Assembly (NCBI RefSeq): GCF_003790525.1
Contig: NZ_CP033636.1
Source of the DNA: Escherichia coli
Lineage (GTDB): Bacteria; Pseudomonadota; Gammaproteobacteria; Enterobacterales; Enterobacteriaceae
Length of the DNA: 64,000 nt
Reading direction: 5' to 3' (one strand)
Notes under the pieces: generated by a model
What the model was told of the DNA's origin: nothing
Seen by the model: the letters and a program-made list of their open reading frames with translations, nothing else
Databases searched by the model: none
Translations under genes and position numbers: made by a program
Shown here: piece by piece, positions 1 to 64,000 of the stretch
Numbering within the stretch: the stretch's first letter is position 1
Layout of the letters: every line of letters starts with the position of its first letter

Positions 1-118
1 CTCTATAATTGCTGTTTTATTCGGTAAGTCTATCTTTAAAAAAGCTAAAACAAAAATATAGAGTTAATTAGATTGGTGGCTCAGGTTTATAAAACCTCTC
101 ACTAGTGAGGTTTATTTT

Positions 119-745
119 TTATTTTTGGCTGAGATTAACAGCGTTTTCCATAAATGTATCAATAACAACCGTAAGAGACTGGCTGGTACCATGGCTATAC
201 TCAGGCCAGGGTAAAAAAGGATATGAAGAATACGCCATCAACATGATACTGGTTGGGCAACGCCAGTCCGTTGGAACACCTTTACTGTAATGGACAATCA
301 TAGCCGGGCGACTACAATCAATATCTCCAGCGTTTTTATCGAGTACGAAAGTAGCCAGAACGCCGGTGTCCTTCTGGGATACGAAAACAAGGCTGTCAGT
401 AAAAATAAAGGCCATTAAGGAAGAGGCCAGGAAAGCGCCAGTAAATAAGGACTTCTTCTCTTTCCAAACGCGTCGAGCATATAACCCCATTAGCGCTACC
501 GCTGAAACCATTCCGTACCACTGAGCACCCAAAGAAAAATCTGTTACTGTTTTAGATGTCATACTTTCATTAATAGTAATCATTGCGACAATGAATGGTG
601 ATGCGATTCCAAGTGTTGCTAGGACTATCAGCGATATTTCAGACCGGTTTTCTTTAGCGGATCCTTTACTTATTGCAGACATTGCTCTGAACATAACGAA
701 TGTACTGTTGAGCATCAGAAAACAGCATAAGAGCATGTATAACAT
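119..745 (-). CDS. hypothetical polytopic membrane protein
   Basis: 208-aa ORF with several long hydrophobic segments; no recognisable catalytic motif. Confidence 0.35.
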   Translation of the reverse strand: MLYMLLCCFLMLNSTFVMFRAMSAISKGSAKENRSEISLIVLATLGIASPFIVAMITINESMTSKTVTDFSLGAQWYGMVSAVALMGLYARRVWKEKKSLFTGAFLASSLMAFIFTDSLVFVSQKDTGVLATFVLDKNAGDIDCSRPAMIVHYSKGVPTDWRCPTSIMLMAYSSYPFLPWPEYSHGTSQSLTVVIDTFMENAVNLSQK

Positions 746-885
746 TGGGTTTCCTCAACCTAGAAGTGATGGTTTCCCTGTTATTTTACATAAATTTGAC
801 TCAACAGATGCTTTTAAAATCTCGCTTCCTTGAATTTACAAACATATCAGCACAATTGGCAAACATAAAGGAGCAGCGTCTATCA

Positions 886-896
886 AAAGTTACTTT
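886..896. repeat. AAAGTWACTTT palindrome copy
   Basis: exact aaagttacttt in intergenic DNA upstream of the 1118 gene. Confidence 0.6.
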
Positions 897-950
897 TATG
901 ATTGGTTGAATACTCATTTTGAAGGCTAAAATCCAAAAAAGTGGATACAA

Positions 951-961
951 AAAGTTACTTT
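951..961. repeat. AAAGTWACTTT palindrome copy
   Basis: exact aaagttacttt, 65 bp from the previous copy. Confidence 0.6.
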
Positions 962-1117
962 TGCGTCATCCAGATGCACTGCCGCCATTTTGCATTCTGT
1001 ACGTTGGTTGCTTTCTCACTTGATGTCTCTTTTAACAGGCAAATTATCACTTTATCCGACCGGACCTTGTAGGCTGAATCCGTAGAATAAGGCTATAACC
1101 TATTCCCGGAGCATCAT

Positions 1118-3574
1118 ATGCGTAAAACTCTAATTGGCTGCATGGTTGCAACTGCCCTTGCTACTGTATCTTCGGCACATGCTCAGGTATTTAGCTACTC
1201 ATTTACAGATACCAATAAGGCTGTTCGGAATATCAAACCTGCAACACAAACATATCTTAATCCCGCTGGTGTTTTGACTCTGAACTTGATATCGGGTCTT
1301 GATCGGTACGAGCGAGTGACGGTCACACGAGACAGCGATAAAAAGGTTATGTATTCCTCCGTCTCGACCAAAACGAGCGTTGCAGATCGTATCGTTGCTG
1401 CCGATGGAACAGAATACTATGGAAAGGATATGGTTCTACCGGCGCTCGGAGAAGGGACCTTTACTGTAGTCAATGAAACTCTGGATATTCGCCAGACTGT
1501 AGTGAGCACATCTACTTATCATTTCATCGTTGATACAACTCCTCCACGCTATAAGAGTATTTATCCGAGTCAAAACGCAGGTTACGACATGGTACTTTCT
1601 GGGCCACTTTGGGAGTTGGGCCGAGGCGGTAGTGGCCAGTTTTCTATATTTGCAGACGGTATTGAGGATGCTAGTGGAATTGACAAGATCCGTCTTGTCA
1701 TTAAACGAAGTAATGGTTCTGTGGTCTCCGACAATAACCTGAGTTATGACACAGCCAATAAACGTGCGTTCTATCCGTGGATTAAAGATATGAACACCCA
1801 GGCTGGCATGCCCTCAAGTGATCTTGATGAAGAATTCACCTTCAATTTCATCGTTACGGACCTGGCAGGAAATACGCTTAACATTCCTCCCCAGCGGTTT
1901 TTATATGACGATCAAATGGGAGAATTTACGCCATTTGCAGTTCATGACTCACGTGTAAGCACCAGTGTTGTACCCGGCATTTCTTCGGGATACGTCCCGT
2001 TTAAACGAGGCCTTACAGTGCTGGAAAACCCCTACAAGTTGGTTATACGTATCCCAAGAACTAACTGGAAGCCATATCGAAATGGTGGCATGAGCATTAC
2101 CAATAACTATGGCGGAGTACAGGTCCTTTCCGAAGATGCCACCTATGTCTACGTGGAAGTTAAGCTGCCACAGGGTGCCTTAGATGGAAACTACTATAGA
2201 CCTGTGAATACATATCAATGGTCTGGAGGAGATCTTGGTCAGTATGCCAGCTGGCTCAACTGGGATCCTGCCTCTGTAAAGAGTCCGGCTTGGGGAAGTT
2301 CACCCATAGAACGACAAAAGGCTGATGGAACATGGTTCAACAGCGTAAACTGGAACCTGTTCAAGGCATCTGATATGCCTATAAAACTTACTAATATCCG
2401 ATTCAATGTACAGGCCAGGCCATATGATCAAAAAATCACTGGCGGAGCAACATGCAGTATTCCAGCTGGCTCAACAACCTGTACCGTCTCTTTGCCCCAG
2501 GATATTATAAATGGCACTACCGGTTATCTTCATAGTGGCTATGAAGTAAGGTCAACCACCGAAGCAACCTTCTTTGCCCCTATATGGGAGAATATAGCCT
2601 GGCATACACTGGGTCCCTCCGTCACTGGATTTGATTACAATGAAACCACCAACATTCTCCAGGTTTACGTGAATCAACCTGGAGATGGTTCATATTTCGA
2701 CCATGTTTATGTAAATCGAGTTTGGTTGTCAGATAAAAACCGTAACAACGCAGAAATAAGCGTAACCGGCAAACAAACAGGTAGAAATATGGCGTCTGGG
2801 AACTACACGTATGAGTTCAACATGAAAGAGGTACCAGAAGGCAGTTATAACGTGGTGATTAATGCCCAAGATACATTCAACAATACCGGTAACCTCCCTT
2901 ATCAAACAGTTGTCGTTGATAATACAGCACCATCTGTAAGTATTAGCTACGAAGGAAAACCGATCAGCAAAAACGTAACAGTATATGGGCTGGAGAACGT
3001 CCGTATACAGCTCACCGATGCTCTAACTAAACCATCCTTAAGCCGTATGACTCTTCGCGGTGGCCCTGTTTCTGATGCGGTGGAATTGTCTTGGGTGAAT
3101 CTGGGAAACAACCTGTATGCACCTAATTATCCCAAGATCTTTCCGTCTCTTAATGAAGGCGAAACATACACTCTCACAGTTCAGGCCAAAGATGAGATGA
3201 ACAACGTTAAAGAAAGCTCAGTCGAATTTAACTACCTTCCAAACAATCTCGTCAGGCTAGAGAATCTGAAAACCTTAGCTGTCAATGCTTCTCTCAAAAC
3301 ATCTGACAATACTGCTCTGGCTGTTCTGTATGCCAGCCAGCTGCGTAAAAAGGATGGTTCAATCGCTACAGGGCTTCAGGACGCAGTGCTTACTGTCCGT
3401 AAGGACGCTGCATTCGGCGTGACTGTAAATGGCGTTTCTGCGATGCCAGGTGAAAGCAAAGAGCTTCAACTGGATTTGGGGCTCGGGGACAGCCGTAGCT
3501 TTCCTATTTTCCCTGCTGTATCCGGCCTTACTGGCAGATCTGAGTTCATGATTAACATTGAAGAATTAAAATAA
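1118..3574 (+). CDS. secreted large Ig-like-domain protein, paralog A
   Basis: 818-aa ORF; signal-peptide-like N-terminus MRKTLIGCMVATALATVSSAHA; DxTxP motifs (VDTTPP, VDNTAPSVS) typical of bacterial Ig-like domains; conserved N- and C-terminal blocks shared with 7768..10188 and 13809..16199. Confidence 0.6.
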   Translation: MRKTLIGCMVATALATVSSAHAQVFSYSFTDTNKAVRNIKPATQTYLNPAGVLTLNLISGLDRYERVTVTRDSDKKVMYSSVSTKTSVADRIVAADGTEYYGKDMVLPALGEGTFTVVNETLDIRQTVVSTSTYHFIVDTTPPRYKSIYPSQNAGYDMVLSGPLWELGRGGSGQFSIFADGIEDASGIDKIRLVIKRSNGSVVSDNNLSYDTANKRAFYPWIKDMNTQAGMPSSDLDEEFTFNFIVTDLAGNTLNIPPQRFLYDDQMGEFTPFAVHDSRVSTSVVPGISSGYVPFKRGLTVLENPYKLVIRIPRTNWKPYRNGGMSITNNYGGVQVLSEDATYVYVEVKLPQGALDGNYYRPVNTYQWSGGDLGQYASWLNWDPASVKSPAWGSSPIERQKADGTWFNSVNWNLFKASDMPIKLTNIRFNVQARPYDQKITGGATCSIPAGSTTCTVSLPQDIINGTTGYLHSGYEVRSTTEATFFAPIWENIAWHTLGPSVTGFDYNETTNILQVYVNQPGDGSYFDHVYVNRVWLSDKNRNNAEISVTGKQTGRNMASGNYTYEFNMKEVPEGSYNVVINAQDTFNNTGNLPYQTVVVDNTAPSVSISYEGKPISKNVTVYGLENVRIQLTDALTKPSLSRMTLRGGPVSDAVELSWVNLGNNLYAPNYPKIFPSLNEGETYTLTVQAKDEMNNVKESSVEFNYLPNNLVRLENLKTLAVNASLKTSDNTALAVLYASQLRKKDGSIATGLQDAVLTVRKDAAFGVTVNGVSAMPGESKELQLDLGLGDSRSFPIFPAVSGLTGRSEFMINIEELK

Positions 3575-3930
3575 AGCAGGGCTGTTTTGCTGAAGCACAA
3601 CGGCCGCCTTCTGATGCGCCGTAGCCCATGTTGTTGCAAATCAGTCCGACGTTCATTGCGTAAGTAACGCTTACTGCGGACCATGGTAGTGATTAGACTC
3701 ACTACCATGGTCATTTCACCACATATCTTCTCTGCATTGCTCTTGTTGGGCAGACTAGTAACTCGTCACTAAATTGCAGCTTTTGTCTTGCTAAGTCGCT
3801 GGTATAACTGCACTACGAAATCGTCAAAAGATTTTATCCCTCATGTAGATCCAATAAATGATCCCAAAGGTGCCAGAGAGTACAAAGAAGATCCCGGTAC
3901 GCTGTAGGCCGCATGGTTACTGGGCTGGAG

Positions 3931-4470
3931 CATTGTCACTGACAACAGTAGCGACATAAGTGACAACGGGAGTGACTTAAAAGACAATGGTAGAGACTAT
4001 TTCGACGTTGGTAATGATTTTAAGTGACAATGGTAGTGAGGTTAGACTTAAACTTCCACTGTGAGGTAAGGTGACTCGCATTATTTAAATAAATCATTAC
4101 TTTCAATTACTTGCGACACGAGTCTGCATGTATGCTTCTATTTCTCAAAAATTTATCCACCGAAAATGCCTGTGGCTGTGATTTAGCTTTGACGACAGTT
4201 TTTATCAGGGAGGCAAGTTGAGACCTGTATAAGAACTAAGCATTTATTTATCCCCATTTTCCACAAGGTAGTTCCAATAATTAGTACCTTAGTGTTCCTG
4301 ATAGATCAAAAGAGATCCCCGCTGCCTCCAGGCCAGACGGCACAAGGCCTGAGACGTGATCAGTGACAACAGTAGTGATTATTTTGACATTAGTAGTGAT
4401 TATTATAACGTTGGTAATGAGTTTTTTGACATCAGTAGTGATCAGAGCGACAATAGTAGTGACTTTTCAT
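3931..4470. repeat. upstream iteron clusters, candidate oriV
   Basis: two clusters (about 3931-4080 and 4360-4470) of direct repeats of the form TGACAAYRGTAGTGA at roughly 20-bp spacing, flanking an AT-rich stretch and a DnaA-box-like site, immediately upstream of repA. Confidence 0.65.
4153..4161. promoter_or_regulatory. DnaA-box-like site
   Basis: ttatccacc, one mismatch from the TTATCCACA consensus, between the iteron clusters. Confidence 0.4.
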
Positions 4471-4681
4471 TAGATCTTTTTAACTTGATCTGATCCGTTG
4501 TTGATAAGAGTTGCAGGTCATTGTATGCAAAGAGTTTTTGCCAAGTTTTAATGAGTGGAGTCGTTTTTTTAGGTAGAACTTATGCACAGATATGGATCAT
4601 CACAATGATCCATCCAGTGACATAGAGTTCGCTGGGGCTTACTATTCACCAATCTGTTTACACATTCAGTGATAACTTATT

Positions 4682-5770
4682 ATGACTAAAGAGAAAGATA
4701 CTGAGCAGCAGGACCTGGTCACCAGGGCTTTCTCTGTTAGAGAGAAAGAATCAGGTAAAGACATCATTTTGCGTCCTAACAGCAACCGTACGGTGCAGTC
4801 TATTGCTTTGATGCGGCTCGGGCTGTTCGTCCCATCACCAAAGAGTGTGGGGCGTCAAAATCGGGAATATAAAACGGTTGGCTTTGACGCAACGAAAGAG
4901 TTACAGACGCTCTCTTTAATGGAGAGCGAGGGGTTCACCAATATTTCAATTGTCGGTGAGCGTCTTAATATGTCAGTAGATTTTAAGACGTGGATGGGCA
5001 TCATTCGAACCTATGCCAATCATCCGATTAACAATGACACGATAAGCTTAAAATTCACTGAATTCCTCAAGCTATGTACGCCTGAAAATTATCGCTCATC
5101 TACAGCGTCCAGAAAACGTATAGACGCCTCCTTACGCAGGTTAGCATCCGTTACCTTGTCGTTCACCAGTAATAACTCGTCCAAAGTCTATACAACGCAT
5201 CTGGTACAGTCTGCCCTGTTAGACCCGGAATCAGATCAGGTTGTCCTTCAGGTTGATCCTAAGATTTTCGAGCTCTATCAATACGATCATAAGGTTTTGA
5301 TGCAGCTGAAGGCAATTAAGGAGTTGGCCAAGAAGGAAAGCGCCCAGGCTCTCTATACGTTCATAGAGTCATTACCGCCAAATCCTATACCGATATCCCT
5401 TACTCGGCTGAAAAATCGTCTGAACCTCAAAACACGAGCAAATAGTCAGAATGCTACCGTGAGAAAGGCTCTTGAAGAGTTGGCATCGATAGGATACCTC
5501 AAGTACACCGAAATTAAGAAAGACGGAAAAGTATACTTCCAGATTCATAAGCGGGATCCCGATCTGAATTTGAACAATACTCAGCCTCCTTTAGAAGTGG
5601 TTGAAGATGAAGAAGAGAACTCAGGGTCTTCTGTTTTAGAAGGTGAGTTATGCCCACCAGCTGACCCGATTGACGGCGATGATGTTCTTACCGTCCATGA
5701 TTTAACCGCTGAAGAACTGCGCTATATTCGTAGTCTTCGAAGCCAGAAAAAGAACAGCAACGCCAGCTAA
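4682..5770 (+). CDS. repA: iteron-type replication initiator RepA, RepFIB/RepHI1B-like
   Basis: 362-aa ORF; blocks VQSIALMRLGLFVP, DFKTWMGII and RESAQALYTFIESLP match the RepFIB-type RepA family as I recall it; iterons on both sides. Confidence 0.8.
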   Translation: MTKEKDTEQQDLVTRAFSVREKESGKDIILRPNSNRTVQSIALMRLGLFVPSPKSVGRQNREYKTVGFDATKELQTLSLMESEGFTNISIVGERLNMSVDFKTWMGIIRTYANHPINNDTISLKFTEFLKLCTPENYRSSTASRKRIDASLRRLASVTLSFTSNNSSKVYTTHLVQSALLDPESDQVVLQVDPKIFELYQYDHKVLMQLKAIKELAKKESAQALYTFIESLPPNPIPISLTRLKNRLNLKTRANSQNATVRKALEELASIGYLKYTEIKKDGKVYFQIHKRDPDLNLNNTQPPLEVVEDEEENSGSSVLEGELCPPADPIDGDDVLTVHDLTAEELRYIRSLRSQKKNSNAS

Positions 5771-6010
5771 AGTTAACCCGGCGGTTTAGGCTCCGGGTGC
5801 TAAATTACTTCTTCGATTTTCGTTAGTCCCAGCCCGCTCTTTCACGTCAACGGTAATGAGTCAAAAGTCATTACCGTTGTCATTGTTCTCTACCACCCTA
5901 TGTAGATCGAGATTGCGAAATTCAACGCTTTCTCCTGAGTCACCTGTTAACACCCGGTTTCTACGCTTTACTTCATTGGCCAGTACATCCAACGGAAAAT
6001 ATCGTAACGG

Positions 6011-7600
6011 GGTGACAATGGCAGTGAGTTGACCCACTCACTACCATCGACATTCAAATCCCGGCTTCTCTGGTAGCTATAGTGACAATGGTAATGATGT
6101 GTACCTTACTGGCATTGTCATTGTCCTCCGAGTGTGCGTTCAGCTTTGGGAGGACACCGGAACTTAATGCGGCGAGTCACGGCCATTGTGAATCTCGATT
6201 GGATTGGCGAATACGGCTTCCGGTTGGGCCAGATGTCAATGGTTATGCTTCATCCAGCTCATTACTGTAGTCATTGCCGTTCAGTTGAGCTGATGCTCCT
6301 CTCATTCTATATGGCGACAACGGTAGTGAGCCCAGAAAGTGACTACCGTTGTCATGGCCGTCCAGTAGAGCGGGTCAACCTCTTAACTCACAGGGTGACA
6401 ACGGTATTGAGCCCAGAAAGTCACTACCGTTGTCATGGCCGTCTGGTTAAGCAGATCATCCTCTCAATTCACAGGGTGACAATGGTAGTGAGCCTATTAA
6501 GTCATTACCGTTGTCATTGCCATCCAGAAGAGCGGATGATCCTCTCAATTCATACGGCGACAATGGCAGTGAGCCCAGCAAGTCACTTCCGTTGTCATAG
6601 CCTTCCAGAAGAGCAGATGAGCCTCTTAATTAACAGGGTGACAACGGTAGTGAGCTCATTAAGTCATTACCATTGTCATGGACGTACAGCTGAGCTGCTC
6701 ATCCTCTCAATTCACACACCGACAATGGTAGTGAGCTATTAAAGTCACTACCATTGTCATATACGTCCAGTTAAGTGGACCATCCTCTCAATACACACGG
6801 TGACAACGGTAGTGAGCCATTAGAATCACTACCGTTGTCATTGCTTTTCAGGTGCACTGATAAGGCTCTCAATAGACACGACGACAATGGCAGTGAGCAA
6901 TTAGAGTCACTACCGTTGTCATTGCTTTCAGCTGAGCTGATAAGGTACGTCATTTACACGATGACAATGGCAGTGAGCCAATCGAGTCACTACCGTTGTT
7001 AATGCCGACCAACCGAGGGAAGGGTCCGCTCAAAGAACTGAGTGACAACAGTAGTGAGATCATCCAATCACTACCATTGTCAGCTTAAACCTGTAGGACG
7101 AAGAGGCTTGTCCGATAAAATGACGACAATGGAAATGAGCCTATCCATCACTACCACTGTCATTAAAGTCCAGCGGTTCAACGTTAATCAGTAGCTCCGG
7201 ATGACAATGGTTGTGAGTCAGGCAATTCCCAAGCATTAGGTGACAGCAGCGTAACACCTCTAAGCTCACTTCTGTTGTCAGGGGTTAGGGTATTGAGTCT
7301 CTACCGTCGTCAGTGTTTCTGAGACACCAGTATTGCAGATCACTACAATTGTCACTTAAATATCGACGGGGGAGTAGATGCAAGTGACTGGCTAACCAGT
7401 ACCAGTTTAGATTCAAAACGATCCCATCTTTGTGGATGCGCTTGAGTAAGCTCGTATGACGATATGTCAGAGAAGTGACAACAGGTGTGAGTTGCCGGAC
7501 TCACTCCCGTTGTCATCCCCGGTTGAAGGAAGAGAATCCCCGGGGCTGTATATTTACCAGGTATCCTTACTCAAGGGGTTCGACACTCACTCCCATTGTC
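6011..7600. repeat. downstream array of ~80-bp repeats, each with a palindromic RepA-site-like core
   Basis: about 18 units of GTGACAAYGGTAGTGAG-N7-9-TCACTACCRTTGTCA separated by related ~40-bp spacers; units decay toward 7600; same core as the upstream iterons. Confidence 0.8.
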
Positions 7601-7653
7601 GTAATCAACGAGTATGCATTGTCTTTTGAAAGCATCGCTGGAAACGTACGATT

Positions 7654-7664
7654 AAAGTAACTTT
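7654..7664. repeat. AAAGTWACTTT palindrome copy
   Basis: exact aaagtaacttt between the repeat array and the 3' end of the 7768..10188 gene. Confidence 0.6.
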
Positions 7665-7767
7665 TCTTTCGGTTCTTCCTTGCGAATCTCTGAAGACGTA
7701 CTGGCTGATCGGAGTCGAGGAGGGCAGTAAAATTGAAGCCGTCAGTTTTACTGTCGGCTCCGGGTAG

Positions 7768-10188
7768 TTACTTCAACTCGTCGATCTGAATCATGAATTC
7801 TGAGGTGCCAACTTTCCCATTTTCGGAAGGATAAACGGGTAACAGAAGATTATCCCCCTGGCCCATATCTATTTGCACCTCAACTGACTCGCCTGGAGCC
7901 GCCTGTGCCCCATTAAATTTAATACCGAAGGCTGCATCCTTCCGCACAGTCAGCGTTGCGTTCTGGACCCCTTTAGCAATTTCTCCATTTGTCTTACGCA
8001 GAACGTTAGTGGACAGGTACGCAAGTGGTACGCCATCTGTCGTTTTGAGAGGTGAACTGACCGACAATGTGCGTAGATTATGTAACTGCACAAGGTTATT
8101 CGGTAGATAACTGAACTTCTGAGTATAGGTTTTGGTATTCGACTGACTATCGGCAACTGTTACGCTAATTGAATAATTTTCAGATGGTTCGAAATTTGGG
8201 AACAGCCTCGGATACTCAGGCATGTATGTATCTTTGCCTGCCGGTGACCACGTAAGCTCAACGTTATCAGCTGTGGGGCCACCTACGAGCTGAAGACGGG
8301 TTATCCTCGGGGTTGTCAGATTATCTGCCAGAGCGATCCTGAGGTTCTCCAGGCCGTACACTACCGTATCGTCTTTTACCGGCTTTCCGTCGAATGTTAT
8401 GGCCACTGTCGGAGGAGTGTTATCCAGAGCAATTTCTCCGAAAGTTTTATTGGTCTGGTTCTGGAAGAAGTCCCTGATGTTGACCTCAACGTTGTATTTT
8501 CCTTCAGACTGACGGGATAAATCATAAGCAATCGTGTAGTTACCTGAGATACGAGATTTGATTACGCCTGTTGGTGACATCCGGGTACCGGTGTTCTTAT
8601 CGGAAAGATAAAATTCCCTCAATGAGACCGAGTCGAACCAGTTACCATCGCCTTCAAGTGACGCCAGTACATCCAGCTGCTTGTTAGTCTCGTCATATGA
8701 TATCGAGTTTATTACCGGCAGTTGTTTATTGTTCCAGCGTGTCATAATCCATTGCTCAGACCGCAAAATGGGATTGCTGATGCTGCGAACGAAGTAAAGG
8801 ATTCTATTGTAGCCCTGGGTACCCAAGGCCATATCAAACGTCTCAGGCGCTTCACACGAGGTTTTTCCTGCCGGAATGGTGCAGGTCGCCTTACCGCCGA
8901 TCTCCTGTGCAAAGGGCCGGGCTTCAACGTTAAAACGAAGTCGGGAAATTTTAATTGGCAGTCGTGATGAAGCCACACTCTCAAAATCCTTCCACTTAAC
9001 CCAGTTCCCCTTATCATCGAGGAAATCTACCCAGGTACCCGCAAATGCAGGCGTTTGGTTTGCAGATGGGTTTAGAACGAGGCTGTATGACGGATAATAC
9101 CCTCCCCACTGGCCAAAGTTCGCCATACGAGCCATATCCCCATTAATTGAGCCATAGGGAAGAGTCATTTCAACATAAGCATAAGTGCTGTCTACAGCTA
9201 TCTCTTTGGGGGCGGAATATTGATTGATGAACTGAAGCCCACCTTCTGAATAAGCACGGTAGTTAGATTTTGGGATCCGGTAGACTAATCGAATAGGGTT
9301 TTCGTTAACGACCATACCGGCTTTGTAAGCCGGATAATTAGAAACCCCGGGTACGACGCTGGAAGACGTATTTGGATCATGAACGGCCCACAGTGTCATC
9401 TCACCCAGCGTGTTGTCGTAGCGAAATTTTTGAGTTGGCAGCGTTCGGCTATTACCTGCGTTATCGAAGATAACAACTTTTGCAGTAAAGTCTTCATCCA
9501 GGTTGCTGTCTGGTATTCCGGTTCCCTTAACTGAATTCTTAGAGTAAGTGTGGTACATCTTTTGGCCGGATACGTCATACTGCATCTGTGTAGTGCTGTA
9601 GAGGCTACCGTCCTGCCTGTAAATATATATTAGGCCCTTATCAATACCATTTGCATCACTTACGCCCGAAGAGGTGAAGTCATACTGCCCCGTTGCCTCT
9701 AATCCAAGCTTCCACACGTCACCAGCGGTAGAGCCAGAACCAGTATTAGCGGTAAGAGCATTTGCCGCTGGAGGGGTGACATCAATTAGCCAGTTATAGT
9801 TATAGGTCGCTACAGGCTTCTGATTGAGATCTAACACGTTTATCTGAACGACAAATTTGCCTTCACCCAAAGCAGGCAAAGTTACTTTTTTGCCGTAGAA
9901 CTCACTACCGTCAGCAGCTGTTAGTCGGTCTGATACACCCGTCCGTGTAGTCGTAGTATTAAGAATGACAGTTCCAGTGTCTTTCGTGACTTTGACATTA
10001 ACGAAACGATCAAGACCTGAAATAAGTGTCAAAGTTACCGGTGATGCCGGATTAAGCATAAGACGAGAAGACGGGGCGTGGATCTCAATACCGTTCGTGT
10101 CCTTAAAGGCCGATTCATATATCTGAGCTGGGGCCTGAACAGACATACCGAGTCCGGCTACAGCAGTAATAAAAGCGAGATGTTTCAT
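7768..10188 (-). CDS. secreted large Ig-like-domain protein, paralog B
   Basis: 806-aa ORF; signal-peptide-like N-terminus MKHLAFITAVAGLGMSVQAPA; motifs IDVTPP and LDNTPPTVA; C-terminal block FSYLPNNLVQLHNLRTL...TVRKDAAFG shared with paralogs. Confidence 0.6.
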   Translation of the reverse strand: MKHLAFITAVAGLGMSVQAPAQIYESAFKDTNGIEIHAPSSRLMLNPASPVTLTLISGLDRFVNVKVTKDTGTVILNTTTTRTGVSDRLTAADGSEFYGKKVTLPALGEGKFVVQINVLDLNQKPVATYNYNWLIDVTPPAANALTANTGSGSTAGDVWKLGLEATGQYDFTSSGVSDANGIDKGLIYIYRQDGSLYSTTQMQYDVSGQKMYHTYSKNSVKGTGIPDSNLDEDFTAKVVIFDNAGNSRTLPTQKFRYDNTLGEMTLWAVHDPNTSSSVVPGVSNYPAYKAGMVVNENPIRLVYRIPKSNYRAYSEGGLQFINQYSAPKEIAVDSTYAYVEMTLPYGSINGDMARMANFGQWGGYYPSYSLVLNPSANQTPAFAGTWVDFLDDKGNWVKWKDFESVASSRLPIKISRLRFNVEARPFAQEIGGKATCTIPAGKTSCEAPETFDMALGTQGYNRILYFVRSISNPILRSEQWIMTRWNNKQLPVINSISYDETNKQLDVLASLEGDGNWFDSVSLREFYLSDKNTGTRMSPTGVIKSRISGNYTIAYDLSRQSEGKYNVEVNIRDFFQNQTNKTFGEIALDNTPPTVAITFDGKPVKDDTVVYGLENLRIALADNLTTPRITRLQLVGGPTADNVELTWSPAGKDTYMPEYPRLFPNFEPSENYSISVTVADSQSNTKTYTQKFSYLPNNLVQLHNLRTLSVSSPLKTTDGVPLAYLSTNVLRKTNGEIAKGVQNATLTVRKDAAFGIKFNGAQAAPGESVEVQIDMGQGDNLLLPVYPSENGKVGTSEFMIQIDELK

Positions 10189-10652
10189 TCTTATTCCCCT
10201 TTAGGTTTGGTGTTATTTTAAGCTTTTCCTAAAGGTCACTATGTTCGTAAAAGTATAAAAAACTTCTCCATATGGTGCTCGAAATTACAAATCTATAATT
10301 TGCCTTTCGACAAACCTTATTGTGCGTTCAGGACGTAAATCTTTCTTTTTGGAATTACATCTGACATTGCTGTGGTATCCAAACTGGCAACGATTGCAAA
10401 ACTTATAACATTAGCCTGAAACTATCGGCATCCACATATCGCATTAAGTGATGCTTTTACTTTGTGTAAAAAAGAATCAGGATAAATTAGGTATGACAGA
10501 TATAAATGCGTTAACGGACGGCATATATGAATCAAAACCTGGCGGTATTACGCCACCAGTCGAGAGGGGAGTGAACCTCAGTCAGTACGTCTACCTTCGT
10601 TCCGCAAGGCGCTTCTTGTTGTGAATTACAAACTGCCCTGGCGAGAACTGCA

Positions 10653-11264
10653 TCATTTCACCCCCAGCAACACACGTGCCTCTTCAACGGTTTGCCACGA
10701 AGGCATTGCTACGCCAGATTGACTGCCGTTGCCTCTGCGCTCACCGGTGTCACATTCTACATAAAGACGCATCAGCATCGCTTCTATTTCAGCGGCCCGG
10801 CTATTATCCATTACCAGTTCTGCTGCGCGTCGTAGCTGTTCTGGAATGTCATTCCACATTCCCGCACCACTTCTGTCTTTGTTAGTGAGCAAGTCTTCAA
10901 TAGCAGATGAAGCCATGTTAAGCAGGTCAGCCGAAACTAAAGGCATCGGCGGGGCGGTATAGAGGATTCGACGTCTTCCGCGTCTGTCTGGATCGTATTT
11001 ATCATAAAAAGCTTTGTTCACATCTTCCCAGTGCCACTGAAGTTGCCCGGTTGCGTCATGGTGGCAAAACTCGCACTGATAAACAGGCGCAATCGACATA
11101 ACTGCCTTTCCAATACGTGCCAGTACAGCAACTTCGTCAGCTCTAAGACTCATTGCTTCGCTTGGGTTACTACCCTCGGAAAATTCCAAAATTTGTTCAA
11201 TACGTTCTGGTGTGAAAGTGGTCATAGGCTTTGAAAACATATTTTTTCCAGTTGTGCTTACCAT
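10653..11264 (-). CDS. hypothetical protein, last gene of a minus-strand four-gene cluster
   Basis: 203-aa ORF downstream of the methyltransferase gene on the same strand; start codon uncertain. Confidence 0.45.
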   Translation of the reverse strand: MVSTTGKNMFSKPMTTFTPERIEQILEFSEGSNPSEAMSLRADEVAVLARIGKAVMSIAPVYQCEFCHHDATGQLQWHWEDVNKAFYDKYDPDRRGRRRILYTAPPMPLVSADLLNMASSAIEDLLTNKDRSGAGMWNDIPEQLRRAAELVMDNSRAAEIEAMLMRLYVECDTGERRGNGSQSGVAMPSWQTVEEARVLLGVK

Positions 11265-11284
11265 ATCATCAGGCCTTAAGAGCG

Positions 11285-11548
11285 TTAGCGAATAATTAAC
11301 AGGTCAGGACCAAAACTAAATCCTTCCCCCATACGGTCTTCATGACGGGAGACATATGCCTTACCGTATTTCTCCAGATCCTGTAAGCGATCTTTTGCCA
11401 GATTCCACGAGTATTCCTGGCCCCACACGGGTCCGTCACGCCCGTCAAAGCGGTCAGGTTTACAATTTGCTTTCAGAAGTGCGTAGACATGCTCCAGCGT
11501 GGGTAGCTGCAAAGCACTATTAGCCTGAGAAACGGCAGTATGCGTCAT
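11285..11548 (-). CDS. hypothetical small protein
   Basis: 87-aa ORF packed between neighbouring minus-strand genes. Confidence 0.4.
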   Translation of the reverse strand: MTHTAVSQANSALQLPTLEHVYALLKANCKPDRFDGRDGPVWGQEYSWNLAKDRLQDLEKYGKAYVSRHEDRMGEGFSFGPDLLIIR

Positions 11549-11641
11549 TTCTGTTCACTCTTTATTGATTTAGTCAGTTAAGCCGGTCAGGTAACTTTAA
11601 CCGGCTACTCGTATTAAGATTTCTTTCCGGTTGCTTGTCAG

Positions 11642-12466
11642 TTAGCGGCGAAGATCAATTTCAAGGCGGGCTGTTTTGACCTTTGTTCCGGACTCCCTAA
11701 ATGTATCATCCGGAAGAGGCGAAATTTGTCCGCCAAGTTGTTTGACTCGCTCCCTGAGCGCTTTTGTCAGTGTGTCTTCCCGGAACAATACCCCAGCTGA
11801 CAGAATGGCCTGTAAGCGACCTCGCTTAGCGAGCATTGCGATGGCATGCATGACATGTTTAACGTCAGAGCGTTTAAGGAATGGTGGATTCATAACGATA
11901 ACATCAAAAGTTTCATCGGGCTGGTACCCAAGAAAGTCGGTATGCACCAGCTCGGCCCCTGTGCTAAGGACACTATCGTTCTTCACTGCAAGGAATCGCT
12001 CATCGTTCAATTCGATCCCGGTAATCAATGCATCCGGAGCCGCCAGTTTTAAGGCTTTCAGAATGCGGCCATCACCAAACTCAGGCTCCAGAACACGTTC
12101 CCCGGCAGCTGGTTCAGCGCGTAGAACCATATCTGTGACTAAATTCTCAGGGGTAGGGAAGAAATTGAACAAATCACGTGGGATGTCGACCGAACCTGTC
12201 AGAATGATTTGCTCGATACGCTCAGCTGCATCCGCCGTAAAAATATGTGCCTGCTCTTTTCGGTTCCATTTGCCACCGGCAGCTTCCAGCACTTTGTTTG
12301 TCTTAACATAAATGCTGCGGTCGAGCTGGTCGGCCAGGAAAAGAAAGTTCCCTTCAGCACGGCAGCGAGATAAGACGTTCAGAACTTCAGTTGAGATTTG
12401 CATTAAAACTCCATTAAGAGGATTTACCCGCCTGGCGGCAGCGGGTTGGTTACTTAAACAGGACAA
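11642..12466 (-). CDS. N6-adenine DNA methyltransferase-like (SAM-dependent)
   Basis: 274-aa ORF with a glycine-rich SAM motif (LEPEFGDG) followed by catalytic NPPF (DVIVMNPPF). Confidence 0.65.
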   Translation of the reverse strand: MSCLSNQPAAARRVNPLNGVLMQISTEVLNVLSRCRAEGNFLFLADQLDRSIYVKTNKVLEAAGGKWNRKEQAHIFTADAAERIEQIILTGSVDIPRDLFNFFPTPENLVTDMVLRAEPAAGERVLEPEFGDGRILKALKLAAPDALITGIELNDERFLAVKNDSVLSTGAELVHTDFLGYQPDETFDVIVMNPPFLKRSDVKHVMHAIAMLAKRGRLQAILSAGVLFREDTLTKALRERVKQLGGQISPLPDDTFRESGTKVKTARLEIDLRR

Positions 12467-12483
12467 TTCAGATTTGGCCTTGG

Positions 12484-13248
12484 TTAGTCGGCAGACAACA
12501 GCAGGGATGGGCTGTTATAAGCGAAGCGGTCAACGGGAGCCTTCTCAAATCGCTGACCGCTTGCATCAGGGGTCAGAACGAGTCCGTTATGGGCGCAATG
12601 AATGTGGAGCAACATATCCCCGCCGGTGTTGATGTGTAAGGCAGGCACACCCTGATCGATTTCGAACATGACACCAAAACAGGGGTTACCTTCCTTGTTA
12701 ACAACTTCACAGTGGATGTTATGTTGGCCGGTAACGCTGACCTGATAGGCCTGACTGTCCTCTTCTCTCAGTGTTTCCTCCTCCAGGCGCCAGTCCTGAA
12801 GTGTGAGGCTAATTTCAGGGGTATCATGCTCCTTCTGAAGAGCCTGGATACCTTTACGGAACAGCTGCATCATTTCATGAGTAAGGCAGTCTTCCTCAGC
12901 TCCAAAATGTTCTTTCCAGCCTTCAGGATCTGCATACATCCAGACGTTTTTAGCGAGCGAAGGTAAGGAAGCATCAGGCTCTACAAGGAGGTGAGGGATG
13001 CTCTCTTTGATTCCGAGATAACGTACTGGCTGGCCGTTAAGCGGTAACCCATCCGGCACTGTAACTTCAGCTCCTGGCAAGACGACGCTGTTTACCAGAC
13101 CTCCACAATGTTCTGCCACCACCCGGCCTAAATCTGCCATAAACATCCGATGCTTTTCTGGTGAGTCCAGCTCACCAAGGAGTTCAGGTTTAAGCAGTAA
13201 ACCGGTAATAATCTCAGTCAGTTCACGAGGAGATACTAATTTATACAT
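12484..13248 (-). CDS. hypothetical protein, first gene of minus-strand cluster
   Basis: 254-aa ORF; RBS-like aaaggaaaa upstream of the start; 17-bp gap to the methyltransferase gene. Confidence 0.5.
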   Translation of the reverse strand: MYKLVSPRELTEIITGLLLKPELLGELDSPEKHRMFMADLGRVVAEHCGGLVNSVVLPGAEVTVPDGLPLNGQPVRYLGIKESIPHLLVEPDASLPSLAKNVWMYADPEGWKEHFGAEEDCLTHEMMQLFRKGIQALQKEHDTPEISLTLQDWRLEEETLREEDSQAYQVSVTGQHNIHCEVVNKEGNPCFGVMFEIDQGVPALHINTGGDMLLHIHCAHNGLVLTPDASGQRFEKAPVDRFAYNSPSLLLSAD

Positions 13249-13275
13249 TTTGTTTTCCTTTTCTGTGTTGGCTTT

Positions 13276-13311
13276 ATATTAACAATCCAGATGCACGAGC
13301 TAATAACCTCC
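13276..13311 (-). promoter_or_regulatory. island promoter module, minus-strand copy
   Basis: reverse complement reads GGAGGTTATTAGC-N19-TAATAT, positioned upstream of the 13248 start. Confidence 0.45.
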
Positions 13312-13808
13312 AGACAACTTTTTCAAAAATTATATACTTAAAGCAGGGGCTAATATGCGCAAGAAATGAATTTAGGAAGGATGGCTTCAAATTTAACTTT
13401 TTGGTTTTTTATTTTAGACGGACTTTAAAATAGCATCGCTGGTAAAATAATAAACATGGTTTATTTTTTGTTTGTATTGACAATCAAATGGGTAAAAATT
13501 AATTTACTTACATGGCGTATATTTAATGCCACCGTCCCGGCGGCACCGGGCATAAAAGGAAAACCATCTTGAAACCAATGCTCAAAAAAGATTTTTTTTC
13601 AGCTATTGAAAACCTTCTCAAAGCTGGCTTTCAACCTCGCTTTTACACTGTTAACAGTGGACGAATCGGTCTCATTACATTCACTGATAAAAATGGAACA
13701 AAACAGGTCCCGCCGGGCAGAAAAGAAAAACATTAAAATTAGCTATTTTCCCGAAAAGATCTCGAACACTGAAAAAGTATCATGGGGAACCTGATCAGGA
13801 GACAACCC

Positions 13809-16199
13809 ATGAAAATCAAACTAGCCCTGCTTATTGCATTTGCAGGTTTCAGCGCAGGAGCTTCCGCTGAAATCGCAGAATTCAGCTTTAAAGATACCCT
13901 GAACGTTAAAAAGACCGTATCGCCTGCATCCGTATGGATTAATCCGGTAACGAGCTTTGACGTTGCCGTTATTTCCGGTCTGGACCGTTATATTACGCTC
14001 AGTCTGCTGAAAAGTGACGGGAGCCTCATCTGGAGCACGAAAAGCAGCCTGGTTACCGTAGATGACCGTACCACATCTTCGACAGGCTTTGATTATTACG
14101 GCAAGACTCTGACCGTACCAGCGATGGGAGAAGATAGCTTCACCCTCAGAGAGGTGATTACCGACTTGCAAGGGAAGGAGGTCTCCCGGCAGGATTACCC
14201 GCTTGCAATTGACCGAACGCCTCCGGCAACGGGTACCATAAGTTATACGAGAAACGGGTGGAACTTTGGCAGCGAAGCGATCTTCACTTCAGTACCAGCC
14301 GGTATGCAGTACGCCAGCGTCCAGGCACTGGTCTTTAATGGACTGAGTGATAAAGGTTCCGGGCTTGCTAATGCTGAATATTTCATAACCGATGCCGCTG
14401 GAGTGGAGCGTAAAAAGCCAGCGGAAATTAATACAGTGGAAGGTAGCGTAACCGTTCAAGTCGCCGACGCAAGCAGCAATGCCCTGGCACCGGAAAACCG
14501 CTCTGAATATAAAGTGGGGATCTACCTTTATGACAAAGCGGGAAACAGGATCGAACTAAGCCGCCGAAGCGTAATTGATCGGGTTAAGCCTGACGATATC
14601 ATCCAGGTGCAGGACGCCACTACCGGATCATGGGTCACTTATCAGTCTGGCATGACCGTCTTCCAGAACCCTATTTCCGTACGGGTATTAAGGAAAAAAA
14701 GTGACTTTACTGCTGTTAACGGTTCCAAATATGGCTGGGCGGACTCGAATTTCCAGACGTCCGATAGCACTTATAATATTTATACTTTCAAATACATATA
14801 TCCCAATGTGGGGGATACTTATCATGAATTCCAGACTCTGGCAGGAGGAGTAAGACGAATTCATCATAACTCCCTCAACTTCACTCCAGCCCCGGCGATG
14901 GAAATAGCCCCGAAGATAGTGGCTAAAGAGATGTACCGGAGTGATACCAGTGAGTGGTTAACTCAGGCCTCAATCAGCGTTAAAACCGCCACCATTAGCC
15001 GCATAAAGGTAACCGCTGAACCCCGACCATACGTGCAAAAGTTCAGAACGGTAAAAAATGCAGCCTGGTTCTGCACTATACCTATCGGACAAAGTTCATG
15101 CGAGATGACGGTTAACTTCAACTACACCAGTGACAAAGGATTTGAGTATCTGCACCTTTACTCGGGAAAAGATGGTGACAGCATATTCGATGCGCTTGCT
15201 GGTAATTTTACGGTTATCTGGGATAACAACCCACCGGTGGTTAATGTCGCTCAGGTAAACAAGGCCTCCAAGACAATCACTATGACGGCCACCGATAATG
15301 ATCGCGTCAACGCCTGGAACATCAGCTACTGGGATACCAAAGTTTTCGAAGCCACCCTTAAAAATGCCCGGGGGGAACCTTTCACGCTGAAGCCTGTGAC
15401 CGTCAGTGAAAGCGATTATAAAACCAAAAACGCCACCTTCTCATACGCTGGTCTACCGGACGGGGATTATACGGTGGTTAGCGTCTCTGCCACGGATCTT
15501 GTTGGAAACACCGGAACCAAAACGCTTAATGCACCGCTGAAAATTGACTCAACGCTTCCGGTTATCGCGTTCAGTTTTAATGGCGCAGACGCAGAAGGAA
15601 AACTGGTTAAAGGGCTTGAGAACCTTCGCATAAGCGTTACTGATGCCTCTGGGGATGCTTCCCTGACATCGCTTCAGCTCGCTGGTGGACCTAACTCTGA
15701 AAAGGTCACCCTGGCATTCACGCCGTTATCCAAGGATGTCTTTATTCCGGAATACCCCAGAATCTTCCCCAACACTGACGAATCGGGACAGATGTATCAT
15801 CTGGAGGCACTGGCTATTGACGAATCAGGTAACCGGACCACTAAAACGCTTAATTTTACCTACCAGCCTGCGAATCTGATTATGCTGGATAATCTCAAGA
15901 CGCTGGCCACAGCCGTAGCACTGAAAGCAACGGACAACACGCCGCTGGCCATCATCCGAACCAGTGTGTTGCGGCGTCAGGACGGTTCTATCATTACCGG
16001 ACAGTTAAACGGAACCCTGACTGTTCAGAAAAATGCCCAGTTCGGCGTTACGGTTGCCGGAGTTACGGTCCAGCCTGGTGAAACTAAATCGCTGTCACTG
16101 GATCTTGGTAATGGTGAAGAGCGCACGTATCCCGTTACTCCCGCTGTAAGTGGTCAATCTGGCACGGCCACATTTGCTATAGAATTCCCTCAAACATAA
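13809..16199 (+). CDS. secreted large Ig-like-domain protein, paralog C
   Basis: ORF 13782..16199; likely start at MKIKLALLIAFAGFSAGASA (13809); motifs IDRTPP and IDSTLPVIA; C-terminal block FTYQPANLIMLDNLKTL...TVQKNAQFG shared with paralogs. Confidence 0.6.
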   Translation: MKIKLALLIAFAGFSAGASAEIAEFSFKDTLNVKKTVSPASVWINPVTSFDVAVISGLDRYITLSLLKSDGSLIWSTKSSLVTVDDRTTSSTGFDYYGKTLTVPAMGEDSFTLREVITDLQGKEVSRQDYPLAIDRTPPATGTISYTRNGWNFGSEAIFTSVPAGMQYASVQALVFNGLSDKGSGLANAEYFITDAAGVERKKPAEINTVEGSVTVQVADASSNALAPENRSEYKVGIYLYDKAGNRIELSRRSVIDRVKPDDIIQVQDATTGSWVTYQSGMTVFQNPISVRVLRKKSDFTAVNGSKYGWADSNFQTSDSTYNIYTFKYIYPNVGDTYHEFQTLAGGVRRIHHNSLNFTPAPAMEIAPKIVAKEMYRSDTSEWLTQASISVKTATISRIKVTAEPRPYVQKFRTVKNAAWFCTIPIGQSSCEMTVNFNYTSDKGFEYLHLYSGKDGDSIFDALAGNFTVIWDNNPPVVNVAQVNKASKTITMTATDNDRVNAWNISYWDTKVFEATLKNARGEPFTLKPVTVSESDYKTKNATFSYAGLPDGDYTVVSVSATDLVGNTGTKTLNAPLKIDSTLPVIAFSFNGADAEGKLVKGLENLRISVTDASGDASLTSLQLAGGPNSEKVTLAFTPLSKDVFIPEYPRIFPNTDESGQMYHLEALAIDESGNRTTKTLNFTYQPANLIMLDNLKTLATAVALKATDNTPLAIIRTSVLRRQDGSIITGQLNGTLTVQKNAQFGVTVAGVTVQPGETKSLSLDLGNGEERTYPVTPAVSGQSGTATFAIEFPQT

Positions 16200-16567
16200 G
16201 CTCTTCAGAAGGGTGCGGTAGTATGCCGTACCCTGTTACGCCATCCTCAATGTAATATGTAGAGTTGAGCATGACTTAATTATTACTTTCTCATTAAGTG
16301 GCTCTTAAATTGCAAACGGGAAAGTAATATTCCCGAGACGGGAAGGACGCCTTCCTTTTGGTTTTAATCTATGATGCTAAACCGTTTAATCACTCCGGAA
16401 CAATGCCCGCGTTTAAATGGCTGGCACCAGTACATGATTTATCCATGAATGCTTTTTGATGCACTTTTACTTCAGAATGCTCTTAATTTTTTAAACAAAA
16501 TTATATTTGAATCCTTCGTGTATAAATTTGCAGACCCTCTCTCAATGTTTTTTTAAAATATTTACTC

Positions 16568-16603
16568 TCAGGTTATTAGCCAGTAGATTCATTCTGTCAT
16601 GAT
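16568..16603 (+). promoter_or_regulatory. island promoter module copy
   Basis: tcaggttattagcc then 19 bp then catgat, about 30 bp upstream of the 16634 start. Confidence 0.45.
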
Positions 16604-16633
16604 TACTCCAGAACTAACCGGAGGAATCACATT

Positions 16634-17104
16634 ATGACCAAATATTATGATCGCAGTGGAATTGAAATCTCCAGCGCAAAAATCCGCTGTGTTGATTCTG
16701 TAAAAGGTACTGCGGAATATACTTTTCGTATTCTTTGCGATAAATGCAATGGTCGGGGAGAGCGTAAGCATTTTTATAGAAGTCGCTGTATGGCTTGTAA
16801 AGCCACGGGTTACAGCCTCGAAACGACCCGCACTGCTTACACGCTGAATGCGCTGTACCGCATTAATGCTCAAGCTGCCCGCAAAGTGTCAGCATCCTTG
16901 CAAAACGAGCGTTTGAGGACTGAAAACGCCCACAACTCTGCGTTCAATGCATGGTGCAGATCTCATCAAAAAATGGTTGATGCAATCACCCAGCAATCCA
17001 GCAGTAATAATTTTCTGGAAAGCCTTAAGTCTTCTTTAACCCACCAGCGTCAGTTAAGTGATAAGCAGCTGGCAGTCGCCGCCCGCATTTTAGGGATTCA
17101 TTAA
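16634..17104 (+). CDS. hypothetical protein with CxxC...CxxC zinc-ribbon-like motif
   Basis: 156-aa ORF with RBS ggagg; CDKCNGRG...CMACKATG cysteine pairs; immediately upstream of the HigB-like gene. Confidence 0.5.
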   Translation: MTKYYDRSGIEISSAKIRCVDSVKGTAEYTFRILCDKCNGRGERKHFYRSRCMACKATGYSLETTRTAYTLNALYRINAQAARKVSASLQNERLRTENAHNSAFNAWCRSHQKMVDAITQQSSSNNFLESLKSSLTHQRQLSDKQLAVAARILGIH

Positions 17105-17153
17105 TTCAAAGCCCTTTTAATTTAATTTTAAGGTCAATTATTACGGAGGAACT

Positions 17154-17450
17154 ATGATCCATTCATTTAAAGACAGACGGCTTGAAAAGTTCTTCCGTAA
17201 TGGAAAAACAACGGCAGGTATTCCTTCTGAAATTATTAACGCGATTCTGTGTCGACTCGAAACGCTGGATAATGTCCAGAGTGAGCGGGAGTTATTATCC
17301 AACAGCTTGCGTTATGAACGCTTAAGAATGACGTCAAACCGTTATTCCTCCATTCGAGTAAACTCTAAGTATCGATTATTCTTTGAATGGAATGATGGCG
17401 CACATAATGTCCATTTGTCAGCACATGACTATAAATCGCTCATCCATTAA
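17154..17450 (+). CDS. higB: HigB-like toxin (RelE/ParE superfamily, killer-protein family)
   Basis: 98-aa ORF; MIHSFKDRRLEKFF...SIRVNSKYRLFFEWNDG...HDYKSLIH matches the HigB pattern MIxSFK...L..F...R...RL.F...D.....DYH. Confidence 0.55.
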   Translation: MIHSFKDRRLEKFFRNGKTTAGIPSEIINAILCRLETLDNVQSERELLSNSLRYERLRMTSNRYSSIRVNSKYRLFFEWNDGAHNVHLSAHDYKSLIH

Positions 17451-17692
17451 GGTTAAAAATGAAGCTATTTTCAATTTCATCCCGGGATACAAGCATGGAC
17501 GCGATGTTTTATATCCAGGCCAGTACTAAACAATAGGCAAGTTACATATTTAGTACCCTTTCCCCGAAGCCTACTGCGAACTGCCAGCTTACAGATTTGC
17601 AGAATGAGACGGTCGTCCCTTCCATAAGCCCTATTTCGCTTTCACTTAACCCCTGGTCGATCAATTCCCAGTCCCGAACCCGGGAATTGAGT

Positions 17693-18640
17693 ATGGCCAC
17701 GCATGGTCTTAACCTGATCTGTGCAGTCACGGATGAGCATACCCGTCAGATAGTAGACTTTTGCGATAACCTTGGACAGCAGCTTAAGGATCCGGACGAC
17801 AAAAGCGCCTGGGTTAAGCTCATTAATTCTGAATGCGCATTGCTTAATTCTCCGCGTTTATATCCCGTTCTGCTGGAGCCGGAGACACCGGCACAATTTG
17901 AAATCTTTGTGCCAGCTCCGGAAGATGGCGATCACGACACGGTTATAGCCAGCGTTGTTGAAGAATGTTTCGGAGATGAATGCCGGTACAGAGCAACGGA
18001 CAAAGCTTTTGCAATGTCGGAAAAGCCAATCATCAGGCTGGAAGCACATTTCAATGACAAACGGGAAAAGGTTTTAGAACTGACCTTTTCCAGTTTCAAC
18101 CTTTCACTTTCTGCGTCCGTGTATGAACACCAGCTACGTCAGATTTTATTACTTTGCGAAGATTTTGGCGTAAGGCTTCAGGGTAGAGCCGGGGCATCCT
18201 GCCACATCAATATGCGCAGCGCTTACCGTCGTCTTGCACATGTCGGCACCGGCTCTCGCCCAGGTGATGGGAGTGATGTGCGGGGCTATACCTCATCTAA
18301 AGAGCAAAAAGATGTTAAGGGGCTGCTCGATAAGTCAACCAGGGGAAGTGAGCTTGTACCGGCGAGGCACGGGCAGCAGTTTAACGGTGTCTTAGTGAAT
18401 GCCACACCCGCACCGGCCACGACGGGTTTTATATACCTGTCGCATGATTTTCCGGAAGGCCAGTTTATGATGACAGCCGAGGTGTTGCATGTTGGAATAA
18501 CACCGGGCGGGATCTACTACATTGAAACACTGGACGGATACCGGTTTATCGTTACAGCGTTTGAAAAGGGATTAATGAACGGTTTAAGGGAGTTTTTGGC
18601 TGTAAATGAGGACTACTTTAAGTATTACCGCTGGTCTTAG
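17693..18640 (+). CDS. hypothetical protein downstream of HigB-like gene
   Basis: ORF 17597..18640; an internal Met at 17693 is a plausible start; no HTH antitoxin signature seen. Confidence 0.4.
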   Translation: MATHGLNLICAVTDEHTRQIVDFCDNLGQQLKDPDDKSAWVKLINSECALLNSPRLYPVLLEPETPAQFEIFVPAPEDGDHDTVIASVVEECFGDECRYRATDKAFAMSEKPIIRLEAHFNDKREKVLELTFSSFNLSLSASVYEHQLRQILLLCEDFGVRLQGRAGASCHINMRSAYRRLAHVGTGSRPGDGSDVRGYTSSKEQKDVKGLLDKSTRGSELVPARHGQQFNGVLVNATPAPATTGFIYLSHDFPEGQFMMTAEVLHVGITPGGIYYIETLDGYRFIVTAFEKGLMNGLREFLAVNEDYFKYYRWS

Positions 18641-18866
18641 CGTCTGACCTGAAACCGGTAGGCCAGGGAAGGCAACCGGGAAAATGCAATTTAACCTGAT
18701 CCTCTCCCTACCACTACCTTTACCCACGTATAATAGCCCGACCAAATTATAATGCCCGATCACCGCATTGGCTGAAACCACACATATTCTTCTTAGGCCT
18801 CGCCTGATGAACTTCGACCACAAGACAAAGGAACGTAACTAATAAATAAAATTTATGAGCTGCACA

Positions 18867-18877
18867 AAAGTTACTTT
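18867..18877. repeat. AAAGTWACTTT palindrome copy
   Basis: exact aaagttacttt, 120 bp upstream of a promoter module. Confidence 0.6.
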
Positions 18878-18986
18878 TCCATAATGGCGCTTCACTTACA
18901 TTGTGGTTTCATAATCATTGTTGGTATTTAAAAAGGATGTGTTCAATCTTAAATAAAAGGCGGTGTTTTTTTTCTGAAAATTTGCT

Positions 18987-19023
18987 GGGAGGTTATTAGC
19001 TGGGGGTTGGGTAACAGTATAAT
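18987..19023 (+). promoter_or_regulatory. island promoter module copy
   Basis: gggaggttattagc then 19 bp then tataat, upstream of the 19048 start. Confidence 0.5.
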
Positions 19024-19047
19024 AAGTACAGATGAAAAGGAGGTTTT

Positions 19048-19425
19048 ATGAAAACGTTAGACGTGATTTCAACTCAACTCAACTTTAATAATCTGCTGAA
19101 TCAGGCAGGATATAATCTTTCAGAAATTGTTGTTAAACGCTACAGCGCTGCACCCGCCTTTAACGAAGGGCACTGGTTGTTCATTGCAGAGCAGGATAAT
19201 CGCTACATTGAAGTGGTCAGTCTTCTTTCAAAGGCATCAGAAAGCGGAGAGCAGCATGTCGATATCTTTATCAATATGTTCGAAGATCCGATTGATGACA
19301 TTATCTCACGAAACATTGAACCCAAAACATTTGCGACACTTTATAAATACATTGAACGTATACCTTTTACACCGGACGTAAAAAAAGAATTCTTGAGCAG
19401 TATTGAGACTATTAATTTTAGTTAA
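19048..19425 (+). CDS. hypothetical protein
   Basis: 125-aa ORF with RBS aaaaggagg. Confidence 0.5.
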   Translation: MKTLDVISTQLNFNNLLNQAGYNLSEIVVKRYSAAPAFNEGHWLFIAEQDNRYIEVVSLLSKASESGEQHVDIFINMFEDPIDDIISRNIEPKTFATLYKYIERIPFTPDVKKEFLSSIETINFS

Positions 19426-19451
19426 CTAAAAATTACAGATTTTCTTTCACC

Positions 19452-19489
19452 AAGTTATTAGGTAATGATATCGACCTGGTATCATTACC
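19452..19489 (+). promoter_or_regulatory. island promoter module variant with embedded inverted repeat
   Basis: caagttattagg then 19 bp then tatcat; the spacer contains a perfect 10-bp inverted repeat ggtaatgata / tatcattacc. Confidence 0.45.
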
Positions 19490-19519
19490 GTATCATGAAT
19501 ATGGACGGGGACGGGTAAA

Positions 19520-19948
19520 ATGCCTAATAATACTGAAGTCATTAGCTGCGACTTATTTTCAATTCTTTCCTCACTTAATTTTAGTGTTGAGGATATTACA
19601 GGGCTAACTCCGGCCAAATTCAGAAAGGGGGCTTTCTTGCATGCAAAAATATCTGCAAGCCAGGCCACGCGAGCAGCTGATATTTCCCTTCAATTACTCA
19701 CGGATCGTGTTTCAGGTGAAATGAACTACGTAATAGTAATTGGCAGGCACGAAGGGCTCCTGCAAAGCGAAGCAATTGACCCAAACGCTGATAAGCAGTA
19801 CCGGGAAAACCGTCATTCTCGCCATTTTATCCCAGTAACCGATGCCAATACCAAAGCCCTGAAAAAAACCTGCAAGGTAATGAAAACATATATCAAAGAG
19901 CAGGCATTTAAGCCTAACACCTGGGGGCACAATTTCATTAAGGGTTGA
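19520..19948 (+). CDS. hypothetical protein
   Basis: 142-aa ORF; a GC hairpin (ttgccccgg tgaa ccggggcaa) follows at about 19953-19974. Confidence 0.45.
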   Translation: MPNNTEVISCDLFSILSSLNFSVEDITGLTPAKFRKGAFLHAKISASQATRAADISLQLLTDRVSGEMNYVIVIGRHEGLLQSEAIDPNADKQYRENRHSRHFIPVTDANTKALKKTCKVMKTYIKEQAFKPNTWGHNFIKG

Positions 19949-20012
19949 TTTATTCTTGCCCCGGTGAACCGGGGCAACGCTAAATTAACCTCAACCTGAG
20001 CTGGAGGCACAA

Positions 20013-20270
20013 ATGTCTGAAAAACACTTTATCGTAAAGATCCAGAACCGTAACGGCGACCATGAGAAAAGCTATGTTCGTATACTCGTCAGCGATTGTG
20101 AGAAAAATGCTTGCCAGACGGCACTGATTTCCGAGTGTGCTGGCGAGGTTGAACAGCTGAGTTTTGAAGACGGTGGGGTTTATGACTACAACGGCGAAAA
20201 TCACTACAGTGTCAGGAGCTGCGTGGAGGTTGCCCCTGAAGATGTTGCAACTTTGCAACGCTACCTTTAA
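20013..20270 (+). CDS. hypothetical small protein
   Basis: 85-aa ORF with RBS ctggagg. Confidence 0.45.
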   Translation: MSEKHFIVKIQNRNGDHEKSYVRILVSDCEKNACQTALISECAGEVEQLSFEDGGVYDYNGENHYSVRSCVEVAPEDVATLQRYL

Positions 20271-20413
20271 CACCTGCGGCATTAAAAAAAATATCGGGTG
20301 TCTGTTACAGGATGCCGCTGTTTTAAACGATGCCTCAAAGATCGCTATCGCTCCTGATGCCTTCATTAAGAGCGGGTTTGTGGTAGGTTCAGCGTAACAA
20401 AACTACTGGAATT

Positions 20414-21034
20414 TTGGTTGCCTCGATGAAGAGCTGCTTTTCTGATTTACCCGTTAAAGACGGCAAGTCCGGAACTTGGAAACTGGACACTTTCGAAATT
20501 ACCACAGATAAGGCGCTGACCCTCGCCCTTCGTGCCGAGTGTACTGGTAATACAGATGAGTTTATCCCGCCCGGTAGATATCGCCGCTTGTCCAACGGCT
20601 GGGATGTGGTGATGTCCAATACCCCGATGGAGATCCGAACCTGCCAGGATTTTATAGAGCGAGCCACCGGGCGGGTGCTCATTAATGGTCTTGGTCTTGG
20701 TATGGTGCTCCACGCCATTCTTCAGAAAGACGATGTAACCCATGTCACGGTAATCGAAAAAGAACAGGATGTTATTAACCTCGTTGCAGCCTCGTTTGCA
20801 ACCGATCTTCGCGTTGAAATTATTAATGCTGATGCAATGGAGTATTGTCCACCAGCTGGCGTTACGTACAACGCTTGCTGGCATGACATATGGACAGACT
20901 TCGCAACAGCTAATCTCGCACAGATGGATAAGCTGGAAAGTAAGTACCGGGACATCTGTGACTGGCAGGGATCGTGGGGCAGGGAGGAGTGTGAGCAAAA
21001 GCTCATTGAGTTCCAGAATCTTGAGGCTGATTAA
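20414..21034 (+). CDS. possible small SAM-dependent methyltransferase-fold protein
   Basis: 206-aa ORF; glycine-rich VLINGLGLGM followed by an acidic strand (VTVIEKE), resembling methyltransferase motif I; weak. Confidence 0.3.
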   Translation: MVASMKSCFSDLPVKDGKSGTWKLDTFEITTDKALTLALRAECTGNTDEFIPPGRYRRLSNGWDVVMSNTPMEIRTCQDFIERATGRVLINGLGLGMVLHAILQKDDVTHVTVIEKEQDVINLVAASFATDLRVEIINADAMEYCPPAGVTYNACWHDIWTDFATANLAQMDKLESKYRDICDWQGSWGREECEQKLIEFQNLEAD

Positions 21035-21202
21035 TCCAACTTGCGAAGGTGTCTCCGCTAAAGGAGCCCGGCTCGCTCTGTGCAAGCCCAGCTGTGCTGC
21101 ATGATTTGGCAAAGTCTTCAACAAACCAGATCGGTCTGATTTAGTAATCTCACTTCCAACCATCAGGCCGATATAATAACTGTATCCCCATTAGGATGGC
21201 TG

Positions 21203-31020: not shown

Positions 31021-31341
31021 ATGCCCAATAGCTTCGATAAGCCGCAGACGCGCCCAGCACATAACTCTGATGCCGAACCCTTTTTTCCCAAAAACCTTGG
31101 TTCGTTTATAGAGCAGGTGTCCGGAAGAGATCTGGCAATGCTCACAGAATCCGAAAAAGAACAGCTTGCGCACCTAATCAAAATTGGACGGAGATATGGA
31201 GTTTCTGTAGCTATCGTTCCCGATACAGACTCTGCTGAGCTTCATGAATTACTGTCTAATGCCGGTTCCATTGAAAGGCAGTTTTCCATCTATGAACGCA
31301 TCCAGACGAAGATTGCGTTCACACGGTGTCAGGAAGCATAA
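31021..31341 (+). CDS. hypothetical protein
   Basis: 106-aa ORF; weak RBS. Confidence 0.4.
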   Translation: MPNSFDKPQTRPAHNSDAEPFFPKNLGSFIEQVSGRDLAMLTESEKEQLAHLIKIGRRYGVSVAIVPDTDSAELHELLSNAGSIERQFSIYERIQTKIAFTRCQEA

Positions 31342-31748
31342 ACAAAGTGAGAAATACAACTACGTGGTATGACGTTGTACATGTTGAAATCATTACAGGC
31401 GAGCGAGACGGCAGGATATGGGTGCTGAAGCTCTCCTGTGGCCATACAGTATTTCGTCGAATACCTCCTCTTCGTCTTCATAGCCTCACCGCTTTTTCTC
31501 TGCGGGAGCCCCCAGAAAAATGTCGGTGCTCCCTTTGTAATTCGAATCCAAAATAAAACCTTTTTAAGGCCCCAAACTGAATATCACTGGATAAATCAAC
31601 CTCTACAGCGTTCAATCATAAACGCTAAATTTATATTTCATTCATTCTATTTTAAAAGCGATATAAAAGACGGAATCCGATTTAGTCTGTTTGATGCTTA
31701 AATCATCTTTAGTGCCCTTTATCTTTTACACAGCGACTTTAACATTAA

Positions 31749-31799
31749 CCTGAGCAGAAAAGTTGTTTTCAAACAAAGTGCGAAAACTTTCTGCTCAGG
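31749..31799. promoter_or_regulatory. long hairpin abutting a promoter module
   Basis: cctgagcagaaa...tttctgctcagg, a 12-bp perfect stem with about 25-nt loop; the 3' arm runs into the tcaggttattagcc motif. Confidence 0.45.
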
Positions 31800-31830
31800 T
31801 TATTAGCCGGGTAAGCCACTTTGTTATATT
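31795..31830 (+). promoter_or_regulatory. island promoter module copy
   Basis: tcaggttattagcc then 19 bp then a TATATT-like -10, upstream of the 31857 start. Confidence 0.5.
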
Positions 31831-31856
31831 TGTTTCACATTAACAGAGGAGGCGAT

Positions 31857-32168
31857 ATGCAAATTGAAAAGGTGATGTCATTACTTGAAGTGCTTTCAAG
31901 CTGGCTTGAAGATAACATCAATATGGATTCTGAAATTATCTTTGATAATGACGAAGATAATACCAACTCAGAAATTCTGTATCCTGCTGTAGAAAAGGCT
32001 AATGCCGTTTTGCGCAAAATGGCATCTTTATCTTCAGATTCTGTTCATGCAATTCGACAGCGCTTGCAGCTTGCCGTAGAAGGCAAAGCTGAATTGTCCC
32101 TCAAGGATGTGGGAGAGCTTCTGCTGGCAACAAAGTATCTGATGTTGTCCACTGAAGAGGGAGAGTAA
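31857..32168 (+). CDS. hypothetical acidic protein
   Basis: ORF 31821..32168; likely start at 31857 after the strong RBS agaggagg; acidic composition. Confidence 0.45.
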   Translation: MQIEKVMSLLEVLSSWLEDNINMDSEIIFDNDEDNTNSEILYPAVEKANAVLRKMASLSSDSVHAIRQRLQLAVEGKAELSLKDVGELLLATKYLMLSTEEGE

Positions 32169-32172
32169 GCCT

Positions 32173-32664
32173 GTGACCACTCTCGTATTTGAAATGGCGG
32201 ATATTAATAAACTGATCGAAGAAATTCGCACCGCAAAAACGTTTTCGGTCACCGCAGATCAGATCTATGACCCGGCATGCTATCCGGGGGGAGCCCTCCT
32301 TAACGCTGAGGGACAGACTGAAGAAGAGGCGCGTAAAGCTGGTAGGGTTTTCTTTCCCTCATCCTCAAAAATTGCCAGCACACATCTGGTGCCAAAAGTG
32401 CTTCTCGCGCACAGTCATGGTGTATACCTGATCACTAATGCTGAGCTTGAGGGCTCTCCCGCATCCCGCGATACTGTGGCTTACGCCCAGGGGATGAATC
32501 CAAAACTGGATGAGGACTGGGATTACGCTTGTGATGCCGCTTTGGGTGGGTCTGATTGTAGCTATACCATTCCCGTTGAGTGGCTGGAGTTAGCGGTAGA
32601 GCAGGGTTTTCAGGAGTTTCGACTTCGAATGAGTGAAACCAAGATCAAACTTGTCACTAAATAG
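32173..32664 (+). CDS. hypothetical protein
   Basis: 163-aa ORF, 4 bp after the previous stop. Confidence 0.45.
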   Translation: MTTLVFEMADINKLIEEIRTAKTFSVTADQIYDPACYPGGALLNAEGQTEEEARKAGRVFFPSSSKIASTHLVPKVLLAHSHGVYLITNAELEGSPASRDTVAYAQGMNPKLDEDWDYACDAALGGSDCSYTIPVEWLELAVEQGFQEFRLRMSETKIKLVTK

Positions 32665-32693
32665 TATGTCCTTGCTGTTGCCAGTCAAACATT

Positions 32694-32728
32694 GTCCGCC
32701 AGTCGAGCTGCTGGCGGATTGTTTTATA
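32694..32728 (+). terminator. candidate rho-independent terminator
   Basis: stem tccgccag / ctggcgga with 8-nt loop, followed by a T-rich tract attgtttta. Confidence 0.4.
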
Positions 32729-32743
32729 TAAGGAGGGGAAGGT

Positions 32744-33037
32744 ATGTCAGGTTTAAGCAGTTCCGCCCAGAAGCTTACAATGGCACAGATTTACGTGTTA
32801 CGACGGATGGCATCCGGCACGGTCTATGATATCTCTGGCAATTTCAGACGGGCCAGAGAACGGCGTACGTTTATGGGGAATCCTGATGATGTGACGTGCA
32901 GGAGCTCTCCGGTCCTGTTCCGGCTCGGCCTCGTGGAGTTATGCCAGCCAGCAAGCCATCTGGAGCCAGGTTTATACTATCGGCTCAAGTTGAGCTCCTC
33001 AGGGCATGAGGCTCTCAAGGCGAACGCACACCTCTAA
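32744..33037 (+). CDS. hypothetical protein
   Basis: 97-aa ORF with RBS aggagggg. Confidence 0.45.
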   Translation: MSGLSSSAQKLTMAQIYVLRRMASGTVYDISGNFRRARERRTFMGNPDDVTCRSSPVLFRLGLVELCQPASHLEPGLYYRLKLSSSGHEALKANAHL

Positions 33038-33065
33038 CATTTGAGATAGTTCGTTCGCAGCCAGG

Positions 33066-33076
33066 AAAGTAACTTT
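33066..33076. repeat. AAAGTWACTTT palindrome copy
   Basis: exact aaagtaacttt, about 30 bp after the stop of 32744..33037. Confidence 0.6.
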
Positions 33077-33216
33077 CACCTCAAGTGTGACCCTTACTAC
33101 CTCATTTATGAGTAAACCCCCCCTCTGATATGTCGAAAATGCTCATTTATACGAAAATAGTTTCTCTTCAGGTGTGATGTAATTACTGAGAATTCTCCCT
33201 GAATGGAAGGCAACCG

Positions 33217-33420
33217 ATGAAAATGTTTTTTACCCCTTATGTTCGTATCGTTTTCTATTTTTGCGCATTGATTTTTATTGTTTACAGTTTCAGTGATTTT
33301 TTCCAGGGCGTCCCTGACAGCACCTTCTTCAGTGCGGTCATCATGCTACTTGTTATCGGAACCATTGTTGCCCGGCATCTGGATCGCAAAAAATCTCTCA
33401 AAAATACTTCACAGATTTAA
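33217..33420 (+). CDS. hypothetical small membrane protein
   Basis: 67-aa ORF with two hydrophobic segments. Confidence 0.35.
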   Translation: MKMFFTPYVRIVFYFCALIFIVYSFSDFFQGVPDSTFFSAVIMLLVIGTIVARHLDRKKSLKNTSQI

Positions 33421-33474
33421 GTTTCAACTCAGGCCACTCTCGGGTGGCTTTTATAATTTAATAAGGACCGGTTC

Positions 33475-33699
33475 ATGCATAACCACGAAATTCAGACCAT
33501 TGCTATATTTAGTGCCCAGTATAAAAACATCGAAGATGCTGAAAATGCAGGTGCTTTATATTCTGTAGATATTGAATATCCGATGACACTAAATGATTTA
33601 TCGCGGCTTTGCGACTCTATTGCCGAAGCAGTAGGTGTGCCTGGCGGCGTCAAATACCAGTTCGTGTCCCAGCCGGAAGCGCATGAAACCAGCTTCTGA
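33475..33699 (+). CDS. small protein, paralog of the 28271 product
   Basis: 74-aa ORF; block DIEYPMTLNDLSRLCDSIAEAVGVPGGVKY. Confidence 0.5.
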   Translation: MHNHEIQTIAIFSAQYKNIEDAENAGALYSVDIEYPMTLNDLSRLCDSIAEAVGVPGGVKYQFVSQPEAHETSF

Positions 33700-33738
33700 T
33701 AACCAGTAACCAAACTGCCTAAAAGCAGGTGCAAAGCC

Positions 33739-33939
33739 ATGAAACAAACAAAGTCTTCTATGTCACGTATTGTGCAGCTGTACGACGGGAGCCGATACGG
33801 AAACTGCGAGCAGGCTGATAACGAAGGAGAGCTTTTTACGGTGGTGTTGAATAAGCCTTCGCAGATCGATGACATCCGTAAAATCGTAGACACAACCGCC
33901 GAAGTACTTGGCAAAGCTTTGCCAGTACTCCTCTTATAA
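33739..33939 (+). CDS. hypothetical small protein
   Basis: 66-aa ORF; loose resemblance to the 28271/33475 pair. Confidence 0.35.
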   Translation: MKQTKSSMSRIVQLYDGSRYGNCEQADNEGELFTVVLNKPSQIDDIRKIVDTTAEVLGKALPVLLL

Positions 33940-34098
33940 AGCTTACATCCGTGAAGGATAATTACGGTCTTACTACTTTCAGTTTTTCATTCCAGTGCCG
34001 TCCATTTTAATTTATCGATTTTAAGCGGTCGGCGCTATTTCATCGTTTCTTTTCCGACTGTAATTCCTTATATATAGGAATATTTCAAAGAATTTTTC

Positions 34099-34135
34099 TC
34101 AGGTTATTTGTGGCGGGATGCCAGTTGTTATAATG
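34099..34135 (+). promoter_or_regulatory. island promoter module, variant
   Basis: tcaggttatttg then 19 bp then tataat, upstream of the 34162 start. Confidence 0.45.
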
Positions 34136-34161
34136 ATTCCACATAATCTGGAGAGTTAATC

Positions 34162-34473
34162 ATGATCACATCTCTAATGAATTTCCGCGATTTAACCGGA
34201 GAGGCAGTCATCCAGGCGCGGCAATGCGTTATTAATGCGGAGATCGAAGCGGCCCGGGAAAAGGTAATTCATGCTCGTTCGTTATTCGAAGCGGGTATAC
34301 ATAATGTTGTAAACGGTAGTTCTGGCATTAAGGCTGCGGCAGCACATTTTCTGGTGATAAAACGTTTACAGACTGACACTCGGTATCTGGATGCGGTTAT
34401 CACTGATAACCTTTGCATGTTTTCTCCTGAGGGTTATCTGTATCTGTTTATGCAACAGCGTTATATGCGATAA
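34162..34473 (+). CDS. hypothetical protein
   Basis: 103-aa ORF with RBS ggagag. Confidence 0.45.
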   Translation: MITSLMNFRDLTGEAVIQARQCVINAEIEAAREKVIHARSLFEAGIHNVVNGSSGIKAAAAHFLVIKRLQTDTRYLDAVITDNLCMFSPEGYLYLFMQQRYMR

Positions 34474-34847
34474 AACAATGTGTTAGGGAAGTATCTTGCC
34501 ATTAAAAATATTAAAAAGGTGACTTGATGAAACCATTTGGACTTGCCGGAAAACCCCGGCCCGAACCTTGCGGCTGCTGCTGGTATACCCGTGAGGACTG
34601 CCCTTACGTCAGCGCAAAATAGATCTATCGCCGCAGGCAGCGCAAGGCAGAACGCCAGCGTCAGCGCAGCACCATTGTGATGGCCGTTTCTGAATTTCGC
34701 TGACTTCTTCTGGAAATATCATTTTTTCTCCAGAAGAATTTTAAAATAAAGGGAAATCTCTTCACGGGTATCTGATGTTTATTGTTTATGGTAAATTGCG
34801 CCACATTAATTTTTGTGGCGCAGTTCGTGTTGGCTTAAGGATATAAT

Positions 34848-35129
34848 ATGAAAATCAGCCAGCTGGAATCCGGGATGCAGGTTTGGTCTGTAACCCGTAC
34901 CAAAATGGGAAATACCACCATTACAACGGTCATTGTCCACCCCGTTGTCATTATAGAAATTCATGATAATCATGTGATTGCTCGCTGGAACGGCAATGCA
35001 CCACGTCGTTTTGGAGAAACGGCTATCAGGGGCTGGAAGAAGGAGAAGCCCCTGCTTGTCCGTGAACCTTTCGGAAATGCTCGCCTGGCCACCCGGGCTG
35101 AAAAAGCCGCTATGCAGGAAAAAGAGTAA
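34848..35129 (+). CDS. hypothetical protein
   Basis: 93-aa ORF; preceded by inverted repeat gcgccaca / tgtggcgc and a tataat. Confidence 0.4.
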   Translation: MKISQLESGMQVWSVTRTKMGNTTITTVIVHPVVIIEIHDNHVIARWNGNAPRRFGETAIRGWKKEKPLLVREPFGNARLATRAEKAAMQEKE

Positions 35130-35344
35130 TACCCCTTTTAGCATCCACAATTTCAACGTCCATCTGCCTTTAACCTTGCCTGTTAATAACGGAATCCTTT
35201 CTGACTGGCCGGATCCCACGCATAACCTGAACTGTTGGCTAACCGTCTTACAGCCAAATTCCCTCCTTTATCTGGCAGGAGTGCGTCCGTGAGCTCTGTA
35301 TGATCTACGTGTTTGTTCAGTAGAGCACATAACAGGAGTGGGGT

Positions 35345-35950
35345 ATGACTGAATTAAATAAAAGCCCGTCCGGTTTTTCCGGAGCTGATGTCAGTAAAGA
35401 ACAGGCTGCCATAAGGGCACTTGTAGAAAGAGTAGTGACCAACTATCGCAGCCGGACAGCACCTGATCGGGTTCAAAAGGCTTCGGTAGCGTTTAATGGG
35501 GGATTAATCCTGACCCTGATGCTGGCCTTGTCGCTATTGGGCTACCTTGTGGCGGAATTGTTCAGGGGGTATGTTGCGGATAGTTCACCCTATGTGCCTG
35601 GTCTAAGTTATTCGCAATTTTCGATGCTGATGATCGTTGAGCTGTGTCTATGCTTTCTCGCATGGTTTTTGGTTGTCACAGGGGACTATCCCCGGCCGTG
35701 GATATTTCAGGTAGTCCCGATGGAGCAGTACTGGTTCTTTGACGAAGTGGATGACGACGATCTTGCCCGGCTTTCCTGTAACCCTTACATCAAGCGCTGG
35801 CTACTTGATGAAATGTCCGGTATTCATCGACTGACCTACACGAGGCTGCATGATCGACTGGAGCGCATCTGTAATATTCCATCCCATCTCGAATACAGCC
35901 GTATTCAGGCACATAAGCTTTCCCTAATCAACGGAACCAGTGCCTCCTGA
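35345..35950 (+). CDS. hypothetical membrane protein
   Basis: 201-aa ORF with RBS aacaggag and two or more hydrophobic helices. Confidence 0.45.
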   Translation: MTELNKSPSGFSGADVSKEQAAIRALVERVVTNYRSRTAPDRVQKASVAFNGGLILTLMLALSLLGYLVAELFRGYVADSSPYVPGLSYSQFSMLMIVELCLCFLAWFLVVTGDYPRPWIFQVVPMEQYWFFDEVDDDDLARLSCNPYIKRWLLDEMSGIHRLTYTRLHDRLERICNIPSHLEYSRIQAHKLSLINGTSAS

Positions 35951-36282
35951 TCCTACCATTGCATCCGGAAATTAAACGGGCAGGAACTGCACTGTATGTT
36001 CCGACCAAGCAGCTGCCCGTTACCCTTTTCTTTAGTGTAAAAAGACTGTCTCCGACAACCGGAAGTGACTCATGTCAAATAAATTATAAATCAATGATTT
36101 ATGCAGGCAGGGTGTTTGGCTGATCAGGGCAGAGTGATATAATGACGCTGGTGCTGGAGGCTTTTGCCCCAGCCAGCGGTAACACTGTTTGACTGTGGTA
36201 AAAGCAGAAAGCCCCGAGTAATTTTTCAATTAACCTGTACTGCACCCATTTTGTTGGACGATGAAATGGAATAGCCCCTGAT

Positions 36283-36804
36283 ATGTCAAAGCCAAAATAC
36301 CCTTTTGAAAAGCGCCTTGAAGTCGTGAATCACTACTTCACTACTGATGATGGTTACAGGATCATCTCGGCACGTTTTGGTGTCCCCCGAACCCAGGTCA
36401 GGACATGGGTTGCCCTCTATGAAAAACATGGAGAAAAAGGTTTAATTCCCAAACCTAAAGGTGTTAGTGCTGATCCTGAGTTGCGTATTAAGGTCGTGAA
36501 AGCGGTGATCGAGCAGCACATGTCCCTTAATCAGGCTGCTGCTCACTTTATGCTTGCTGGTAGTGGTTCTGTAGCCAGGTGGCTGAAGGTTTATGAAGAG
36601 CGCGGAGAAGCTGGTTTACGCGCGCTCAAGATTGGCACCAAAAGAAACATTGCAATATCAGTTGATCCAGAAAAAGCGGCATCAGCATTGGAGCTGTCAA
36701 AAGACCGACGCATTGAGGATCTTGAAAGGCAAGTTCGATTTCTTGAAACGCGGCTTGTGTATCTAAAAAAGCTGAAAGCCTTAGCTCATCCCACGAAAAA
36801 GTGA
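36283..36804 (+). CDS. insJ: IS150 transposase OrfA
   Basis: 173-aa ORF MSKPKYPFEKRLEVVNHYFTTDDGYRIISARFGVPRTQVRTWV, recognised as IS150 InsJ. Confidence 0.9.
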   Translation: MSKPKYPFEKRLEVVNHYFTTDDGYRIISARFGVPRTQVRTWVALYEKHGEKGLIPKPKGVSADPELRIKVVKAVIEQHMSLNQAAAHFMLAGSGSVARWLKVYEERGEAGLRALKIGTKRNIAISVDPEKAASALELSKDRRIEDLERQVRFLETRLVYLKKLKALAHPTKK

Positions 36805-37652
36805 AAGTACTCAACGAGCTAAGGCAGTTTTATCCTCTTGATGAGCTTCTCAGGGCTGCGGAGATACCGCGCAGTACGTTTTATTACCATCTAAAGGCTC
36901 TCAGCAAGCCTGACAAGTATGCGGACGTTAAAAAGCGTATTGGTGAGATTTATCATGAGAATAGAGGCCGATACGGATACCGTAGGGTAACGCTGTCTCT
37001 TCATCGAGAAGGGAAACAGATTAACCATAAAGCTGTTCAGCGCCTGATGGGAATCCTCTCACTGAAGGCAGCGATTAAGGTCAAGCGATACCGCTCTTAC
37101 AGAGGAGAGGTAGGGCAAACCGCCCCCAATGTTCTCCAAAGAGATTTCAAGGCTACGCGGCCAAACGAGAAGTGGGTTACCGATGTTACTGAATTTGCAG
37201 TCAATGGGCGCAAGCTGTATTTGTCTCCAGTAATAGATCTCTTCAACAACGAAGTTATTTCTTACAGCCTTTCGGAAAGACCAGTGATGAACATGGTCGA
37301 GAATATGCTCGATCAGGCATTCAAAAAGCTTAATCCTCACGAGCATCCTGTTCTGCACTCTGACCAGGGATGGCAGTATCGTATGAGAAGATATCAAAAT
37401 ATCCTTAAAGAACATGGTATTAAACAAAGCATGTCCAGAAAAGGCAATTGTCTGGATAATGCTGTGGTGGAGTGTTTCTTTGGAACCTTAAAGTCGGAGT
37501 GTTTTTATCTTGATGAGTTCAGTAATATAAGCGAGCTGAAGGATGCTGTTACGGAATATATTGAATACTACAACAGCAGAAGAATTAGCCTGAAATTAAA
37601 AGGTCTGACTCCAATTGAATATCGGAATCAGACCTATATGCCTCGTGTTTAA
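36801..37652 (+). CDS. insK: IS150 transposase OrfB (DDE domain)
   Basis: 283-aa ORF overlapping orfA in the -1 frame, typical IS3-family arrangement. Confidence 0.9.
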
Positions 37653-37681
37653 CTGTCCAACTTTCTGGGGTCAGTACAACC

Positions 37682-37760
37682 CGAGGCCCCTGTATGCTAG
37701 TCACACACAGCGTAGCCTCTTGCCTGCTTAAATGCAAGGAGAAGAAGGCCATGAAAATGC
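37682..37760 (-). ncRNA. sok: candidate Sok antisense RNA region
   Basis: by analogy with plasmid hok/sok loci the antisense RNA lies opposite the leader ORF start; not verified here by promoter or terminator. Confidence 0.2.
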
Positions 37761-37909
37761 CGAACCAACCCATTGTTTTGTGCATATTAATAGTTTGTTT
37801 AACGCTGTTGATATTCACCTGGCTCACACGAAACTCGCTTTGCGAGTTGCGGATGAAAGACGGAACAAGGGAGGTATTTGCTATCCTGGCCTACGAATCC
37901 GGTAAGTAG
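37751..37909 (+). CDS. hok: Hok/Gef-family type I toxin
   Basis: 52-aa product [52 protein letters not shown] closely resembles plasmid Hok; RBS caaggagaag; an in-frame leader ORF starts at 37694. Confidence 0.85.
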
Positions 37910-37915
37910 CTGACA

Positions 37916-37943
37916 AAGAGGGGGGCAACCCCCCTCTTTTCAG
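37916..37943 (+). terminator. rho-independent terminator after hok
   Basis: perfect stem agagggggg / cccccctct with loop caa, then ttttc. Confidence 0.6.
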
Positions 37944-37978
37944 GGTGTGGATTAGTATGCCATCGGCACCTTTTGAAA

Positions 37979-38009
37979 GGGTTCCTCTAAAGCGGAGGAA
38001 CCCTTTTTT
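37979..38009 (+). terminator. second rho-independent terminator
   Basis: perfect stem gggttcctc / gaggaaccc, then tttttt. Confidence 0.6.
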
Positions 38010-38327
38010 CTTTTAGTGAAAAGATTGTGGTTAGTAACGTTATGCAGGGTAAGCGTTCATATCAGCGGGCCACCAGCCATCTTTCATTCCCATCATGAAA
38101 TTGCGGTTCATTGTGCCCACAAACACTCAGCTGGGCACCGTTCCGCTTCATGCAGGTCCGGTGCATCTTCATTTTCAGACGCTAAGCTGATCGGGGTGCA
38201 TCGTGGAGCAGTGATGCCAGAGGGAGAAATTGCAACCGTGAAATCAAAACTTATCATTCGGCTACCGGGCAGTGGTACTCACCTGGCAGAGCATGTATTT
38301 ATATCCGGGCCTGGCTGATGCAGCCCT

Positions 38328-38546
38328 TCATACCTTCTGCTTCTCAAGGACACGGCGGAGTTTTTTTACCTGGGACGCAGTGGAAAGTGTGCCGGTTCTG
38401 GGATGGCATGCGCTTGCCTTTTCATCAGGTTTAAGCTCATAGGCTAATGCCAGATCGTTCAGAGCCGCCTCAGCTTTCAGCAGGGCCTCAATGGCCGTGT
38501 TCAGGTATACAGTTCGGCTCTCATGGTTCATCAGTATTGTCCTCAC
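38328..38546 (-). CDS. hypothetical small protein
   Basis: 72-aa ORF. Confidence 0.3.
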   Translation of the reverse strand: MRTILMNHESRTVYLNTAIEALLKAEAALNDLALAYELKPDEKASACHPRTGTLSTASQVKKLRRVLEKQKV

Positions 38547-38576
38547 AAGGGTAAAATGACAGGCGATACCTGCCGT

Positions 38577-38933
38577 TTACCCTTTGTCTCCGTTAAGAAT
38601 GGCATTACGGCAGGCTTCCCAGATAACCTGGGCATTAGCATCACACTCCACGAACCCGCCGCACTGATCGTATATCACCTGGTATACCTCTGGGGGAATC
38701 TTCCCAGGCGCAACCGGAGTTGAGCGTTTGCCTTTATGAATCTCATCTGCGGTATCACAGACAGCGTCGAGATGCCGCGACATCCACTCAGATAATTTCA
38801 GACCCTCTCGATTTGCCTGTTTTACATAGCGAACCTTTCTGGAAACCGTAGATCGCATCTGAATCTGTGTCACAGCTGGCACATCTTCTTTCATGGCATT
38901 CTGTAATGCAGCTTTGGGCTTTTTCATGTTCAT
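38577..38933 (-). CDS. hypothetical protein
   Basis: 118-aa ORF. Confidence 0.4.
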   Translation of the reverse strand: MNMKKPKAALQNAMKEDVPAVTQIQMRSTVSRKVRYVKQANREGLKLSEWMSRHLDAVCDTADEIHKGKRSTPVAPGKIPPEVYQVIYDQCGGFVECDANAQVIWEACRNAILNGDKG

Positions 38934-38986
38934 GGTTGCTTTAAATTATTCTGGAGTTCGTCTGTTATAAATGCTGCCGTGATCTG

Positions 38987-39589
38987 TCAGCGTCGCTTAA
39001 ATAGTTTATCGCCTTCCGCCAGTTCGCCGTTGAGCTGTTCAATCACACTCCAGATGAGCCGATCATCCGGCGTTGAGCCTGCACACTCTTTCACGACCGC
39101 CACGGGTCTAAATTCTTCAGGGTCTGCCTGCCCGGAGGTGAAGAGCCTGCTCTCAACCCAGTGGGCCCCCTCTGTGCAGCAGTGGCAACTGGTTTCAGGT
39201 GGTTCATCCAGACCGTCCACTCCACAGGCTGAGCAGGTGAACAGTTTGCGAGACCCACCAGCCAGTGGCGTATCGCAAGCTGCTGGAAGTGCGCCAGCAT
39301 TGCGCCAGTAAAGCACATGATTTGAATCGTAGCAGTGTCCATGAAGCAGAAGCGAAACGCCGCAACTGCGAGTTTCAATGGCTTTGCCTGTGCCAAGGTA
39401 TTGCCCGATTTCGTCCCATACGTCCACTAAGGTGTCAGGCAGCGGACGCGTAACAGGGAACTTAGCGCAGTCGTCCGGGGTGCCTTTAATGCAGCAGAGG
39501 GCCGAATACGCAAGCTCCTGCATTTCGTAGGAGTACTGACCACATACCACGCGTTCCAGTTTGTCGATTAGTTGTTCTTTATTCATCAT
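38987..39589 (-). CDS. hypothetical Cys/His-rich protein
   Basis: 200-aa ORF with many Cys and His (CSACGVD, CHCCTEGAH), suggesting metal binding. Confidence 0.4.
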   Translation of the reverse strand: MMNKEQLIDKLERVVCGQYSYEMQELAYSALCCIKGTPDDCAKFPVTRPLPDTLVDVWDEIGQYLGTGKAIETRSCGVSLLLHGHCYDSNHVLYWRNAGALPAACDTPLAGGSRKLFTCSACGVDGLDEPPETSCHCCTEGAHWVESRLFTSGQADPEEFRPVAVVKECAGSTPDDRLIWSVIEQLNGELAEGDKLFKRR

Positions 39590-39685
39590 ACTTAGCCTTA
39601 TTAAACAAATTCATTACACCACTGGCACCATCTGGGCAGGAGCAGACTGCGGCCCGGTAGTAGAGCCGCAGGGGGTGTCGCTGGA

Positions 39686-40630
39686 CTAACAGGCGCTCAG
39701 TGAGTCCCGCACTTCCTCATGACTGGTCATATTCAGAAGAAGCTTTCCAGGGCAGCGTGGTTCCGCCTGTGAACGGGTGACGTCTTCATTGAGTGCCTGG
39801 ATATGAGCAGATTCAACGGTCCTACGCTGTACGACATGGTTGCTAAGGTTGAATTCGCACTGGAGCCTTCTGGCATCAGAATCCGCGTTCATTGCAATGC
39901 GTTCATCAAAGCGGCGGTTCATTCGCAGAGCCTCTTCGTGAGCTGCATCAACAAGGGTGCGTCTGGTGACATAGTCGTTACCAGCAAAAAACGATAGCTG
40001 AGCGTGTTCCGAAGAGTAGTCGGAGCTTCCCTTACAACGGGCAATCGCGGCTTCAGAGTGCAGGATTAATGAACTCAACCGTGAACAGACGTCATTGATG
40101 GTGCCTGTTTTCAGACAGTCGTGGATAAGTGTCCAGGCGGAAATGCTCAGCGGGCGGCTGGTGGTCACATAGGGATTGTAATGATCAACCGTTACGATTG
40201 TACGCAGTGAATGAAGCGATTCGGACTGCGTACGTAAGTCACGGCGAACAGTAGATGCCACCGAGGCAACATCTTTACATTCTTTGTCGGACATCGAGTC
40301 CAGTACGCGGATCTCCACCTCTGCCGCCTTTGAGGCGATATGCGCACTAATCTCCCCCTTAAGACGTTTGTAGTCAGCCTTGAAGCTTCCCACGCTGTCA
40401 ATATCGATCCAGTAACCACAGCTGTAACCAGCATTACCAAACTCGTCATCTTTCTCATAGTTCGGACAGCCGTCATTGCTCCAGCCAGCTTTTTCCAGCA
40501 GCTCGTCAATAGCGACCAGCTCAGCCATTGGTGCATGTTCGATAATGAAATAATGGACACGGCCCCAGGCATATGCGCGTGAACGGCCATCAACAGAAGT
40601 ATCAGAAGTCGTCTGACGGGAAAGTTTCAT
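39686..40630 (-). CDS. hypothetical protein
   Basis: 314-aa ORF. Confidence 0.45.
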   Translation of the reverse strand: MKLSRQTTSDTSVDGRSRAYAWGRVHYFIIEHAPMAELVAIDELLEKAGWSNDGCPNYEKDDEFGNAGYSCGYWIDIDSVGSFKADYKRLKGEISAHIASKAAEVEIRVLDSMSDKECKDVASVASTVRRDLRTQSESLHSLRTIVTVDHYNPYVTTSRPLSISAWTLIHDCLKTGTINDVCSRLSSLILHSEAAIARCKGSSDYSSEHAQLSFFAGNDYVTRRTLVDAAHEEALRMNRRFDERIAMNADSDARRLQCEFNLSNHVVQRRTVESAHIQALNEDVTRSQAEPRCPGKLLLNMTSHEEVRDSLSAC

Positions 40631-41504
40631 GAGGTACTCCAGTTCTGCCCGGTACCGCCGGGGCGGTGGTGCGAAAGCCGCACCATGAATGACACTATGA
40701 TCCTCCTGACTTCTATTGTCAATACAATTGAAGCGGCGTTTTATTTATTCATTATTTGGACCCGGCTCGTACGGAACGACCGTCGGGACTTGCCGATCTT
40801 TCTACGGTGAGCAGGGGAAGGGAACATCCCAACGCTTGTTTCCAGATGTGCAGCCTGGGAGGGCGCAGAATGCCTGACAGAATCATCGTGCAGCGGTGGC
40901 GAAAGACCCGACAAACGGGAAAAGCATCCTTTTATTCCAAATCCAACCTCAGCTTTTAATTACGCCAGTACGTTTCCTAAACATGCCAAATCGGTCTCTT
41001 ATACGCCCGGATGGGCCCGATGAAAACGATAAAATGAGAAAAAGAACCCGACACATCGCTGCTCTCTGGGAAAGCCGGTCAGCAGATGGAGCGCCAGAAA
41101 CTAAATCCGCTGGTTTTAATAATGATTGAGGAGAACAAGATGAAAGATAACAAGACACGTCCTGTAGACTCGTATGCTCATGCTGATTTCATGGAGTCCG
41201 TCTTCAGCAACCTCAGGGCTTTCTGTGATGCGGAATGCCAGCGGCTAACTGCCGGTTATCCCCCAACTGTCAAACCAGAACAGCAAAGCACTGACGGCCA
41301 GCTGTCGGCGGCATAAAGCATTACCTGCCAGTTCGTTCAAATTTCTGCTTCCTTAAGCCCGGGCCAAAAGCCCGGCTCAATCCAAAAACTGAACGTACCA
41401 GTTTACCTCTATATCTCCTGAATCCCCTGCGACTTACAAGAGACCCGCACCGGTTTAGCCATTCCTGTCCTGCCACTCTCCCATCACTGGCCCAGACAAC
41501 CGGA

Positions 41505-41515
41505 AAAGTAACTTT
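41505..41515. repeat. AAAGTWACTTT palindrome copy
   Basis: exact aaagtaacttt upstream of the ParB-like gene. Confidence 0.6.
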
Positions 41516-41630
41516 TCTCTCTGAGTCACCTTCTGAACCAGTTATTTTGCTTAAACGTAAAAACGGCCCACTGTTGTGAAGATTTAAAACGGACGGATCG
41601 AGTAGTATTGCCTCAGGAAAATTTTTAAAA

Positions 41631-41641
41631 AAAGTTACTTT
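41631..41641. repeat. AAAGTWACTTT palindrome copy
   Basis: exact aaagttacttt, abutting a promoter-module variant. Confidence 0.6.
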
Positions 41642-41651
41642 TTCTTCTCCG

Positions 41652-41690
41652 CAACCTATTAGGAAAAATGTCGAACCTGGTATTGTTGTG
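41652..41690 (+). promoter_or_regulatory. island promoter module, variant
   Basis: caacctattagg then 17 bp then tattgt, upstream of the 41732 start. Confidence 0.35.
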
Positions 41691-41731
41691 TTGTAGCGCA
41701 GTTAAACAACCAACCAAAAAAGAGAACAAAA

Positions 41732-42916
41732 ATGTCCGCAATCGAAACTGAAGTAAAAAACAACAGCAACGAAATCAGCCTTCGTGGTTACCTGGAACGC
41801 ACTGGTAACGGTGCCCGTAAAGGCAACGGCCTTATCATTGACCCTTCGGTTGTTGTAGAGCAGGAAGGCTTTAACACCCGCACGGCCGGTATGGGCGAGC
41901 TCTACTATTCAATGCCTCACGTTGTGGAACACCTGAACAGCCTGGCCGATGCCTACATGGAAGACCCGTTCAGCGTGACGCCTATCGTTGTTCAGATGGT
42001 TAATGGCGTACCTGTACTGCGTCAGGGGGCTTGCCGTATCCGTTCCATCGCTATTGCAAACCGCCAGCTGGAAGCAGAAGGGCGTGAACGCATTACTCGT
42101 ATTCGCTGCGAAGAGTTTCGCGGTAGCGCTTCAAAAGCAGAACTCTTCACCCTGACCGGCAACTCCAACCTGGCGCTGTCTGTCGTAGCTGAAGCGCTTT
42201 CAATTAAGCGTCTGGTTGAAGATAAAGAAGAGCCTAAGACCTTTGCGGAACTGGCAAAAAAACGTGGTAAATCAGAGCAGCATCTTCGCCAGATGGTTCG
42301 CGTACTGGACCTGCCTTCTGAACTACAGACCATGCTTGTGAGCGATCAGGTGAGCATGTACGTTGCACTGGACGAGTATATGTACAGCGGTGAGGATGCG
42401 GTAGATAACATCAACAAAGCGATCTCCATCTATGGCAAGGCGACGAAAAACACGCTGAAATTCGTCAAAGCTGCCAAGGTAGAAGAGCGCATGGCAGATC
42501 CGCAGACTCCGGAAAACATCGGTGCTGAGCAACCGGCAGATGATACTACCGATAACACCCCGGTACCGGATCAACTGAACGATGAAAGCAATACGGAGAC
42601 GCTGGATACGCCACCGGTACAGGAACCGGCTCCAGCTCCAAAGGACAGCGCTCCTAAACAGAACCCGGCAGGTAAAGCACCTTCCATGTCCAGCGTTCTG
42701 AACAAAAAGACTGTGACCGTCATTGCAGACACCGCGATCCCGATTTTTGAACGTATTGCTGAAGAAGCCAAGCTTAAAGAAGGTGAATCTGTCAGTACTG
42801 ATACTTACACGCTTGTTCTGACCAATGATGAAATGAACGATATCATCAACGCTCATGCTGACCTGAAAGAGTACCTGCGTAAGCATGCTGATAAGATGAA
42901 CAAGGGACAGTCATGA
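41732..42916 (+). CDS. ParB-like protein (ParB N-terminal domain plus HTH), no adjacent ParA
   Basis: 394-aa ORF; LIIDPS...FNTR...PIVVQMVNG...RQGACRIRS resembles the ParB/Srx fold; HTH-like TFAELAKKRGKSEQHLRQMVRVLDLPSELQ; acidic proline-rich linker. Confidence 0.5.
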   Translation: MSAIETEVKNNSNEISLRGYLERTGNGARKGNGLIIDPSVVVEQEGFNTRTAGMGELYYSMPHVVEHLNSLADAYMEDPFSVTPIVVQMVNGVPVLRQGACRIRSIAIANRQLEAEGRERITRIRCEEFRGSASKAELFTLTGNSNLALSVVAEALSIKRLVEDKEEPKTFAELAKKRGKSEQHLRQMVRVLDLPSELQTMLVSDQVSMYVALDEYMYSGEDAVDNINKAISIYGKATKNTLKFVKAAKVEERMADPQTPENIGAEQPADDTTDNTPVPDQLNDESNTETLDTPPVQEPAPAPKDSAPKQNPAGKAPSMSSVLNKKTVTVIADTAIPIFERIAEEAKLKEGESVSTDTYTLVLTNDEMNDIINAHADLKEYLRKHADKMNKGQS

Positions 42917-42924
42917 TTTTCTGA

Positions 42925-42960
42925 CCGACCCCTCCATCCGGACGGGTCGGTAACTTTTTC
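42925..42960 (+). terminator. candidate terminator after the ParB-like gene
   Basis: stem ccgaccc / gggtcgg with 12-nt loop, then taacttttt. Confidence 0.35.
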
Positions 42961-42981
42961 AGGACAAGGGGAAACAGGGCA

Positions 42982-43263
42982 ATGAAGAAGGCTGTTATCA
43001 ACGTAGACAAAACTAACCCACTGCCAGTCCTGACGGATTCGGTGACCCGGGTAAGTATTCAGTGCACGGCAAAAGATGAAAACGGGGCAGGGATCGAAGT
43101 GAATATACTCGACCTGATTCAGGATCATGATACGGCTGAAGTGAAAGTGCAGTTTGGGAGCTCGCCTGTTCAGGCTCTGGCGATGCTCCGCCGGGTTATG
43201 ACAGCACTGGAAAAGCAGGCAAACGCAGAACTGAATACAAACCACTATTCGCGTATGCAGTGA
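42982..43263 (+). CDS. hypothetical protein
   Basis: 93-aa ORF. Confidence 0.4.
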   Translation: MKKAVINVDKTNPLPVLTDSVTRVSIQCTAKDENGAGIEVNILDLIQDHDTAEVKVQFGSSPVQALAMLRRVMTALEKQANAELNTNHYSRMQ

Positions 43264-43447
43264 TCTACTCTGGCAATTTCATCCATGCTGCCTCTGATCT
43301 GTCAATCGCGGGCGAAACCTCAGGATGAATAACGCTGATGTTAGCAGCTGGTGGAACAAACAGACTTAAATGGAAAATTGCAGTGAGTAAAACAATGCGT
43401 AACGTTGTTGCGGGTTACATTCAGCCGCTAAGCGGTTCCCGGACACT

Positions 43448-43726
43448 ATGCTAAGCGTGGTCAGACGAAAGCTCAGCAGTATCGTCGACATGCAGGAGAC
43501 CGTCAGACAGTCCTCACAAATGCTTGAGTCTGATGCAGCCATATTCCTGAAACGCGCCATAGTTGCGAGGATGCTTCAAAAAATAAAATATCAGGATAGT
43601 GAAGTTTTAAAAGACTGCCTTGGCGATTTTTTTATTTATGAACAACGTGAAAAATTGCGCCGACTTGGCGTGATTACTAACTGGGGGATTAATAAAACAG
43701 CAGACGGGAAGAATAATAAGTTGTGA
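43448..43726 (+). CDS. hypothetical protein
   Basis: 92-aa ORF. Confidence 0.3.
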   Translation: MLSVVRRKLSSIVDMQETVRQSSQMLESDAAIFLKRAIVARMLQKIKYQDSEVLKDCLGDFFIYEQREKLRRLGVITNWGINKTADGKNNKL

Positions 43727-43792
43727 TAACTCAGTAAATATTAATTTAAAAAGCGTCTTCAGAAATAGAAAAAATGCAAATTATATTGCTAC

Positions 43793-43830
43793 GGGTTATT
43801 AGCCGCTGAGGCTGTTTACATATAATACTT
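43793..43830 (+). promoter_or_regulatory. island promoter module copy
   Basis: cgggttattagcc then 19 bp then tataat, upstream of the 43847 start. Confidence 0.5.
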
Positions 43831-43846
43831 CTAAACAGGAGGTATT

Positions 43847-44030
43847 ATGAAAAAACAACTGGCGTACGCTTCAAACTGTTCTGACAGTCTTTATTCGTAT
43901 ATTTATCGCACTCTGCAAAAACGGGCTGGTGATGAGAATGAAAGCCTTTATCAGCAGGCCATTTCCCGCTGCCGTACAGCTAAACAAAAAAAGAAACTGG
44001 CCGGGTATTATGCCGGTCCATGGCAGCTGC
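43847..44030 (+). pseudogene. small gene interrupted by IS1
   Basis: ORF with strong RBS caggagg runs into the IS1 left end; its stop codon is supplied by IS1 sequence. Confidence 0.5.
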
Positions 44031-44085
44031 GGTGATGCTGCCAACTTACTGATTTAGTGTATGATGGTGTTTTTGAGGTGCTCCA

Positions 44086-44361
44086 GTGGCTTCTGTTTCT
44101 ATCAGCTGTCCCTCCTGTTCAGCTACTGACGGGGTGGTGCGTAACGGCAAAAGCACTGCCGGACATCAGCGCTATCTCTGCTCTCACTGCCGTAAAACAT
44201 GGCAACTGCAGTTCACTTACACCGCTTCTCAACCCGGTACGCACCAGAAAATCATTGATATGGCCATGAATGGCGTTGGATGCCGGGCAACCGCCCGCAT
44301 TATGGGCGTTGGCCTCAACACGATTTTCCGCCATTTAAAAAACTCAGGCCGCAGTCGGTAA
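44086..44361 (+). CDS. insA: IS1 InsA
   Basis: 91-aa [43 protein letters not shown]. Confidence 0.95.
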
Positions 44362-44783
44362 CCTCGCGCATACAGCCGGGCAGTGACGTCATCGTCTGCG
44401 CGGAAATGGACGAACAGTGGGGATACGTCGGGGCTAAATCGCGCCAGCGCTGGCTGTTTTACGCGTATGACAGGCTCCGGAAGACGGTTGTTGCGCACGT
44501 ATTCGGTGAACGCACTATGGCGACGCTGGGGCGTCTTATGAGCCTGCTGTCACCCTTTGACGTGGTGATATGGATGACGGATGGCTGGCCGCTGTATGAA
44601 TCCCGCCTGAAGGGAAAGCTGCACGTAATCAGCAAGCGATATACGCAGCGAATTGAGCGGCATAACCTGAATCTGAGGCAGCACCTGGCACGGCTGGGAC
44701 GGAAGTCGCTGTCGTTCTCAAAATCGGTGGAGCTGCATGACAAAGTCATCGGGCATTATCTGAACATAAAACACTATCAATAA
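44280..44783 (+). CDS. insB: IS1 InsB
   Basis: 167-aa frame overlapping insA, consistent with the IS1 frameshift-fusion arrangement. Confidence 0.9.
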
Positions 44784-44964
44784 GTTGGAGTCATTACCGG
44801 CAGCTGCTTTTCAACGCGTGGTGTAACAATCGCGTCCCTAACACAGCGGTGCTGGCTCTTCTACTCCAGCAGTGCTTATCTCATTTCCAGTGCGAAGAAG
44901 TGATCGCAGCCTGGCAGTAACCCTATCAAGCCCCTTCGTATAGCGGAGGGGCAGGAGATATCTC

Positions 44965-45402
44965 ATGTACAGAAACGACAGAAACGTGGATTCCTTCAAC
45001 CTGGTTAATGCTCTTCAGCCGGTCTTTCGTAACACCGGCTGTGGGATATTTGAATACGATCGTAAAAAGCAGAATGAAACCGCTGATTCAATCTTACGAG
45101 CGTTGGCGTTAAATGCCGATTTCGCGAGGGCCTTAAAACAGTACGTCCGGATTAATTCTGTACGACGGGTTGTTCAGTTCGATGACGGCTCGGTTCGCTA
45201 TGGTATTCATGCCGAATTTGAAGGGCATGATAAAATTAATTCCTTCCGTATTTTTAAAGATGAAGATACAGACGCATTTGACTCCTATTTTTATTTGGTT
45301 TGCGATAATAAAGCTGAGCTGGTGGATTTTAAAATGAACTCTCTCGATATTCAATTACAGGCTGTTTTTGAAAAAGTGACAGGTATTTATCTGTCACATT
45401 AA
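44965..45402 (+). CDS. hypothetical protein
   Basis: 145-aa ORF with RBS ggcaggag. Confidence 0.45.
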   Translation: MYRNDRNVDSFNLVNALQPVFRNTGCGIFEYDRKKQNETADSILRALALNADFARALKQYVRINSVRRVVQFDDGSVRYGIHAEFEGHDKINSFRIFKDEDTDAFDSYFYLVCDNKAELVDFKMNSLDIQLQAVFEKVTGIYLSH

Positions 45403-45463
45403 ATATTCAAATTTTCAATCCTCGGGCTGATAGACAAAAAACGCACTTTAGAATAAAGATGAG

Positions 45464-46006
45464 ATGAATATGAAAAACGTAAATATTTTGACTACCGATA
45501 TCGCGGCCATTAATGCTCTTTCTGGCGTAGAACTGACGGACTTTCTCACTGCCGGGTATCAGGTAAACTGGTCAGGAGAAAGGGAGGTTTCGCTGGTGGG
45601 CTTTCCGTGTTTAGCAAGCAACAAGCAGCCGGTAGAAGTTGGTCCCGGTATTTTCATTAATCGCGTGTACAGCAAAGACAGCCAGTCTCTGTGCGGGAAA
45701 TTGCGCTATGACCTGTCTAATGGTCTGGCATCCGGCGCATTTTCATTTTTCTCCCATTCAGGCTGGTATGGGGGATTCCGTGTCGTATCCTTCCGTGACA
45801 ACGGGCCAGCTGCGTTGATCAACATTGGCATTGTCCATGAAAATGTTTTGAATGCGTTTTGTGCTGACTTCCCCCGGGCCAATGTGAGCGTAAACCGTTT
45901 TCATTGTGGCATGACGCTTGAGCAGATCCGCATGTTCATTTCAGACACCGCTTACGATATGCCGCTTTATAACAACGAGTCTGACTTTCGCAGGCTCGCC
46001 AGTTAG
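45464..46006 (+). CDS. hypothetical protein
   Basis: 180-aa ORF. Confidence 0.45.
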   Translation: MNMKNVNILTTDIAAINALSGVELTDFLTAGYQVNWSGEREVSLVGFPCLASNKQPVEVGPGIFINRVYSKDSQSLCGKLRYDLSNGLASGAFSFFSHSGWYGGFRVVSFRDNGPAALINIGIVHENVLNAFCADFPRANVSVNRFHCGMTLEQIRMFISDTAYDMPLYNNESDFRRLAS

Positions 46007-46170
46007 CATGGAGACTGGCTTCAGTGCTTACGCCTAAAAACCAATGAGCGAAGTGGCGGAACCGGTTGGCTTCGCCCAGTTGGCGTGAGCGATTAGTTCT
46101 ATACGGGAAGAAGTCATAGTATTCTGAAATGATAGTTATCTCATACGAACGATAGTAATGGAGTTTCTTA

Positions 46171-46539
46171 ATGGGCGTTGATATCTGCTGGCGATTTCAA
46201 AGGGAAGAAAAGCCTGGTAAATGGATTAATTTATCAAGCAATTATAAAGGGGACCGATCATATCTCCACTTTGCCTGGCTCGGATTTGATGTAGATCGTG
46301 AAAGGGCGAGCACATCAGCAGTTTTTATCCACGCATTACGCGGATTACCTGATGATATACCGTCCGAAGATGATGATTTATTCGGTGAACATTCATACTC
46401 ATGGCTGACTTCGGAAGAAATTTTGTCAGCCATACCACCCGATAACGCCGGAGAGGTGATCCAGGAATTTGTCGAAGAAGTAAAGCGTCTCCACGTGGAG
46501 AACGGCAGCGTCCGTTTCGTCTTTGGATTTGAAGGGTAA
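46171..46539 (+). CDS. hypothetical protein
   Basis: 122-aa ORF. Confidence 0.4.
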   Translation: MGVDICWRFQREEKPGKWINLSSNYKGDRSYLHFAWLGFDVDRERASTSAVFIHALRGLPDDIPSEDDDLFGEHSYSWLTSEEILSAIPPDNAGEVIQEFVEEVKRLHVENGSVRFVFGFEG

Positions 46540-46971
46540 CCCGTAAGAAAGTAGCTATCTTACCCGGCTAGGTCTCCAATCTCTCAGATGCTCAAAGAGG
46601 GCCGGGCATGGTGCCCACACATCCCCTACCATTCCGATTTGATATTCGTCTAATACACCCTTTAAAGAAAACAAGCAGACGGCAATGAGACGTCGGATTA
46701 GCGTCAGCAAATATGAGACGTCAGTAGTCGATGTTTGTCCTGCGGAACGTGAATCTGTTTACAGGGGGTAAAGCCGTACCATCCATGAGGGCTCAGAGAG
46801 CCGGGGTCTCCTCCAGATCACTGGAAGTTATTGACTCTGGCAGGCCTATCCCTATGACTTTTTCCCGGATGGCAAATTAAGATCGAACAGGGCCAAATTA
46901 GTACTCTTTTCTAAACGGAAATACTGAATCACCCTGATATAACTGGTCTCTCACAAGACAGGAGATCATCA

Positions 46972-47274
46972 ATGGAACGTGTAATATTTTCAGTAATCTT
47001 TTTTATGATGCTGGGCGTACCTTTTTACCTTCTTTATAAAATTGCCCGGGACATTTTTGGGACCGCCGGTGCTGGTGAGCCTGCACAATTGCCTCAGGGC
47101 AAGCAAAGACGCTCAGGAGGCGCTGGTTCGGGTTCGATCTGGCAAGGACACCATCTACAGGGGAGCAGCCATTTGAACCCCCTCGGAGGTGATTGTAATG
47201 GTGAAAATAGCATAGCTGGTGGTTGTGATGGTGGCGGTGGAGGAGGAGGAGGAGGAGGTGGTGGTGGTGACTGA
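46972..47274 (+). CDS. small membrane-anchored protein with glycine-rich C-terminal tail
   Basis: 100-aa ORF with RBS gacaggag; N-terminal hydrophobic helix then a Gly-rich tail ending in a 13-Gly run encoded by mixed GGN codons. Confidence 0.4.
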   Translation: MERVIFSVIFFMMLGVPFYLLYKIARDIFGTAGAGEPAQLPQGKQRRSGGAGSGSIWQGHHLQGSSHLNPLGGDCNGENSIAGGCDGGGGGGGGGGGGGD

Positions 47275-47456
47275 TAGCCTGCAATTTTAACTATCAGGAT
47301 GAAACCCATGTCCAGCAACCGGAAAAAGAATTCATATCAACCGAAAAGCCCTGCCTTAAAGTGAAGCGTATTAAACGTGAAGGATGCTGAATTAGAGGGT
47401 ATCGGTTTTATACTGAAGCGTAACTGGAAGAAGGATCTGAAATTAACTATTACGGA

Positions 47457-47467
47457 AAAGTAACTTT
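47457..47467. repeat. AAAGTWACTTT palindrome copy
   Basis: exact aaagtaacttt in intergenic DNA. Confidence 0.6.
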
Positions 47468-47630
47468 CTGACTCACCACGTACGCCCCTCGGTTATGCCA
47501 TACAGTTTGATACGAAAACAGATCAGTAAGTAGATTGCTATACGCCGGAGAGAAGTCTATTTTTCATACACCGAACCTGTTTGGCCTGCAATGGAAGCAG
47601 GTATAATAATCACATACAAAGGAGGGCATT

Positions 47631-47915
47631 ATGAATAAATTTTTATACGTGCTTTTGGCCTGGATTGTTGTGCTTTTTATCGCCAACAAACTGCTCGCAA
47701 GACGTAAGCCCAAGACGGTTAAAATCCTGGTACAGCGCAACGGGAAAGCCGCAGAGGTTGATGCTGTAGTGGTTCAGGGTTCAAAGAGAGCTAACAACAG
47801 TTCTGTTGCGGACAGCGACGCGGTAGATAGTTATTTTGAAATGAATCCTTACTCCCGCGAAAACCAGTCGAATGGTTGGGCTATGCTGGCCAGAGACGAT
47901 GACCAGCTTAAATAA
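47631..47915 (+). CDS. hypothetical small membrane protein
   Basis: 94-aa ORF with RBS aaaggaggg; N-terminal hydrophobic helix. Confidence 0.45.
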   Translation: MNKFLYVLLAWIVVLFIANKLLARRKPKTVKILVQRNGKAAEVDAVVVQGSKRANNSSVADSDAVDSYFEMNPYSRENQSNGWAMLARDDDQLK

Positions 47916-47971
47916 TCAGTTGAGTGTGATGTGTAAAGCAGCTTAAAACTCTAAATGGACGAACAGGGGAG

Positions 47972-48334
47972 GTGACAAAGATGACAACCAATACAACAAC
48001 GACCACCTACCGCTCAGAAGAAATCGTGCCGTTCAGACGGCCCAAAGGGGATCTGGATAGTCGGTATATGCCTCAGGTGTATGCAATGGTGCGGAACTGG
48101 GCAAGTAACCCTGCTCAATATGGTGAGGGTGTACTGGCCTCCTACCGCCAACCGGCAGTAAACCTTGCCTACCAGGTAAAAGGAACTCGTGTTGTTTTAA
48201 TTCTGGTACCAGTAGAGTGCGAGCCACCTGGAGTGATAATGACGGAAACAGTCCTGTGGCCGTCACTATCACTTGTAGAAGTCTTGCAGACCTTGCAGGA
48301 GGCCTGGCAAAATATTCCGGCGTTAAACCCCTGA
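47972..48334 (+). CDS. hypothetical protein
   Basis: 120-aa ORF with RBS gggaggtg. Confidence 0.45.
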   Translation: MTKMTTNTTTTTYRSEEIVPFRRPKGDLDSRYMPQVYAMVRNWASNPAQYGEGVLASYRQPAVNLAYQVKGTRVVLILVPVECEPPGVIMTETVLWPSLSLVEVLQTLQEAWQNIPALNP

Positions 48335-48620
48335 CGACTTCTGTCAATATCACCGGCTAGTGATTTACCTCTCTGCTGGTGGTCAGCCCGCCTAAGTTCA
48401 AATTATCTCTTTCTAAATTAGCCCGGATAAAAATCGGTCCCTCTAAAATAGCCTGCCCTGAGTAGGCTACGTCATACAAAGCGTTGGCCAGTCACCAGCT
48501 GGCTGGTGGCCATAATGCTCCACAGGATAAACCGTATCAGAACTACGCAAAGAAAAAGCCCCAACAATTTACCGATGGGGCCTTTTGCAGACATTTTACA
48601 GCCTTACCAATGATAGAGCG

Positions 48621-49352
48621 CTAAGGCTTCTGCTTAGTGAACAGACTTGCCCACAGATAATGGATAAAGTTGAGCAGAATGTATGTTACTCGTTGCTCGA
48701 ATTTCATCGGGGCTTTGTACTTTGTCGTTATGTTGTGAATATGAGTAAGGTCCGTATAGAGCCCTAGCGACTTCCTTGTTGACTTCAACACCGAACAGAT
48801 GTGCTGAACAGACTCCGGTGTGAACAACCGTAGCCCTCGTCGTTGTTTGACTTTATGGATAAAATCGTCCATCCCCATACATAACCATTCCGGCTTGATG
48901 CCATCAAACTTACAACGTCCGTTTATGATGACGACATTGATACATTCCAGTTCTCTAGCCTTAAGAGCAGACTGAATAGCCCTGATGTGCCCCTGGTTTT
49001 GCTTAAACGGGTTCTGCAACTTGAGGGTTCGGGACTGAGTCCATTTCCGCCAGTGGCTTTCCTCCAGAGTACCGTAGAGCTTGCCTACGTAGTTTTTCTG
49101 CTCTATGACGTATATACCATGTGGGGCTACGAGAATGTGATCAACCTGAGTAGTGCTATGAGCCGACAACTGAAAGGTGAGATCACTAAGTAGCCCCTGA
49201 GCTTCTTCAGGAAGCCCAGATTCAATTGCCTTTGCAGTCCGCCGTTCCGCTATGGCAGAGGTCATAAAACCCAACAGACACAGCAACACGACGAAAATAA
49301 GGATAATGAAAGCTACCCCCGTAATGCTCCACAGCAGATTGAAAGCATCCAT
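48621..49352 (-). CDS. NERD-domain-like protein with N-terminal membrane anchor
   Basis: 243-aa ORF; hydrophobic N-terminus; VDHILVAPHGIYVIEQKNYVG resembles the nuclease-related domain core. Confidence 0.45.
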   Translation of the reverse strand: MDAFNLLWSITGVAFIILIFVVLLCLLGFMTSAIAERRTAKAIESGLPEEAQGLLSDLTFQLSAHSTTQVDHILVAPHGIYVIEQKNYVGKLYGTLEESHWRKWTQSRTLKLQNPFKQNQGHIRAIQSALKARELECINVVIINGRCKFDGIKPEWLCMGMDDFIHKVKQRRGLRLFTPESVQHICSVLKSTRKSLGLYTDLTHIHNITTKYKAPMKFEQRVTYILLNFIHYLWASLFTKQKP

Positions 49353-49353
49353 G

Positions 49354-50535
49354 TTACCTCACAGAGGGGTAGCTGGTGGCATTAACAGATTCTACCAAGC
49401 GGGTAGTGGTACCGGTAAGGCTCTCAATATTTGAAGACAGGCTCATCAGCATGCCGAGTGCAGAACGGAGATTACGATGAGGCTCATTGTAGTTTTTGAA
49501 CGTGTCAGTGGAGTACATTTTTGAAAGACGTGTACGGATCTCTACTGACGTAAGATCTCCATCCACCAGGCCGTACTTAACTGCCTGAGGTGTTGGCCAT
49601 ACACGGCCTGAATAGAGAGAAACAGCATCGGCATCATGACGCGAGAGAAGCTTTTTACCCCGTCCAAGTTCAACATCAGTTATAAATTTTTCATGCATCG
49701 TGTTCAGGATCTCCTTCTGCATGAACTCCCTCGTTGAATCGGACAATGGGTGGAAGGGGTCAAGAGCATCTTTGAACTCACCGGCCGTAAGGGGCTCATT
49801 CTTGACGCCTACTGTGCTCATGATCTCTGACAGATTCCAGTGGTCCATACGCACACCGATAGAACCGATCAGGGCATTACTGTCGGCATAAATTGCATCA
49901 GCGGGCGATACCGCGTAATAGCATGCGGATGCGCATATGCCTTTCACACTAACGATGATTGGTTTATATGAGTCTGCGATATCAGAGAAAAAACGACCGG
50001 TACCGCTGGAGAGTACTTCGAGGGAGTTTTGCTTCGACCGTGCTTCATCGCCACGTTCTGTGCTCCCGGTTTTGTTACTCTTGTCAGCGGCTACAGATGA
50101 AAGAGAGCAACCGGCATCTGATACGCGTTCAATCTGTGGCTGGTGGTTTTTAAGCGCGTTTATCTGGCGGTAAATAATGATGGCGTCAGAGGGACCACCA
50201 CCACCTGACTCTGCCTCGATAATAACTGCTTTGGCATGGGGATTATTGTAAGCTTTGGCAAGAGCTGTTGCGATCACTGTTCCATCGCCCGTTTCCGAGC
50301 CGGTACCCATCTCGCCAGAAATCCGTATTACAGCTATATGGTCTTTCTTCCCTTCAGCGTCCTGCCATTGTTCGTAAAGATTGTAGAAAGAAAACCCTAC
50401 AGCGGTCATGGCAATTAGCGACATAGCAACTTTTGCCGTGGTATGAATGCGAAACATCTTATAAAAACGGTCAGCGTTATCATTGAGCGATTCTTTGATA
50501 TTTGTAGGGGACTTCCTTTTTTTACTGCTTAACAT
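49354..50535 (-). CDS. S49-family peptidase (SppA-like)
   Basis: 393-aa ORF; N-terminal membrane anchor; SppA-like blocks HIAVIRISGEM, AVIIEAESGGG and IGSIGVRMDHWN. Confidence 0.55.
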   Translation of the reverse strand: MLSSKKRKSPTNIKESLNDNADRFYKMFRIHTTAKVAMSLIAMTAVGFSFYNLYEQWQDAEGKKDHIAVIRISGEMGTGSETGDGTVIATALAKAYNNPHAKAVIIEAESGGGGPSDAIIIYRQINALKNHQPQIERVSDAGCSLSSVAADKSNKTGSTERGDEARSKQNSLEVLSSGTGRFFSDIADSYKPIIVSVKGICASACYYAVSPADAIYADSNALIGSIGVRMDHWNLSEIMSTVGVKNEPLTAGEFKDALDPFHPLSDSTREFMQKEILNTMHEKFITDVELGRGKKLLSRHDADAVSLYSGRVWPTPQAVKYGLVDGDLTSVEIRTRLSKMYSTDTFKNYNEPHRNLRSALGMLMSLSSNIESLTGTTTRLVESVNATSYPSVR

Positions 50536-50545
50536 CTGACCACCT

Positions 50546-51226
50546 TTACATGAGTTTTTGAAAGTTAGACCACAAGCGATTCAATGCAATTCCCAGTATC
50601 AATAAAGCGACTGGTGGGAAAAGTTGAGCGATATTGTTAAATAGTGACATATTCGGCATGACCAGGTAGACCATCGTTAAAGCACTGATCACCCAAAATG
50701 CTCGAAACCAAATACGATAAAACTGAACTGTAACCTTACCAAATACGTACCTCTTCAATTTCCACTGGTACATTCCATCTGCTAGCATGGCAAATAGATA
50801 GGGCAGAAAAACGATTAGCCACCCCAGGATTAAGTTCCACCGGAAAATGGACTGATAAAGTAAGAGGGGTATGTTTTTGGCCATAGTGTAATTAATAGAG
50901 GTAAATTTTTCAGCAACAATGTTAATACCTCTGGCTGGTTTTTTGGTGTCAGGGATCAGAATAGTATTCAGATAGTCAATTAACTTATAGTCATGTACCA
51001 ACCAATTTAAAGTCGCTTCACTATTTGCAATAACAGACTTCCAACGGTCATTTGATATGATGGACCGGCTTGCATTAACCTCCTGAGTAATCTGATATTT
51101 GAGCTCCTCAGTATTCTGGAAAGCCAGGCTGTAACCAAAATAAATGACCATGCCAAAAAAAAGCATTGTTCTGAGCACTGCTGCTCTGCTTGTATTATCC
51201 GCAGCCATTGCTTTCCCTCCATTCAC
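50546..51226 (-). CDS. polytopic membrane protein, possible transfer-associated
   Basis: 226-aa ORF with several hydrophobic helices, in the same operon-like run as the coupling protein. Confidence 0.4.
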   Translation of the reverse strand: MNGGKAMAADNTSRAAVLRTMLFFGMVIYFGYSLAFQNTEELKYQITQEVNASRSIISNDRWKSVIANSEATLNWLVHDYKLIDYLNTILIPDTKKPARGINIVAEKFTSINYTMAKNIPLLLYQSIFRWNLILGWLIVFLPYLFAMLADGMYQWKLKRYVFGKVTVQFYRIWFRAFWVISALTMVYLVMPNMSLFNNIAQLFPPVALLILGIALNRLWSNFQKLM

Positions 51227-52307
51227 GAAAAAGAGCTAGCCTCTGATCGTGATTGCAATAGTTGTTACGCCACATCGTCGGGATACCCAGGAGCCAGTGG
51301 TACTGTTTAGGTATGATTTGGTCGATGAGGCTTAACTCCGCCAGTTCTTTATGCTCTGCGCTTTTCCACTCGATCTGTCCCACATCAGGAACAAATACAG
51401 CGGTCCTTACTTTTGCGGCCTGGCGGGAAAATTCTATAAAGTTGATGCCCCACGGCGTCCAGTATCTGTACTGCTCGTTTAGGCCGATGTTAAACACCGG
51501 CAGAGAAAGAGTTGAGTCGGCAAAAGCCGAAATCACATTTTTGCAGACTCTTGGACTATCTATTTTTTCCTGTTCGGTTTTGAGATGAGTCAGCAGTGCA
51601 CGGTCAATAATGCTGTTAAAGGTGTTTGTATAAAGGCCATTAGGGTCAGGAAGCCGATCTATGGCAGTAATGATTTTAAATTTTAACCGAGAAAGAAAGG
51701 GAGAGTCCTCAATAGTAACTATATGACTATGTGTTGTTTCTGGATGAATCTGGGGTTTGATGCGCTGTACTTGTTTAAAAGAGACACTACCTGGCAAATT
51801 AATGAATGCGCCCACCGTGCGTGTCAAATCGACGAAATAAGGCAAAAGATAACAACCAAGCATACGGGCATTCTTCTTTACAAGATCACACCGTTCGTCA
51901 TTGTTATCGAAAGAAATACGGAAACTAACGAATTTACGTTCAGGACCTTCGCTGGTGGTCAGCGATTGAATCCATTCATGGCATGAACCTTGTGGTACCG
52001 ACCAGTAGCTGGTTTCACGGTCCCCAAAGGGATCAGTCGTGATCAACTCTCCCTTTAAAAGGAAAAGCTCAGACAGGGTATTTGCCATGGAGAATAGGGA
52101 ATCGATATCGTTGCTCTGACAAAATTTTCCCAAATGATGAAACGCGTTTTTTTCTATCTTAGTTAGCCGATCTCGAACTTCCTGAGAATCTGCGTACTTT
52201 AAACCCAAAGACTGAAAGCGCCTTTTTACGAGCGAGCGACATTTGCTGACTTTTAGTGCAGAGCTTAAAATTTGCTGGCGCGTCAGGACAATTTTTTCAT
52301 CCATCAA
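51195..52307 (-). CDS. hypothetical protein
   Basis: 370-aa ORF overlapping the coupling-protein stop by 4 bp. Confidence 0.45.
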   Translation of the reverse strand: MMDEKIVLTRQQILSSALKVSKCRSLVKRRFQSLGLKYADSQEVRDRLTKIEKNAFHHLGKFCQSNDIDSLFSMANTLSELFLLKGELITTDPFGDRETSYWSVPQGSCHEWIQSLTTSEGPERKFVSFRISFDNNDERCDLVKKNARMLGCYLLPYFVDLTRTVGAFINLPGSVSFKQVQRIKPQIHPETTHSHIVTIEDSPFLSRLKFKIITAIDRLPDPNGLYTNTFNSIIDRALLTHLKTEQEKIDSPRVCKNVISAFADSTLSLPVFNIGLNEQYRYWTPWGINFIEFSRQAAKVRTAVFVPDVGQIEWKSAEHKELAELSLIDQIIPKQYHWLLGIPTMWRNNYCNHDQRLALFREWRESNGCG

Positions 52308-54388
52308 TGAAACTTCCTTAGAAATTTATTAAGATTTTTGATATCGAGATTTTGACGCAAAGTAACTTTTCCGGCCTTCTTGAAAAGCATTTCCGACAGA
52401 GTTGTGTTTGGCTTCATTTGTTTCTCAGCAACAGCAATAGGGATTTGGCCTACAACCTTCCTGCCATCTTGAAGCCTGGCAACTATGTGAAACATAGGGA
52501 CCTGACCCAAGAGATCCTTTGGAATACTCTCTTCTAAAGTTGTCTGCTTTCTTTCTGAGATTGAACCTGAGAAGTTATTATGCGGCAAAGATGTTTCTGA
52601 ACCGGTCGTATAAGTGACCATATTTGTGCTTATCGCACTCTTACCAAAGTTCTCTACAACAAGCGTCTGAGTAGGAGTATCGTTGACTCGCAAGCTTATA
52701 TAATTGTTGCAGAGCCCCGTAATTCGATTGGCAGTTTCAACACTTGCCGCAGCAATAAAGTCGGAGATGGTTTGGGTGCAAATAAACAGTGCAATTTTCG
52801 CTGCACGACCCTGCGCCAGAAGGTTAATCATAGGGTTGTTAATGGCTGAGTGTGCCTCATCAACAAAAATACTTATCCTGGAATTAGCTGACATATCACC
52901 ATCCTGAGCGTTGTAGCGACTACCGGCACAGGAGGTCAGATCTGACATTATTAATTGAGAAATAGCAGCTGCTGTATCGGGGTTTGAAAGGCCATCAAGC
53001 GAAATGTATAGCACCCCGCCAGTGCTGAACATCCCTTCGCTTGTTACAATTTCTCTTGATGATACTGAGTTCGGGTTAGGAGATAAAAGCTCATTTAAAG
53101 GTTTTTCAATGAGCATATCGAAAACAGGCATAATACCTGCGGTCATTTTAGCCATATGCTCTGGGTCGGACATTGAGTAATCAATAAGCTGGGAAACAGT
53201 ATCTAACCAGTCTATTTGTTCGGACCCCTCGTAATTCATGAAATGAGCCGTAAACCATTCAGCGAGACGCTTGAAACGTACCGGCAAGGTTTCGTTAGCG
53301 ACGTACTTAACTTTTTCGGTCCAGACATCGTAACCATAATATCTCGCGTAACATGACTCCATTACCTTGACTGTAAGATTCACAATAGACATGTGGCTTT
53401 TCATGTTCTTGTGAATCAGATAAATAGAAGGCTTTTTCTCTATGTAAGAAAGCCCGGAAATCACATTGGAAACGAGAGCCTTGGCATACTGAACGAATGG
53501 GTTAACCTCACCGGGAACTGTCACCAAGCTCAAAAGACGAGATGTTAGGTCAGAAACATTAGTATAGGTGTTGCAGACATCAATACAGACCGAAGATGCT
53601 GGCTGGCCAGGATGAAATTTATAGAAAGGAAGACCGAGGGTCTTAGCCTCTTCCATTAGAGATTCTCGCCACTCTGCATCGTTCTTTGGATCTATGACAA
53701 CAACAACATGACCAAGATGAAGCATGCTAATGCTTAGTAAACGCTGTAGCACCGTTTTCCCGGTACCCACGTTTCCGGTTATCAGAGTATGACCAAACCA
53801 ATTGTCTTCAGTTACAAATATGGGTTCCCTACGTTCCACAGCAAAAATTGCATTGCTGCCGCCCATCTTACGAGCCATTGCGTCAAAATGTCTCTTAATT
53901 GGGTTGAAGACGAATGGCAACTCGATCTCACGTTTATCACTGGAGAGGTTAGCTATTTGATATGCCCGATCCGCATGTTCCGGGCCCCACTCAAACCCAT
54001 CACAAAAATAGGACTTTCGCTCGGGTATATCCTTATTTTTATTTTGATAATCCTGAACCAGTTGACGATACTTTCGCTCATTGGAGAAAAAGTTACTTTT
54101 GTTAATTACACGCAGTGAATCAAGACTAACGAACATGAAATGTCGCTTGAATACACGCCAATGAGCCATCAAGAATGGCGCTGCTGTTTTGCAACGATAA
54201 AGGCACAGCAAAAAAAGCAATATTGAGGTGAACAGAACTATTGGGGCGATGTCCAGTCCGTCTGAAGAAAGTCCCATATAAAGCATAGAAACCGAACAAA
54301 TCAAAAGTATTGAGGCACTACGATACTCAAGAATAGGCCGATAAAAATTCTCTTGTGCATGGAGGTTAGTCCTCTTCGAATCTGACAT
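52304..54388 (-). CDS. type IV coupling protein (TraG/TraD/VirD4 family)
   Basis: 694-aa ORF; two N-terminal membrane helices; Walker A GNVGTGKT and hydrophobic strand VVVVIDPKND; adjacent to the relaxase. Confidence 0.7.
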   Translation of the reverse strand: MSDSKRTNLHAQENFYRPILEYRSASILLICSVSMLYMGLSSDGLDIAPIVLFTSILLFLLCLYRCKTAAPFLMAHWRVFKRHFMFVSLDSLRVINKSNFFSNERKYRQLVQDYQNKNKDIPERKSYFCDGFEWGPEHADRAYQIANLSSDKREIELPFVFNPIKRHFDAMARKMGGSNAIFAVERREPIFVTEDNWFGHTLITGNVGTGKTVLQRLLSISMLHLGHVVVVIDPKNDAEWRESLMEEAKTLGLPFYKFHPGQPASSVCIDVCNTYTNVSDLTSRLLSLVTVPGEVNPFVQYAKALVSNVISGLSYIEKKPSIYLIHKNMKSHMSIVNLTVKVMESCYARYYGYDVWTEKVKYVANETLPVRFKRLAEWFTAHFMNYEGSEQIDWLDTVSQLIDYSMSDPEHMAKMTAGIMPVFDMLIEKPLNELLSPNPNSVSSREIVTSEGMFSTGGVLYISLDGLSNPDTAAAISQLIMSDLTSCAGSRYNAQDGDMSANSRISIFVDEAHSAINNPMINLLAQGRAAKIALFICTQTISDFIAAASVETANRITGLCNNYISLRVNDTPTQTLVVENFGKSAISTNMVTYTTGSETSLPHNNFSGSISERKQTTLEESIPKDLLGQVPMFHIVARLQDGRKVVGQIPIAVAEKQMKPNTTLSEMLFKKAGKVTLRQNLDIKNLNKFLRKFH
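52359..52369. repeat. AAAGTWACTTT palindrome copy inside coding sequence
   Basis: exact aaagtaacttt within the 3' end of the coupling-protein gene. Confidence 0.4.
54089..54099. repeat. AAAGTWACTTT palindrome copy inside coding sequence
   Basis: exact aaagttacttt within the 5' part of the coupling-protein gene. Confidence 0.4.
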
Positions 54389-57300
54389 TATAGGTTCCCA
54401 GCCTCTTTCAGGTTATTGATAATTCGTTCAATGTCCACTTTCGCCCGGTCTGATGCGGCCAGCAAAGTAGGCATGTTAAATGCATGGCATTTTGTATTGA
54501 TCACAGCACCAGAATTAACGAGGTACTGAGGAAGCTTATTGAAAAGATCTTGAGCCTCTAACTGCGACCCAAATTTTTCCACGCAAGATTGGGTCAGATA
54601 GAGAGTATTAGGAGTACTTACCATAAATCTGTTTTTGCGCTTTCTTTTAAACGCCACCTCCATTTTGGACAGAATTTGATGCAGTACTGACGCAATTTCT
54701 ACAAATTCAAGCTCTGTAACGTCACCTTCGCTTATAAGCGAGAATTCACCATTTTGGTCTGATTCAGTAGTTGCAAAGACTTTACTGTTCAGATTGTGAC
54801 CAGAAACAGGTGATGCTGGTTTTTGTACTTCTGCTTTGTCCGATGATTTATTCCGGTTGCGCTTGGGATTTTGTTTTTCTACCGGTGCTGTTGGGGCGAA
54901 CAGTCTGGCCAGTGCTGGCGAAAGATGATGCCCCTTAGCGTCTGTGGGCGCATGCTCTCCATTTGATTCTTCAAGTACAGGAGGTAAGGCGGGCTCTTCA
55001 CTTGCCATCACACTGGTTGCGGCTGCTTCGGTCTGGGAATACACAACTTCAGCTGGTGGTGGGCAGTTACCCTCAGTATCTGGTTCTGAGTTTTCTTGTC
55101 CTACAGAAACATCCATAGAGCGTTCAATCGTACCCTGGGGATCAGCGTTCTGTTCTCGGTTAAGTTCTGGTAATTCTGACGGCTCGGGGAGAAGCTTTTC
55201 ATTATGGACCGAAGAGCTTGTTGCACAACTACCGACTTCTGGCCGAGAAACACTAAGCTGTGTGAAATCGGTATAATCAATGATCTCATGCTCTTCATCT
55301 TCTTCCTCAAAAAGATGTTGATAATGTTCATATTCCACAGCCTCAGTTTTCAGCGGACCAGTCGCGGATGCACTATCGGTTCCATGATATTCCACGTCGC
55401 CAGAATGTTCTTCGACTGCATTTACACGTGGGGGAGGCAGCTCAAGCGTTTGCTTTGGACGTGGGGCAGAGTTTTCAACAGAAGACTCATCATTAATCAC
55501 TAATGCCTGATACATAGAAGTATTGAAAAGTGACTTTAAAGTTGTTGGCCTTCTTGGCTCATGATAGGTGAGCTGGAACCCGGCGCAGTTATCGCCGAGC
55601 TGGACTAAACGCAGATCGTCAATGTCCCTTACTATCCACATTCCATCGAGAGAGCCTTCTCTGAATGTCAGTTGGAAATAGGGCTCTTCACTAAATGCTT
55701 TTTCATCTAATCCCGGCAGCAATGCCATAGTGGCATCTATGTTGAGGTAGGGGACAGCATCTACACACACTATATAGTCATTGGAAAGTGGAGCGCTTAA
55801 AAGGAGTTCATGAAGTTGGTTGACCAGGACATGGGATTCCGTGTCCTTTGCCGATTCATCTTCACTTTCTTCTATATCAGGAATGACAGGATCAGCTGCT
55901 TCCTCACCCTCAGATTTAACTATCTGCGTGTCATTATCAATTTCATTATCACTTTCGGCTTTCTTCTCAAAATCGTCGGATGAGCCTTCATTTTTCTTAG
56001 AATGTATATCAACATCAATAGAGGCAGTGGAGCGGCCTAAATCATTAACCTTAAGAACAGCCGTCTCAACAGTATCAGTAATTTTAGTTATAGCGTCCCG
56101 ACCGGGCACTGGTCTTCTGTATTCAGTAACTGTTTTTTGCTCGTCAATGTAAATAAAGTCTTTATTGGCATTAACGCTAAAAAGACCCGGCACTGAGTCA
56201 GGGATTTTATAGGAATCAAAGATTAAACCAATCCACCTTAGCTTAAGAAGGTTATAGAATTCTAGTTTCCCTATCCCATTTCTAAAGATGTTTGATATTT
56301 CGTTTTCCGAATAGATACCCGGAATGAAGTAGTGAACGACACGCTCATCATCATAGGGCTCGACGTAACCACGTTGAACTAGGGATTCTACCAATACCGT
56401 CTTACCAGCCTCTCCCTGAGGGAAGTTATATTTATGTAATTCGAAATCATTGAGAACAAAATCAAGGAATGCGTTCTCGTTAAGGTATACCTCACCATTT
56501 ACGATAATGATGTGCATAGGCTTAGCATTGTAATTGTTGATATTGATACTGGTAAAGTTGTGCTTGATGGTACTAATGGCCCTTGCTGCTGCATCATTAG
56601 AACGCAGACCCATGATAGGGTCACGTAAAACATTAAGGTCTGTACCAGTAGAATAGAAATCAGCGGTCCTCACGCATTTAGACAAAAAGTCATTCCCATC
56701 AGTATAAACGTTTAGGGCGGTGATCATTTTTGAATAAACACGTTCTTTATTTACCCGATCCAAAAATGCAAGACATACCGGGTTTAGGATTCGCTCAAGG
56801 AAAACGCTGGACCAGATATTATGTTGATTATGAATACGCTTTCGCCAGTGGATTTCGTATTCAACCACGTCATTTTCACGTGCCCAGTCAAGAAGACTTT
56901 GTGAGCTTGGCGTCCAAATGATCGGACTAGCTAAATTCAGGCTTACAATATCGAGATCGTAAACCTTTCCGGCATCATGGACTAAACCACAGATAAACGC
57001 AGCATAGAGATATACTTTTCTACGGACTACTTCTTCATCTTGATATCCGATTGGTCTCAGTTCTGAGTGATGCGCATTTTTTAAAGAGAGTATGGCCACT
57101 TCCAGGCTGTGAGAAAGTAACCCACCAATACCATTATGATGATGATTTTCGGAAGCTGGCAAAAGATGTATCCAGCGAACATATTCAACCAAGGGCTTTA
57201 ATACTAAATTAGTAAATGTATATGCATCGTCCCTGATGTCGCTATCGCTGATAGCTAACATCATTGAAATTGAGTGCAGCTTTTCCCGATACAGAGACAG

Positions 57301-57540
57301 GATTGACTGTTCATTAAATGTCTGTATGCCCGTCGGACGAGTTGGATACTCGATGAATTTCAGGACTTCTGGATTTGGATGATCAGGAACAGTGTACTTC
57401 TGATCTCCTAGAATCTGCGCAAAAGGAGAGAGGCTTGATATATCCTCAATCATTACAGAGGTTGCATCATTCTCCTGAGATGAGAATATCCCCAAAATCC
57501 GTTTAATACATAAATACAGCGCCCTGAAATTCATCATCAT
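54388..57540 (-). CDS. traI: conjugative relaxase, MOBH-type (HD-domain)
   Basis: 1050-aa ORF; histidine triad ENHHHNG and HD motif VHDAGK as in MOBH relaxases; acidic central region; gene order relaxase then coupling protein. Confidence 0.65.
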   Translation of the reverse strand: MMMNFRALYLCIKRILGIFSSQENDATSVMIEDISSLSPFAQILGDQKYTVPDHPNPEVLKFIEYPTRPTGIQTFNEQSILSLYREKLHSISMMLAISDSDIRDDAYTFTNLVLKPLVEYVRWIHLLPASENHHHNGIGGLLSHSLEVAILSLKNAHHSELRPIGYQDEEVVRRKVYLYAAFICGLVHDAGKVYDLDIVSLNLASPIIWTPSSQSLLDWARENDVVEYEIHWRKRIHNQHNIWSSVFLERILNPVCLAFLDRVNKERVYSKMITALNVYTDGNDFLSKCVRTADFYSTGTDLNVLRDPIMGLRSNDAAARAISTIKHNFTSININNYNAKPMHIIIVNGEVYLNENAFLDFVLNDFELHKYNFPQGEAGKTVLVESLVQRGYVEPYDDERVVHYFIPGIYSENEISNIFRNGIGKLEFYNLLKLRWIGLIFDSYKIPDSVPGLFSVNANKDFIYIDEQKTVTEYRRPVPGRDAITKITDTVETAVLKVNDLGRSTASIDVDIHSKKNEGSSDDFEKKAESDNEIDNDTQIVKSEGEEAADPVIPDIEESEDESAKDTESHVLVNQLHELLLSAPLSNDYIVCVDAVPYLNIDATMALLPGLDEKAFSEEPYFQLTFREGSLDGMWIVRDIDDLRLVQLGDNCAGFQLTYHEPRRPTTLKSLFNTSMYQALVINDESSVENSAPRPKQTLELPPPRVNAVEEHSGDVEYHGTDSASATGPLKTEAVEYEHYQHLFEEEDEEHEIIDYTDFTQLSVSRPEVGSCATSSSVHNEKLLPEPSELPELNREQNADPQGTIERSMDVSVGQENSEPDTEGNCPPPAEVVYSQTEAAATSVMASEEPALPPVLEESNGEHAPTDAKGHHLSPALARLFAPTAPVEKQNPKRNRNKSSDKAEVQKPASPVSGHNLNSKVFATTESDQNGEFSLISEGDVTELEFVEIASVLHQILSKMEVAFKRKRKNRFMVSTPNTLYLTQSCVEKFGSQLEAQDLFNKLPQYLVNSGAVINTKCHAFNMPTLLAASDRAKVDIERIINNLKEAGNL

Positions 57541-57543
57541 ACC

Positions 57544-58281
57544 TTATCGACGTTTGCCTGACAGTTCGGCTGCAATGTATGCCTGCACACTTTTATATTG
57601 CATTACTTTGGTGATGAACTCTGCTGGACTGTATGGCCCATCCTTACGGCGAGAAACATTCAGAGTCTTTTTCACATTCTCAACATATAAATTAATACTC
57701 TTTATAATGTTGTGAGACATAACCGGATAGTCGCTTACAGCCAGTAAACCCAATGAGTTGTACTCATACATTGTGTTCATGAGCTGGTTCATCTCGAAGA
57801 TGTACTTGTAAAACCTCATGGTGTTGTGGTTATTGAAGTTGAGTTGTACTGGTTCAAAACTGAAAGGTACAAACTGAGTTGATGACATGAATGAGTCATT
57901 CTTGTCGAACTCAATTGACTTAATATAAGCAACAAGATTTTCTTTCATCTTATTGTTTTCTTCATGCAGCTCGTTGAACCAATCCTGAATAGCCTGAACA
58001 AGGTCAGGATGTTTAACTGCATCAACCGTTTTAAAGAGAGAGGAAATAGCGATACTCACATCATCAAAACCTCTGATGACTGCTCCATTTCTGGCAGTTA
58101 AAAACCGGTTAAAATCTGGGGTGCCGGGGTTAATAATAACTTTGGCCATACCCTGGTGCTCTGGTCTACGTTGAGTAGAAGTTTGAGCGTTTACGCCTTG
58201 CTTTTTATTTGAACCTTTTACCATTACATCTTTTGGTTCAATGTTAATACGCTCATTGTCCGTGATAATTGCGTCGGTCAT
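57544..58281 (-). CDS. hypothetical protein upstream of relaxase, possible relaxosome accessory protein
   Basis: 245-aa ORF, 4 bp upstream of the relaxase gene. Confidence 0.4.
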   Translation of the reverse strand: MTDAIITDNERINIEPKDVMVKGSNKKQGVNAQTSTQRRPEHQGMAKVIINPGTPDFNRFLTARNGAVIRGFDDVSIAISSLFKTVDAVKHPDLVQAIQDWFNELHEENNKMKENLVAYIKSIEFDKNDSFMSSTQFVPFSFEPVQLNFNNHNTMRFYKYIFEMNQLMNTMYEYNSLGLLAVSDYPVMSHNIIKSINLYVENVKKTLNVSRRKDGPYSPAEFITKVMQYKSVQAYIAAELSGKRR

Positions 58282-58817
58282 TGTGCCACCTTAGTTTTTG
58301 AGTATTGACGGATTTTTCGTCCAAGTTCGATATATGCTGAATGATAGAGCTCAAGCATTTCTCTGTAAGGCTCCAGCAATGCTTCCGTTTCAGAAATCAT
58401 TTCGTATTCCCAGCTGGCATGGTTTACAAAACAGTTCTTAGAATATTTTCCACTTTTCATTGGTTGCACCCGTTTTGACATGTGACTAGGCGCTCTTGTT
58501 TTATAAGGGCTGAACTGATGCCAAGTGATCGTTACTTTTCTGGCATTACCAATTAGCTCAACTTTTGGTGCGTAAGAACCCAGATACTCCCTCTTTGGAA
58601 CTTTGCTATGTCGGGTAAGGTTAATCTCTTGGTGGTTTCGTTCCTTCCACTTGATCCAGTATTTTGTAATGAGATCTTCAGCCTCAACACGCAAACCTTC
58701 AATCTGAGCACGTAAATTTTTACGTGTTAGCTCTATAGAACTTATAAGATTCGAATTACTCATGACGCCTCCTGATGTGAAATTACTATACCGGAGGAAA
58801 TTTCCGTTTTTTTTCAC
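58278..58817 (-). CDS. hypothetical protein, first gene of the relaxase operon
   Basis: 179-aa ORF overlapping the next gene by 4 bp; faces the candidate oriT. Confidence 0.4.
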   Translation of the reverse strand: MKKNGNFLRYSNFTSGGVMSNSNLISSIELTRKNLRAQIEGLRVEAEDLITKYWIKWKERNHQEINLTRHSKVPKREYLGSYAPKVELIGNARKVTITWHQFSPYKTRAPSHMSKRVQPMKSGKYSKNCFVNHASWEYEMISETEALLEPYREMLELYHSAYIELGRKIRQYSKTKVAQ

Positions 58818-58949
58818 GAACAGAAGATTTTTGAATGCTCTTTGATGAGGGAATTGAACAGATGTAATGCACTCGCTGTTTCCCCCATTCGGGAGGGGCC
58901 TTCAGAAACAGTAACAGCGAGTTTAGCCTCACTTCCATCGCTACCCTCT

Positions 58950-58960
58950 AAAGTTACTTT
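58950..58960. repeat. AAAGTWACTTT palindrome copy
   Basis: exact aaagttacttt in the divergent intergenic region. Confidence 0.6.
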
Positions 58961-59044
58961 TGAGGGAATGACCATTGTGGATTATTGCTTTTGATAATGT
59001 GCATTGCTCTATTAAAGTTATACATATATCTAGTGCCACTTTTC

Positions 59045-59200
59045 CAAAAAAAATGACCCTATGGAACTTTGTCCATAGTGACACTTTTATAAAAAGTGAC
59101 CCTATGACGACATTACATAGGGTCACTTTTCAAACATAAGTGACCCTATGTGAGGTATTCATAGGGTCACTTTTCTTTGTTTAGTGATCCTATGTAAGCA
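59045..59200. other. candidate oriT / relaxosome binding region
   Basis: five copies of AAGTGACCCTATG in direct and inverted orientation, forming two perfect 15-bp inverted repeats with 9-10-bp spacers, between divergent transfer operons. Confidence 0.45.
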
Positions 59201-59434
59201 TGAGGTTGATGAAAAGTAAAAATGTCAGTTTATGACGGTCAGTGAAAGACGTCGTTATTCTAATCCAACGTTGGGAGGGGCTGGATTTAGGTTTTTTTTT
59301 AATCGCTTCACATTTCGTTAGCATGCGAAGAAATTTTGATAAAATTCTGGTCAGTTTGGTTAAAAAGTGTTACAAGTAAGCGGTGTGGTTGAAGGGATAG
59401 ATTTAAGGCTTATTCAAGCCTTAAGAAAATACTA

Positions 59435-59445
59435 AAAGTTACTTT
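59435..59445. repeat. AAAGTWACTTT palindrome copy
   Basis: exact aaagttacttt, about 80 bp upstream of the 59522 start. Confidence 0.6.
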
Positions 59446-59521
59446 TCACCCTACCGAACACCTAACAAAAAATCCATGTTGAAGATTTGAACAATTGTAA
59501 TGGCGCAAGGACAATCAGCAC

Positions 59522-60322
59522 ATGTCAGAATCTGATAATTTAACTCGTAGCTTACTCGGTAAACTTTTCCGCACTGAGATTTCGCTTATTCGTAGTTACC
59601 GTGCATTTTTAATGTTATTGCCTGTGCATGGATCTTCTGCATATCAAACTGGGACTCCTCTTCTCCAGCGTCGCCTATTTGGGAAAGGATTTAGTACAGC
59701 CGCTGATTTAGCTTTTGAAGTGGAAACACGTCCAGGTAGTTTTTTGGTTCCGCGTACACTCGGAAAGGAAATTACATGGGAGAGGTTTTTTTCTGCGGTC
59801 TTGGACGGTGATTCCAATGTAATTCGTGAATATGATACAAATGATATTGACTATGGTATTTACGATGCCGGTGAAAAAGTGACTTTTCTGAATGGTACAG
59901 TGGATATCTATAATCCCAAGAAGATTCATGAGTTGCGTTCTAAATGTGTTGATATACAGAATGACTACTTTATGCAGGTGTTCTTTATCTCAATGCTCGC
60001 ACCAGAGTTTGTAAGTGTTTTCTTTGGTTTAAAACCAACTACAGCTGATGCTATTAAAGACATTGGTTATTCATCGTTAAAAACAATTAACGATGTCGTT
60101 CTTTTCCCACGTACAATTGCTTTCTCACAAGGGCATATTGAAGAGAGTGTTTCACTTAAAACGAAAGTTTTTGCCTGGGCTTATGAATTGTCTGCTGACA
60201 TCCGGTTAGGAAAAGTTAGTGATGATTTGATGGAACTATTACGTTATGACACTATGTTCACCAGTCACCGTCAGGATGTGTTCAACACTTTAACAAATAA
60301 AGTTATGTTAAAGGATTATTAA
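59522..60322 (+). CDS. hypothetical protein, possible transfer regulator
   Basis: 266-aa ORF, first gene after the candidate oriT. Confidence 0.4.
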   Translation: MSESDNLTRSLLGKLFRTEISLIRSYRAFLMLLPVHGSSAYQTGTPLLQRRLFGKGFSTAADLAFEVETRPGSFLVPRTLGKEITWERFFSAVLDGDSNVIREYDTNDIDYGIYDAGEKVTFLNGTVDIYNPKKIHELRSKCVDIQNDYFMQVFFISMLAPEFVSVFFGLKPTTADAIKDIGYSSLKTINDVVLFPRTIAFSQGHIEESVSLKTKVFAWAYELSADIRLGKVSDDLMELLRYDTMFTSHRQDVFNTLTNKVMLKDY

Positions 60323-60323
60323 T

Positions 60324-60836
60324 ATGGCAAAGGTCGATCAAACAAAAGCTAATGCTCTATTGCGAGCAGCAAGGACTATGTCGCTTGGGGCAAATAAAAA
60401 TACAATACGAATTTTGTACGGTAATCATGTTGCTGAAAATATCGATTTTGAGCCTGGTGCAAAAACAAAACTCAAAAAAGGTATCCGGGGCTGGAGCAAA
60501 CGCACAGATAACCGCCGAGCTTTTTCTGCTGTTATTGATGTCGCAGTTAACTATTTTGGTTTTGATCCAATAAATCCGGAAGCGAGTTTTCGGCAAATTG
60601 ACTTCAACCGAATAATGAGTGTCCTTCATAATCTGGGATACTTTGTATGCGCACCGGAAGTTAATAAAATAATAGAAATCCTTACTTCTATGAAAGAAAT
60701 TGAAGAACTAGGTGCCTGCGAAAAATGTAAACGCCCATACATTGTGCCAGTGACAAATGATGCTTATTGTCCACGTTGCAGATTATCTTCAACTGCTTCA
60801 GCCATAGAGAGGTATTCTCAAGAAGAATTAGATTAA
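60324..60836 (+). CDS. hypothetical protein with C-terminal zinc-ribbon motif
   Basis: 170-aa ORF; CEKCKRPY...CPRCR cysteine pairs. Confidence 0.4.
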   Translation: MAKVDQTKANALLRAARTMSLGANKNTIRILYGNHVAENIDFEPGAKTKLKKGIRGWSKRTDNRRAFSAVIDVAVNYFGFDPINPEASFRQIDFNRIMSVLHNLGYFVCAPEVNKIIEILTSMKEIEELGACEKCKRPYIVPVTNDAYCPRCRLSSTASAIERYSQEELD

Positions 60837-61429
60837 ATTTAAAAAAGATATCGCGAAACTTGCCTTGTCTGAATCTAAATATTGACTTAAGTCAAATTCT
60901 GTTGTTTGCTTTACAATCAAATATTAGTTACAACTTAAATATTAACTCTTGACAAGTAAAGATATAATTTGATTTTTCTTTATACAGTCTTTCTTCGTTC
61001 CAAAAAATGTTCACCTTTTTTTCTGTTGAAAACGTAAAACTACTTAGGTTCTCTAAAACCTTCTATGCATGACGACTTCTTAATCGCTTTCAATTAATAT
61101 ATTTTATATTCTTGCCTAAGTTCGCTTCTTTGATCCTTAGCTATTCCTTCTTTGAAATATAGAAACAGCGTTACTGGTGATGATTTTTTTCAGCTCTTAA
61201 TACACCTGTTTTCAAAGCAATATTTGCTTTTAGATATTCGATAAAACCATGTTTTTGTTACACCGGATTTTTCACAATGTGCAAGATGGATGATCTTTCC
61301 ATCACCGAGACTATCTTCTTAGTCAGCACTCCTTTTCCGTCCTTTTCAACATAAAAACGACCATGCTATACGAGCTCTAACCTTTTTTTTGTATGCCATC
61401 ATAACCGCATCAGAAAAGGAGAACGGTCT

Positions 61430-62476
61430 ATGACTCGTATTGCATTAGCGCCTTCAAAGATGGTTTTGCTTATGTCTTTGGTAATTACTGGTGCCCACGC
61501 CAGCCCTGAGCAACCCCTAATAAAAGATACGCCCTTTGTATCAGGCCAGGCTTATAAGAAGGGTTTCTTCTGGTATGACGATCCTGCTAAAAAAAGCGAA
61601 GCTGAAGAAGAAAAGGTTTTGCCACCAACCGGTGCTGCTAGCTCGCCTTCAAAAGAGGAAAAGGTAGATTTAAATTCAAAATGGCTAAAAGAGAATATGC
61701 CTCGACTGTTAACGCAGGCAATGGATAACCCTACCGCAGAAAATCTATCACGTTATTACACGGCGCAAAGGTTAATGCTGGATATCAGTACGCGTTTTTC
61801 TGACAAATCAAAAGATTATTTTCTTAAAAACCCGATGATGTCTGAAAAACGCAGGCAACCAGTGGAAAAGGTGGCACTGGATGCTCACCGCACTGTTGTT
61901 GAAAAAAATCAGCAAACGGTAATGAAAGATATCTTTACTAAGTCAGGTTTATTTTTCTTTTTCCAGAGTACTTGCCAGTTTTGCCACGAAGAGAGCCAAA
62001 TACTTCAATTTATGCAGAACTATTATTCGGTAGATATTCTTCCAATCAGTATGGATGGAAGGCCATTGCATAATGGCCTTTTTCAGGATTTTAACATCCC
62101 CAATGCACAAATTATTGATCAATTTAAAATTCGAGAGGTACCTACAATTTTCCTGGTTTCAAAGGATGGGACATCAGCTCAGCGCATTAGTGAAGGCATG
62201 ATCTCCGCTGATGAATTAAAGAACACTATTATACTTGCCGCGAAGGGCATGAATCTGATCGATGACGCTTCGTTTCAGTCAACTCTAGATATTAAAAGGC
62301 AATATACCATCGGTGATGATGGCGTTATTACCGTTAATAAATCCGAAATGGAATCAGACCCATTCTTACTTCAAAAAATAATGGACCAAAAACTCGAAGG
62401 CTATGACATGCCTACGGCCGATCCGGTCAATTATCTCAATGCTGGCGGCAGTTTTGGAGGCACTTATGCGCAGTAA
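61430..62476 (+). CDS. periplasmic thioredoxin-fold protein, TraF/TrbB-like
   Basis: 348-aa ORF with RBS aaaaggag; signal-peptide-like N-terminus; CxxC motif TCQFCHEE. Confidence 0.45.
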   Translation: MTRIALAPSKMVLLMSLVITGAHASPEQPLIKDTPFVSGQAYKKGFFWYDDPAKKSEAEEEKVLPPTGAASSPSKEEKVDLNSKWLKENMPRLLTQAMDNPTAENLSRYYTAQRLMLDISTRFSDKSKDYFLKNPMMSEKRRQPVEKVALDAHRTVVEKNQQTVMKDIFTKSGLFFFFQSTCQFCHEESQILQFMQNYYSVDILPISMDGRPLHNGLFQDFNIPNAQIIDQFKIREVPTIFLVSKDGTSAQRISEGMISADELKNTIILAAKGMNLIDDASFQSTLDIKRQYTIGDDGVITVNKSEMESDPFLLQKIMDQKLEGYDMPTADPVNYLNAGGSFGGTYAQ

Positions 62477-63881
62477 TGCCGTTTTCAACTTCAAAAAGTT
62501 ACTTTTGTCTCTTTCTGTTTGTGCTGCAATTTTAGCCCCGACTGCAAATGCAGACAACGCAATGCGTAACATTTTCAATGGCATGATGACGTCTACCAGC
62601 CCGGCCACCTTTTCCACAGCAACCCGTACAGGCATAGTTGGCGGGTCAATGTCTTACCGAACAACAAACGTTAATACCAACCTTGTTTCCATGTCGTTTC
62701 CAAAAGCTTCTGTCGGTTGTAATGGTATTGACGTTTTTCTTGGGTCCTTCAGCATGATCAACGGGGACCAGCTTGTGCAGGTGGCCCGTGGTATTGCCCA
62801 GGGTGCGGCTATCTATGCTTTTAACGTTGCTGTTTCAGCTATTTGTGCTGACTGTGCTGCAACGATTAATGACATCCAAAACAAACTGCAAGCGCTAAAT
62901 AAATTTGCGAAAGATTCATGCAATGCAACTTACTCTTTCCTTTCTGAAAACGTGGGTACGCCAAGCCAGTTCGCTAACTCAGTTAGCTCTGGACCAGCCT
63001 CAATTCTGGGATCGATTAATGGTCTCATTCCTGATTTTGGCTCATCGATGACAAAGTCACCTGAAGCTGTCACTTCTCAGGTTAAAGCAAAGGATCCCGA
63101 AGAGTTCGCTGAAAAATTCAGTGGTAACCTCTTCTATATGTCGTTCATGGATATTGATAAGGGAACAATGAACATCGGAGGGGTAACGGAGTTATCCGGT
63201 TATAAATTGGCAGAACAACTTATGTCTCTCGTGGGTACTGTCATTATCAACTGGGATAGCAAAGGCGAAAAAGCGGGAATGGAAGTCCGCCCGTCTACCA
63301 TGACTGTCACGGATTACATCATGGGGCCACCAGCTGGCGGATCAATTAAAATGCTCAAGTGTTCTCCGGCACCAGATCCATCATCCCCACGAAAGGCTCA
63401 GTGCCTTGTCATGTCAGAAGTTAATGACGGTGGTTTTAAGGGATTGAAGGATACCATTTCTGATCTTCTTTTAAACGTACAGAAAAAAATCATCAACGAC
63501 GTTCGTGTTTCAGATGATGAATTACGCATTATCTCCTATATCGGCATCCCGACCATTATCGACTCTTTGCAAACATTCGAAGCACCGGAAGGGTACGCAT
63601 ACATTCAGGACATAAGCACTATTGCTGCGACGAGCCTCGTAATCAACATGTTGCGCCAGGTTGAGGCCAAAATTTCAACCATGAGCATACCGAGTGAGTC
63701 GCTGTCGGGTAAAAGGGATGATCTCAACCGATTAACAGACAATCTCTCAAAACAGGTTAAAGCCGCCTATGAGCTATCGCACAGCCAGGTCGGTACCAGC
63801 TCGGACGTCATTTCAACCTGGGATAACCGTCGCCTGCAACGGAAGGCTTTCACTGAAAGTATTCGTGGCACACGTAACTGA
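62466..63881 (+). CDS. TraH-like secreted pilus-assembly protein
   Basis: ORF 62403..63881; likely start at 62466 (MRSNAVFNFKKLLLSLSVCAAILAPTANA signal peptide), overlapping the upstream stop; stop codon TGA coincides with the first bases of the following IS end. Confidence 0.45.
   Translation: MRSNAVFNFKKLLLSLSVCAAILAPTANADNAMRNIFNGMMTSTSPATFSTATRTGIVGGSMSYRTTNVNTNLVSMSFPKASVGCNGIDVFLGSFSMINGDQLVQVARGIAQGAAIYAFNVAVSAICADCAATINDIQNKLQALNKFAKDSCNATYSFLSENVGTPSQFANSVSSGPASILGSINGLIPDFGSSMTKSPEAVTSQVKAKDPEEFAEKFSGNLFYMSFMDIDKGTMNIGGVTELSGYKLAEQLMSLVGTVIINWDSKGEKAGMEVRPSTMTVTDYIMGPPAGGSIKMLKCSPAPDPSSPRKAQCLVMSEVNDGGFKGLKDTISDLLLNVQKKIINDVRVSDDELRIISYIGIPTIIDSLQTFEAPEGYAYIQDISTIAATSLVINMLRQVEAKISTMSIPSESLSGKRDDLNRLTDNLSKQVKAAYELSHSQVGTSSDVISTWDNRRLQRKAFTESIRGTRN
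62495..62505. repeat. AAAGTWACTTT palindrome copy inside coding sequence
   Basis: exact aaagttacttt in the signal-peptide coding region of the TraH-like gene. Confidence 0.4.
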
Positions 63882-64000
63882 ACCGCCCCGGGAATCCTGG
63901 AGACTAAACTTCCTGAGAAAGAGGTAAACAGGATGACTAAAAATACTCGTTTTTCCCCCGAAGTCCGTCAACGGGCAGTCCGTATGGTTCTGGAAAGTCA
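63879..64000 (+). mobile_element. IS3-family element, IS629-like, left end only
   Basis: terminus tgaaccgccccgggaatcctggagactaaac followed by an orfA start (MTKNTRFSPEVRQRAVRMVLES) that I recognise as IS629-like; truncated by the window edge. Confidence 0.65.
63932..64000 (+). CDS. IS3-family transposase OrfA, partial
   Basis: N-terminal 23 codons MTKNTRFSPEVRQRAVRMVLES with RBS aggtaaacagg. Confidence 0.65.

Follow-up and report, generated by a model that had tools for sequence, protein, structure and literature searches.

A dispersed 13-bp palindrome points to a putative plasmid-wide control layer of IncHI multidrug-resistance plasmids

Introduction

A 13-bp palindrome that recurs about once per 5 kb points, at the level of sequence, to a putative and undescribed plasmid-wide control layer of IncHI multidrug-resistance plasmids. 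In typhoid Salmonella they disseminate multidrug resistance, and across Enterobacterales mcr-1, carbapenemases and metal resistance. Some two-thirds of the genes they carry are without known function (PMC4853401), and their conjugation is under the plasmid-wide control of HtdA/TrhR/TrhY and H-NS, a coordination that is tied to no DNA element. The motif string was not found in any plasmid context in the literature searched. With about 50 defined 13-bp sites and two named candidate proteins, the question is directly testable. If true, this control layer would be a large natural addition to the few ParB-family proteins with roles beyond chromosome segregation (KorB, VirB, BisD, Noc), and the site could be used as a compact sequence marker for IncHI-type backbone DNA.

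Results

A 13-bp palindrome with an invariant core

A scan for exact matches in the 64,000-nt stretch of DNA analysed here (the window), identified as IncHI2 backbone, recovered 17 copies of AAAGTWACTTT. An earlier note on this DNA had listed 16 copies; all of its coordinates are right, and the copy that its total missed lies at 9878. The same note had calculated 0.03 copies from uniform base frequencies, which is arithmetically correct, and had called for shuffled controls. Dinucleotide-preserving shuffles of the window gave 0.09 expected copies, with a maximum of 1 in 100 shuffles. When the 11-mers of the window were ranked, AAAGTWACTTT was the most over-represented, above the RepHI2 iterons. 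In 24 of 34 half-sites an A/T base flanks it, which makes the full site a 13-bp palindrome, aAAAGTWACTTTt. One-mismatch variants number only four, which is chance level except for changes of the central base; three of them (14698, 55527 and 59876) are such centre variants, AAAGTGACTTT, with a G/C centre, and together with the 17 exact copies they bring the arms AAAGT/ACTTT with any centre to 20 copies. The sites and variants are as follows, the palindromes being given without strand.

886..896: site AAAGTTACTTT, in the divergent gap between a 208-aa gene (119-745, minus strand) and an Ig-like gene (1118-3574, plus strand)
951..961: site, 65 bp from the 886 site in the same divergent gap (119-745, minus; 1118-3574, plus); the pair is kept in R478 (L008 15074/15139)
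7654..7664: site, intergenic, about 100 bp past the stop of Ig-like gene 7768-10188 (minus), at the border of the RepHI2 iteron field; R478 counterpart L008 8291
9878..9888: site within Ig-like gene 7768-10188 (minus); R478 L008 6067
14698..14708: centre variant AAAGTGACTTT within Ig-like gene 13782-16199; same variant in R478, L007 49690
18867..18877: site, intergenic, 170 bp 5' of the ATG at 19048
23079..23089: site, intergenic, 206 bp 5' of the ATG at 23296; no other site has extended complementarity in its flanks
28128..28138: site, intergenic, 107 bp 3' of a PAPS-reductase-family gene and 132 bp 5' of the ATG at 28271; still present in R27 despite unalignable flanks
30859..30869: site, intergenic, 151 bp 5' of the ATG at 31021; a promoter-like match begins 34 bp downstream
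33066..33076: site, intergenic, 140 bp 5' of the ATG at 33217
41505..41515: distal site of the ParB-like gene, 216 bp 5' of its ATG (gene 41732); an island of identity between IncHI1 and IncHI2
41631..41641: proximal site of the ParB-like gene, 90 bp 5' of its ATG (gene 41732); adjoins a conserved promoter-like block
41732..42916, plus strand: gene of the candidate reader, a 394-aa orphan protein with a ParB/KorB/Noc fold; its R27 orthologue is R0104
47457..47467: site, intergenic, 163 bp 5' of the ATG at 47631
52359..52369: site within the traD 3' end (52304-54388, minus), 51 bp 5' of the start of the next gene
54089..54099: site within traD, about 290 bp from the traD start; R478 195826
55527..55537: centre variant AAAGTGACTTT within the MobH relaxase gene
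58950..58960: site, 132 bp 5' of the mobI/H-operon start, in the divergent region that contains oriT
59435..59445: site, 76 bp 5' of the trhR ATG (R operon)
59876..59886: centre variant AAAGTGACTTT within trhR
62495..62505: site where a thioredoxin-family gene meets trhH, some 30 nt inside trhH; R478 187421

The sites are mostly found in non-coding gaps, with 13 of the 17 being intergenic, in line with the thirteen counted in the earlier note. In an annotated stretch homologous to the window, 9 of 12 sites are intergenic vs 20.5% non-coding DNA (P = 8e-5), and in R478 the intergenic share is 62% (P < 1e-5), about 38% of the sites lying inside genes. A palindrome is also easier to accommodate in non-coding DNA. 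The sites are spaced fairly evenly, 3.85 kb apart on average (coefficient of variation 0.69). In the small-gene region the sites stand 130-220 bp 5' of start codons, and sites also occur where the H, AC, Z and R operons are controlled. Comparison of the window sites with promoter-like matches revealed no fixed distance between them. When a shared promoter module was looked for, the matches were at chance level.

Folding was no better than that of shuffled sequences at 7 of 8 sites (z-scores -0.51 to +1.26). An intrinsic terminator or REP-like structured repeat was rejected for lack of a stable hairpin at these 7 of 8 sites. The palindrome has 5-bp arms and a 1-nt spacer, and appears to be a protein site rather than an RNA or DNA structure. 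The sequences flanking different copies are unrelated to each other, which indicates that the copies are not pieces of a mobile repeat. Taken together, the sequence data identify aAAAGTNACTTTt as a putative 13-bp palindromic protein-binding site, of which the 11-mer is the invariant core and in which an A/T centre is strongly preferred.

The site is conserved across the IncHI family

The earlier note had proposed a count over the full replicon. R478 (IncHI2) has 47 AAAGTWACTTT copies in total, mostly in the backbone: 39 fall within 174.8 kb that is mostly backbone, the other 8 within 100 kb of ter/mer/sil/pco/Tn-rich DNA. Tn10 of R27 is without an exact copy. The exact core was also found in IncHI1 (R27), in IncHI1B/FIB Klebsiella plasmids, in Yersinia and Leclercia relatives and in one further lineage. 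The other computational checks named in the earlier note, for the motif in unrelated enterobacterial DNA of matched composition and for conserved site positions in related plasmids, likewise came out in its favour. No AAAGTWACTTT was present in one IncC plasmid or in a 50-kb sample of the E. coli K-12 chromosome, and site positions are retained in diverged relatives. The ten fixed bases agree at 100% between R27 (IncHI1) and R478 (IncHI2), whereas the flanks are 57-71% identical. This full conservation extends to the intragenic sites, where change is confined to the free central base. Among comparable Tra2 sites, 8 of 12 are retained in position, vs a neutral expectation of 3-11%. These data show that the 13-bp site is a family-wide cis-element of IncHI plasmids, present about once per 4-6 kb of backbone and under purifying selection. 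A different dispersed parS-like palindrome was found in IncC.

An orphan ParB/KorB-like protein is the most likely candidate reader

Judged from its sequence, the orphan ParB/KorB-like protein encoded at 41732-42916 (R27 R0104) is the likeliest reader of the 13-bp site. It has an N-terminal ParB NTPase-fold domain with a GxxR P-motif (as defined in PMC12704722) at G99-A-C-R102, in which G99 and R102 are invariant among 82 relatives. A ParB HTH stands at residues 149-209 (Pfam HTH_ParB match), followed by a disordered acidic/Pro-rich linker and a predicted C-terminal helical hairpin. The AF2 model has a pLDDT > 95 across residues 20-250, and a Foldseek search with it returned ParB, Noc and KorB matches across both domains (about 220-235 columns), the top TM being 0.65, to the KorB-KorA-DNA complex 8qa9. 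Nucleotide specificity is not predictable from sequence (PMC12704722). Box II of the protein reads GACR/GHCR, not GERR, so that its nucleotide binding and clamp behaviour are only putative.

As the earlier note had pointed out, two copies (41505 and 41631) lie upstream of this gene. Exact or near-exact sites lie about 100-250 bp 5' of the reader gene in six lineages, with protein identities of 35-100%, and in KP-p1 a cluster of six site copies stands by the ParB-like gene. Every motif-positive lineage retains the reading helix, H-[LIV]-R-[QKN], which is changed in motif-negative homologues and in the paralogue R0042. No parA was found beside 41732-42916, the neighbours being small hypothetical genes, and no KorA-like partner was identified. 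The protein gave no match to Pfam PF08775 (P1 ParB family), which matches one scanned IncHI protein only, taken as the Par1 ParB. In R27, R0104 expression is high and constitutive (2196/2155 units at 25/37 °C), and the site-bearing neighbours of the gene are silent. The R27 deletion Del7, which removes R0104 and its sites, is viable and stable, with no reported phenotype (PMC4853401), and natural IncHI2 derivatives without the R0104-type gene exist.

IncHI plasmids carry a second orphan ParB-like paralogue, R0042 in R27, which is 32% identical to R0104 and is encoded outside the window. At the R0042 promoter a variant of the site that differs by one base is conserved, so that R0042 could be the reader in place of R0104, or a co-reader. 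Sites also lie 5' of the R0042-type gene in IncHI1B. Del1 of R27, which removes R0042, is viable and stable (PMC4853401). R0104 and R0042 are among the most highly expressed R27 genes. With sites in six lineages, a ParB/KorB/Noc fold and a conserved replicon-wide motif, the analogy to KorB operators drawn in the earlier note and its choice of the ParB-like protein as candidate binder are reasonable, with R0042 as a second candidate.

Discussion

By analogy with known ParB-family regulators, it seems on balance probable that the 13-bp site is read by the 41732-42916 ParB/KorB-type protein as plasmid-wide transcription control, with autoregulation. The protein would bind each site as a dimer, and the sites would be loading points for a nucleotide-dependent clamp, as for KorB on IncP, VirB and BisD. 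From there the clamp would reach nearby promoters, resulting in a single plasmid-wide transcriptional control layer that would include the reader's own gene. Repression fits slightly better as the sign of regulation, since R0104 is abundant at both temperatures next to silent site-bearing neighbours.

The same ParB-like protein or proteins might bind in an architectural role, as a distributed centromere or a Noc/NBS-like array positioning, compacting or tethering the 200-300 kb plasmid, or in its protection or organisation on entry into the recipient. We regard this as rather unlikely, although it would suit the intragenic sites conserved between IncHI1 and IncHI2, the fairly even spacing, the centromere-like six-site cluster of KP-p1, a fold match to ParB and Noc as good as that to KorB, and an invariant core typical of parS/NBS-type loading sites. 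Both Del7 and Del1 are however viable, stability being lowered only by Del16 (PMC4853401), and IncHI already has two partition modules, Par1 (P1-type ParAB) and Par2 (ParMR), with no sites near the Par1 locus. The strong intergenic bias is also unexpected for a pure array, though a palindrome fits non-coding DNA more easily. An essential centromere or partition role is unlikely because the published R27 deletions of either paralogue are viable and stable and no parA is adjacent, and the distributed centromere offered as an alternative in the earlier note is disfavoured on the same grounds. A purely architectural role is equally consistent with the intragenic share of the R478 sites and with the variable promoter distance.

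It is improbable that the motif is a DNA box of the IncHI conjugation circuit, bound by the activators TrhR/TrhY and antagonised by HtdA. The circuit is plasmid-wide and without a defined DNA site (PMC7366339), such a box would account for the 139 of 181 expressed R27 genes that respond to htdA mutation, and TrhY carries a C-terminal CxxC...CxxC zinc ribbon; TrhR, TrhY and HtdA are nevertheless without a recognisable DNA-binding domain. The H, AC and Z control regions have sites, as does the stretch 5' of trhR, but the promoter region of the TrhRY-dependent F operon (60836-61430) has none, even at two mismatches. A box at all TrhRY-dependent promoters was rejected on this pattern. The HtdA-independent Par1 parAB and Tn10 genes are without nearby sites, yet the R operon has a site and is reported to be HtdA-independent as well. 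Many sites lie deep within genes, and site clusters are found at ParB-like genes, not at htdA. FlhDC/AcaCD-type activators use long composite boxes, unlike this invariant short palindrome, which also counts against a TrhR/TrhY box.

We find it very hard to see in the motif the target of a host factor or other plasmid protein (Tus-like, orphan methyltransferase, H-NS/Hha) or a passive repeat remnant. The proteins of IncHI plasmids do include several methyltransferases, one that is Tus-like, H-NS and Hha, and the Ter core shares GTAACT with the motif, in favour of a Tus-like or other-protein target. A two-way palindrome present about 50 times is however incompatible with polar Ter function, 11-13 bp exceeds the length of a type II methylase site, and the motif is unlike the AT-rich H-NS nucleation motif, which counts against H-NS. 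It is also missing from the same-host IncC plasmid and the E. coli chromosome sample, and the unrelated flanks of the copies argue against a remnant.

Transcription control by the 41732-42916 protein can be extended into a bolder proposal, which we consider doubtful. One or two orphan ParB-type clamps (R0104, R0042) might coat the backbone from about 50 loading sites as a sequence-addressed chromatin layer, sparing acquired resistance DNA. Together with plasmid H-NS/Hha and HtdA/TrhRY, this would be the missing cis-logic by which about 75% of plasmid genes respond in a coordinated and temperature-dependent way. If this were true, the different palindrome of IncC would make such a layer a general feature of MOBH megaplasmids.

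Comparison with known systems

ParABS centromeres share with the IncHI system a ParB fold, HTH reading of a short exact palindrome and, in one lineage, sites clustered by the parB-like gene. In contrast, IncHI has no adjacent parA, its sites are plasmid-wide, the R0104 gene is unnecessary for stability, and Par1 and Par2 are already in place. A ParABS partition centromere was rejected given the missing parA, the stable Del7 and Del1 (PMC4853401) and a natural derivative without the gene. Noc/NBS of Bacillus subtilis likewise combines an orphan ParB paralogue with a replicon-wide palindrome, much of it intragenic, and Noc (7ol9) is among the top structural matches of the AF2 model. Noc tethers DNA to the membrane by an N-terminal amphipathic helix and acts in division control, whereas such a helix is not evident in the IncHI protein, and the IncHI sites are strongly intergenic-biased.

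In VirB/virS of Shigella pINV, an orphan ParB-like, CTP-dependent protein of a large H-NS-silenced enterobacterial plasmid recognises inverted repeats that lie 5' of many promoters, and its action is remote (PMC10770331). IncHI plasmids are also thermoregulated via H-NS/Hha. VirB is an anti-silencer induced at 37 °C, unlike R0104, whose level is equal at 25 and 37 °C; a constitutive R0104 beside silent neighbours is a poor fit to activation. VirB belongs to the P1-ParB lineage, which differs from the IncHI protein with its lack of a PF08775 match. BisD of ICEclc (Pseudomonas), which belongs to a conjugative element, is an orphan ParB-like CTP clamp with remote action on transfer genes (PMC12409273). 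BisD differs in activating few promoters, in a subpopulation, without a known array of about 50 identical sites.

In KorB/OB of IncP-1 RK2/RP4, a ParA partner (IncC) and a clamp-locking co-repressor (KorA/TrbA) are part of the system; no incC-type parA partner and no KorA-like locking protein were identified for the IncHI protein. This protein shares only about 19% sequence identity with KorB, has GACR/GHCR in place of GERR at Box II, and has a helical hairpin as its predicted C-terminal domain. IncHI has about 4 times the sites on a plasmid about 4.5 times larger, with 38% of them intragenic, and R0104 is dispensable in R27; KorB controls kil functions. On the side of likeness, both systems have a plasmid-encoded ParB-family protein with an NTPase-fold (GxxR) N-terminal domain and an HTH, and the best structural superposition of the AF2 model is the KorB complex 8qa9. 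Both also have a palindrome of 13 bp whose centre is degenerate (OB core TTTAGCSGCTAAA), far above chance and dispersed over the backbone at about one per 5 kb. The OB sites stand partly at promoters and partly far away, a placement that the IncHI sites may share, and KorB acts at a distance through CTP-dependent sliding (PMC11790492).

The palindrome in the window

The window is the backbone of an IncHI2 (MOBH, MPF_F) conjugative megaplasmid and contains the following:

RepHI2 and its iterons
Genes for Ig-like proteins
A long series of small same-strand genes of unassigned function
The Tra1 region, comprising mobI, the MobH relaxase gene, traD, trhR/trhY and trhH

Both strands of the 64-kb window were searched for the palindrome AAAGTWACTTT, which led to the recovery of 17 exact copies; 100 dinucleotide-preserving shuffles averaged 0.09 copies, with a maximum of one. 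All 16 coordinates listed in the earlier note were recovered, its total being one short as a copy at 9878 had been overlooked. In an unbiased word count the palindrome was the most over-represented 11-mer of the window, above the RepHI2 iterons. The latter, ACTACCGTTGTCA and its variant CACTACCATTGTC, are the second most repeated words and are clustered at 5.9-7.1 kb, where they form a dense field flanking repHI2 (5872-7069; also 3961 and 4026).

The base adjoining the core is A or T in 24 of 34 half-sites, while no conservation was found beyond it among the window copies, whose flanks are unrelated; the element is thus a 13-bp palindrome, aAAAGTWACTTTt, with an invariant 11-bp core. Variants with one mismatch number four, which is about the chance expectation. 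Three of them change the central base alone (AAAGTGACTTT at 14698, 55527 and 59876), so that the arms with any centre occur 20 times in the window. Of the 17 copies, 13 are intergenic, the number given in the earlier note, and within the homologous stretch that is annotated 9 of the 12 sites fall in the 20.5% of DNA that is non-coding (P = 8e-5). A hairpin or terminator was ruled out, since seven of the eight sites tested folded no better than shuffled sequence. The motifs of Tus/Ter, SlmA-SBS, MatP-matS and H-NS were also considered and set aside, as none is known to match this palindrome.

Separate repeats are found in the oriT-containing mobI-trhR region (59093-59173), where inverted and direct copies of AAAGTGACCCT / AGGGTCACTTT start at 59093, 59119 and 59163. 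They have a half-site-like AAAGTSAC in common with the palindrome and, judged by sequence, are possibly relaxosome sites.

Distribution among plasmids

Counting the motif in a full replicon had been proposed earlier: the reference IncHI2 plasmid R478 (274,762 bp) carries 47 copies with a W centre and 7 with an S centre. Its mostly-backbone 174.8 kb holds 39 copies, and a further 8 are in the 100 kb where ter, mer, sil, pco and transposon DNA is abundant. When the R478 sites were sorted by hand from annotation tables, 29 of 47 were intergenic (P < 1e-5, whatever plausible fraction of non-coding DNA is assumed). The IncHI1 plasmid R27 has 24 copies within its first 100 kb and no exact copy in its Tn10. 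Of two Klebsiella IncHI1B/FIB plasmids, one has 13 W-centre copies over 41 kb and the other 23 copies, counted with any centre, over 40.6 kb. The exact core is also enriched in relatives from Yersinia intermedia, Leclercia and one further lineage. The check in unrelated enterobacterial DNA suggested in the earlier note came out in its favour: there is no copy in the 40.6 kb analysed of an IncC plasmid, which has hosts, relaxase family and pilus type in common with IncHI and where two-mismatch matches are at chance level, and none in a 50-kb stretch of E. coli K-12 chromosomal DNA, even with one mismatch allowed. A scan of all reference genomes for pairs of copies separated by 20-50 bp returned more than 120 loci. 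Nearly all of these were tandem arrays of local extent from unrelated phyla, uninformative on the IncHI system.

Two other repeats were observed on the comparison plasmids. The IncC plasmid pNDM10505 (NC_019069, 6469-47044) has its own dispersed 14-bp palindrome, TTTCACATGTGAAA, in seven exact copies against 0.01 expected (positions 290, 3874, 4333, 9648, 12984, 24028 and 27443 of this stretch). The copies sit at or between gene ends, one of them about 50 bp upstream of an operon encoding ParA and a KorB-domain protein. TTTCACATGTGAAA resembles chromosomal parS, an indication that MOBH megaplasmids may commonly carry dispersed sites of ParB type. On the K. pneumoniae IncHI1B/FIB plasmid KP-p1 (NZ_CP012754), CCCCGCATGCGGGG occurs eight times near 24-30 kb of the locus compared, which also has type IV CRISPR-associated genes (Csf2, Cas6, helicase); these copies are probably CRISPR repeats.

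Conservation of the sites

Where sites of IncHI1 and IncHI2 can be compared, all ten fixed bases are kept, in flanks whose identity is only 57-71%. In the intragenic sites of trhI and htdF the sole change is a T/A flip at the free central base, and the site following the PAPS-reductase-family gene persists in R27 and IncHI2 though the spacer is no longer alignable. In the Tra2 region, 8 of the 12 R478 sites with a comparable R27 position are kept in place, where neutral decay would leave 3-11% (P between 2e-10 and 6e-6), so that the positional conservation in related plasmids that the earlier note had proposed to check was indeed found. Taken together, core conservation within diverged flanks and the lack of hairpin folding indicate that the palindrome is a predicted sequence-specific site for a dimeric protein, held by purifying selection. 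We regard the cis-element itself as established with high confidence.

A ParB-like protein as candidate reader

The candidate reader in the window, whose R27 orthologue is R0104, is encoded as follows:

41732-42916 (+), orphan ParB-like gene, product of 394 amino acids

A ParB-type HTH at residues 149-209 aligns with the DNA-binding domain of Caulobacter ParB. The AlphaFold2 model, built with 82 relatives as input, has pLDDT above 95 over residues 20-250 and resembles ParB, Noc and KorB across the N-terminal NTPase-fold and HTH domains, the best superposition being with the KorB-KorA-DNA complex (TM 0.65). N48, R50, G99 and R102 are invariant in the family. A GxxR P-motif defines the nucleotide pocket of the ParB fold (PMC12704722) and corresponds here to G99-x-x-R102, the family having GACR/GHCR and not GERR. 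The C-terminus is a predicted helical hairpin preceded by a disordered, acidic and proline-rich linker. The family is narrow and confined to Enterobacterales plasmids, and its gene is preceded by sites in every lineage examined (n = 6).

Sites upstream of the ParB-like gene. Distances are from the ATG for the window, where the two copies reported earlier just upstream of the gene are present.
IncHI2 (window): two sites, 90 and 216 bp
IncHI1 (R27): two sites, about 105 and 223 bp
Yersinia relative: two sites, about 105 and 205 bp
Leclercia relative: one exact and one near-exact site
36%-identical relative: one near-exact site, 100 bp
Klebsiella KP-p1 (35% identity): cluster of six sites

All six motif-positive lineages share H-[LIV]-R-[QKN] as the putative reading helix, which is altered in two homologues from motif-negative replicons (HVRI in IncC, HVHT in a non-IncHI element). 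Published R27 microarrays show R0104 to be strongly expressed, to the same degree at 25 C (2196 units) and 37 C (2155 units), with no expression of its neighbours (PMC7366339 supplement).

Between the two window sites lies a 27-bp block, ATTTAAAACGGACGGATCGAGTAGTAT (41582-41608), near-identical in IncHI1 and IncHI2 despite the diverged surrounding spacer, and this block could act as a further operator or belong to a promoter. Upstream of the ParB-like gene (41655-41700) and of the gene at 23296 (23226-23275) are similar promoter-like modules, CCTATTAG...TCGA...GGTATYRT, in which an extended -10 may be present. A shared module CCTATTAG-N9-TCGA downstream of the sites at 23079 and 41631 was not retained, as a pattern search gave only chance-level matches elsewhere.

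IncHI plasmids encode a second orphan ParB-like protein outside the window, R0042 of R27, which is 32% identical to R0104 over the N-terminal and HTH domains and shows the highest expression among the R27 genes looked up (PMC7366339 supplement). Its helix is TIS/A, unlike that of the R0104 family. The R0042 promoter region of both R27 (L009 45096-45106) and R478 (L008 20102-20112) keeps a one-base asymmetric site variant, AAAAAGTACCTTTTT, which occurs once per plasmid. It is placed about 95 bp before the ATG, where the rest of the spacer has diverged, and fits cross-regulation by one reader. In an IncHI1B plasmid (H79), consensus sites also lie upstream of the R0042-like gene. R0042 could thus be the reader or a co-reader. 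Gene presence or absence did not separate the paralogues, since it involves only recent deletion derivatives, such as the IncHI2 derivative H71, and gives no evolutionary test. The ParB of the partition module Par1 is unrelated in sequence, and no sites are found near the Par1 locus. Another protein, R0153, which the R27 transcriptome paper cites as a 'partition protein', was discarded, being a thermonuclease-type 'parB' and not a ParB-HTH protein (PMC4853401 Table S2); in its R478 homologue (152708-153223) a copy of the palindrome lies 14 nt inside the gene.

The known IncHI circuit formed by the activators TrhR/TrhY and the anti-activator HtdA had to be weighed as a rival reader, since it acts plasmid-wide without a defined DNA site; mutation of htdA affects 139 of 181 expressed R27 genes (PMC7366339). 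The control regions of the H, AC, Z and R operons do contain sites. However, the TrhRY-dependent F-operon region has none even at two mismatches, many sites lie deep within genes, the clusters are found at ParB-like genes rather than at htdA, and none of the three proteins has a recognisable DNA-binding domain. The C-terminus of TrhY (60324-60836) is a CxxC-N13-CxxC zinc ribbon (CEKC...CPRC) reminiscent of the FlhC-type activators of related MOBH elements, a resemblance with no sequence-level match in PDB or NCBIfam. On balance, we infer that the reader is probably one of the two paralogues, R0104 or R0042, the specific assignment to R0104 having an even chance or slightly less.

Role of the sites

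The earlier note had considered a distributed centromere-like site. R27 deletions removing R0104 and its sites (Del7, 90,001-96,150) or R0042 (Del1) were both obtained in a systematic study, in which only Del16 lowered stability (PMC4853401). In E. coli pCFS3292-1 (NZ_CP026936), a 192-kb non-mobilizable IncHI2 derivative, the sole ParB-like match is the R0042-like paralogue; the R0104-type gene was not detected and has apparently been lost, which suggests that it is dispensable for persistence in nature. With no parA adjoining the ParB-like gene either, these data argue against the centromere proposal and make an essential role of this kind unlikely, redundancy with Par1, Par2 or the paralogue being possible.

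Sites typically precede start codons by 130-220 bp, a placement at odds with simple occlusion of the promoter core; together with the intergenic bias it would agree, by analogy, with a KorB-like mode of action, in which a clamp would load at the palindrome and then slide to promoters, the reach of KorB being up to 1.5 kb (PMC11790492). Repression is weakly preferred over VirB-like anti-silencing because R0104 is abundant while its site-bearing neighbours are silent. An architectural, Noc-like role is also possible, given that sites within genes are conserved and that spacing is fairly regular.

Comparison with known systems

A literature search, with the original R27 and R478 sequence papers outside its scope, did not find the motif string in any plasmid context, and the IncHI regulatory and stability literature examined defines no such element. 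The principle of a ParB-family protein acting with dispersed palindromic plasmid operators is already known from KorB. Unlike KorB, the IncHI protein is an orphan for which neither a ParA nor a KorA partner was identified, and it has a variant Box II and a different C-terminal domain, while its predicted sites are about four times as many, many of them being intragenic.

What the first reader, a model, noticed from the sequence alone, without database searches (positions are those of the whole stretch)
1118..16199. Three divergent paralogs of a secreted ~800-aa Ig-like protein bracketing the replicon
ORFs at 1118(+), 7768(-) and 13809(+) share signal peptides, N-terminal blocks and a highly conserved C-terminal ~100 residues (FxYLPNNLVxLxNLKTL...TVRKDAAFG), with DxTxP motifs of bacterial Ig-like domains between. 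Their variable cores suggest diversification of a surface or periplasmic binding function. Large Ig-like proteins are known on IncHI plasmids and are linked to conjugation, but three paralogs interleaved with the replicon and a methyltransferase operon is unusual.
Basis: partly seen in the sequence, partly recalled or inferred. Interest (0 to 1): 0.55.

Follow-up and report, generated by a model that had tools for sequence, protein, structure and literature searches.

The report
Three RSP2-family Ig-like proteins, IncHI2
The window is the backbone of an IncHI2 resistance plasmid, and its three ~800-residue secreted all-beta proteins are ancient, selectively maintained paralogs of RSP2, a protein known to help the related plasmid R27 conjugate; this is an ordinary conserved plasmid feature, but it contradicts a published statement that IncHI2 plasmids lack rsp2.

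Summary
Three intact ORFs are present: IgA 1118-3574(+), IgB 7768-10188(-) and IgC 13809-16199(+). They are full-length paralogs (A/B 42%, A/C 28% identity). Each has a Sec-type signal peptide and the Pfam architecture DUF4165 + Big_3_2 + Big_3_3. Both ends are conserved and the core is variable.

The window is 100% identical to many IncHI2 plasmids, where PGAP annotates all three as "Ig-like domain-containing protein". They belong to the family of R27 RSP2, which is secreted, needs the T4SS for release, binds pili and flagella, and whose deletion lowers liquid mating about 100-fold. IgC falls in the RSP2 clade (39% identity, E 1e-174).

IncHI1 plasmids have the same A-rep-B-C locus. There, B is a pseudogene, and in R27 A is also cut by IS30.

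- **Retention:** about 97-99% of roughly 1,050-1,120 IncHI2 plasmids with a match carry each gene essentially full length.
- **Selection:** purifying (omega 0-0.12).
- **Gene conversion:** none detected between paralogs.
- **Other MOBH plasmids:** these carry 3-4 copies, or a single long form in which an RSP2-type module is followed by an RSP-type C-terminus.

This is a new member of a known kind. The arrangement is conserved, not unusual. The main new point is that the statement "IncHI2 lacks rsp2" fails at the protein level.

The parts
1118..3574 (+). IgA: 818-aa RSP2-family paralog, clade A. Signal peptide aa 1-22 (nt 1118-1183); DUF4165 aa 20-141 (1175-1540); Big_3_2 aa 142-264 (1541-1909); variable core aa 265-560 (1910-2797); Big_3_3 aa 561-717 (2798-3268); conserved C-terminal beta domain aa 718-818 (3269-3571).
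   Evidence: ORF; translation; Pfam E 5.7e-17 / 1.9e-38 / 1.7e-65. AlphaFold pLDDT 90.6, pTM 0.76, all-beta. 82% identical to pHCM1 paralog A.
7768..10188 (-). IgB: 806-aa RSP2-family paralog, clade B. Signal peptide aa 1-21 (nt 10188-10126); DUF4165 aa 21-138 (10128-9775); Big_3_2 aa 139-259 (9774-9412); variable core (9411-8545); Big_3_3 aa 549-705 (8544-8074); C-terminal domain aa 706-806 (8073-7771).
   Evidence: ORF; translation; Pfam. 75% identical to the pCF10-tmexCD1 ortholog. The protein is identical in a diverged IncHI2 lineage despite dS 0.018.
13809..16199 (+). IgC: 796-aa RSP2-family paralog, clade C, the clade that contains R27 RSP2. Signal peptide aa 1-20 (nt 13809-13868); DUF4165 aa 18-136 (13860-14216); Big_3_2 aa 138-257 (14220-14579); variable core (14580-15425); Big_3_3 aa 540-696 (15426-15896); C-terminal domain aa 697-796 (15897-16196).
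   Evidence: ORF; translation; Pfam. 39% identity to RSP2 over 788 aa, E 1e-174. NJ tree. AlphaFold pLDDT 92.0, pTM 0.79.
3941..6999 (+). Context: the RepHI2 replicon that A and B bracket. It has 21-bp iteron-like repeats at 3941-3998 and 4364-4442, repHI2 at 4682-5770, and 9.2 copies of an 81-bp repeat at 6259-6999.
   Evidence: Annotation of identical plasmids; TRF. RepHI2 is 38% identical to R27 RepHI1A, which occupies the same position between A and B.
10653..13248 (-). Context: a four-gene minus-strand cluster between B and C, made of hypothetical 203 aa, 87 aa, SAM-methyltransferase-like 253 aa and hypothetical 254 aa proteins. No evidence links it functionally to the Ig-like genes.
   Evidence: Annotation. 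The only NCBIfam hits are weak PrmC/HemK-type methyltransferase matches for the 253-aa protein. In IncHI1 the corresponding cluster lies downstream of RSP2 rather than between B and C.

Best explanation
IgA, IgB and IgC are three ancient paralogs of the RSP2 family: ~800-aa proteins with the DUF4165-Big_3_2-Big_3_3 architecture. They are core backbone genes of IncHI plasmids.

The likely mechanism has five steps.
1. Each protein is made with a cleavable Sec signal peptide and enters the periplasm. There a conserved Cys pair probably forms a disulfide.
2. Each folds into a chain of about seven beta-sandwich domains with no enzymatic domain.
3. As shown for RSP2 in R27, release to the cell surface depends on the plasmid's H-type T4SS and pilus (TrhC, TrhH, TrhA) and partly on the 1,430-aa protein RSP. 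IncHI2 plasmids also encode RSP.
4. Outside the cell the proteins associate with RSP, the conjugative pilus and flagella. This lowers motility and stabilises donor-recipient contact, raising transfer, especially in liquid.
5. The conserved ends (DUF4165, and Big_3_3 plus the C-terminal domain) would serve shared export and docking functions. The strongly diverged cores would give each paralog a different binding surface.

Shown here: family membership, orthology, intactness, purifying selection, fold, co-occurrence with rsp, and covalent fusion of the two module types in other plasmids. Taken from the literature for RSP2 only: export route, binding partners and the conjugation phenotype. Inferred: that all three IncHI2 proteins act this way, and the division of labour between ends and core.
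For: **Replicon and annotation.** The window is 100% identical to IncHI2A/MOBH/MPF_F plasmids that carry three annotated Ig-like proteins.

**Architecture and fold.** All three share the same three Pfam domains. PMC8730810 describes the same architecture for RSP2 (DUF4165 aa 23-142, a Big domain at 143-254 and a Big domain at 537-693). The AlphaFold models are confident and all-beta. Only generic Ig/FnIII and adhesin matches such as SiiE appear, and no enzymatic fold.

**Relation to RSP2.** IgC is 39% identical to RSP2 over the full length, E 1e-174. The tree gives three orthologous clades, A, B and C, across IncHI2, IncHI1 and an IncHI1B-type plasmid, with RSP2 in clade C.

**Synteny.** The locus is the same in R27 and pHCM1, and RepHI2 is homologous to RepHI1A.

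**Selection.** Within IncHI2, B has dN 0 against dS 0.018, C has omega 0.049 and the A fragment 0.042. A compared between pHCM1 and pCF10 gives 0.118. Synonymous sites between paralogs are saturated (pS about 0.8) even in the conserved C-terminus, and no exact nucleotide match exceeds 12 nt, so the conservation reflects selection rather than gene conversion.

**Retention.** A is found in 1,122 plasmids (1,094 nearly full length), B in 1,112 (1,082) and C in 1,047 (1,037).

**Partner present.** rsp is annotated in the Tra2 region of an identical IncHI2 plasmid.

**Link to RSP and the tra genes.**
- In an Aeromonas MOBH plasmid, four tandem paralogs directly precede a full-length RSP homolog next to tra genes.
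- In IncC and pCAR1, a single 1,828- or 1,982-aa gene lies inside the tra operon. For the IncC protein, the N-terminal ~800 aa match this family and residues 822-1819 match RSP residues 371-1404, E 1e-63.
- RSP residues 166-386 are homologous to the family's central domains (hhalign 97%).

**Family-wide conservation.** Conservation is highest in DUF4165, Big_3_3 and the C-terminal domain. In the ten sequences checked, the conserved Cys pair is present in all and is usually the only cysteine content of the mature protein. 62 of 74 family members have signal-peptide-like N-termini.

**Experimental basis for RSP2** (PMC8730810): it is found in the secretome and periplasm; its export needs TrhC, TrhH and TrhA and partly RSP; it co-immunoprecipitates with RSP; it binds pili and flagella; and deleting rsp2 lowers liquid mating by about 2 log.
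Against: No expression, localisation or phenotype data for the IncHI2 proteins were found in the searchable literature.

The genes sit outside Tra1 and Tra2, next to the replicon. No shared upstream regulatory sequence was detected, and promoter-like sites are not enriched.

R27 conjugates with only the clade-C copy intact, and all IncHI1 plasmids examined have lost B. A and B are therefore dispensable at least in that lineage.

IgC is only 39% identical to RSP2, whereas clade A is 82% identical between IncHI1 and IncHI2. Functional equivalence of IgC and RSP2 is therefore not assured.

A Sec signal peptide combined with T4SS-dependent release is mechanistically unexplained even for RSP2.
Confidence: 0.7

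Rival explanations
1. The three genes are functionally redundant copies that provide dosage or back-up for one conjugation-accessory function, with no specialisation of the variable cores.
For: R27 transfers with only the clade-C copy (RSP2) intact, pHCM1 has A plus C, and B is a pseudogene in IncHI1. Occasional IS disruptions of single copies occur in IncHI2 (IS3-family in A; IS2, IS26 and IS91).
Against: The paralogs are very old: synonymous sites are saturated and the cores are 12-18% identical. Each orthologous clade is nonetheless kept under strong purifying selection. Each is retained nearly full length in about 97-99% of IncHI2 plasmids that match. Purely redundant copies are not expected to persist like this. 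The clades also evolve at different rates: dN between subgroups is 0.12-0.13 for A, 0.20 for B, and 0.34 (against pCF10) to 0.65 (against RSP2) for C.
Confidence: 0.17
2. They are general surface adhesins or motility and biofilm modulators that benefit the host or plasmid persistence, and are not part of the conjugation machinery.
For: In IncHI they lie outside the tra regions. The fold is a generic adhesin-like chain of beta-sandwiches. RSP and RSP2 bind flagella and reduce motility (PMC6764697, PMC8730810).
Against: In IncC, pCAR1 and the Aeromonas plasmid the homologs lie inside or adjacent to tra operons, fused to or next to RSP homologs. Every locus inspected is on a MOBH and/or MPF_F plasmid. 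Deleting rsp2 lowers transfer about 100-fold, and RSP2 release needs pilus genes.
Confidence: 0.08
3. They coat the H-pilus as a shield or decoy against pilus-specific phages or recipient defences, and the variable cores reflect an arms race.
For: RSP and RSP2 decorate the pilus (PMC8730810). The core diverges strongly while the ends stay conserved. Clade C evolves fast.
Against: There is no direct evidence. Within-lineage comparisons show purifying selection, not diversifying selection. Known phenotypes concern transfer efficiency and motility.
Confidence: 0.04
4. They are decaying or non-expressed relics.
For: B is a pseudogene in IncHI1 and A is cut by IS30 in R27. No expression data exist for IncHI2.
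Against: The reading frames are intact, with Shine-Dalgarno-like sequences read from the sequence. Omega is 0-0.12. The genes are retained nearly universally at 95% nucleotide identity or more. The structure models are high-confidence.
Confidence: 0.01

Closest known systems
RSP2 (ORF R0055) of IncHI1 plasmid R27 (Huttener et al. 2022, mSphere, PMC8730810)
   Same: Size is about 800 aa. There is an N-terminal signal peptide and the DUF4165 + Big_3_2 + Big_3_3 architecture. Homology runs the full length: IgC 39%, IgA 35% and IgB 32% identity. The genes sit in the same backbone locus next to the HI replicon, on a plasmid that also encodes RSP and an H-type T4SS.
   Different: IncHI2 keeps three intact paralogs, whereas R27 has only this one intact. 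IgC has diverged strongly from RSP2 (dN about 0.65). A and B belong to different, older clades. No experimental data exist for the IncHI2 proteins. The paper states that IncHI2 plasmids lack rsp2, which holds only at the level of close sequence similarity.
RSP (ORF R0009), the 155-kDa IncHI conjugal transfer protein (Huttener et al. 2019, PLoS Genet, PMC6764697)
   Same: It is a secreted all-beta Big-domain protein on the same plasmids. RSP residues 166-386 are homologous to the central domains of the family (hhalign 97%), and it has a weak Big_3_3 match. It interacts physically with RSP2.
   Different: RSP is about 1,430 aa and lies in Tra2. It lacks DUF4165 and Big_3_2 and carries a roughly 1,000-aa C-terminal region that A, B and C lack.
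Long DUF4165 Big proteins of IncC (IncA/C) plasmids (for example the 1,843-aa ALG87338.1 of pKAZ3; 1,828 aa in pSH111_166) and the 1,982-aa pCAR1 protein
   Same: The N-terminal ~800 aa form a complete module of the same family, including the conserved C-terminal domain. The plasmids are MOBH/MPF_F. The pKAZ3 protein is secreted and promotes conjugation at 25 C (PMC8730810).
   Different: Each is a single gene inside the tra operon, between traV/traA and dsbC/traC in IncC and directly after traV in pCAR1. In the IncC protein the module is followed by an RSP-type C-terminus. These plasmids have no paralog array.
Giant fibrillar or RTX adhesins with BIg repeats, such as Salmonella SiiE
   Different: A, B and C have a Sec signal peptide. 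Their roughly seven domains are heterogeneous rather than tens of near-identical repeats. They are about 800 aa rather than thousands.

Membership tests
RSP2 family (plasmid DUF4165-Big proteins of MOBH conjugative plasmids) | Domain architecture DUF4165 (N-terminal) + Big_3_2 + Big_3_3 in a protein of about 800 aa | tested here: met
   Pfam matches for all three. IgA: E 5.7e-17, 1.9e-38 and 1.7e-65. IgB: 9.2e-14, 5.5e-27 and 3.2e-63. IgC: 4e-13, 3e-22 and 1.6e-40. RSP2 architecture as described in PMC8730810.
RSP2 family (plasmid DUF4165-Big proteins of MOBH conjugative plasmids) | Full-length sequence homology to R27 RSP2 | tested here: met
   IgC against RSP2: 39% identity over 788 aa, E 1e-174. 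tblastn bit scores against the RSP2 gene are C 511, A 374 and B 335. IgC and RSP2 share indels.
RSP2 family (plasmid DUF4165-Big proteins of MOBH conjugative plasmids) | Orthology to RSP2 itself (same clade and same backbone locus) | tested here: met
   This is met for IgC only. The NJ tree places HI2_C, pCF10_1 and RSP2 in one clade. The locus is syntenic next to homologous HI replicons. IgA and IgB fall in separate paralogous clades, whose IncHI1 members are an intact or IS30-cut A and a pseudogenised B.
RSP2 family (plasmid DUF4165-Big proteins of MOBH conjugative plasmids) | N-terminal Sec-type signal peptide and periplasmic or extracellular character | tested here: met
   The N-termini have a basic start, a hydrophobic stretch and an AxA-type site. 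A crude heuristic finds this in 62 of 74 family members. A conserved Cys pair is present in all ten sequences checked. No dedicated signal-peptide predictor was available.
RSP2 family (plasmid DUF4165-Big proteins of MOBH conjugative plasmids) | Encoded on a plasmid with a MOBH relaxase, an H/F-type T4SS and the partner gene rsp | tested here: met
   The identical plasmid NZ_CP047545.1 is typed IncHI2A, MOBH and MPF_F. It carries rsp (1,434 aa) in Tra2 together with the trh genes.
RSP2 family (plasmid DUF4165-Big proteins of MOBH conjugative plasmids) | T4SS- and RSP-dependent release, binding to conjugative pilus and flagella, requirement for efficient conjugation | not testable with these tools
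   Shown only for R27 RSP2 (PMC8730810). No data on the IncHI2 proteins were found.
RSP (R0009) proteins | About 1,430-aa protein with the long RSP-type C-terminal region (SiiE-like end), encoded in Tra2 | tested here: not met
   A, B and C end after the conserved C-terminal domain and lack the region that aligns between RSP, the IncC long form and the Aeromonas RSP homolog. Only the central domains are shared.
Giant T1SS/RTX fibrillar adhesins (SiiE-like) | No Sec signal peptide, and many near-identical tandem BIg repeats | tested here: not met
   Sec-type N-termini are present. The domains are heterogeneous and map to different Pfam families. Structural similarity is only at the single-domain level. 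A C-terminal T1SS signal was not specifically tested.
Inverse autotransporters (intimin/invasin) | N-terminal outer-membrane beta-barrel domain preceding the Big domains | tested here: not met
   Pfam finds no barrel or LysM domain; the N-terminus is DUF4165. The models are chains of beta-sandwiches.

The most novel reading that the evidence does not exclude
The three proteins are interchangeable adaptor heads for one stalk protein. In this reading each docks through its conserved Big_3_3/C-terminal end to RSP. The covalent version of that arrangement is seen in the IncC and pCAR1 long forms, and the operon version in Aeromonas. The diverged cores would give IncHI2 donors three different binding specificities, for example own pilus, flagella and recipient envelope, which would tune mating efficiency or recipient range. 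If so, the model plasmid R27, with only one intact copy, shows only a third of the system.
Probability: 0.25. Interest if true: 0.6.

Novelty: new member of a known kind. Interest (0 to 1): 0.35.

Why it matters
IncHI2 plasmids are major carriers of mcr-1, mcr-9 and multidrug resistance. The Barcelona group has proposed plasmid-encoded Big proteins (RSP) as surface antigens for vaccines and nanobodies that block spread (10.1101/2023.12.12.571265).

That literature treats RSP2 as specific to IncHI1. Recognising three conserved, selectively maintained RSP2-family proteins in IncHI2 has three consequences:
- It corrects that picture.
- It gives three further candidate surface targets.
- It shows that R27 is a degenerate model for this part of the transfer apparatus, because A is cut by IS30 and B is a pseudogene.

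The fusion of RSP2-type and RSP-type modules in IncC offers independent genomic support for the reported RSP-RSP2 interaction. None of this changes the basic understanding of the family, so the finding is useful but incremental.

Tried and rejected
- **Promoter and terminator scan of 1-17000.** Counts equal those in shuffled sequence, so it is uninformative.
- **Alignment of the three upstream regions.** No shared regulatory block; the alignment is essentially noise.
- **NCBIfam.** No family matches any of the three proteins. The only hit is a sub-threshold PorU fragment.
- **Gene conversion as the cause of the conserved C-terminus.** Rejected: pS is about 0.8 in that segment and there are no long identical nucleotide runs.
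- **The 794-aa ORF at 25637-28021 as a possible fourth paralog.** Rejected: it is a PAPS-reductase-family protein.
- **The 202-aa ORF at 6134-6742.** It lies in the 81-bp iteron array and is not annotated in relatives, so it is probably not a gene.
- **Literature searches** by protein accession, by DUF4165, and by IncHI2 plus Ig-like. Nothing was found on the IncHI2 proteins. The library is incomplete, so this is not proof of absence.
- **dN/dS between IncHI subgroups or between paralogs.** Synonymous sites are saturated, so only dN is interpretable.
Full report
**What is there.** The window contains three uninterrupted ORFs at the reported positions (translations).
- IgA: 1118-3574(+), 818 aa.
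- IgB: 7768-10188(-), 806 aa.
- IgC: 13809-16199(+), 796 aa. The mechanical ORF starts at 13782, but 13809 has AGGAGA 7 nt upstream and is the start PGAP uses.

The three align end to end. A/B are 42% identical and A/C 28%.

Identity by segment, given as A-B / A-C / B-C:

| Segment | A-B | A-C | B-C |
|---|---|---|---|
| DUF4165 | 45% | 31% | 36% |
| Big_3_2 | 33% | 17% | 12% |
| Central region | 38% | 14% | 18% |
| Big_3_3 | 45% | 37% | 37% |
| Last ~100 residues | 54% | 51% | 40% |

Each N-terminus looks like a Sec signal peptide: a basic start, a hydrophobic stretch, and AHA|Q, APA|Q or ASA|E. In the ten family sequences checked, the conserved CxIPxGxxxC pair is present in all. It is the only cysteine content of the mature protein in most of them, though RSP2 and one Aeromonas copy have extra cysteines.

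**What replicon this is.** The first 20 kb is 100% identical to many IncHI2 plasmids of E. coli and Salmonella. A total of 1,298 plasmid records match. In an identical record the plasmid is typed IncHI2A, MOBH and MPF_F. The three genes are annotated "Ig-like domain-containing protein" and repHI2 lies between A and B. The replicon has 21-bp iteron-like repeats upstream of repHI2 and nine 81-bp repeats downstream. Between B and C lies a four-gene minus-strand cluster. One of its products resembles a SAM-dependent methyltransferase.

**What the proteins are.** Pfam finds DUF4165, Big_3_2 and Big_3_3 in all three, with strong E-values. PMC8730810 describes this architecture for RSP2 (ORF R0055), a 794-aa protein of the IncHI1 plasmid R27.
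- IgC is 39% identical to RSP2 over 788 residues, E 1e-174.
- AlphaFold models of IgA (pLDDT 90.6, pTM 0.76) and IgC (92.0, 0.79) are confident and entirely beta after the signal helix. They form a chain of about seven beta-sandwich domains.

**Evolutionary context.** R27 and pHCM1 (IncHI1) have the same locus. It runs DUF4942 gene, paralog A, HI replicon, paralog B, RSP2, then a RelE/ParE gene further on. RepHI2 is 38% identical to RepHI1A, so the replicon sits between A and B in both subgroups.

A tree of 16 full-length homologs resolves three orthologous clades shared by IncHI2, IncHI1 and an IncHI1B-type Citrobacter plasmid:

| Clade | Window gene | Closest orthologs |
|---|---|---|
| A | IgA | 82% to pHCM1 A |
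| B | IgB | 75% to the pCF10 copy |
| C | IgC | 61% to the pCF10 copy, 39% to RSP2 |

tblastn shows how IncHI1 has decayed:
- In both R27 and pHCM1, B is a pseudogene. Pieces matching residues 1-262, 253-350 and 608-806 remain, with a frameshift, and about 257 residues are missing.
- In R27, A is also split by IS30 near residue 705.

Three paralogs is therefore the ancestral IncHI state. IncHI2 preserves it, and the model plasmid R27 keeps only the clade-C copy. PMC8730810 states that RSP2 is present in IncHI1 but not in IncHI2 plasmids. At the protein level this does not hold.

**Are they functional genes?**
- *Within IncHI2.* I compared the window with the diverged pEL-ars2 lineage. B has 0 nonsynonymous change against dS 0.018. 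C has omega 0.049. The A fragment has omega 0.042. Clade A compared between pHCM1 and pCF10 gives omega 0.118.
- *Between paralogs.* Synonymous sites are saturated everywhere, including the conserved C-terminus (pS about 0.8). No identical nucleotide run exceeds 12 nt. The conserved ends therefore reflect selection, not gene conversion.
- *Retention.* Each gene is found at 95% nucleotide identity or more, and nearly full length, in almost all IncHI2 plasmids: A in 1,094 of 1,122, B in 1,082 of 1,112 and C in 1,037 of 1,047. IS insertions are occasional.
- *Rates.* Amino-acid divergence between subgroups differs by clade. dN is about 0.12-0.13 for A, 0.20 for B and 0.34-0.65 for C.

**Wider family and the link to RSP.** tblastn finds homologs in 3,057 plasmid records. 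A profile search of 1.84 billion representative proteins finds 444 clusters at E <= 1e-30. These fall into two size classes, about 800 aa and about 1,820-1,870 aa. Every locus I inspected is on a MOBH and/or MPF_F plasmid.
- A Klebsiella plasmid has three tandem copies plus a fourth.
- An Aeromonas plasmid has four tandem copies beside traD and traK. These are followed directly by a 1,399-aa protein that is a full-length homolog of R27 RSP (27% identity, E 3e-132).
- In IncC and pCAR1 a single 1,828- or 1,982-aa gene sits inside the tra operon, after traV/traA in IncC and after traV in pCAR1.
- For the IncC protein, the first ~800 residues are a complete module of this family. Residues 822-1819 align to RSP residues 371-1404, E 1e-63.
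- RSP itself shares the family's central domains (hhalign 97%, E 6e-11) and has a weak Big_3_3 match.
- An identical IncHI2 plasmid carries rsp in Tra2.

Gene fusion in one lineage and operon linkage in another independently support the RSP-RSP2 interaction reported by co-immunoprecipitation.

**Most likely mechanism.** For RSP2, the following has been shown experimentally (PMC8730810):
- It is found in the periplasm and the secretome.
- Its release requires TrhC, TrhH and TrhA and partly RSP.
- It binds the conjugative pilus and flagella.
- Deleting rsp2 increases motility and lowers liquid mating by about 2 log.

I infer the same route for the three IncHI2 proteins. They would be exported by Sec, released to the surface in a pilus- and T4SS-dependent way, and associate with RSP, pili and flagella. 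The result would be stabilised mating contacts.

Family-wide conservation is highest in DUF4165, Big_3_3 and the C-terminal domain, and lowest in the centre. This fits shared docking and export functions at the ends and paralog-specific binding in the core. The C-terminal domain is internal in the long forms, so it is a structural domain and not a terminal secretion signal.

Family membership is secure. The conjugation role in IncHI2 is inferred. Functional specialisation of the paralogs is a hypothesis.

**Rivals.**
- Pure redundancy is disfavoured by the age of the paralogs combined with clade-wise purifying selection and near-universal retention. The loss of B, and of A in R27, in IncHI1 shows that some copies are dispensable.
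- A role unrelated to conjugation is disfavoured by the tra-embedded and RSP-fused relatives.
- Pseudogenes are excluded by the selection data.
- A pilus-shield or arms-race role has no direct support.

**Verdict.** The feature is a conserved, annotated backbone element of IncHI plasmids and a member of a known family. Three modest new points emerge:
1. IncHI2 has three RSP2-family genes, including the RSP2-clade copy.
2. R27 is a degenerate representative of this locus.
3. Long forms in other MOBH plasmids combine RSP2-type and RSP-type modules in one protein.

**Caveats.**
- Intactness across about 1,100 plasmids is inferred from coverage and identity, not from ORF checks.
- PLSDB gene tables omit pseudogenes.
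- The dN/dS values rest on a few pairwise comparisons with few substitutions.
- The tree is a simple NJ tree.
- No signal-peptide predictor or multimer modelling was available.

Noticed in passing
window 6259-6999 (also 3941-3998 and 4364-4442): There are 9.2 copies of an 81-bp repeat, each with inverted iteron-like cores (TCACTACCGTTGTCA / TGACAACGGTAGTGA), downstream of repHI2. 21-bp repeats with the same core lie upstream. The 202-aa GTG ORF at 6134-6742 lies inside the array, is not annotated in identical plasmids, and is probably not a gene.
   Followed up: partly
window ~715-719, inside the 5' end of ORF 119-745(-): Most 100%-identical IncHI2 relatives carry a 1,331-bp IS2 with a 5-bp duplication here, about 400 bp upstream of IgA. 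The window lacks it. The insertion truncates the divergent 208-aa ORF and could affect IgA transcription.
   Followed up: partly
L002 (R27) 3926-7602 and 10633-12248; L003 (pHCM1) 16039-17654: In IncHI1, paralog B is a pseudogene with a frameshift and about 257 residues deleted internally. In R27, paralog A is additionally split by IS30 near residue 705. R27 therefore keeps only RSP2 intact, while pHCM1 keeps A and RSP2.
   Followed up: yes
L007 (IncC pSH111_166) 7887-13373; L008 (pCAR1) 7842-13790: Single 1,828- and 1,982-aa genes lie inside the tra operons. In the IncC protein, a complete RSP2-type module is followed by a region homologous to RSP residues 371-1404 (E 1e-63). This is a Rosetta-stone style fusion of the two IncHI proteins.
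   Followed up: yes
L006 (Aeromonas caviae pSS332-218k) 15110-28906: Four tandem ~800-aa paralogs are followed directly by a 1,399-aa full-length RSP homolog (27% identity, E 3e-132), next to traD and traK. This looks like a compact operon version of the system.
   Followed up: partly
L010 (Enterobacter ludwigii pEL-ars2) 1011-3673: In this IncHI2 plasmid IgA is truncated to its C-terminal 456 residues by an IS3-family insertion. Other records show IS26 in B and IS91 in C. Individual copies are occasionally lost.
   Followed up: no
window 16634-28021 and onward: Downstream of IgC the backbone is rich in small hypothetical genes. It also has a RelE/ParE toxin, a flavin reductase, an orphan site-specific DNA methyltransferase (21203-22453), a 794-aa PAPS-reductase-family protein (25637-28021), an HNH endonuclease and a Hok toxin. 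In pEL-ars2 traD and mobH follow directly after the site-specific methyltransferase. This resembles a leading or anti-restriction region, but that was not analysed.
   Followed up: no
window 15192-15290 (IgC residues 462-494): There is a sub-threshold Pfam match to SWM_repeat, "putative flagellar system-associated repeat" (E 0.079). It is not significant, but it is curious given that RSP and RSP2 bind flagella.
   Followed up: no
clade C versus clade A (window IgC and IgA against L003 and L004): The clades evolve at very different rates. Between IncHI1 and IncHI2, A is 82% identical but C/RSP2 only 39% (dN 0.12 against 0.65). Within IncHI2, however, C is under strong purifying selection (omega 0.049). 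The cause is unknown; it could be episodic diversification, or the two could be non-orthologous members of an older array.
   Followed up: partly

What the first reader, a model, noticed from the sequence alone, without database searches (positions are those of the whole stretch)
3931..7600. Replicon with a very long palindromic repeat array downstream of repA
Besides short direct iterons upstream of repA, a 1.6-kb downstream array holds about 18 units. Each unit is a near-perfect 15-17-bp inverted repeat of the iteron core separated by related ~40-bp spacers, with units degenerating toward 7600. This is larger and more structured than a typical copy-control iteron set and could serve as incompatibility determinant, handcuffing locus or centromere-like site.
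Basis: seen in the sequence. Interest (0 to 1): 0.5.

Follow-up and report, generated by a model that had tools for sequence, protein, structure and literature searches.

The report
IncHI2 replicon's known copy-control iteron array
This is the already described RepHI2 replication region of IncHI2 resistance plasmids such as R478. The large array after repA is a field of about 38 initiator-binding sites arranged head-to-head, and it most likely holds plasmid copy number down and sets incompatibility.

Summary
Window 3931-7600 is the RepHI2(A) replicon of IncHI2 plasmids, near-identical in more than 1,000 sequenced plasmids including R478.

- **Upstream of repA:** two sets of five direct 21-bp-spaced iterons flank an AT-rich region with DnaA-box-like sites.
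- **Downstream of repA:** 38 copies of the same 15-bp iteron core. Thirty-two of them form 16 head-to-head pairs with a fixed 25-bp offset, and 12 pairs sit in 80-81-bp register.

The array is not new. The literature describes it as twelve 80-81-bp "long iterons" of R478, and the standard IncHI2 PCR typing assay targets it.

My analysis refines the anatomy. The conserved module is the 40-bp head-to-head pair, not the 81-bp repeat. Two sister lineages keep 31-35 half-sites with the same 24-26-bp pairing, but have no 81-bp periodicity and no other detectable similarity.

The two arms of a pair vary independently, which points to protein binding rather than hairpin formation. RepHI2 belongs to the RepFIB/Rep_3 initiator family. 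In RepFIB, the downstream iterons alone displace the replicon in trans.

The best reading is a negative copy-control and incompatibility locus acting by initiator titration plus handcuffing. A centromere role is not supported.

The parts
3678..3713 (.). Isolated iteron-like palindrome (GGACCATGGTAGTGA-N6-TCACTACCATGGTCA), 104 bp after the stop of the upstream Ig-like gene. Possibly a terminator, an extra Rep site, or both.
   Evidence: half-sites at 3678+ and 3699-. RNA hairpin -25.1 kcal/mol, z -6.9. Present in other IncHI2 loci but not in L003 or L014.
3940..4039 (+). Origin iteron set 1: five direct repeats at 21-bp spacing.
   Evidence: (family D3/D5).
4040..4363 (.). AT-rich stretch between the two iteron sets, presumed to be the origin-opening region. 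It has DnaA-box-like 9-mers at 4153, 4248 and 4257 and GATC sites.
   Evidence: GC 0.37-0.42 across 4000-4399. DnaA-like sites; 11.5 GATC per kb in 3900-4680 against 3.5 per kb for the window. The same layout occurs in L003. The function is inferred.
4364..4462 (+). Origin/operator iteron set 2: five direct repeats at 21-bp spacing, just upstream of the repA leader.
4682..5770 (+). repA (RepHI2), a 362-aa two-winged-helix initiator of the RepFIB/Rep_3 family.
   Evidence: Annotated 'IncHI-type plasmid replication initiator protein RepHI2'. About 50% identical to RepFIB/pHCM2 RepA. 26 of 29 aligned homologues hit Pfam Rep3_N. The AlphaFold2 model matches RctB domains 2-3 and the RepE dimer.
5845..6191 (.). 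repA-proximal, irregular part of the downstream field: pairs at 5845/5868, 6013/6038 and 6083/6106, plus a lone half-site at 6177.
6234..7162 (.). Twelve head-to-head iteron pairs in 80-81-bp register. Each unit is a 15-nt arm, a 10-nt gap, a 15-nt arm and a 41-nt spacer. The nine central units (6279-7005) form the well-conserved tandem repeat.
   Evidence: Pairwise identity among the nine core units: arms 88-90%, gap 64%, spacer 56%.
7202..7601 (.). Degenerate tail: lone half-sites at 7202(+), 7266(-), 7298(-), 7340(-) and 7587(-), and one pair at 7476/7501.
   Evidence: Other IncHI2 plasmids carry IS2 or ISKpn18 insertions in this tail.

Best explanation
The region is the RepHI2 iteron replicon of IncHI2 plasmids.

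**Origin (inferred).** RepA monomers bind the ten in-phase (21-bp-spaced) direct iterons that flank the AT-rich, DnaA-box-like stretch upstream of repA, and replication starts there.

**Control locus.** The 1.75-kb field downstream of repA is the replicon's negative control and incompatibility locus. It corresponds to F incC, P1 incA and the RepFIB E-K iterons. It carries about 38 copies of the same RepA site, on average closer to consensus than the origin iterons.

**Mechanism (inferred).**
- The field soaks up initiator (titration).
- Through RepA-RepA bridges it pairs with origin iterons, in cis and on sister or incoming plasmids (handcuffing).
- Together these hold a 200-300-kb plasmid near one copy per chromosome and exclude other RepHI2 replicons.

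**Functional module.** The module is a 40-bp head-to-head pair of full iterons, 25 bp centre to centre (about 2.4 helical turns, so out of phase). It most plausibly seats two RepA molecules facing each other in a geometry that binds but cannot open DNA.

**Origin of the 81-bp repeat.** The IncHI2-specific 81-bp periodicity is a by-product of tandem duplication of one such pair plus its spacer.

**What is shown and what is inferred.** Shown here: the anatomy, the conservation pattern and the family membership of RepA. Inferred from homology and literature: RepA binding to the array, titration, handcuffing and the effect on copy number.
For: 1. **Same site as the origin.** The array uses the origin's 15-bp core, massively enriched: 37 hits against 0.05 in shuffles.
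2. **Selection falls on the half-sites.** Within the nine core units, arms are 88-90% identical, against 64% for the gap and 56% for the spacer.
3. **Conservation across lineages.** Two sister lineages (L003 pCFA1707-1 and L014) have repA about 76% identical at the DNA level. They keep 35 and 31 half-sites in 1.5 and 1.4 kb. Once half-sites are masked, BLAST finds no similarity between any two of the three fields.
4. **The pair geometry is conserved without tandem duplication.** Convergent neighbours at offset 22-27 number 10 and 9, against 1.1-1.3 expected (0 of 5,000 simulations). Divergent neighbours are scattered over 10-121 bp.
5. **The arms deviate independently.** In 35 pairs, 85 deviations are uncompensated and 5 are compensated, so selection is for protein binding and not base pairing.
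6. **Array sites are nearer consensus.** Mean 0.7 mismatches for the 20 core half-sites, against 2.0 for the ten origin iterons.
7. **RepA family.** RepA is a Rep_3/RepFIB-family two-winged-helix initiator.
8. **Relatives share the layout.** RepFIB-family replicons and the syntenic R27 replicon also have downstream iteron clusters in mixed orientation.
9. **Experimental precedent.** In RepFIB the downstream block alone displaces the replicon while the upstream block does not, which was interpreted as handcuffing (PMC11983097).
10. **Secondary literature on R478.** It says cloning experiments suggested the R478 long iterons are functionally active (PMC8490738).
11. **The origin is upstream.** The AT-rich stretch, the DnaA-box-like sites and the GATC cluster all lie upstream, not in the array.
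Against: - No experiment on this array could be read. The primary papers (Page et al. 2001; Gilmour et al. 2004) are not held, so dispensability and copy-number effects for RepHI2 rest on analogy.
- About 38 sites is far more than in relatives (5-11), and simple control does not obviously need that many.
- A plasmid with only 7 units in register exists (L011), and IS elements sit in the tail of others. The exact number is therefore not critical.
- Whether a pair binds two monomers, a dimer or something else is unknown.
- The partly conserved spacer motif ATCCTCTCAATTCACA is unexplained.
Confidence: 0.7

Rival explanations
1. Centromere-like partition site. The array would be bound by a partition adaptor, or by RepA acting as a tether, to segregate the plasmid. 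The Epstein-Barr virus (EBV) family of repeats is an analogy.
For: It is a large array of dyad-symmetric protein sites on a low-copy plasmid. This is a formal resemblance only, to the EBV family of repeats (recalled, not tested).
Against: No ParA/ParB/ParM/ParR genes lie in the roughly 50 kb examined around the replicon. IncHI2 backbones carry parAB and parMR elsewhere (PMC5955447). The sites are the initiator's own iterons. Homologous RepFIB downstream iterons act on replication.
Confidence: 0.05
2. Structure-forming element. The palindromes would act as RNA or DNA hairpins, for example as bidirectional terminators or mRNA stabilisers between the convergent repA and Ig-like genes, or as cruciforms.
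For: Each unit folds into a strong hairpin if it is single-stranded (-18.6 to -29.6 kcal/mol, z -5.6 to -7.9). The array lies between convergent genes. The first pair at 5848-5879 fits a loose terminator pattern.
Against: Arm deviations are almost never compensated, 85 against 5. Most units lack a T-run, and terminator-like sites are no more frequent than in shuffles, 3 against 3.0. The arms match the origin iterons, which are direct repeats and cannot pair. There is no Rfam match. One or two hairpins would be enough for termination.
Confidence: 0.05
3. Positive or architectural replication element. The array would be a second origin, a replication enhancer, or a RepA-dependent fork barrier/terminus that makes replication unidirectional.
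For: Arrays of tightly bound proteins can stall forks, and the array sits on one side of the presumed origin. This is inference only.
Against: The array has no AT-rich unwinding stretch or DnaA-box cluster (GC 0.45-0.51). The half-sites are out of phase (25 and 81 bp), unlike origin iterons (21 bp). The RepFIB counterparts act negatively.
Confidence: 0.1
4. Largely neutral expansion. Only a few sites would matter, and the rest would be junk produced by slippage or unequal crossing-over.
For: The number of units in register varies (7, 12, 13, 14) among plasmids with the same or near-identical RepA. IS insertions in the tail are tolerated. The array diverges about five times faster than its flanks between R478 and the window.
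Against: Three lineages keep 31-38 half-sites at 19-23 per kb while the DNA between them has turned over completely. Arms are much better conserved than spacers. Ten of 11 IncHI2 plasmids sampled hold 12-14 units.
Confidence: 0.1

Closest known systems
RepHI2A replicon of R478 (IncHI2): the 'long iterons' of Page et al. 2001 and Gilmour et al. 2004
   Same: It is the same element. Outside the array, the window and R478 differ at about 0.3% of aligned positions, and the array differs by one 81-bp unit. The literature describes twelve 80-81-bp iterons about 500 bp from repHI2. The PCR replicon-typing target 'IncHI2 iteron' lies here.
   Different: Nothing essential differs. The window has 12 units in register by my count and R478 has 13. 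The reviews I could read call the 76-81-bp repeat the iteron. My analysis indicates that the conserved module is the 40-bp head-to-head pair of ordinary 15-bp iterons. I could not check whether the primary papers already say this.
RepFIB replicon (P307/F/pO157): origin iterons BCDD' and downstream control iterons E-K
   Same: The initiator is homologous at about 50% identity. The layout is the same: origin iterons, rep, downstream iterons. The iterons share the half CTCACTAC. The downstream block is the replication-control and displacement determinant.
   Different: RepFIB-type relatives have only 5-11 downstream iterons in mixed orientation and few palindromic pairs. RepHI2 has about 38, mostly as fixed-offset head-to-head pairs.
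F incC and P1 incA copy-control iteron clusters
   Same: Each is a second cluster of initiator sites downstream of rep that controls copy number negatively and exerts incompatibility by titration and handcuffing. This is established knowledge; FIA handcuffing is cited.
   Different: Those clusters have 5 and 9 sites. They are not organised as full-length head-to-head pairs, and they are not tandem 81-bp units.
39-mer negative-control sites of Vibrio cholerae chromosome 2 (RctB)
   Same: They are a class of roughly 40-bp initiator sites dedicated to inhibiting replication, distinct in role from the origin iterons (PMC3401445). RctB domains 2-3 are the best structural match to the RepHI2 model.
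   Different: The 39-mers are unrelated in sequence to the 12-mer iterons and bind one RctB monomer. The RepHI2 sites are two full iterons in inverted orientation. This is an analogy of role only.
Rep-dimer operators of iteron plasmids (repE operator, pPS10, pSC101 inverted repeats)
   Same: They are inverted repeats derived from the iteron and bound by the initiator (statement in PMC3401445; the RepE dimer-operator structure 2z9o is a fold match).
   Different: Operators are single inverted repeats of half-iterons that overlap the rep promoter. Here, full-length iterons form 16 pairs downstream of the gene.

Membership tests
RepHI2A replicon of IncHI2 plasmids | Near-identity to the R478 repHI2 gene and its flanking repeats | tested here: met
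   There are 1,235 plasmid records with a match. RepA differs from R478 at 3 of 1,089 nt. The MOB-suite replicon type of the matching records is IncHI2A.
RepHI2A replicon of IncHI2 plasmids | About twelve 80-81-bp repeats roughly 500 bp from repHI2 | tested here: met
   Twelve pairs lie in 80-81-bp register at 6234-7162, starting 464 bp after the repA stop. The description is in PMC8490738.
Iteron replicon with a Rep_3/RepFIB-type initiator | Two-winged-helix (WH1-WH2) initiator | tested here: met
   RepHI2 itself gives no Pfam or NCBIfam hit. However, 26 of 29 aligned homologues (38-88% identical) hit Rep3_N and 16 hit Rep3_C weakly. The AlphaFold2 model matches RctB domains 2-3 (E 3e-7) and RepE (E 4e-4).
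Iteron replicon with a Rep_3/RepFIB-type initiator | Direct, in-phase iterons next to an AT-rich region with DnaA boxes | tested here: met
   Two sets of five iterons at 21-bp spacing. GC is 0.37-0.42 between them. DnaA-like 9-mers lie at 4153, 4248 and 4257.
Downstream copy-control/incompatibility iteron cluster (incC / incA / FIB E-K type) | A second cluster of the same initiator sites, outside the origin and downstream of rep | tested here: met
Downstream copy-control/incompatibility iteron cluster (incC / incA / FIB E-K type) | Dispensable for replication; deletion raises copy number; exerts incompatibility in trans | not testable with these tools
   Only indirect support exists: the RepFIB experiments, and a secondary statement that cloning experiments suggested the R478 repeats are functionally active. 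The primary paper is not held.
Plasmid centromere (parS/parC type) | Adjacent to a partition operon and bound by its adaptor protein | tested here: not met
   No par genes appear in the annotated 50 kb around the replicon. The flanking genes encode Ig-like domain proteins.
Rep-dimer operator (autoregulatory inverted repeat) | An inverted repeat of the half-iteron overlapping the rep promoter | tested here: not met
   The array lies downstream of repA, its arms are full-length 15-bp cores, and there are 16 pairs.
Structured RNA or hairpin element | Base pairing maintained by compensatory change | tested here: not met
   85 uncompensated against 5 compensated arm deviations in 35 pairs. No Rfam family matches.

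The most novel reading that the evidence does not exclude
The 40-bp head-to-head iteron pair may be a distinct class of initiator site, not just two iterons that happen to be inverted. Its conserved 25-bp out-of-phase geometry would seat two RepA molecules facing each other in a bound but origin-incompetent complex specialised for handcuffing. That would make it a plasmid counterpart, in role, of the Vibrio chromosome 2 39-mers. Selection would then maintain about 30-40 such sites to clamp a very large plasmid at single copy. On this reading, the 'long iteron' of the textbooks is a duplication artefact around this module.
Probability: 0.3. Interest if true: 0.45.

Novelty: already known. Interest (0 to 1): 0.2.

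Why it matters
IncHI2 plasmids are major carriers of mcr, blaCTX-M and metal-resistance genes. This array defines their incompatibility group and is what PCR replicon typing detects. Showing that the conserved functional unit is the head-to-head iteron pair has two practical uses. It gives a defined, compact target for incompatibility-based plasmid-curing cassettes, of the kind built from the FIB downstream iterons. It also gives a clean system for asking how site orientation and phasing separate the inhibitory from the initiating modes of a Rep protein. As a discovery it is incremental, because the element itself was described in 2001-2004.

Tried and rejected
- **Primary papers.** I tried to read Page et al. 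2001 and Gilmour et al. 2004. Neither is held. What they say about the internal palindromes, or about deletion phenotypes, is therefore unverified.
- **Literature searches.** Searches for experiments on IncHI2 copy control or curing found nothing specific.
- **Direct family assignment of RepHI2.** Pfam, NCBIfam and PDB sequence searches with RepHI2 alone, and with its profile, gave nothing. Family assignment needed the homologues and a fold search.
- **Window against R478.** Comparing the two to test arm against spacer constraint was uninformative because divergence is too low: 7 of 570 against 22 of 1,426 positions.
- **Spacer motif.** ATCCTCTCAATTCACA occurs only inside the array, so it points to no second regulator site elsewhere.
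- **Promoter and terminator scans.** Counts were not above shuffles.
- **CRISPR-like array.** Rejected, because the spacers are related to one another and the repeats are the replicon's own iterons.
- **Coding reading.** The 202-aa ORF at 6134-6742 was rejected. It is a frame artefact of an 81-bp (27-codon) repeat.
- **Megablast identities.** Values of 93-96% across the array are artefacts of misregistered repeat alignments. A global alignment gives about 1.5% divergence.
Full report
**What is there**

Window 3600-7800 holds a complete iteron-type replicon. The only substantial gene is repA at 4682-5770 on the + strand, 362 aa.

Upstream of repA there are two sets of five direct repeats at exactly 21-bp spacing, at 3940-4039 and 4364-4462. 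Their core is TGACAAYGGTAGTGA. Between the two sets lies an AT-rich stretch (GC 0.37-0.42) with DnaA-box-like 9-mers at 4153, 4248 and 4257. GATC sites are dense in this upstream region, 11.5 per kb across 3900-4680 against 3.5 per kb for the whole window.

Downstream of repA, the 1,997-bp gap before a convergent gene (stop at 7768) holds 38 copies of the same 15-bp core with at most 4 mismatches. Thirty-seven of them have at most 3 mismatches, against 0.05 in shuffles of the region and 5 in the remaining 59.8 kb of the window. Thirty-two of the 38 form 16 convergent pairs, each with a 15-nt arm, a gap of about 10 nt and a 15-nt arm (offset 23-25). Twelve of these pairs (6234-7162) are spaced 80-81 bp apart. 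TRF and the repeat finder pick out the nine best-conserved 81-bp copies at 6279-7005.

**Identity**

The region is 100% identical to many plasmids of Escherichia, Salmonella, Enterobacter, Citrobacter and Klebsiella typed IncHI2A. In all, 1,235 records match and 1,015 cover at least 80% of the query. In those records the gene is annotated 'IncHI-type plasmid replication initiator protein RepHI2'. A global alignment with the prototype R478 shows about 0.3% divergence outside the array and one extra 81-bp unit in R478.

The array is in the literature. One review cites 'up to even 76-bp' iterons in R478 (PMC4980987). [quoted passage not shown] It adds that cloning experiments suggested they are functionally active (PMC8490738).

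The widely used PCR replicon-typing assay for IncHI2 is labelled 'IncHI2 iteron' (PMC6206278). Its forward primer matches window 5929-5953 exactly. Its reverse primer matches the left arms of several units with 2-3 mismatches. The feature is therefore already known. The primary papers (Page et al. 2001; Gilmour et al. 2004) are not held.

**The initiator**

RepHI2 alone hits nothing in Pfam, NCBIfam or PDB sequence searches.
- It is about 50% identical to RepFIB-type and pHCM2-type RepA proteins.
- It is 38% identical to the Rep encoded at the syntenic position of the IncHI1 plasmid R27, which I take to be RepHI1B.
- Of 29 aligned family members, 26 hit Pfam Rep3_N (WH1) and 16 hit Rep3_C (WH2) weakly.
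- An AlphaFold2 model (mean pLDDT 71, confident over about residues 60-295) finds RctB domains 2-3 (5tbf, E 3e-7) and the RepE dimer-operator complex (2z9o, E 4e-4) as its best PDB matches.

RepHI2 is therefore a two-winged-helix iteron initiator. For this class it is established that monomers bind iterons. Dimers bind only inverted half-iterons and otherwise act negatively (as summarised in PMC3401445).

**What is conserved, and what that says about function**

Four results bear on this.

1. Within the nine core units, mean pairwise identity is 88-90% for the two arms. It is only 64% for the 10-nt gap and 56% for the 41-nt spacer.

2. Two sister lineages were compared with the window. L003 is Citrobacter freundii pCFA1707-1, and L014 is a contig from a Logan (public read-archive) assembly. 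Their RepA proteins are 85% and 88% identical to RepHI2, and repA plus origin are about 76% identical at the DNA level. Both have the same upstream layout and downstream fields of 35 and 31 half-sites in 1.5 and 1.4 kb, but no 81-bp periodicity. When half-sites are masked, BLAST with word size 7 finds no similarity between any two of the three downstream fields. The sites have been kept at 19-23 per kb while everything between them has turned over.

3. In these two non-tandem lineages, convergent neighbours cluster tightly at offsets of 24-26 bp. Ten and nine fall within 22-27 bp, against 1.1-1.3 expected under random placement (0 of 5,000 simulations). Divergent neighbours scatter from 10 to 121 bp. 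The conserved module is therefore the 40-bp head-to-head pair, and the IncHI2 81-bp repeat is a tandem duplication of one pair plus its spacer.

4. The two arms of a pair deviate from consensus independently. Across 35 pairs there are 85 uncompensated and 5 compensated deviations, and the C/T position agrees in only 22 of 35 pairs. This fits two separately read protein sites and argues against selection for hairpins. Every unit would nonetheless fold well if it were single-stranded.

The 20 core-array half-sites are also closer to consensus than the ten origin iterons, with a mean of 0.7 against 2.0 mismatches.

**Relatives**

RepFIB-family replicons (pHCM2, pSLT, an E. coli IncFIB plasmid, a Klebsiella IncFIB(K) plasmid and a Kosakonia plasmid) have their own iteron variants. 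These share the half CTCACTAC with the RepHI2 iteron. Each carries 5-11 downstream iterons in mixed orientation, with only occasional palindromic pairs. The R27 replicon has five upstream iterons and about ten downstream ones, mostly inverted relative to the origin set.

Downstream control iterons are thus a family trait. The expansion to 30-40 sites in fixed head-to-head pairs is specific to the RepHI2 clade.

**Mechanism**

Experimental evidence exists for the sister family. In the pO157 FIB replicon, the downstream EFGHIJ iteron block alone displaced the replicon in trans, and the upstream block did not. The authors interpret this as Rep-mediated handcuffing between downstream and origin iterons (PMC11983097).

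By homology of initiator, iteron and layout, I conclude that the RepHI2 array is the negative copy-control and incompatibility locus. It would act by binding RepA (titration) and by pairing with origin iterons in cis and in trans (handcuffing).

The geometry fits this reading, though this step is inference. Origin iterons are in phase at 21 bp, or two helical turns, as expected for wrapping and opening DNA. Array half-sites are 25 bp apart within a pair and pairs are 81 bp apart. The array has no AT-rich stretch (GC 0.45-0.51). It can therefore bind initiator without acting as an origin.

Whether a pair binds two monomers or a dimer is unknown. The arms are full-length iterons with outer ends 40 bp apart, so I favour two monomers facing each other.

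**Variation**

Among 11 IncHI2 plasmids sampled, the number of units in 80-81-bp register is:
- 12 in four plasmids, including the window;
- 13 in five plasmids, including R478;
- 14 in one plasmid;
- 7 in one plasmid.

In the sampled records the RepA protein is one of two accessions, WP_000159529.1 or WP_000159528.1. Two plasmids carry IS2 or ISKpn18 in the degenerate tail. Between R478 and the window, the array has diverged about five times more than its flanks: 29 of 1,996 positions against 7 of 2,171. The array is labile but held within a narrow range.

**Rivals**

- A centromere role is not supported. No par genes lie nearby, and the sites are the initiator's own.
- A hairpin, terminator or RNA role is contradicted by the lack of compensatory change, by terminator-like sites being no more frequent than in shuffles, and by the absence of an Rfam match.
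- A fork-barrier or enhancer role cannot be excluded computationally, but nothing here specifically supports it.
- Neutral expansion is contradicted by the conservation pattern.

**Verdict**

This is a real, well-structured and functionally constrained feature, but it is already known. It is the RepHI2A 'long iteron' array of IncHI2 plasmids.

The modest new point is that the conserved unit is a head-to-head pair of ordinary iterons with a fixed 25-bp offset, not an 81-bp iteron. I could not check this point against the primary papers.

Noticed in passing
window 3678-3713: A perfect 15-bp iteron-like palindrome with a 6-nt loop (TGACCATGGTAGTGA arms) sits 104 bp after the stop of the upstream Ig-like gene and 227 bp before the first origin iteron. 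It is conserved in other IncHI2 plasmids but absent from the sister lineages L003 and L014. It could insulate the origin from read-through, serve as an extra Rep site, or both.
   Followed up: partly
window 1118-3574 (+) and 7768-10188 (-); L020 (R27) 926-3085, 7630-8226, 9499-11883: The replicon is bracketed by two paralogous genes of about 810 aa encoding Ig-like (DUF4165) domain proteins, in inverted orientation. Their N- and C-termini are similar (...EFMINIEELK and ...EFMIQIDELK). The syntenic Rep gene of the IncHI1 plasmid R27 also lies among Ig-like genes. A third Ig-like gene lies about 6 kb further along in IncHI2.
   Followed up: no
window 5929-5953, and the left arms at 6311-6979: The standard PCR replicon-typing primers for IncHI2 ('IncHI2 iteron', nominal 644-bp product) anneal here. 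The forward primer matches exactly. The reverse primer matches several repeat units with 2-3 mismatches, so multiple or variable products are possible when unit number changes.
   Followed up: partly
window 6134-6742, and L023 512-688: Because 81 bp is 27 codons, the array generates long mechanical ORFs, such as one of 202 aa with a repeating peptide. Some public annotations call small 'hypothetical proteins' between repA and the Ig-like gene. These are almost certainly not genes.
   Followed up: partly
window about 7298-7476 (equivalent sites in L013 and L021): Other IncHI2 plasmids carry ISKpn18 or IS2 inserted in the degenerate tail of the array. One plasmid (L027) is truncated by a class 1 integron just beyond the array. 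The tail tolerates disruption.
   Followed up: partly
window 4682-5770: RepHI2 and its two closest relatives (85-88% identical) fall below threshold for Pfam Rep_3 and for every NCBIfam HMM, although relatives about 50% identical hit Rep3_N. The clade also has a longer acidic linker (about residues 299-341, pLDDT below 50) before a shared C-terminal helix.
   Followed up: partly
window 6377-6797 (spacers of the core units): A motif, ATCCTCTCAATTCACA, is partly conserved in the 41-nt spacers of six units and occurs nowhere else in the 64-kb window. It is absent from the sister lineages. Its significance, if any, is unknown.
   Followed up: partly
L014 7283-7322: In the sister lineage, a perfect divergent pair of consensus iterons lies beyond the HNH gene, about 0.8 kb outside the main downstream field.
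   Followed up: no
L019 (R27) 25338-28465: A 3.1-kb stretch without any annotated gene follows the parA/parB genes of R27. It was not examined. It might hold the partition site or another repeat array.
   Followed up: no

Follow-up and report, generated by a model that had tools for sequence, protein, structure and literature searches.

The 64,000-nt stretch of Escherichia coli DNA analysed here (the window) carries a minus-strand array of four genes, designated gA to gD. We consider it probable that gB encodes an orphan anti-restriction or epigenetic methyltransferase lying inside an accessory, establishment-type array, and that it is the only one of the four with an inferable activity. IncHI2A/MOBH/MPF_F plasmids match the window at 100%, which identifies it as IncHI2 plasmid backbone, and the array segment was found at at least 95% identity in 1092 plasmids of PLSDB.

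Organization of the array

The four minus-strand open reading frames described in the initial annotation (254 aa, a methyltransferase with NPPF, 87 aa and 203 aa) were all found, and the RefSeq annotation has the same four CDS. The features of the array are the following:

12484-13248, minus strand: gA, 254 aa, WP_000277497 (ORF call and RefSeq CDS)
11642-12403, minus strand: gB, methyltransferase, 253 aa from ATG (274 aa from an upstream TTG), WP_001167416 (ORF call and RefSeq CDS)
11285-11548, minus strand: gC, 87 aa, WP_000149861 (ORF call and RefSeq CDS)
10653-11264, minus strand: gD, 203 aa, with a 195-aa start also given in RefSeq (ORF call and RefSeq CDS)
13276-13329, minus strand: putative promoter region of the array, a 32-nt element plus a -35/-10-like pair (predicted only)
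10539-10559, minus strand: terminator-like hairpin, a 7-bp stem with 5 G-C pairs followed by a T-run (consensus match only)

The genes lie on one strand with short spacing, but the earlier wording "tightly packed" is too strong for intergenic gaps of 80 nt (gA-gB), 93 nt (gB-gC) and 20 nt (gC-gD). Comparison of the window copy with an IncHI1-variant copy gave pN values of 0.16-0.23 against saturated pS values of 0.74-0.77 for gA, gB and gC, which indicates that these are real genes under purifying selection. The array, flanked by Ig-like genes in RefSeq, has repHI2 and its iterons on one side and three paralogous Ig-like genes on the other. It is located ~46 kb from a candidate oriT (mobI-adjacent), on the strand opposite to a long plus-strand series of small genes at 16.6-48 kb.

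Putative transcription signals

Upstream of gA, the 32 nt at 13298-13329 have a 78% match at a single further site of the window, 18970-19001, with an exact 14-nt core, GGAGGTTATTAGCT. The core leads into a weak pair, a -35-like TTAGCT (13298-13303) and, after a 16-nt spacer, a -10-like TAATAT (13276-13281), in agreement with the consensus at 7 of 12 positions; a sigma-70 scan called no minus-strand promoter in the upstream region of the array. The array had been described as read from a minus-strand copy of an island promoter module. The shared 32-nt element bears this out in part, although the promoter scan was negative; with no more than two copies of the GGAGGTTATTAGCT element in the 64 kb, the idea of a module present in many copies was rejected. 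The palindrome that is truly repeated over the plasmid region, AAAAGTWACTTTT, occurs upstream of gA only as a copy with two mismatches.

The terminator-like hairpin is found 94 nt past the end of gD, and no hairpin of comparable quality was found between the four genes; it is therefore plausible that they are read as one transcript. The possibility that the sequence preceding gA acts as an Frpo-like ssDNA promoter was rejected on its ssDNA-fold score (z = -2.05), which gives no indication of an early expression in recipient cells such as that of M.EcoGIX.

The methyltransferase gB

Judged from its sequence, gB is an intact orphan SAM-dependent methyltransferase with a TaqI-like catalytic core, most likely an N6-adenine DNA methyltransferase. 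Motif I (VLEPEFGDG) precedes motif IV (NPPF, encoded at 11879-11890), which is the gamma motif order. The closest PDB sequence match is the M.TaqI catalytic domain (residues 73-178, E 1e-6), and the best matches among solved structures are DNA adenine methyltransferases, M.TaqI and 7vru. PHROG searches returned "DNA methyltransferase" families together with giant-protein families (up to 3.6e-45), and PADLOC returned only MTase_II, oMTase and a partial mad2. In 24 homologues with 45-73% identity, NPPF, the motif I residues L105, P107 and G110, and also E131 and D156 are invariant, and E106 and G112 of motif I nearly so.

The protein ends ~78 residues past NPPF, with room only to finish the Rossmann fold. 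gB has motif I N-terminal to (N/D)PP(Y/F), as in the gamma class, and lacks a C-terminal target-recognition domain. M.TaqI has the same order of motifs I and IV, but it carries NPPY instead of NPPF and is 421 aa long, whereas gB has 253 aa, with a conserved 75-aa N-terminal domain in place of the target-recognition domain, and has no partner endonuclease. M.EcoGIX of pESBL is a beta-class enzyme with a DPPY motif (Fomenkov et al. 2020, PMC7736820). As gB differs in class from enzymes of the M.EcoGIX/M.BceJIII type, having the gamma order and NPPF, it was rejected as an M.EcoGIX homologue; it may also differ from M.EcoGIX in its setting, given the distance to the candidate oriT, the strand opposite to the main small-gene array and the upstream fold score.

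Not all of the matches point to DNA. The top Pfam match of gB is MTS ("methyltransferase small domain"), a domain found in rRNA m2G enzymes; the NCBIfam matches (PrmC/HemK, Erm) are all far below cut-off, and some sources name some of the homologues "predicted RNA methylase". As the NPPF/MTS-type signature is common to rRNA and protein-glutamine methyltransferases, it is by inference that we take DNA to be the substrate of gB. The literature yielded no methylation data for gB, its close relatives or IncHI2 plasmids, and that on IncHI2/R27 nothing relevant on the array genes or plasmid methylomes.

The gB family comprises 1910 clusters, nearly all of them stand-alone proteins of ~250 aa, and occurs also as a module inside giant polyvalent proteins of conjugative elements. 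One relative lies after hok/sok in a Klebsiella variicola plasmid. An IncF leading-region methyltransferase, 30% identical to gB, is found beside DUF3560 and an antirestriction gene, and a 1484-aa DUF3560-MTase polyvalent protein adjoins ArdC-N. The whole of gB matches an internal segment of polyvalent-protein methyltransferase modules (phrog_9133, phrog_15406, phrog_11358), and its alignment with DUF4942 proteins spans the N-terminal domain to NPPF. The polyvalent protein P0332, which adjoins ArdC-N, combines DUF3560 with a gB-like methyltransferase (38% identity, E 1e-27) that precedes a domain resembling gC (39%, E 2e-17), in the order of the window. In contrast, gB and gC of the window are separate small genes and not domains of one delivered protein.

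The methyltransferase had been described as apparently orphan, and our results agree: no restriction endonuclease adjoins gB, and searches of PADLOC, Pfam and NCBIfam gave no match for gA, gC or gD. A Type II restriction-modification system is not seen here, there being no adjacent endonuclease and loss of gB being tolerated in natural plasmids. Likewise, at least two system-specific components together, as asked for by PADLOC-DB 2.0, were not found; gB alone matches, to generic profiles and a partial mad2. Among the anti-defence genes of plasmids, orphan methyltransferases form a leading class (PMC11541004; PMC7736820). gB resembles those of plasmid leading and establishment regions (Samuel et al. 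2024, PMC11541004) in that it is carried by a plasmid, among small genes and without a cognate nuclease, and by analogy its presumed role would be the same, protection from restriction.

The proteins gA and gD

gA is a protein lineage-specific to H-type plasmids and probably not a restriction or defence subunit. It is confined to these plasmids, where it is found beside psiA too. The N-terminal helical domain has invariant P21, E26, H47 and C48 followed by a nearly invariant GG, and the C-terminal domain is a beta-meander. No match to gA was found in Pfam, NCBIfam, PHROG or PADLOC, and the PDB sequence search gave nothing usable. A 258-aa hypothetical gene of the IncF leading region was examined as a possible gA relative and rejected by tblastn.

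By its sequence relationships gD is a mosaic protein of lambdoid-prophage type, and its relatives are ordinary prophage early-region proteins. Residues 14-148 have 35-57% identity to N-terminal portions of DUF551/DUF550 proteins from prophages, and residues 141-203 resemble the C-terminus of Ead/Ea22-like proteins, with 70-88% identity over the last 40-63 residues. gD thus shares flanking modules with lambdoid mosaic proteins (Ead/Ea22-like PF13935, DUF551 PF04448, DUF550 PF04447), but it is plasmid-borne and scores for none of these Pfam domains; no Pfam match was obtained even at E ≤ 10 (PF13935 and PF04448 included), and NCBIfam, PADLOC and PDB sequence searches gave nothing usable.

The initial annotation had proposed a remote-homology search for nuclease or ATPase folds in the genes around the methyltransferase, and folds were examined for gA and gD. 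In gA no nuclease or ATPase fold, and no recognisable fold, was found. The gD model was poor (pLDDT 59.7), with nothing at E < 0.4 in Foldseek against PDB, so that the fold of gD is not shown to be non-enzymatic.

The small protein gC

gC gave a significant, full-length profile match to phrog_11469 (E 4.6e-15, residues 18-86), whereas Pfam, NCBIfam, PADLOC and PDB sequence searches gave nothing usable. The family profile finds 277 representative clusters. Members of the family occur in early regions of phages and in establishment regions of plasmids, recurrently beside DNA-modification genes. In the pseudo-T-even phages RB16, Miller, Lw1, IME-CF2, CfP1 and Xman, the last 4 nt of a DNA methyltransferase gene overlap the start of the gC homologue; in phage Miller this methyltransferase is annotated as C5-cytosine. 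At one locus (L020) a gC-like gene is two genes away from a DUF4942 methyltransferase, and at another (L022) three genes away from a PAPS-reductase/DndC-like gene; at five loci (L011, L012, L014, L015 and L016) it occurs without a methyltransferase. These observations come from a sample of ~12 contexts, and gC may assist or complement methyltransferases.

Independent distribution of the four genes

The four genes travel independently, which suggests an ordinary establishment/anti-restriction array rather than a new four-part system. In PLSDB, gA and gC are present at 60-80% identity in ~280 plasmids of IncHI1 type, which keep them without gB or gD; in that identity band gB was seen in a single plasmid. 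The IncHI1 plasmid pSA20030575.1 has gA (61%), a gA paralogue and gC (68%), with neither gB nor gD; in a rare IncHI1 variant gA-gB-gC are present and gD is missing. Elsewhere, gB homologues are found without gA, gC or gD, among unrelated neighbours. Two natural plasmids have lost gB while gA, gC and gD are intact: in p8C59-NDM the gene is disrupted by IS91, and in pECN24 it is truncated by ISApl1. Were gB a protection against a linked nuclease, its loss from plasmids that retain the other three genes would not be expected. The earlier proposal of a coupled four-gene module or cryptic defence system is not supported, in view of gA and gC without gB or gD in IncHI1, gB on its own elsewhere and the IS-disrupted copies of gB. 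The order of the four genes is kept in almost all IncHI2 plasmids, which could reflect a hidden joint function.

Discussion

In the interpretation that we favour, the array would be a conserved accessory part of the IncHI2 backbone, made up of four independently distributed genes of establishment or early type. One transcript probably runs from the weak promoter at ~13.28-13.33 kb to the hairpin at ~10.55 kb. gB would methylate plasmid DNA, and possibly host DNA too, and the methylated plasmid would escape restriction on entry into new hosts; this is the most likely role of gB, with an epigenetic role on the plasmid as a secondary possibility. gA, gC and gD would not be subunits of any restriction or defence machine. 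An anti-restriction or epigenetic role had been suggested from the outset and is still the best guess, as gB has relatives in the establishment regions of plasmids and also, adjacent to ArdC-N and DUF3560, within polyvalent proteins. Weighing against the main reading are the ~46 kb to the candidate oriT, the orientation opposite to the small-gene array, the fold score of z = -2.05 and the weak promoter.

The same position and orientation, not obviously those of a leading region, the upstream sequence with no ssDNA-promoter-like fold and the backbone site between repHI2/iterons and three paralogous Ig-like genes would suit a Dam/CcrM-like regulator of IncHI2 replication, of transfer or of the Ig-like surface-protein genes, which would not serve restriction evasion. 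We regard this as unlikely, since no backbone function can depend on a gene that is knocked out by IS elements in natural plasmids and is missing from most IncHI1 relatives in which the flanking genes are shared; in addition, no specific target motif is known. There is similarly little probability in gB being an RNA or protein (glutamine) methyltransferase that acts on a host or plasmid factor. The MTS match, the sub-cut-off PrmC/HemK and Erm matches and the occasional name "predicted RNA methylase" speak for such a substrate, but the solved-structure matches, M.TaqI and 7vru, are DNA adenine methyltransferases, the PHROG and PADLOC matches are DNA methyltransferase families, and members of the gB family reside inside polyvalent proteins of conjugative elements and phages and in anti-restriction neighbourhoods.

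The remaining explanations give gB a partner within the array. That the array is a cryptic restriction-modification-like or methylation-based defence, with gB protecting self and an effector among gA, gC and gD, is highly improbable. A methyltransferase and three genes on one strand, in an order conserved in ~1000 IncHI2 plasmids, and the weak partial match of gB to the MADS mad2 profile (4.5e-14) would fit it; against it stand the lack of PADLOC, Pfam and NCBIfam matches for gA, gC and gD, the lack of a nuclease or ATPase fold in gA, the presence of gA and gC without gB, the inactivation of gB by IS91 and ISApl1 next to intact gA, gC and gD, and the ordinary prophage early-region relatives of gD. 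Somewhat less doubtful, though still improbable, is that gC is a dedicated methyltransferase partner (a modulator of activity or specificity, or a co-acting anti-restriction factor) and that gB-gC is a two-gene unit. The 4-nt overlap with DNA methyltransferase genes in pseudo-T-even phages, the fusion in P0332 and the neighbouring DUF4942 methyltransferase (L020) and DndC-like gene (L022) argue for it. However, gC lacks any methyltransferase in the ~280 IncHI1 plasmids, five of the loci have no methyltransferase by gC, and only ~12 contexts were sampled; as methyltransferases abound in establishment regions and polyvalent proteins, such adjacency is fairly often expected by chance. The broader proposal, that the 87-aa gC family (phrog_11469) is an unrecognised accessory factor of DNA methyltransferases, tuning methylation or jointly countering restriction, we put forward only tentatively and with the same low confidence. 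The accessory role so proposed spans T4-like phages (by translational coupling), IncHI plasmids (downstream of gB) and polyvalent proteins (by fusion).

The practical value of the analysis is mostly negative: the array should not be listed as a new defence or restriction system made up of several genes. A testable activity can be predicted for gB alone, and the link between gB and gC is the only one that merits testing. In Escherichia, Salmonella, Enterobacter and Klebsiella, IncHI2 plasmids rank among the major carriers of mcr-1, mcr-9 and carbapenemase genes. If gB helps these plasmids to cross restriction barriers, it would contribute to the broad host range of IncHI2.

An accessory gene array on the IncHI2 backbone

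The window is an IncHI2 conjugative plasmid backbone, the segment 10400-13800 of which is 100% identical in many E. coli, Salmonella and Klebsiella plasmids (full-identity matches typed IncHI2A/MOBH/MPF_F). PLSDB contains 1092 plasmids that match this segment at 95% identity or more, with at least 80% coverage in 1016 of these. ORF calls and RefSeq annotation agreed with the initial annotation, which had described four minus-strand ORFs here, designated gA-gD:

12484-13248, minus: gA, 254 aa, RefSeq CDS
11642-12403, minus: gB, methyltransferase, 253 aa from ATG, NPPF at 11879-11890, RefSeq CDS
11285-11548, minus: gC, 87 aa, RefSeq CDS
10653-11264, minus: gD, 203 aa (195 aa with alternative start), RefSeq CDS

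The genes are spaced by 80, 93 and 20 nt, and a terminator-like hairpin (10539-10559) lies 3′ of gD, with no comparable-quality one between array genes. Against the IncHI1-variant copy, gA, gB and gC showed low pN (0.16-0.23) vs. saturated pS (0.74-0.77), which marks them as genuine genes maintained by purifying selection. A literature search found no published characterisation of the array. It is flanked by two paralogous Ig-like (DUF4165/Big_3) genes of ~800 aa, convergent or divergent, with repHI2 and the associated iterons a few kb away:

1118-3574 (plus), 7768-10188 (minus), 13782-16199 (plus): Ig-like secreted paralogues, ~800 aa
3935-4424: shorter related iteron-like repeats, upstream of repHI2
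4682-5770: repHI2
6007-7091: iteron-like repeats downstream of repHI2, ~12 x 81 nt, each with a 40-nt inverted repeat (TGACAACGGTAGTGAG...)

The three Ig-like paralogues surround repHI2 and the four-gene array. Their IncHI1 counterpart has DUF4165, Big_3_2 and Big_3_3 domains, and they differ from R27's characterised RSP protein.

gB is a predicted orphan methyltransferase

Pfam gave only a weak MTS match for gB, and all NCBIfam matches were far below cut-off. Among solved structures the best sequence match was the M.TaqI catalytic domain (residues 73-178, E 1e-6). PHROG matches were to 'DNA methyltransferase' families and to stretches within giant proteins, that to phrog_9133 (3.6e-45) spanning nearly all of gB, and PADLOC returned only generic MTase_II and oMTase and a partial mad2. 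gB belongs to a very large family of 1910 clusters, and nearly all of the 120 closest relatives listed are stand-alone proteins, ~246-258 aa long and drawn from a wide range of Proteobacteria. Across 24 aligned members (45-73% identity), NPPF, L105, P107 and G110 of motif I, E131 and D156 were invariant, and the 75-aa N-terminal domain (QLDRxLY..NKV..GGKWN.K..AH.F) was largely so. gB ends ~78 residues past NPPF and so lacks a TaqI-like C-terminal target-recognition domain. Based on the invariant motif residues and family matches, gB appears to be an active enzyme that most likely acts on adenine in DNA, although its substrate may instead be RNA or protein. Its description as an orphan was supported, profile searches having found no nuclease signature among the array genes.

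Relatives of gB occur in several settings. In a Klebsiella variicola plasmid, a 56%-identical homologue comes after hok/sok, surrounded by small, unrelated genes on the same strand. A 187-aa relative (30% identity) encoded in the IncF leading region adjoins DUF3560 and an antirestriction gene. DUF4942 proteins align with gB from the N-terminal domain through NPPF. P0332, a polyvalent protein of 1484 aa, contains DUF3560 together with a gB-like methyltransferase (residues 1007-1176; 38% identity, E 1e-27); its gene, on a metagenomic contig (L019 1473-5927, locus coordinates), directly follows one for ArdC-N. Orphan methyltransferases are a leading class among plasmid establishment-region genes (PMC11541004); among them is M.EcoGIX, which protects DNA on entry (PMC7736820). 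M.EcoGIX was rejected as a gB homologue; it is beta-class with DPPY, whereas gB has NPPF, so it is an analogue.

The array genes are distributed independently

gC matched phrog_11469 (4.6e-15), and its family profile finds 277 representative clusters, mostly of 70-130 aa. A gC homologue of pseudo-T-even phages (RB16, Miller, Lw1 and others) shares 4 nt with the 3′ end of the DNA methyltransferase gene before it, which suggests that the two are translationally coupled; in Miller this enzyme is annotated as C5-cytosine. Locus coordinates for the pair, with an 84-aa gC homologue, are:

L009 1620-2782: phage Miller
L010 1593-2752: phage RB16

P0332 also has a gC-like domain (residues 1302-1381; 39% identity, E 2e-17) after its gB-like methyltransferase, the order seen in the window. 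This protein fuses counterparts of two neighbouring window genes. Elsewhere, gC-like genes lie two genes away from a DUF4942 methyltransferase in L020 and three away from a DndC-like PAPS reductase in L022. This recurrence beside DNA-modification genes, in phages, P0332 and both loci, would fit gB and gC acting as a functional pair. However, gC has no DNA-modification neighbour in IncHI1 and five or six other contexts, and the regions holding it are rich in methyltransferases anyway; we give such a pair a low probability.

Comparison with IncHI1 plasmids showed which genes are kept. At the same place, pSA20030575.1 retains a gA paralogue, gA (61%) and gC (68%), its gB and gD slots being filled by unrelated ORFs of 113 and 234 aa, respectively. 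Most IncHI1 plasmids likewise have unrelated ORFs of 113 aa (L002 6966-7307) and 232-234 aa in these slots, and a rare variant carries the gA paralogue, gA, gB (73%) and gC, then other genes, without gD. In the 60-80% identity band of PLSDB, gA was found in 278 plasmids, gC in 281 and gB in only one. The pattern suggests that cassettes are exchanged between flanks that stay in place (gA ... gC ... Ig-like gene). Some natural IncHI2 plasmids have also lost gB with gA, gC and gD intact:

L017 1543-3992: p8C59-NDM, gB split by IS91
L018 1543-3192: pECN24_MCR1_V, gB 5′ end truncated by ISApl1

Such losses would not be possible for a methyltransferase that guards against a linked nuclease, and profile searches found no nuclease or ATPase signature in the unknowns (the gD model being poor). 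A restriction-modification or defence system is thus unlikely, and the initial proposal that the four genes form a functional module, or a cryptic defence system, was not supported, given that gA and gC also occur without gB and gD.

gA had no match in any profile library searched. Its small family (~30 clusters) comes entirely from large enterobacterial MOBH/MPF_F plasmids; P21, E26, H47 and C48 are invariant and the following GG nearly so. HCGG (residues 47-50, window about 13099-13110) ends a conserved N-terminal helical domain, and its His-Cys could be a catalytic or metal-binding dyad. The N-terminal domain is also fused to DUF5983 in other proteins. IncHI1 plasmids carry two gA paralogues in tandem, and in Klebsiella IncHI1B plasmids gA-like genes adjoin psiA. 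gD has a mosaic make-up, with similarity to the N-terminal portions of prophage DUF551/DUF550 proteins over residues 14-148 and to the C-terminal end of Ead/Ea22-like proteins over residues 141-203. Its predicted model, a poor one (pLDDT 59.7), gave no fold match.

Upstream region of gA

The genes had been thought to be read off a copy of an island promoter module. A 32-nt element upstream of gA (13298-13329) does match 18970-19001, upstream of the ORF at 19048 (78%, with the exact 14-mer GGAGGTTATTAGCT). As both copies end in TTAGCT, 16 nt, then TAATAT or TATAAT, the element could end in a -35/-10 pair, a weak putative promoter. Yet the window holds only these two copies, a sigma-70 scan called no minus-strand promoter upstream of gA, and the single-strand fold there is unremarkable (z = -2.05). 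The motif actually repeated across the region is the near-palindromic 13-mer AAAAGTWACTTTT, with 16 sites at up to one mismatch and, at up to two, 40 strand-matches vs. 3.8 expected (~tenfold over-representation). Sites include:

885-897, 950-962, 18866-18878, 23078-23090, 41504-41516
41630-41642, 47456-47468, 58949-58961, 59434-59446, 62494-62506, and others

The majority are found 90-230 nt 5′ of operon starts (mobI, the Ig-like gene at 1118, and ORFs at 19048, 23296, 41732, 47631 and 59522), and the motif resembles an operator for a regulator encoded by the plasmid. In IncHI2, the only copy before gA is degenerate (13389-13401, 2 mismatches); a perfect one precedes the IncHI1 gA paralogue (L005, about 3085). 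The promoter-module claim is therefore at best weakly supported.

Position on the plasmid and proposed role

The array lies ~46 kb from the candidate oriT, and is oriented opposite to a long plus-strand small-gene array (16.6-48 kb) holding hok, methyltransferase, DndC-like, DUF957, DUF3085 and HNH genes. DNA-modification genes of this backbone region, transfer genes and the candidate oriT are listed here:

L001 1-717, just outside the window start: DUF4942 methyltransferase, 563 aa
21203-22453, plus: site-specific DNA methyltransferase, 416 aa
25637-28021, plus: DndC-like PAPS-reductase family protein, 794 aa
29097-29663, plus: HNH protein
52304-54388, minus: coupling protein
54388-57540, minus: MobH relaxase
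58278-58817, minus: mobI
59029-59198: candidate oriT, overlapping inverted and direct repeats (AAAAGTGACCCTATG...) directly upstream of mobI; inverted repeats 59092-59197

The repeats are the probable oriT; in R27 and SXT it likewise lies beside mobI. With its DNA-modification genes, Hok toxin gene, DUF957 and DUF3085, the 16.6-48 kb array looks like an anti-defence or establishment island.

Most of the initial observation stands, namely the four ORFs and the orphan methyltransferase. With moderate confidence, we read the array as a conserved accessory one whose genes are of the establishment type and move independently, and in which the only recognisable activity is that predicted for gB, an orphan, probably DNA-adenine methyltransferase that would help IncHI2 plasmids evade restriction.

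Follow-up and report, generated by a model that had tools for sequence, protein, structure and literature searches.

The window, a 64,000-nt stretch of DNA analyzed here, is part of an R478-like IncHI2 resistance plasmid. IncHI1 and IncHI2 plasmids are carriers of typhoid multidrug resistance, mcr-1 and carbapenemase genes, and roughly two thirds of their genes lack an assigned function. Between the RepHI2/Ig-like genes on one side and Tra1 on the other lies a block of approximately 45 mostly small and uncharacterized genes, nearly all of them oriented towards Tra1 and oriT (Table 1). The block encodes orphan methyltransferases, toxin-antitoxin parts, an HNH nuclease and hok, as well as DUF957, DUF3085 and DUF6012 proteins and a ParB-like protein. 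The initial annotation of this DNA had described an accessory region or island, a view that was not borne out, as the block is a conserved and syntenic part of the IncHI backbone. Eleven of its genes or small operons are headed by a common module composed of a short box and a -10 hexamer, and all eleven copies proposed in the initial annotation were found where they had been placed.

Table 1. Positions of the box modules, the gene block and the ParB-like gene in the window.
Feature	Span	Strand	Box	-10 hexamer and TGn	Genes headed and remarks	Orthologous boxes
Module 1	13276..13337	-	13298-13310 (GAGGTTATTAGCT)	TAATAT 13276-13281; 16-nt spacer with TGT	254-aa gene 12484-13248 and genes after it; A/T element upstream	L013 8089(-), L014 589(-)
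Module 2	16542..16603	+	16569-16581 (CAGGTTATTAGCC)	CATGAT 16598-16603; TGT	156-aa zinc-finger protein, RelE/ParE toxin gene, 315-aa gene; terminator-like hairpin upstream at 16340	
Module 3	18962..19023	+	18989-19001	TATAAT 19018-19023	125-aa gene 19048-19425	L014 4614
Module 4	19424..19485	+	19451-19463 (CAAGTTATTAGGT)	TATCAT 19480-19485; TGG	19520-22453, including a DNA methyltransferase	L014 5106
Module 5	23196..23257	+	23223-23235 (variant, TGACCTATTAGCC)	TATCAT 23252-23257	23296-23945	L013 12256, L014 10611
Module 6	24067..24129	+	24094-24106	TATGAT 24124-24129; 17-nt spacer; TGT	24172-28021, including a 794-aa PAPS-reductase-family protein; terminator-like hairpin nearby at 23984	
Module 7	30492..30553	+	30519-30531 (variant, CAGCTTGTTAGCT)	TATAAT 30548-30553	30614-30841 and genes after it; terminator-like hairpin at 30446	
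Module 8	31746..31830	+	31796-31808 (CAGGTTATTAGCC)	TATATT 31825-31830; TGT	DUF957 and DUF3085 genes	
Module 9	34073..34134	+	34100-34112 (CAGGTTATTTGTG)	TATAAT 34129-34134; TGT	34162-34473	L014 22323
Module 10	41631..41686	+	41652-41664 (variant, CAACCTATTAGGA)	TATTGT 41681-41686; TGG	Orphan ParB-like gene; palindrome AAAGTTACTTT at 41631-41641	L014 37113, L016 15539 (full CAGGTTATTAGGA box)
Module 11	43765..43826	+	43792-43804 (CGGGTTATTAGCC)	TATAAT 43821-43826	First gene from 43847 onward	
Backbone block with box promoters	13276..47500	+			Conserved across IncHI	
Orphan ParB-like HTH protein	41732..42916	+			394 aa; same regulatory neighborhood as the boxes	

In the window, the first gene behind module 11 is out of register with the reference plasmid, and it is followed by an IS1 InsA-like sequence.

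Architecture of the box module

The box has the asymmetric consensus (C)AGGTTATTAG(C/G)(C/T), and an A/T-rich tract lies upstream of the modules. All 11 sites are intergenic and on the same strand as the gene downstream, with about 24-60 nt separating the end of the -10 hexamer from the start codon, and several sit after terminator-like hairpins. The exact core GGTTATTAG occurs in 7 copies versus 0.27 expected from shuffles, and GTTATTAG-N18/19-TANNNT in 6 copies versus 0.03 expected. The module was the top direct-repeat family (D1) in the output of an unbiased repeat finder. A repeat search of 13000-47500, in which the module formed the largest direct-repeat family (33 nt, 4 copies, 67-76% identity) and no longer repeats were found, showed that the modules do not form the margin of a mobile sequence present in several copies.

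The spacing originally given as 19 ± 1 nt was incorrect: the end of the 13-mer CAGGTTATTAGCC lies 16 nt from the -10 hexamer in 10 modules and 17 nt from it in the one at 24094. With a 16-nt gap, the box covers positions -41 to -29, which is the -35 position. The promoters are therefore not unusually spaced, as had been suggested, since 16 nt is ordinary and the box itself fills the -35 position. Among 31 sites from three lineages, 28 have a 16-nt and 3 a 17-nt spacing, the orientation is single throughout, and TTATTAG is nearly invariant. The -10 hexamers of these sites are TATAAT-like (TATAAT in 9, TATATT, TATTAT, TATCAT and similar), and TGn, with TG at -15/-14, precedes the hexamer at 24 of them (77%) and at 7 of 11 sites in the window. 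TG directly before a TATAAT-like hexamer places the modules in the extended -10 class of sigma-70 promoters.

A canonical sigma-70 promoter was defined by a -35 hexamer that agrees with TTGACA at 4 or more of 6 positions and lies 16-18 nt before the -10. TTAGCC and TTATTA, the best candidates for such a hexamer, agree at 3 of 6, and a consensus sigma-70 scan of 13000-32900 listed no box promoter in that range; the canonical -35 is therefore absent. The best-conserved bases, GGTTATTAG at -39 to -31, reach upstream of any -35 hexamer, and the 3' CC of the putative hexamer is the least conserved part. The dyad symmetry of the box is only partial (GGnTAnTAnCC, 4 of 5 pairs), with fixed orientation. 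Being asymmetric, fixed in distance and orientation relative to the -10 and without a -35 hexamer, the box has the properties of a -35 surrogate. A promoter for an alternative sigma factor was rejected, as sigma-70 promoters typically have such a -10 and TGn, and the annotation of R478 lists no sigma-family product.

A hairpin with a 12-bp stem had been reported at 31749-31799; it exists, with a corrected extent of 31746-31802 and perfect 15-nt arms (31746-31760/31788-31802) in which the 5' half of the box pairs with an inverted copy of itself, located 27 nt farther upstream. The 10-bp inverted repeat noted in another copy is real and lies in module 4 (19461-19470/19480-19489). Both are absent at the other IncHI orthologous promoters and are thus local features. 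Folding of single-stranded DNA was no better than that of shuffles in 10 of the 11 regions (z from +2.2 to -1.3). The region at 31796 alone folds well (z -4.05), and its stem does not pair the -35 with the -10. A single-strand promoter of the Frpo/ssi type was rejected, as the modules have no conserved hairpin joining -35 and -10 in a duplex.

Conservation, distribution and expression

Gene order in the block is largely shared by three lineages, in which the boxes occupy orthologous positions, and the proteins downstream of orthologous promoters are 45-80% identical between lineages. IncHI1 (pHCM1) and pKPC_CAV1374 both retain the module at their orthologous promoters. In the footprint of IncHI2 versus the other two lineages, identity is 92% in the box core, 86% in the -10 hexamer and 76% over the 5 spacer nt next to it, compared with 35% in the first 11 nt of the spacer and 28% far upstream. 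At the level of sequence comparison, this footprint shows that the module is under purifying selection. The earlier reading of the modules as promoters of a regulon, less the two qualifiers corrected above, gains strong comparative support from the retention of the core and the extended -10 in three lineages in which spacers and flanks are randomized.

The proposed restriction to one region was upheld: the module is confined to the block, and a scan of R478 gave just three weak extra candidates. No box, even at low score, was found at the tra promoters (the oriT/Tra1 promoter region in the window and the regions upstream of the R478 Tra2 operons), so that this box does not head tra operons as it would in a regulon of the AcaCD/SetCD type; one weak match at R478 36448(-) stands before a non-tra gene. 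Among 100,044 species-representative genomes, there was no clustering of boxes and the 70 single scattered matches are consistent with chance, which argues against a host regulon. In a sister Klebsiella lineage, the equivalent genes stand behind another module of equally uniform build, GGGGYTTGnn-N16-TATCCTGG. Such variation of a cis element between lineages is the outcome expected from a co-evolving plasmid factor. The module was not found described in the literature searched.

In R27 microarrays, with an approximate mapping of ORFs to genes, the counterparts of the box-driven genes were mostly "not expressed" or low in the wild type at both 25 and 37°C (PMC7366339, supplement). This low expression suggests a contrast with promoters that look strong from their sequence. 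In the htdA mutant of R27, in which transfer is derepressed, many block ORFs were up 3-17 fold at 25°C, and they were co-induced with the tra genes at 25°C, not at 37°C (PMC7366339). With 139 of the 181 expressed R27 genes affected, the htdA response is unspecific.

Candidate regulatory readings of the box

We tentatively interpret the box as the site of a putative plasmid factor, probably a repressor, acting on sigma-70 extended -10 promoters. Each module would be such a promoter, with the -35 position taken by the conserved asymmetric box, and the box would be recognized by a dedicated trans-acting factor, most likely encoded by the IncHI plasmid, uniting at least 11 transcription units of the block as one regulon. 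Host RNA polymerase alone would fire these promoters once the DNA is double-stranded in the new cell, and a plasmid repressor bound at the -35 position would then shut them down, so that establishment-type genes would be expressed in a burst upon transfer and be nearly silent later. We infer the start of transcription at the modules, the binding of a protein to the box and the sign of control alike. Negative control appears the more likely sign, with activation nearly as likely. The box is a single asymmetric site held strictly to one spacing and one orientation, a pattern more usual for activators or -35 surrogates than for the operators of dimeric repressors. The rise in the htdA mutant would be explained at least equally well by positive control linked to TrhR/TrhY, and H-NS/Hha silencing of the A/T-rich block could give low expression without a specific repressor. 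A search for the repressor gene found none. An RHH-like 116-aa protein is missing from IncHI1. A 67-aa protein shares the phyletic distribution of the box; its model consists of two helices and a low-confidence linker (mean pLDDT 73.5), and no HTH or RHH fold is apparent in it.

Positive control is possible, if somewhat doubtful. The box would then be a surrogate -35 for a plasmid activator or a sigma-appropriating factor, in the manner of class II activation or T4 MotA, that contacts RNA polymerase at a fixed geometry and is produced on derepression of the transfer system or early after entry; without it, the promoters would be off or silenced by H-NS. A single asymmetric site of 9-13 bp with invariant orientation and 16 (17) nt spacing in 31 of 31 cases, and without a usable -35 hexamer, is what such a factor would read, and the co-induction of block ORFs with tra in the R27 htdA mutant at 25 and not 37°C points the same way. 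The MOBH relatives (AcaCD of IncC, SetCD of SXT) provide precedents, having activator boxes in place of the -35 element. However, the TGn and near-consensus -10 in 77% of the sites should work unaided, and the unspecific htdA effect weakens the argument from co-induction. TrhR/TrhY is unlikely as a direct reader because the box is absent from the tra promoters. The annotation of R478 contains no sigma-like or known activator gene, and sequence searches of Pfam, PHROGs, NCBIfam and PDB gave no candidate for a cognate activator.

That no dedicated factor is involved, the box being a lineage-specific upstream promoter region for the host sigma-70 holoenzyme, is distinctly improbable. TTAGCC would act as a weak -35 at 16-nt spacing with flanking contacts, and the uniformity would stem from common descent and selection for equal strength, as in the stereotyped early promoters of T4-type phages. 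Both TGn and the -10 are indeed classic sigma-70 features, and TTAGSY occupies the exact place of TTGAYG, TTGACT or TTGCWK in the Klebsiella lineage, at the same 16-nt spacing. However, the best-conserved GGTTATTAG extends upstream past any -35 hexamer, in which the 3' CC would be the least conserved part, a 3/6 match to TTGACA needs no 92% conservation across lineages, and the R27 counterparts are nearly silent. It is very improbable that the modules are chiefly recombination joints, that is, short cassette-boundary sequences for swapping units between IncHI plasmids, likened to the promoter-stem-loop cassettes of T4-type phages, with a secondary role as promoters. Such joints would account for the gap in IncHI1, which runs from one box-headed unit to just before another (window 18989 to ~22900), and for the similarity of IncHI1 and IncHI2 DNA at the DUF957 unit, which starts at the box. 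However, the synteny of the block and the orthologous positions of the boxes in three lineages speak against swapping, 13 + 9 shared bases are little for homologous recombination, and the strict spacing to the -10 and the TGn are left unexplained.

The box would, under any regulatory reading, point to jointly controlled genes not described before in a plasmid family of clinical importance. Older than the IncHI1/IncHI2 split, it would define a regulon of ~40 uncharacterized genes, with orphan methyltransferases, toxin-antitoxin parts, the PAPS-reductase-like protein and the ParB-like protein among its members. A repressor would make this set an entry burst of genes, and an activator would make it a donor-side program.

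Comparison with known systems and the ParB-like protein

The KorA/KorB system of IncP-1 (operators OA/OB) and the networks of IncW R388 and IncN rely on global repressors, with transcriptional overshoot on entry. The IncHI modules resemble the KorA/KorB type in having one short cis element in many backbone-gene promoters and, by the approximate R27 mapping, low expression once established. In contrast, the IncHI box is asymmetric, with one orientation and one distance to the -10, and sits at the -35 position, whereas OA overlaps the -10 and OB lies at variable distances. No KorA homologue was recognized. The CUP repeats before leading-region genes of the IncN plasmids pKM101/R46, for which a plasmid repressor has been proposed, likewise head several co-oriented small operons of establishment or anti-restriction type; CUPs are long repeats of similar sequence, whereas the box modules share only ~22 positions. 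A long CUP-like repeat was rejected, as the longest repeat family in 13000-47500 spans 33 nt at 67-76% identity. T4 middle promoters combine a MotA box, centered near -30, with a sigma-70 -10 and sigma appropriation by AsiA. There, too, a good sigma-70 -10, often with TGn, is preceded at constant distance by an asymmetric box in place of the -35, but the IncHI box has another sequence and is centered near -34, and no MotA or AsiA homologue was detected. AcaCD (IncC) and SetCD (SXT/R391) belong to plasmids of the same relaxase family and also define a plasmid-wide regulon by a box at the -35 position, although those regulons center on the tra operons, from whose promoters the IncHI box is absent; to our knowledge, their motifs are unrelated to it in sequence. 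The Frpo/ssi elements of F-like leading regions resemble the modules in heading co-oriented establishment-type genes that point towards oriT (PMC11541004), but the IncHI modules are ordinary duplex promoters without a conserved hairpin.

A second motif, the palindrome AAAGTWACTTT, occurs plasmid-wide, with 47 copies in R478, and clusters upstream of the orphan ParB-like gene. The ParB-like protein probably binds this palindrome rather than the box. A ParB-family protein together with a short palindrome in many dispersed copies is reminiscent of KorB/OB and may indicate a KorB-like system in IncHI, a plasmid family not known to have one. A bolder and unlikely extension is a previously undescribed two-tier control of IncHI plasmids. 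The ParB-family protein on the ~47 backbone palindromes would act over long distances as a silencer or clamp in the manner of KorB, and a new factor reading the GGTTATTAG box at -35 would reprogram host RNA polymerase at ~11-16 promoters. The 35-kb block, with its genes directed towards oriT on the side of the relaxase, would in that case supply the MOBH establishment/anti-defense region that leading-region surveys fail to find. Recent surveys report MOBH plasmids as being without a recognizable anti-defense leading region (bioRxiv 10.1101/2025.04.03.647016).

Geometry and conservation of the promoter module

All of the eleven promoter-like modules listed in the initial annotation (11/11) are present in the window. 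Each consists of a conserved asymmetric 13-mer, termed the box, a spacer, and a -10 hexamer. The exact core GGTTATTAG was found in seven copies compared to 0.27 expected for the window, and GTTATTAG followed by TANNNT at 18-19 nt in six copies compared to 0.03 expected. The module was also returned as the largest direct-repeat family (D1) by a repeat finder run without a prior, and few 10-mers of the window are more frequent than the reverse complement of TCAGGTTATT. The spacing is fixed, as had been claimed, but its value is not 19 ± 1 bp: the distance from the end of the 13-mer to the -10 hexamer is 16 nt (17 nt for the box starting at 24094). Placing the hexamer at -12 to -7 puts the 13-mer at -41 to -29, so that the box occupies the -35 position. 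The best -35-like hexamers within the box match TTGACA at just three of six positions, and a sigma-70 consensus scan of 13000-32900 recovered none of the box promoters of that range. The extended -10 signature, TG at -15/-14, is present at 7 of 11 sites in the window and, with all lineages taken together, at 24 of 31. At 10-27 nt upstream of the box there is an A/T-rich tract (consensus AATTTTnAAAATATTT), and several modules are preceded by terminator-like hairpins, which fits separate transcription units. An exact GGTTATTAG core is also located inside a coding sequence; it lacks a -10 hexamer at the right distance, is retained in R478, and is probably non-functional.

The box precedes orthologous genes in the IncHI1 plasmid pHCM1 (loci L013 and L016) and in pKPC_CAV1374 (L014) of Klebsiella oxytoca. 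Seven sites in the first pHCM1 locus and 13 in pKPC_CAV1374 passed the filter, and the second pHCM1 locus contains three more box promoters. Orthologous promoters were aligned on the box without gaps, and identity was determined for IncHI2 vs. the other lineages. Identity is 28% at 31-60 nt upstream of the box, 44% in the 30 nt upstream of it, 92% in the GGTTATTAG core, 35% in the first 11 nt of the spacer, 76% in its last 5 nt (the TGn region), 86% in the -10 hexamer, and 55% in the downstream segment. This profile has the form of a textbook phylogenetic footprint, and the box and the extended -10 are regarded as functional mainly on this basis. All 31 sites have T5, T7, T8, and G10 in the 13-mer; over these sites, the orientation is constant and the spacing is 16 nt in 28 and 17 nt in three.

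Genomic context and distribution of the box

Many IncHI2 plasmids of E. coli, Salmonella, and Enterobacter are 100% identical to the window at 16000-36000, and the layout was read from the annotated copy in pHS13-1-IncHI2 and from the reference plasmid R478. The block genes, being nearly all on one strand ahead of Tra1 and oriT, therefore point towards both. The modules had been assigned to an accessory region, which was not borne out, since IncHI1 and pKPC_CAV1374 have a largely syntenic block, with proteins 45-80% identical to those of the window. A phage origin of the region was rejected, as a search of a phage collection returned no similarity.

Coordinates of features in the window
Feature	Position	Strand	Source
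RepHI2 and large Ig-like genes	left part of window		annotation
Block, ~45 mostly small hypothetical genes	13-47 kb	nearly all +	annotation
Tra1 (nuclease-related gene, S49 peptidase, DUF4400, traD, MobH relaxase, mobI)	right of block	-	annotation
oriT intergenic region	~58.8-59.5 kb		
Terminator-like hairpins preceding modules	16340, 23984, 30446, 31607		
GGTTATTAG core inside CDS 25015-25464	25317-25325		
Paralogous small proteins	28271-28510, 33475-33699, 33739-33939		
Operon of DUF5417, 200-aa, 116-aa, and 67-aa genes	38328-40630	-	
67-aa protein	38328-38531	opposite to block	
116-aa protein	38577-38927		
ParB-like protein	41732-42916		
AAAGTWACTTT	886, 951, 7654, 9878, 18867, 23079, 28128, 30859, 33066, 41505, 41631, 47457, 52359, 54089, 58950, 59435, 62495		

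The sole oppositely oriented operon in the block has, by eye, a canonical TTGACA-N17-CATAGT promoter without the box. Three paralogous small proteins (66-79 aa) have in common the motif (Y/H)PMTLNDLS.LC(D/E)S(I/V)A(E/D)AVG, and for one of them the identity between IncHI1 and IncHI2 reaches 80%, an unusually high value for this block. Compared to pHS13-1-IncHI2, the reading frames of the window are out of register from 43847 onward, beginning with the first gene after the box starting at 43792, and an IS1 InsA-like sequence is found just downstream; an additional IS1 copy has probably inserted here (~43850-45000). Words like GACAACGGTAGTGA, with up to 10 occurrences in the window, presumably reflect repeats within the coding sequences of the large Ig-like domain genes (1-16200) and have no relation to the promoter box.

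In R478, scanned with a PWM at 1-100 kb and 150-200 kb and by pattern search in the remainder, the box is limited to the equivalent block (201-253 kb), plus three weak candidates elsewhere. Even with a low score threshold, neither the oriT/Tra1 promoters nor the regions preceding the Tra2 operons of R478 gave a box. The three weak candidates, at 36448(-), 166727(-), and 176554(+) of NC_005211.1, precede hypothetical genes and have a -10-like hexamer at 16-17 nt; one of them, in Tra2, is flanked by trhN and trhI. All three may be outlying regulon members. A scan for the exact composite in 100,044 species-representative genomes (one per species, a set that itself excludes IncHI plasmids) gave 70 single matches and no locus with a second copy, which is chance level. 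These matches are unclustered and taxonomically scattered, so that neither a host regulon nor use of the module by another element family is indicated.

A more distant, pNDM-MAR-like Klebsiella MOBH plasmid (L015, NZ_CP034040.1) encodes some block homologues (ParB-like, DUF957, DUF6012) without the box. Another, equally stereotyped module, GGGG(T/C)TTGnnn, 16 nt, and TATCCTGG(T/G), heads six genes of the equivalent block (6824, 9007, 12435, 13387, 17445, 18808). The cis element is therefore lineage-specific, and the architecture and the 16-nt spacing are common to the lineages. Written out, the L015 module is GGGG(T/C)TTGnnn-N16-TA(T/A)CCTGG(T/G), with a Dcm-type CCWGG site overlapping the -10.

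A cis element that is present in many plasmid promoters and defines a regulon is of a well-known general kind. We found no published description of the box or the palindrome AAAGTWACTTT in a plasmid context, nor of the -35 position of the box and its regulon, in a search outside of which older subscription papers on R27/R478 may mention them. The literature found on IncHI regulation consists of work on TrhR/TrhY-HtdA and H-NS. A recent preprint describes MOBH plasmids, including R27, as being without a recognisable anti-defence leading region (bioRxiv 10.1101/2025.04.03.647016).

Expression of the block and proposed mode of control

The microarrays of the IncHI1 plasmid R27 list ORFs R0062-R0075 and R0086-R0114 between the replicon and Tra1 (PMC7366339). 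By pHCM1 gene order, R0105 maps approximately to the ParB-like gene, and R0108 and R0110 to first genes after boxes. In wild-type R27, most block ORFs were 'not expressed' or gave less than ~300 units at both 25 and 37°C, and the small genes R0104 and R0113 were high (PMC7366339). Given this low signal, the strong-looking promoters are nearly silent in the established plasmid. In the htdA mutant, which has unchecked TrhR/TrhY activity and derepressed transfer, many block ORFs were elevated 3-17 fold at 25°C, not at 37°C; however, 139 of the 181 expressed R27 genes showed this response (PMC7366339). The block therefore responds to the transfer switch, directly or not.

A functional element is required at -41 to -29 that is dispensable for host sigma-70, and the best explanation for it is a putative dedicated DNA-binding factor encoded by the plasmid; sigma-70 acting alone, with no dedicated factor, is less likely. 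An alternative-sigma promoter was rejected, as the -10 is of the sigma-70 type and a sigma-family gene is not annotated on R478. It is also less likely that the modules are recombination joints. The edge of a repeated mobile sequence, which the initial annotation had named as evidence against a promoter, was rejected, as the copies are alike over the module only (≤33 nt at 67-76% identity). A Frpo-type single-strand promoter was likewise rejected, as the folding of 10 of the 11 regions as ssDNA is no more stable than that of shuffles (z +2.2 to -1.3). The region of the box at 31796 alone forms a strong stem (z -4.05), in which the left half of the box pairs with an inverted 15-nt copy of itself. 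The hairpin noted previously at this site and the 10-bp inverted repeat at 19461-19489 do exist, but both are absent from the orthologous promoters.

Together, the TGn, the near-consensus -10, and the A/T-rich upstream tract would allow these promoters to fire with host polymerase alone, which would be suited to genes needed at once in a new host, and the low steady-state signal would then imply that the promoters are held down by something. Establishment genes of the IncP, IncW, IncN, and pLS20 conjugative plasmids are under such control. Because of the predicted self-sufficiency of the promoters, their low steady-state signal, and this precedent, we prefer repression as the sign of control, with modest confidence. 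The main rival, in which the box is an activator site or a -35 surrogate, is only slightly less probable, and it is favored by the single asymmetric site, by the rigid spacing and orientation, and by the co-induction of the block with transfer genes.

Candidate factors and the AAAGTWACTTT palindrome

For the putative dedicated factor, the first genes after each box were scanned against PHROGs and NCBIfam, which revealed no regulator; a 156-aa protein gave a weak Q-like or DnaJ zinc-finger signal only. The 116-aa protein, with an RHH-like pattern by eye, was rejected, being absent from the box-bearing IncHI1 and having no Pfam match. The phyletic distribution of the 67-aa protein coincides exactly with that of the box, as this protein is encoded by 1,252 plasmids of the IncHI2, IncHI1, and CAV1374 types and not by the Klebsiella type. 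Its gene is the only member of the oppositely oriented operon kept in all three box-bearing lineages, and it is probably R0104 of R27, one of the two highly expressed genes. The structural model has two helices joined by a low-confidence linker (mean pLDDT 73.5) and no apparent HTH or RHH fold, so that the 67-aa protein may be regarded as a weak candidate for the box factor.

The orphan ParB-like protein matches Pfam HTH_ParB (1.5e-5) and a ParB-like PHROG (1.6e-21), its HTH aligns to solved ParB structures, and its gene is itself headed by a box. It is probably not the reader of the box and was rejected as such, because the Klebsiella lineage, in which the box is missing, encodes it too (35% identity), and because it co-occurs instead with clusters of a palindrome. 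No word is more over-represented in the window than this perfect palindrome, AAAGTWACTTT, often AAAAGTWACTTTT (17 exact copies; 21 with one mismatch compared to 1.8 expected). It is mostly intergenic, with two copies in the oriT region, which it flanks, and R478 has 47 copies, few of them within resistance/transposon DNA. All four lineages, with that of Klebsiella among them, keep the palindrome, and in each a cluster is located directly upstream of the ParB-like gene (two copies in the window, three in L014, two in L016, and six in L015). Judged from sequence, this would be the pattern expected for a ParB/KorB protein and its sites, making AAAGTWACTTT a candidate KorB- or parS-like site. In the Klebsiella plasmid, the palindrome is also often found ~20 nt upstream of the L015 promoter module.
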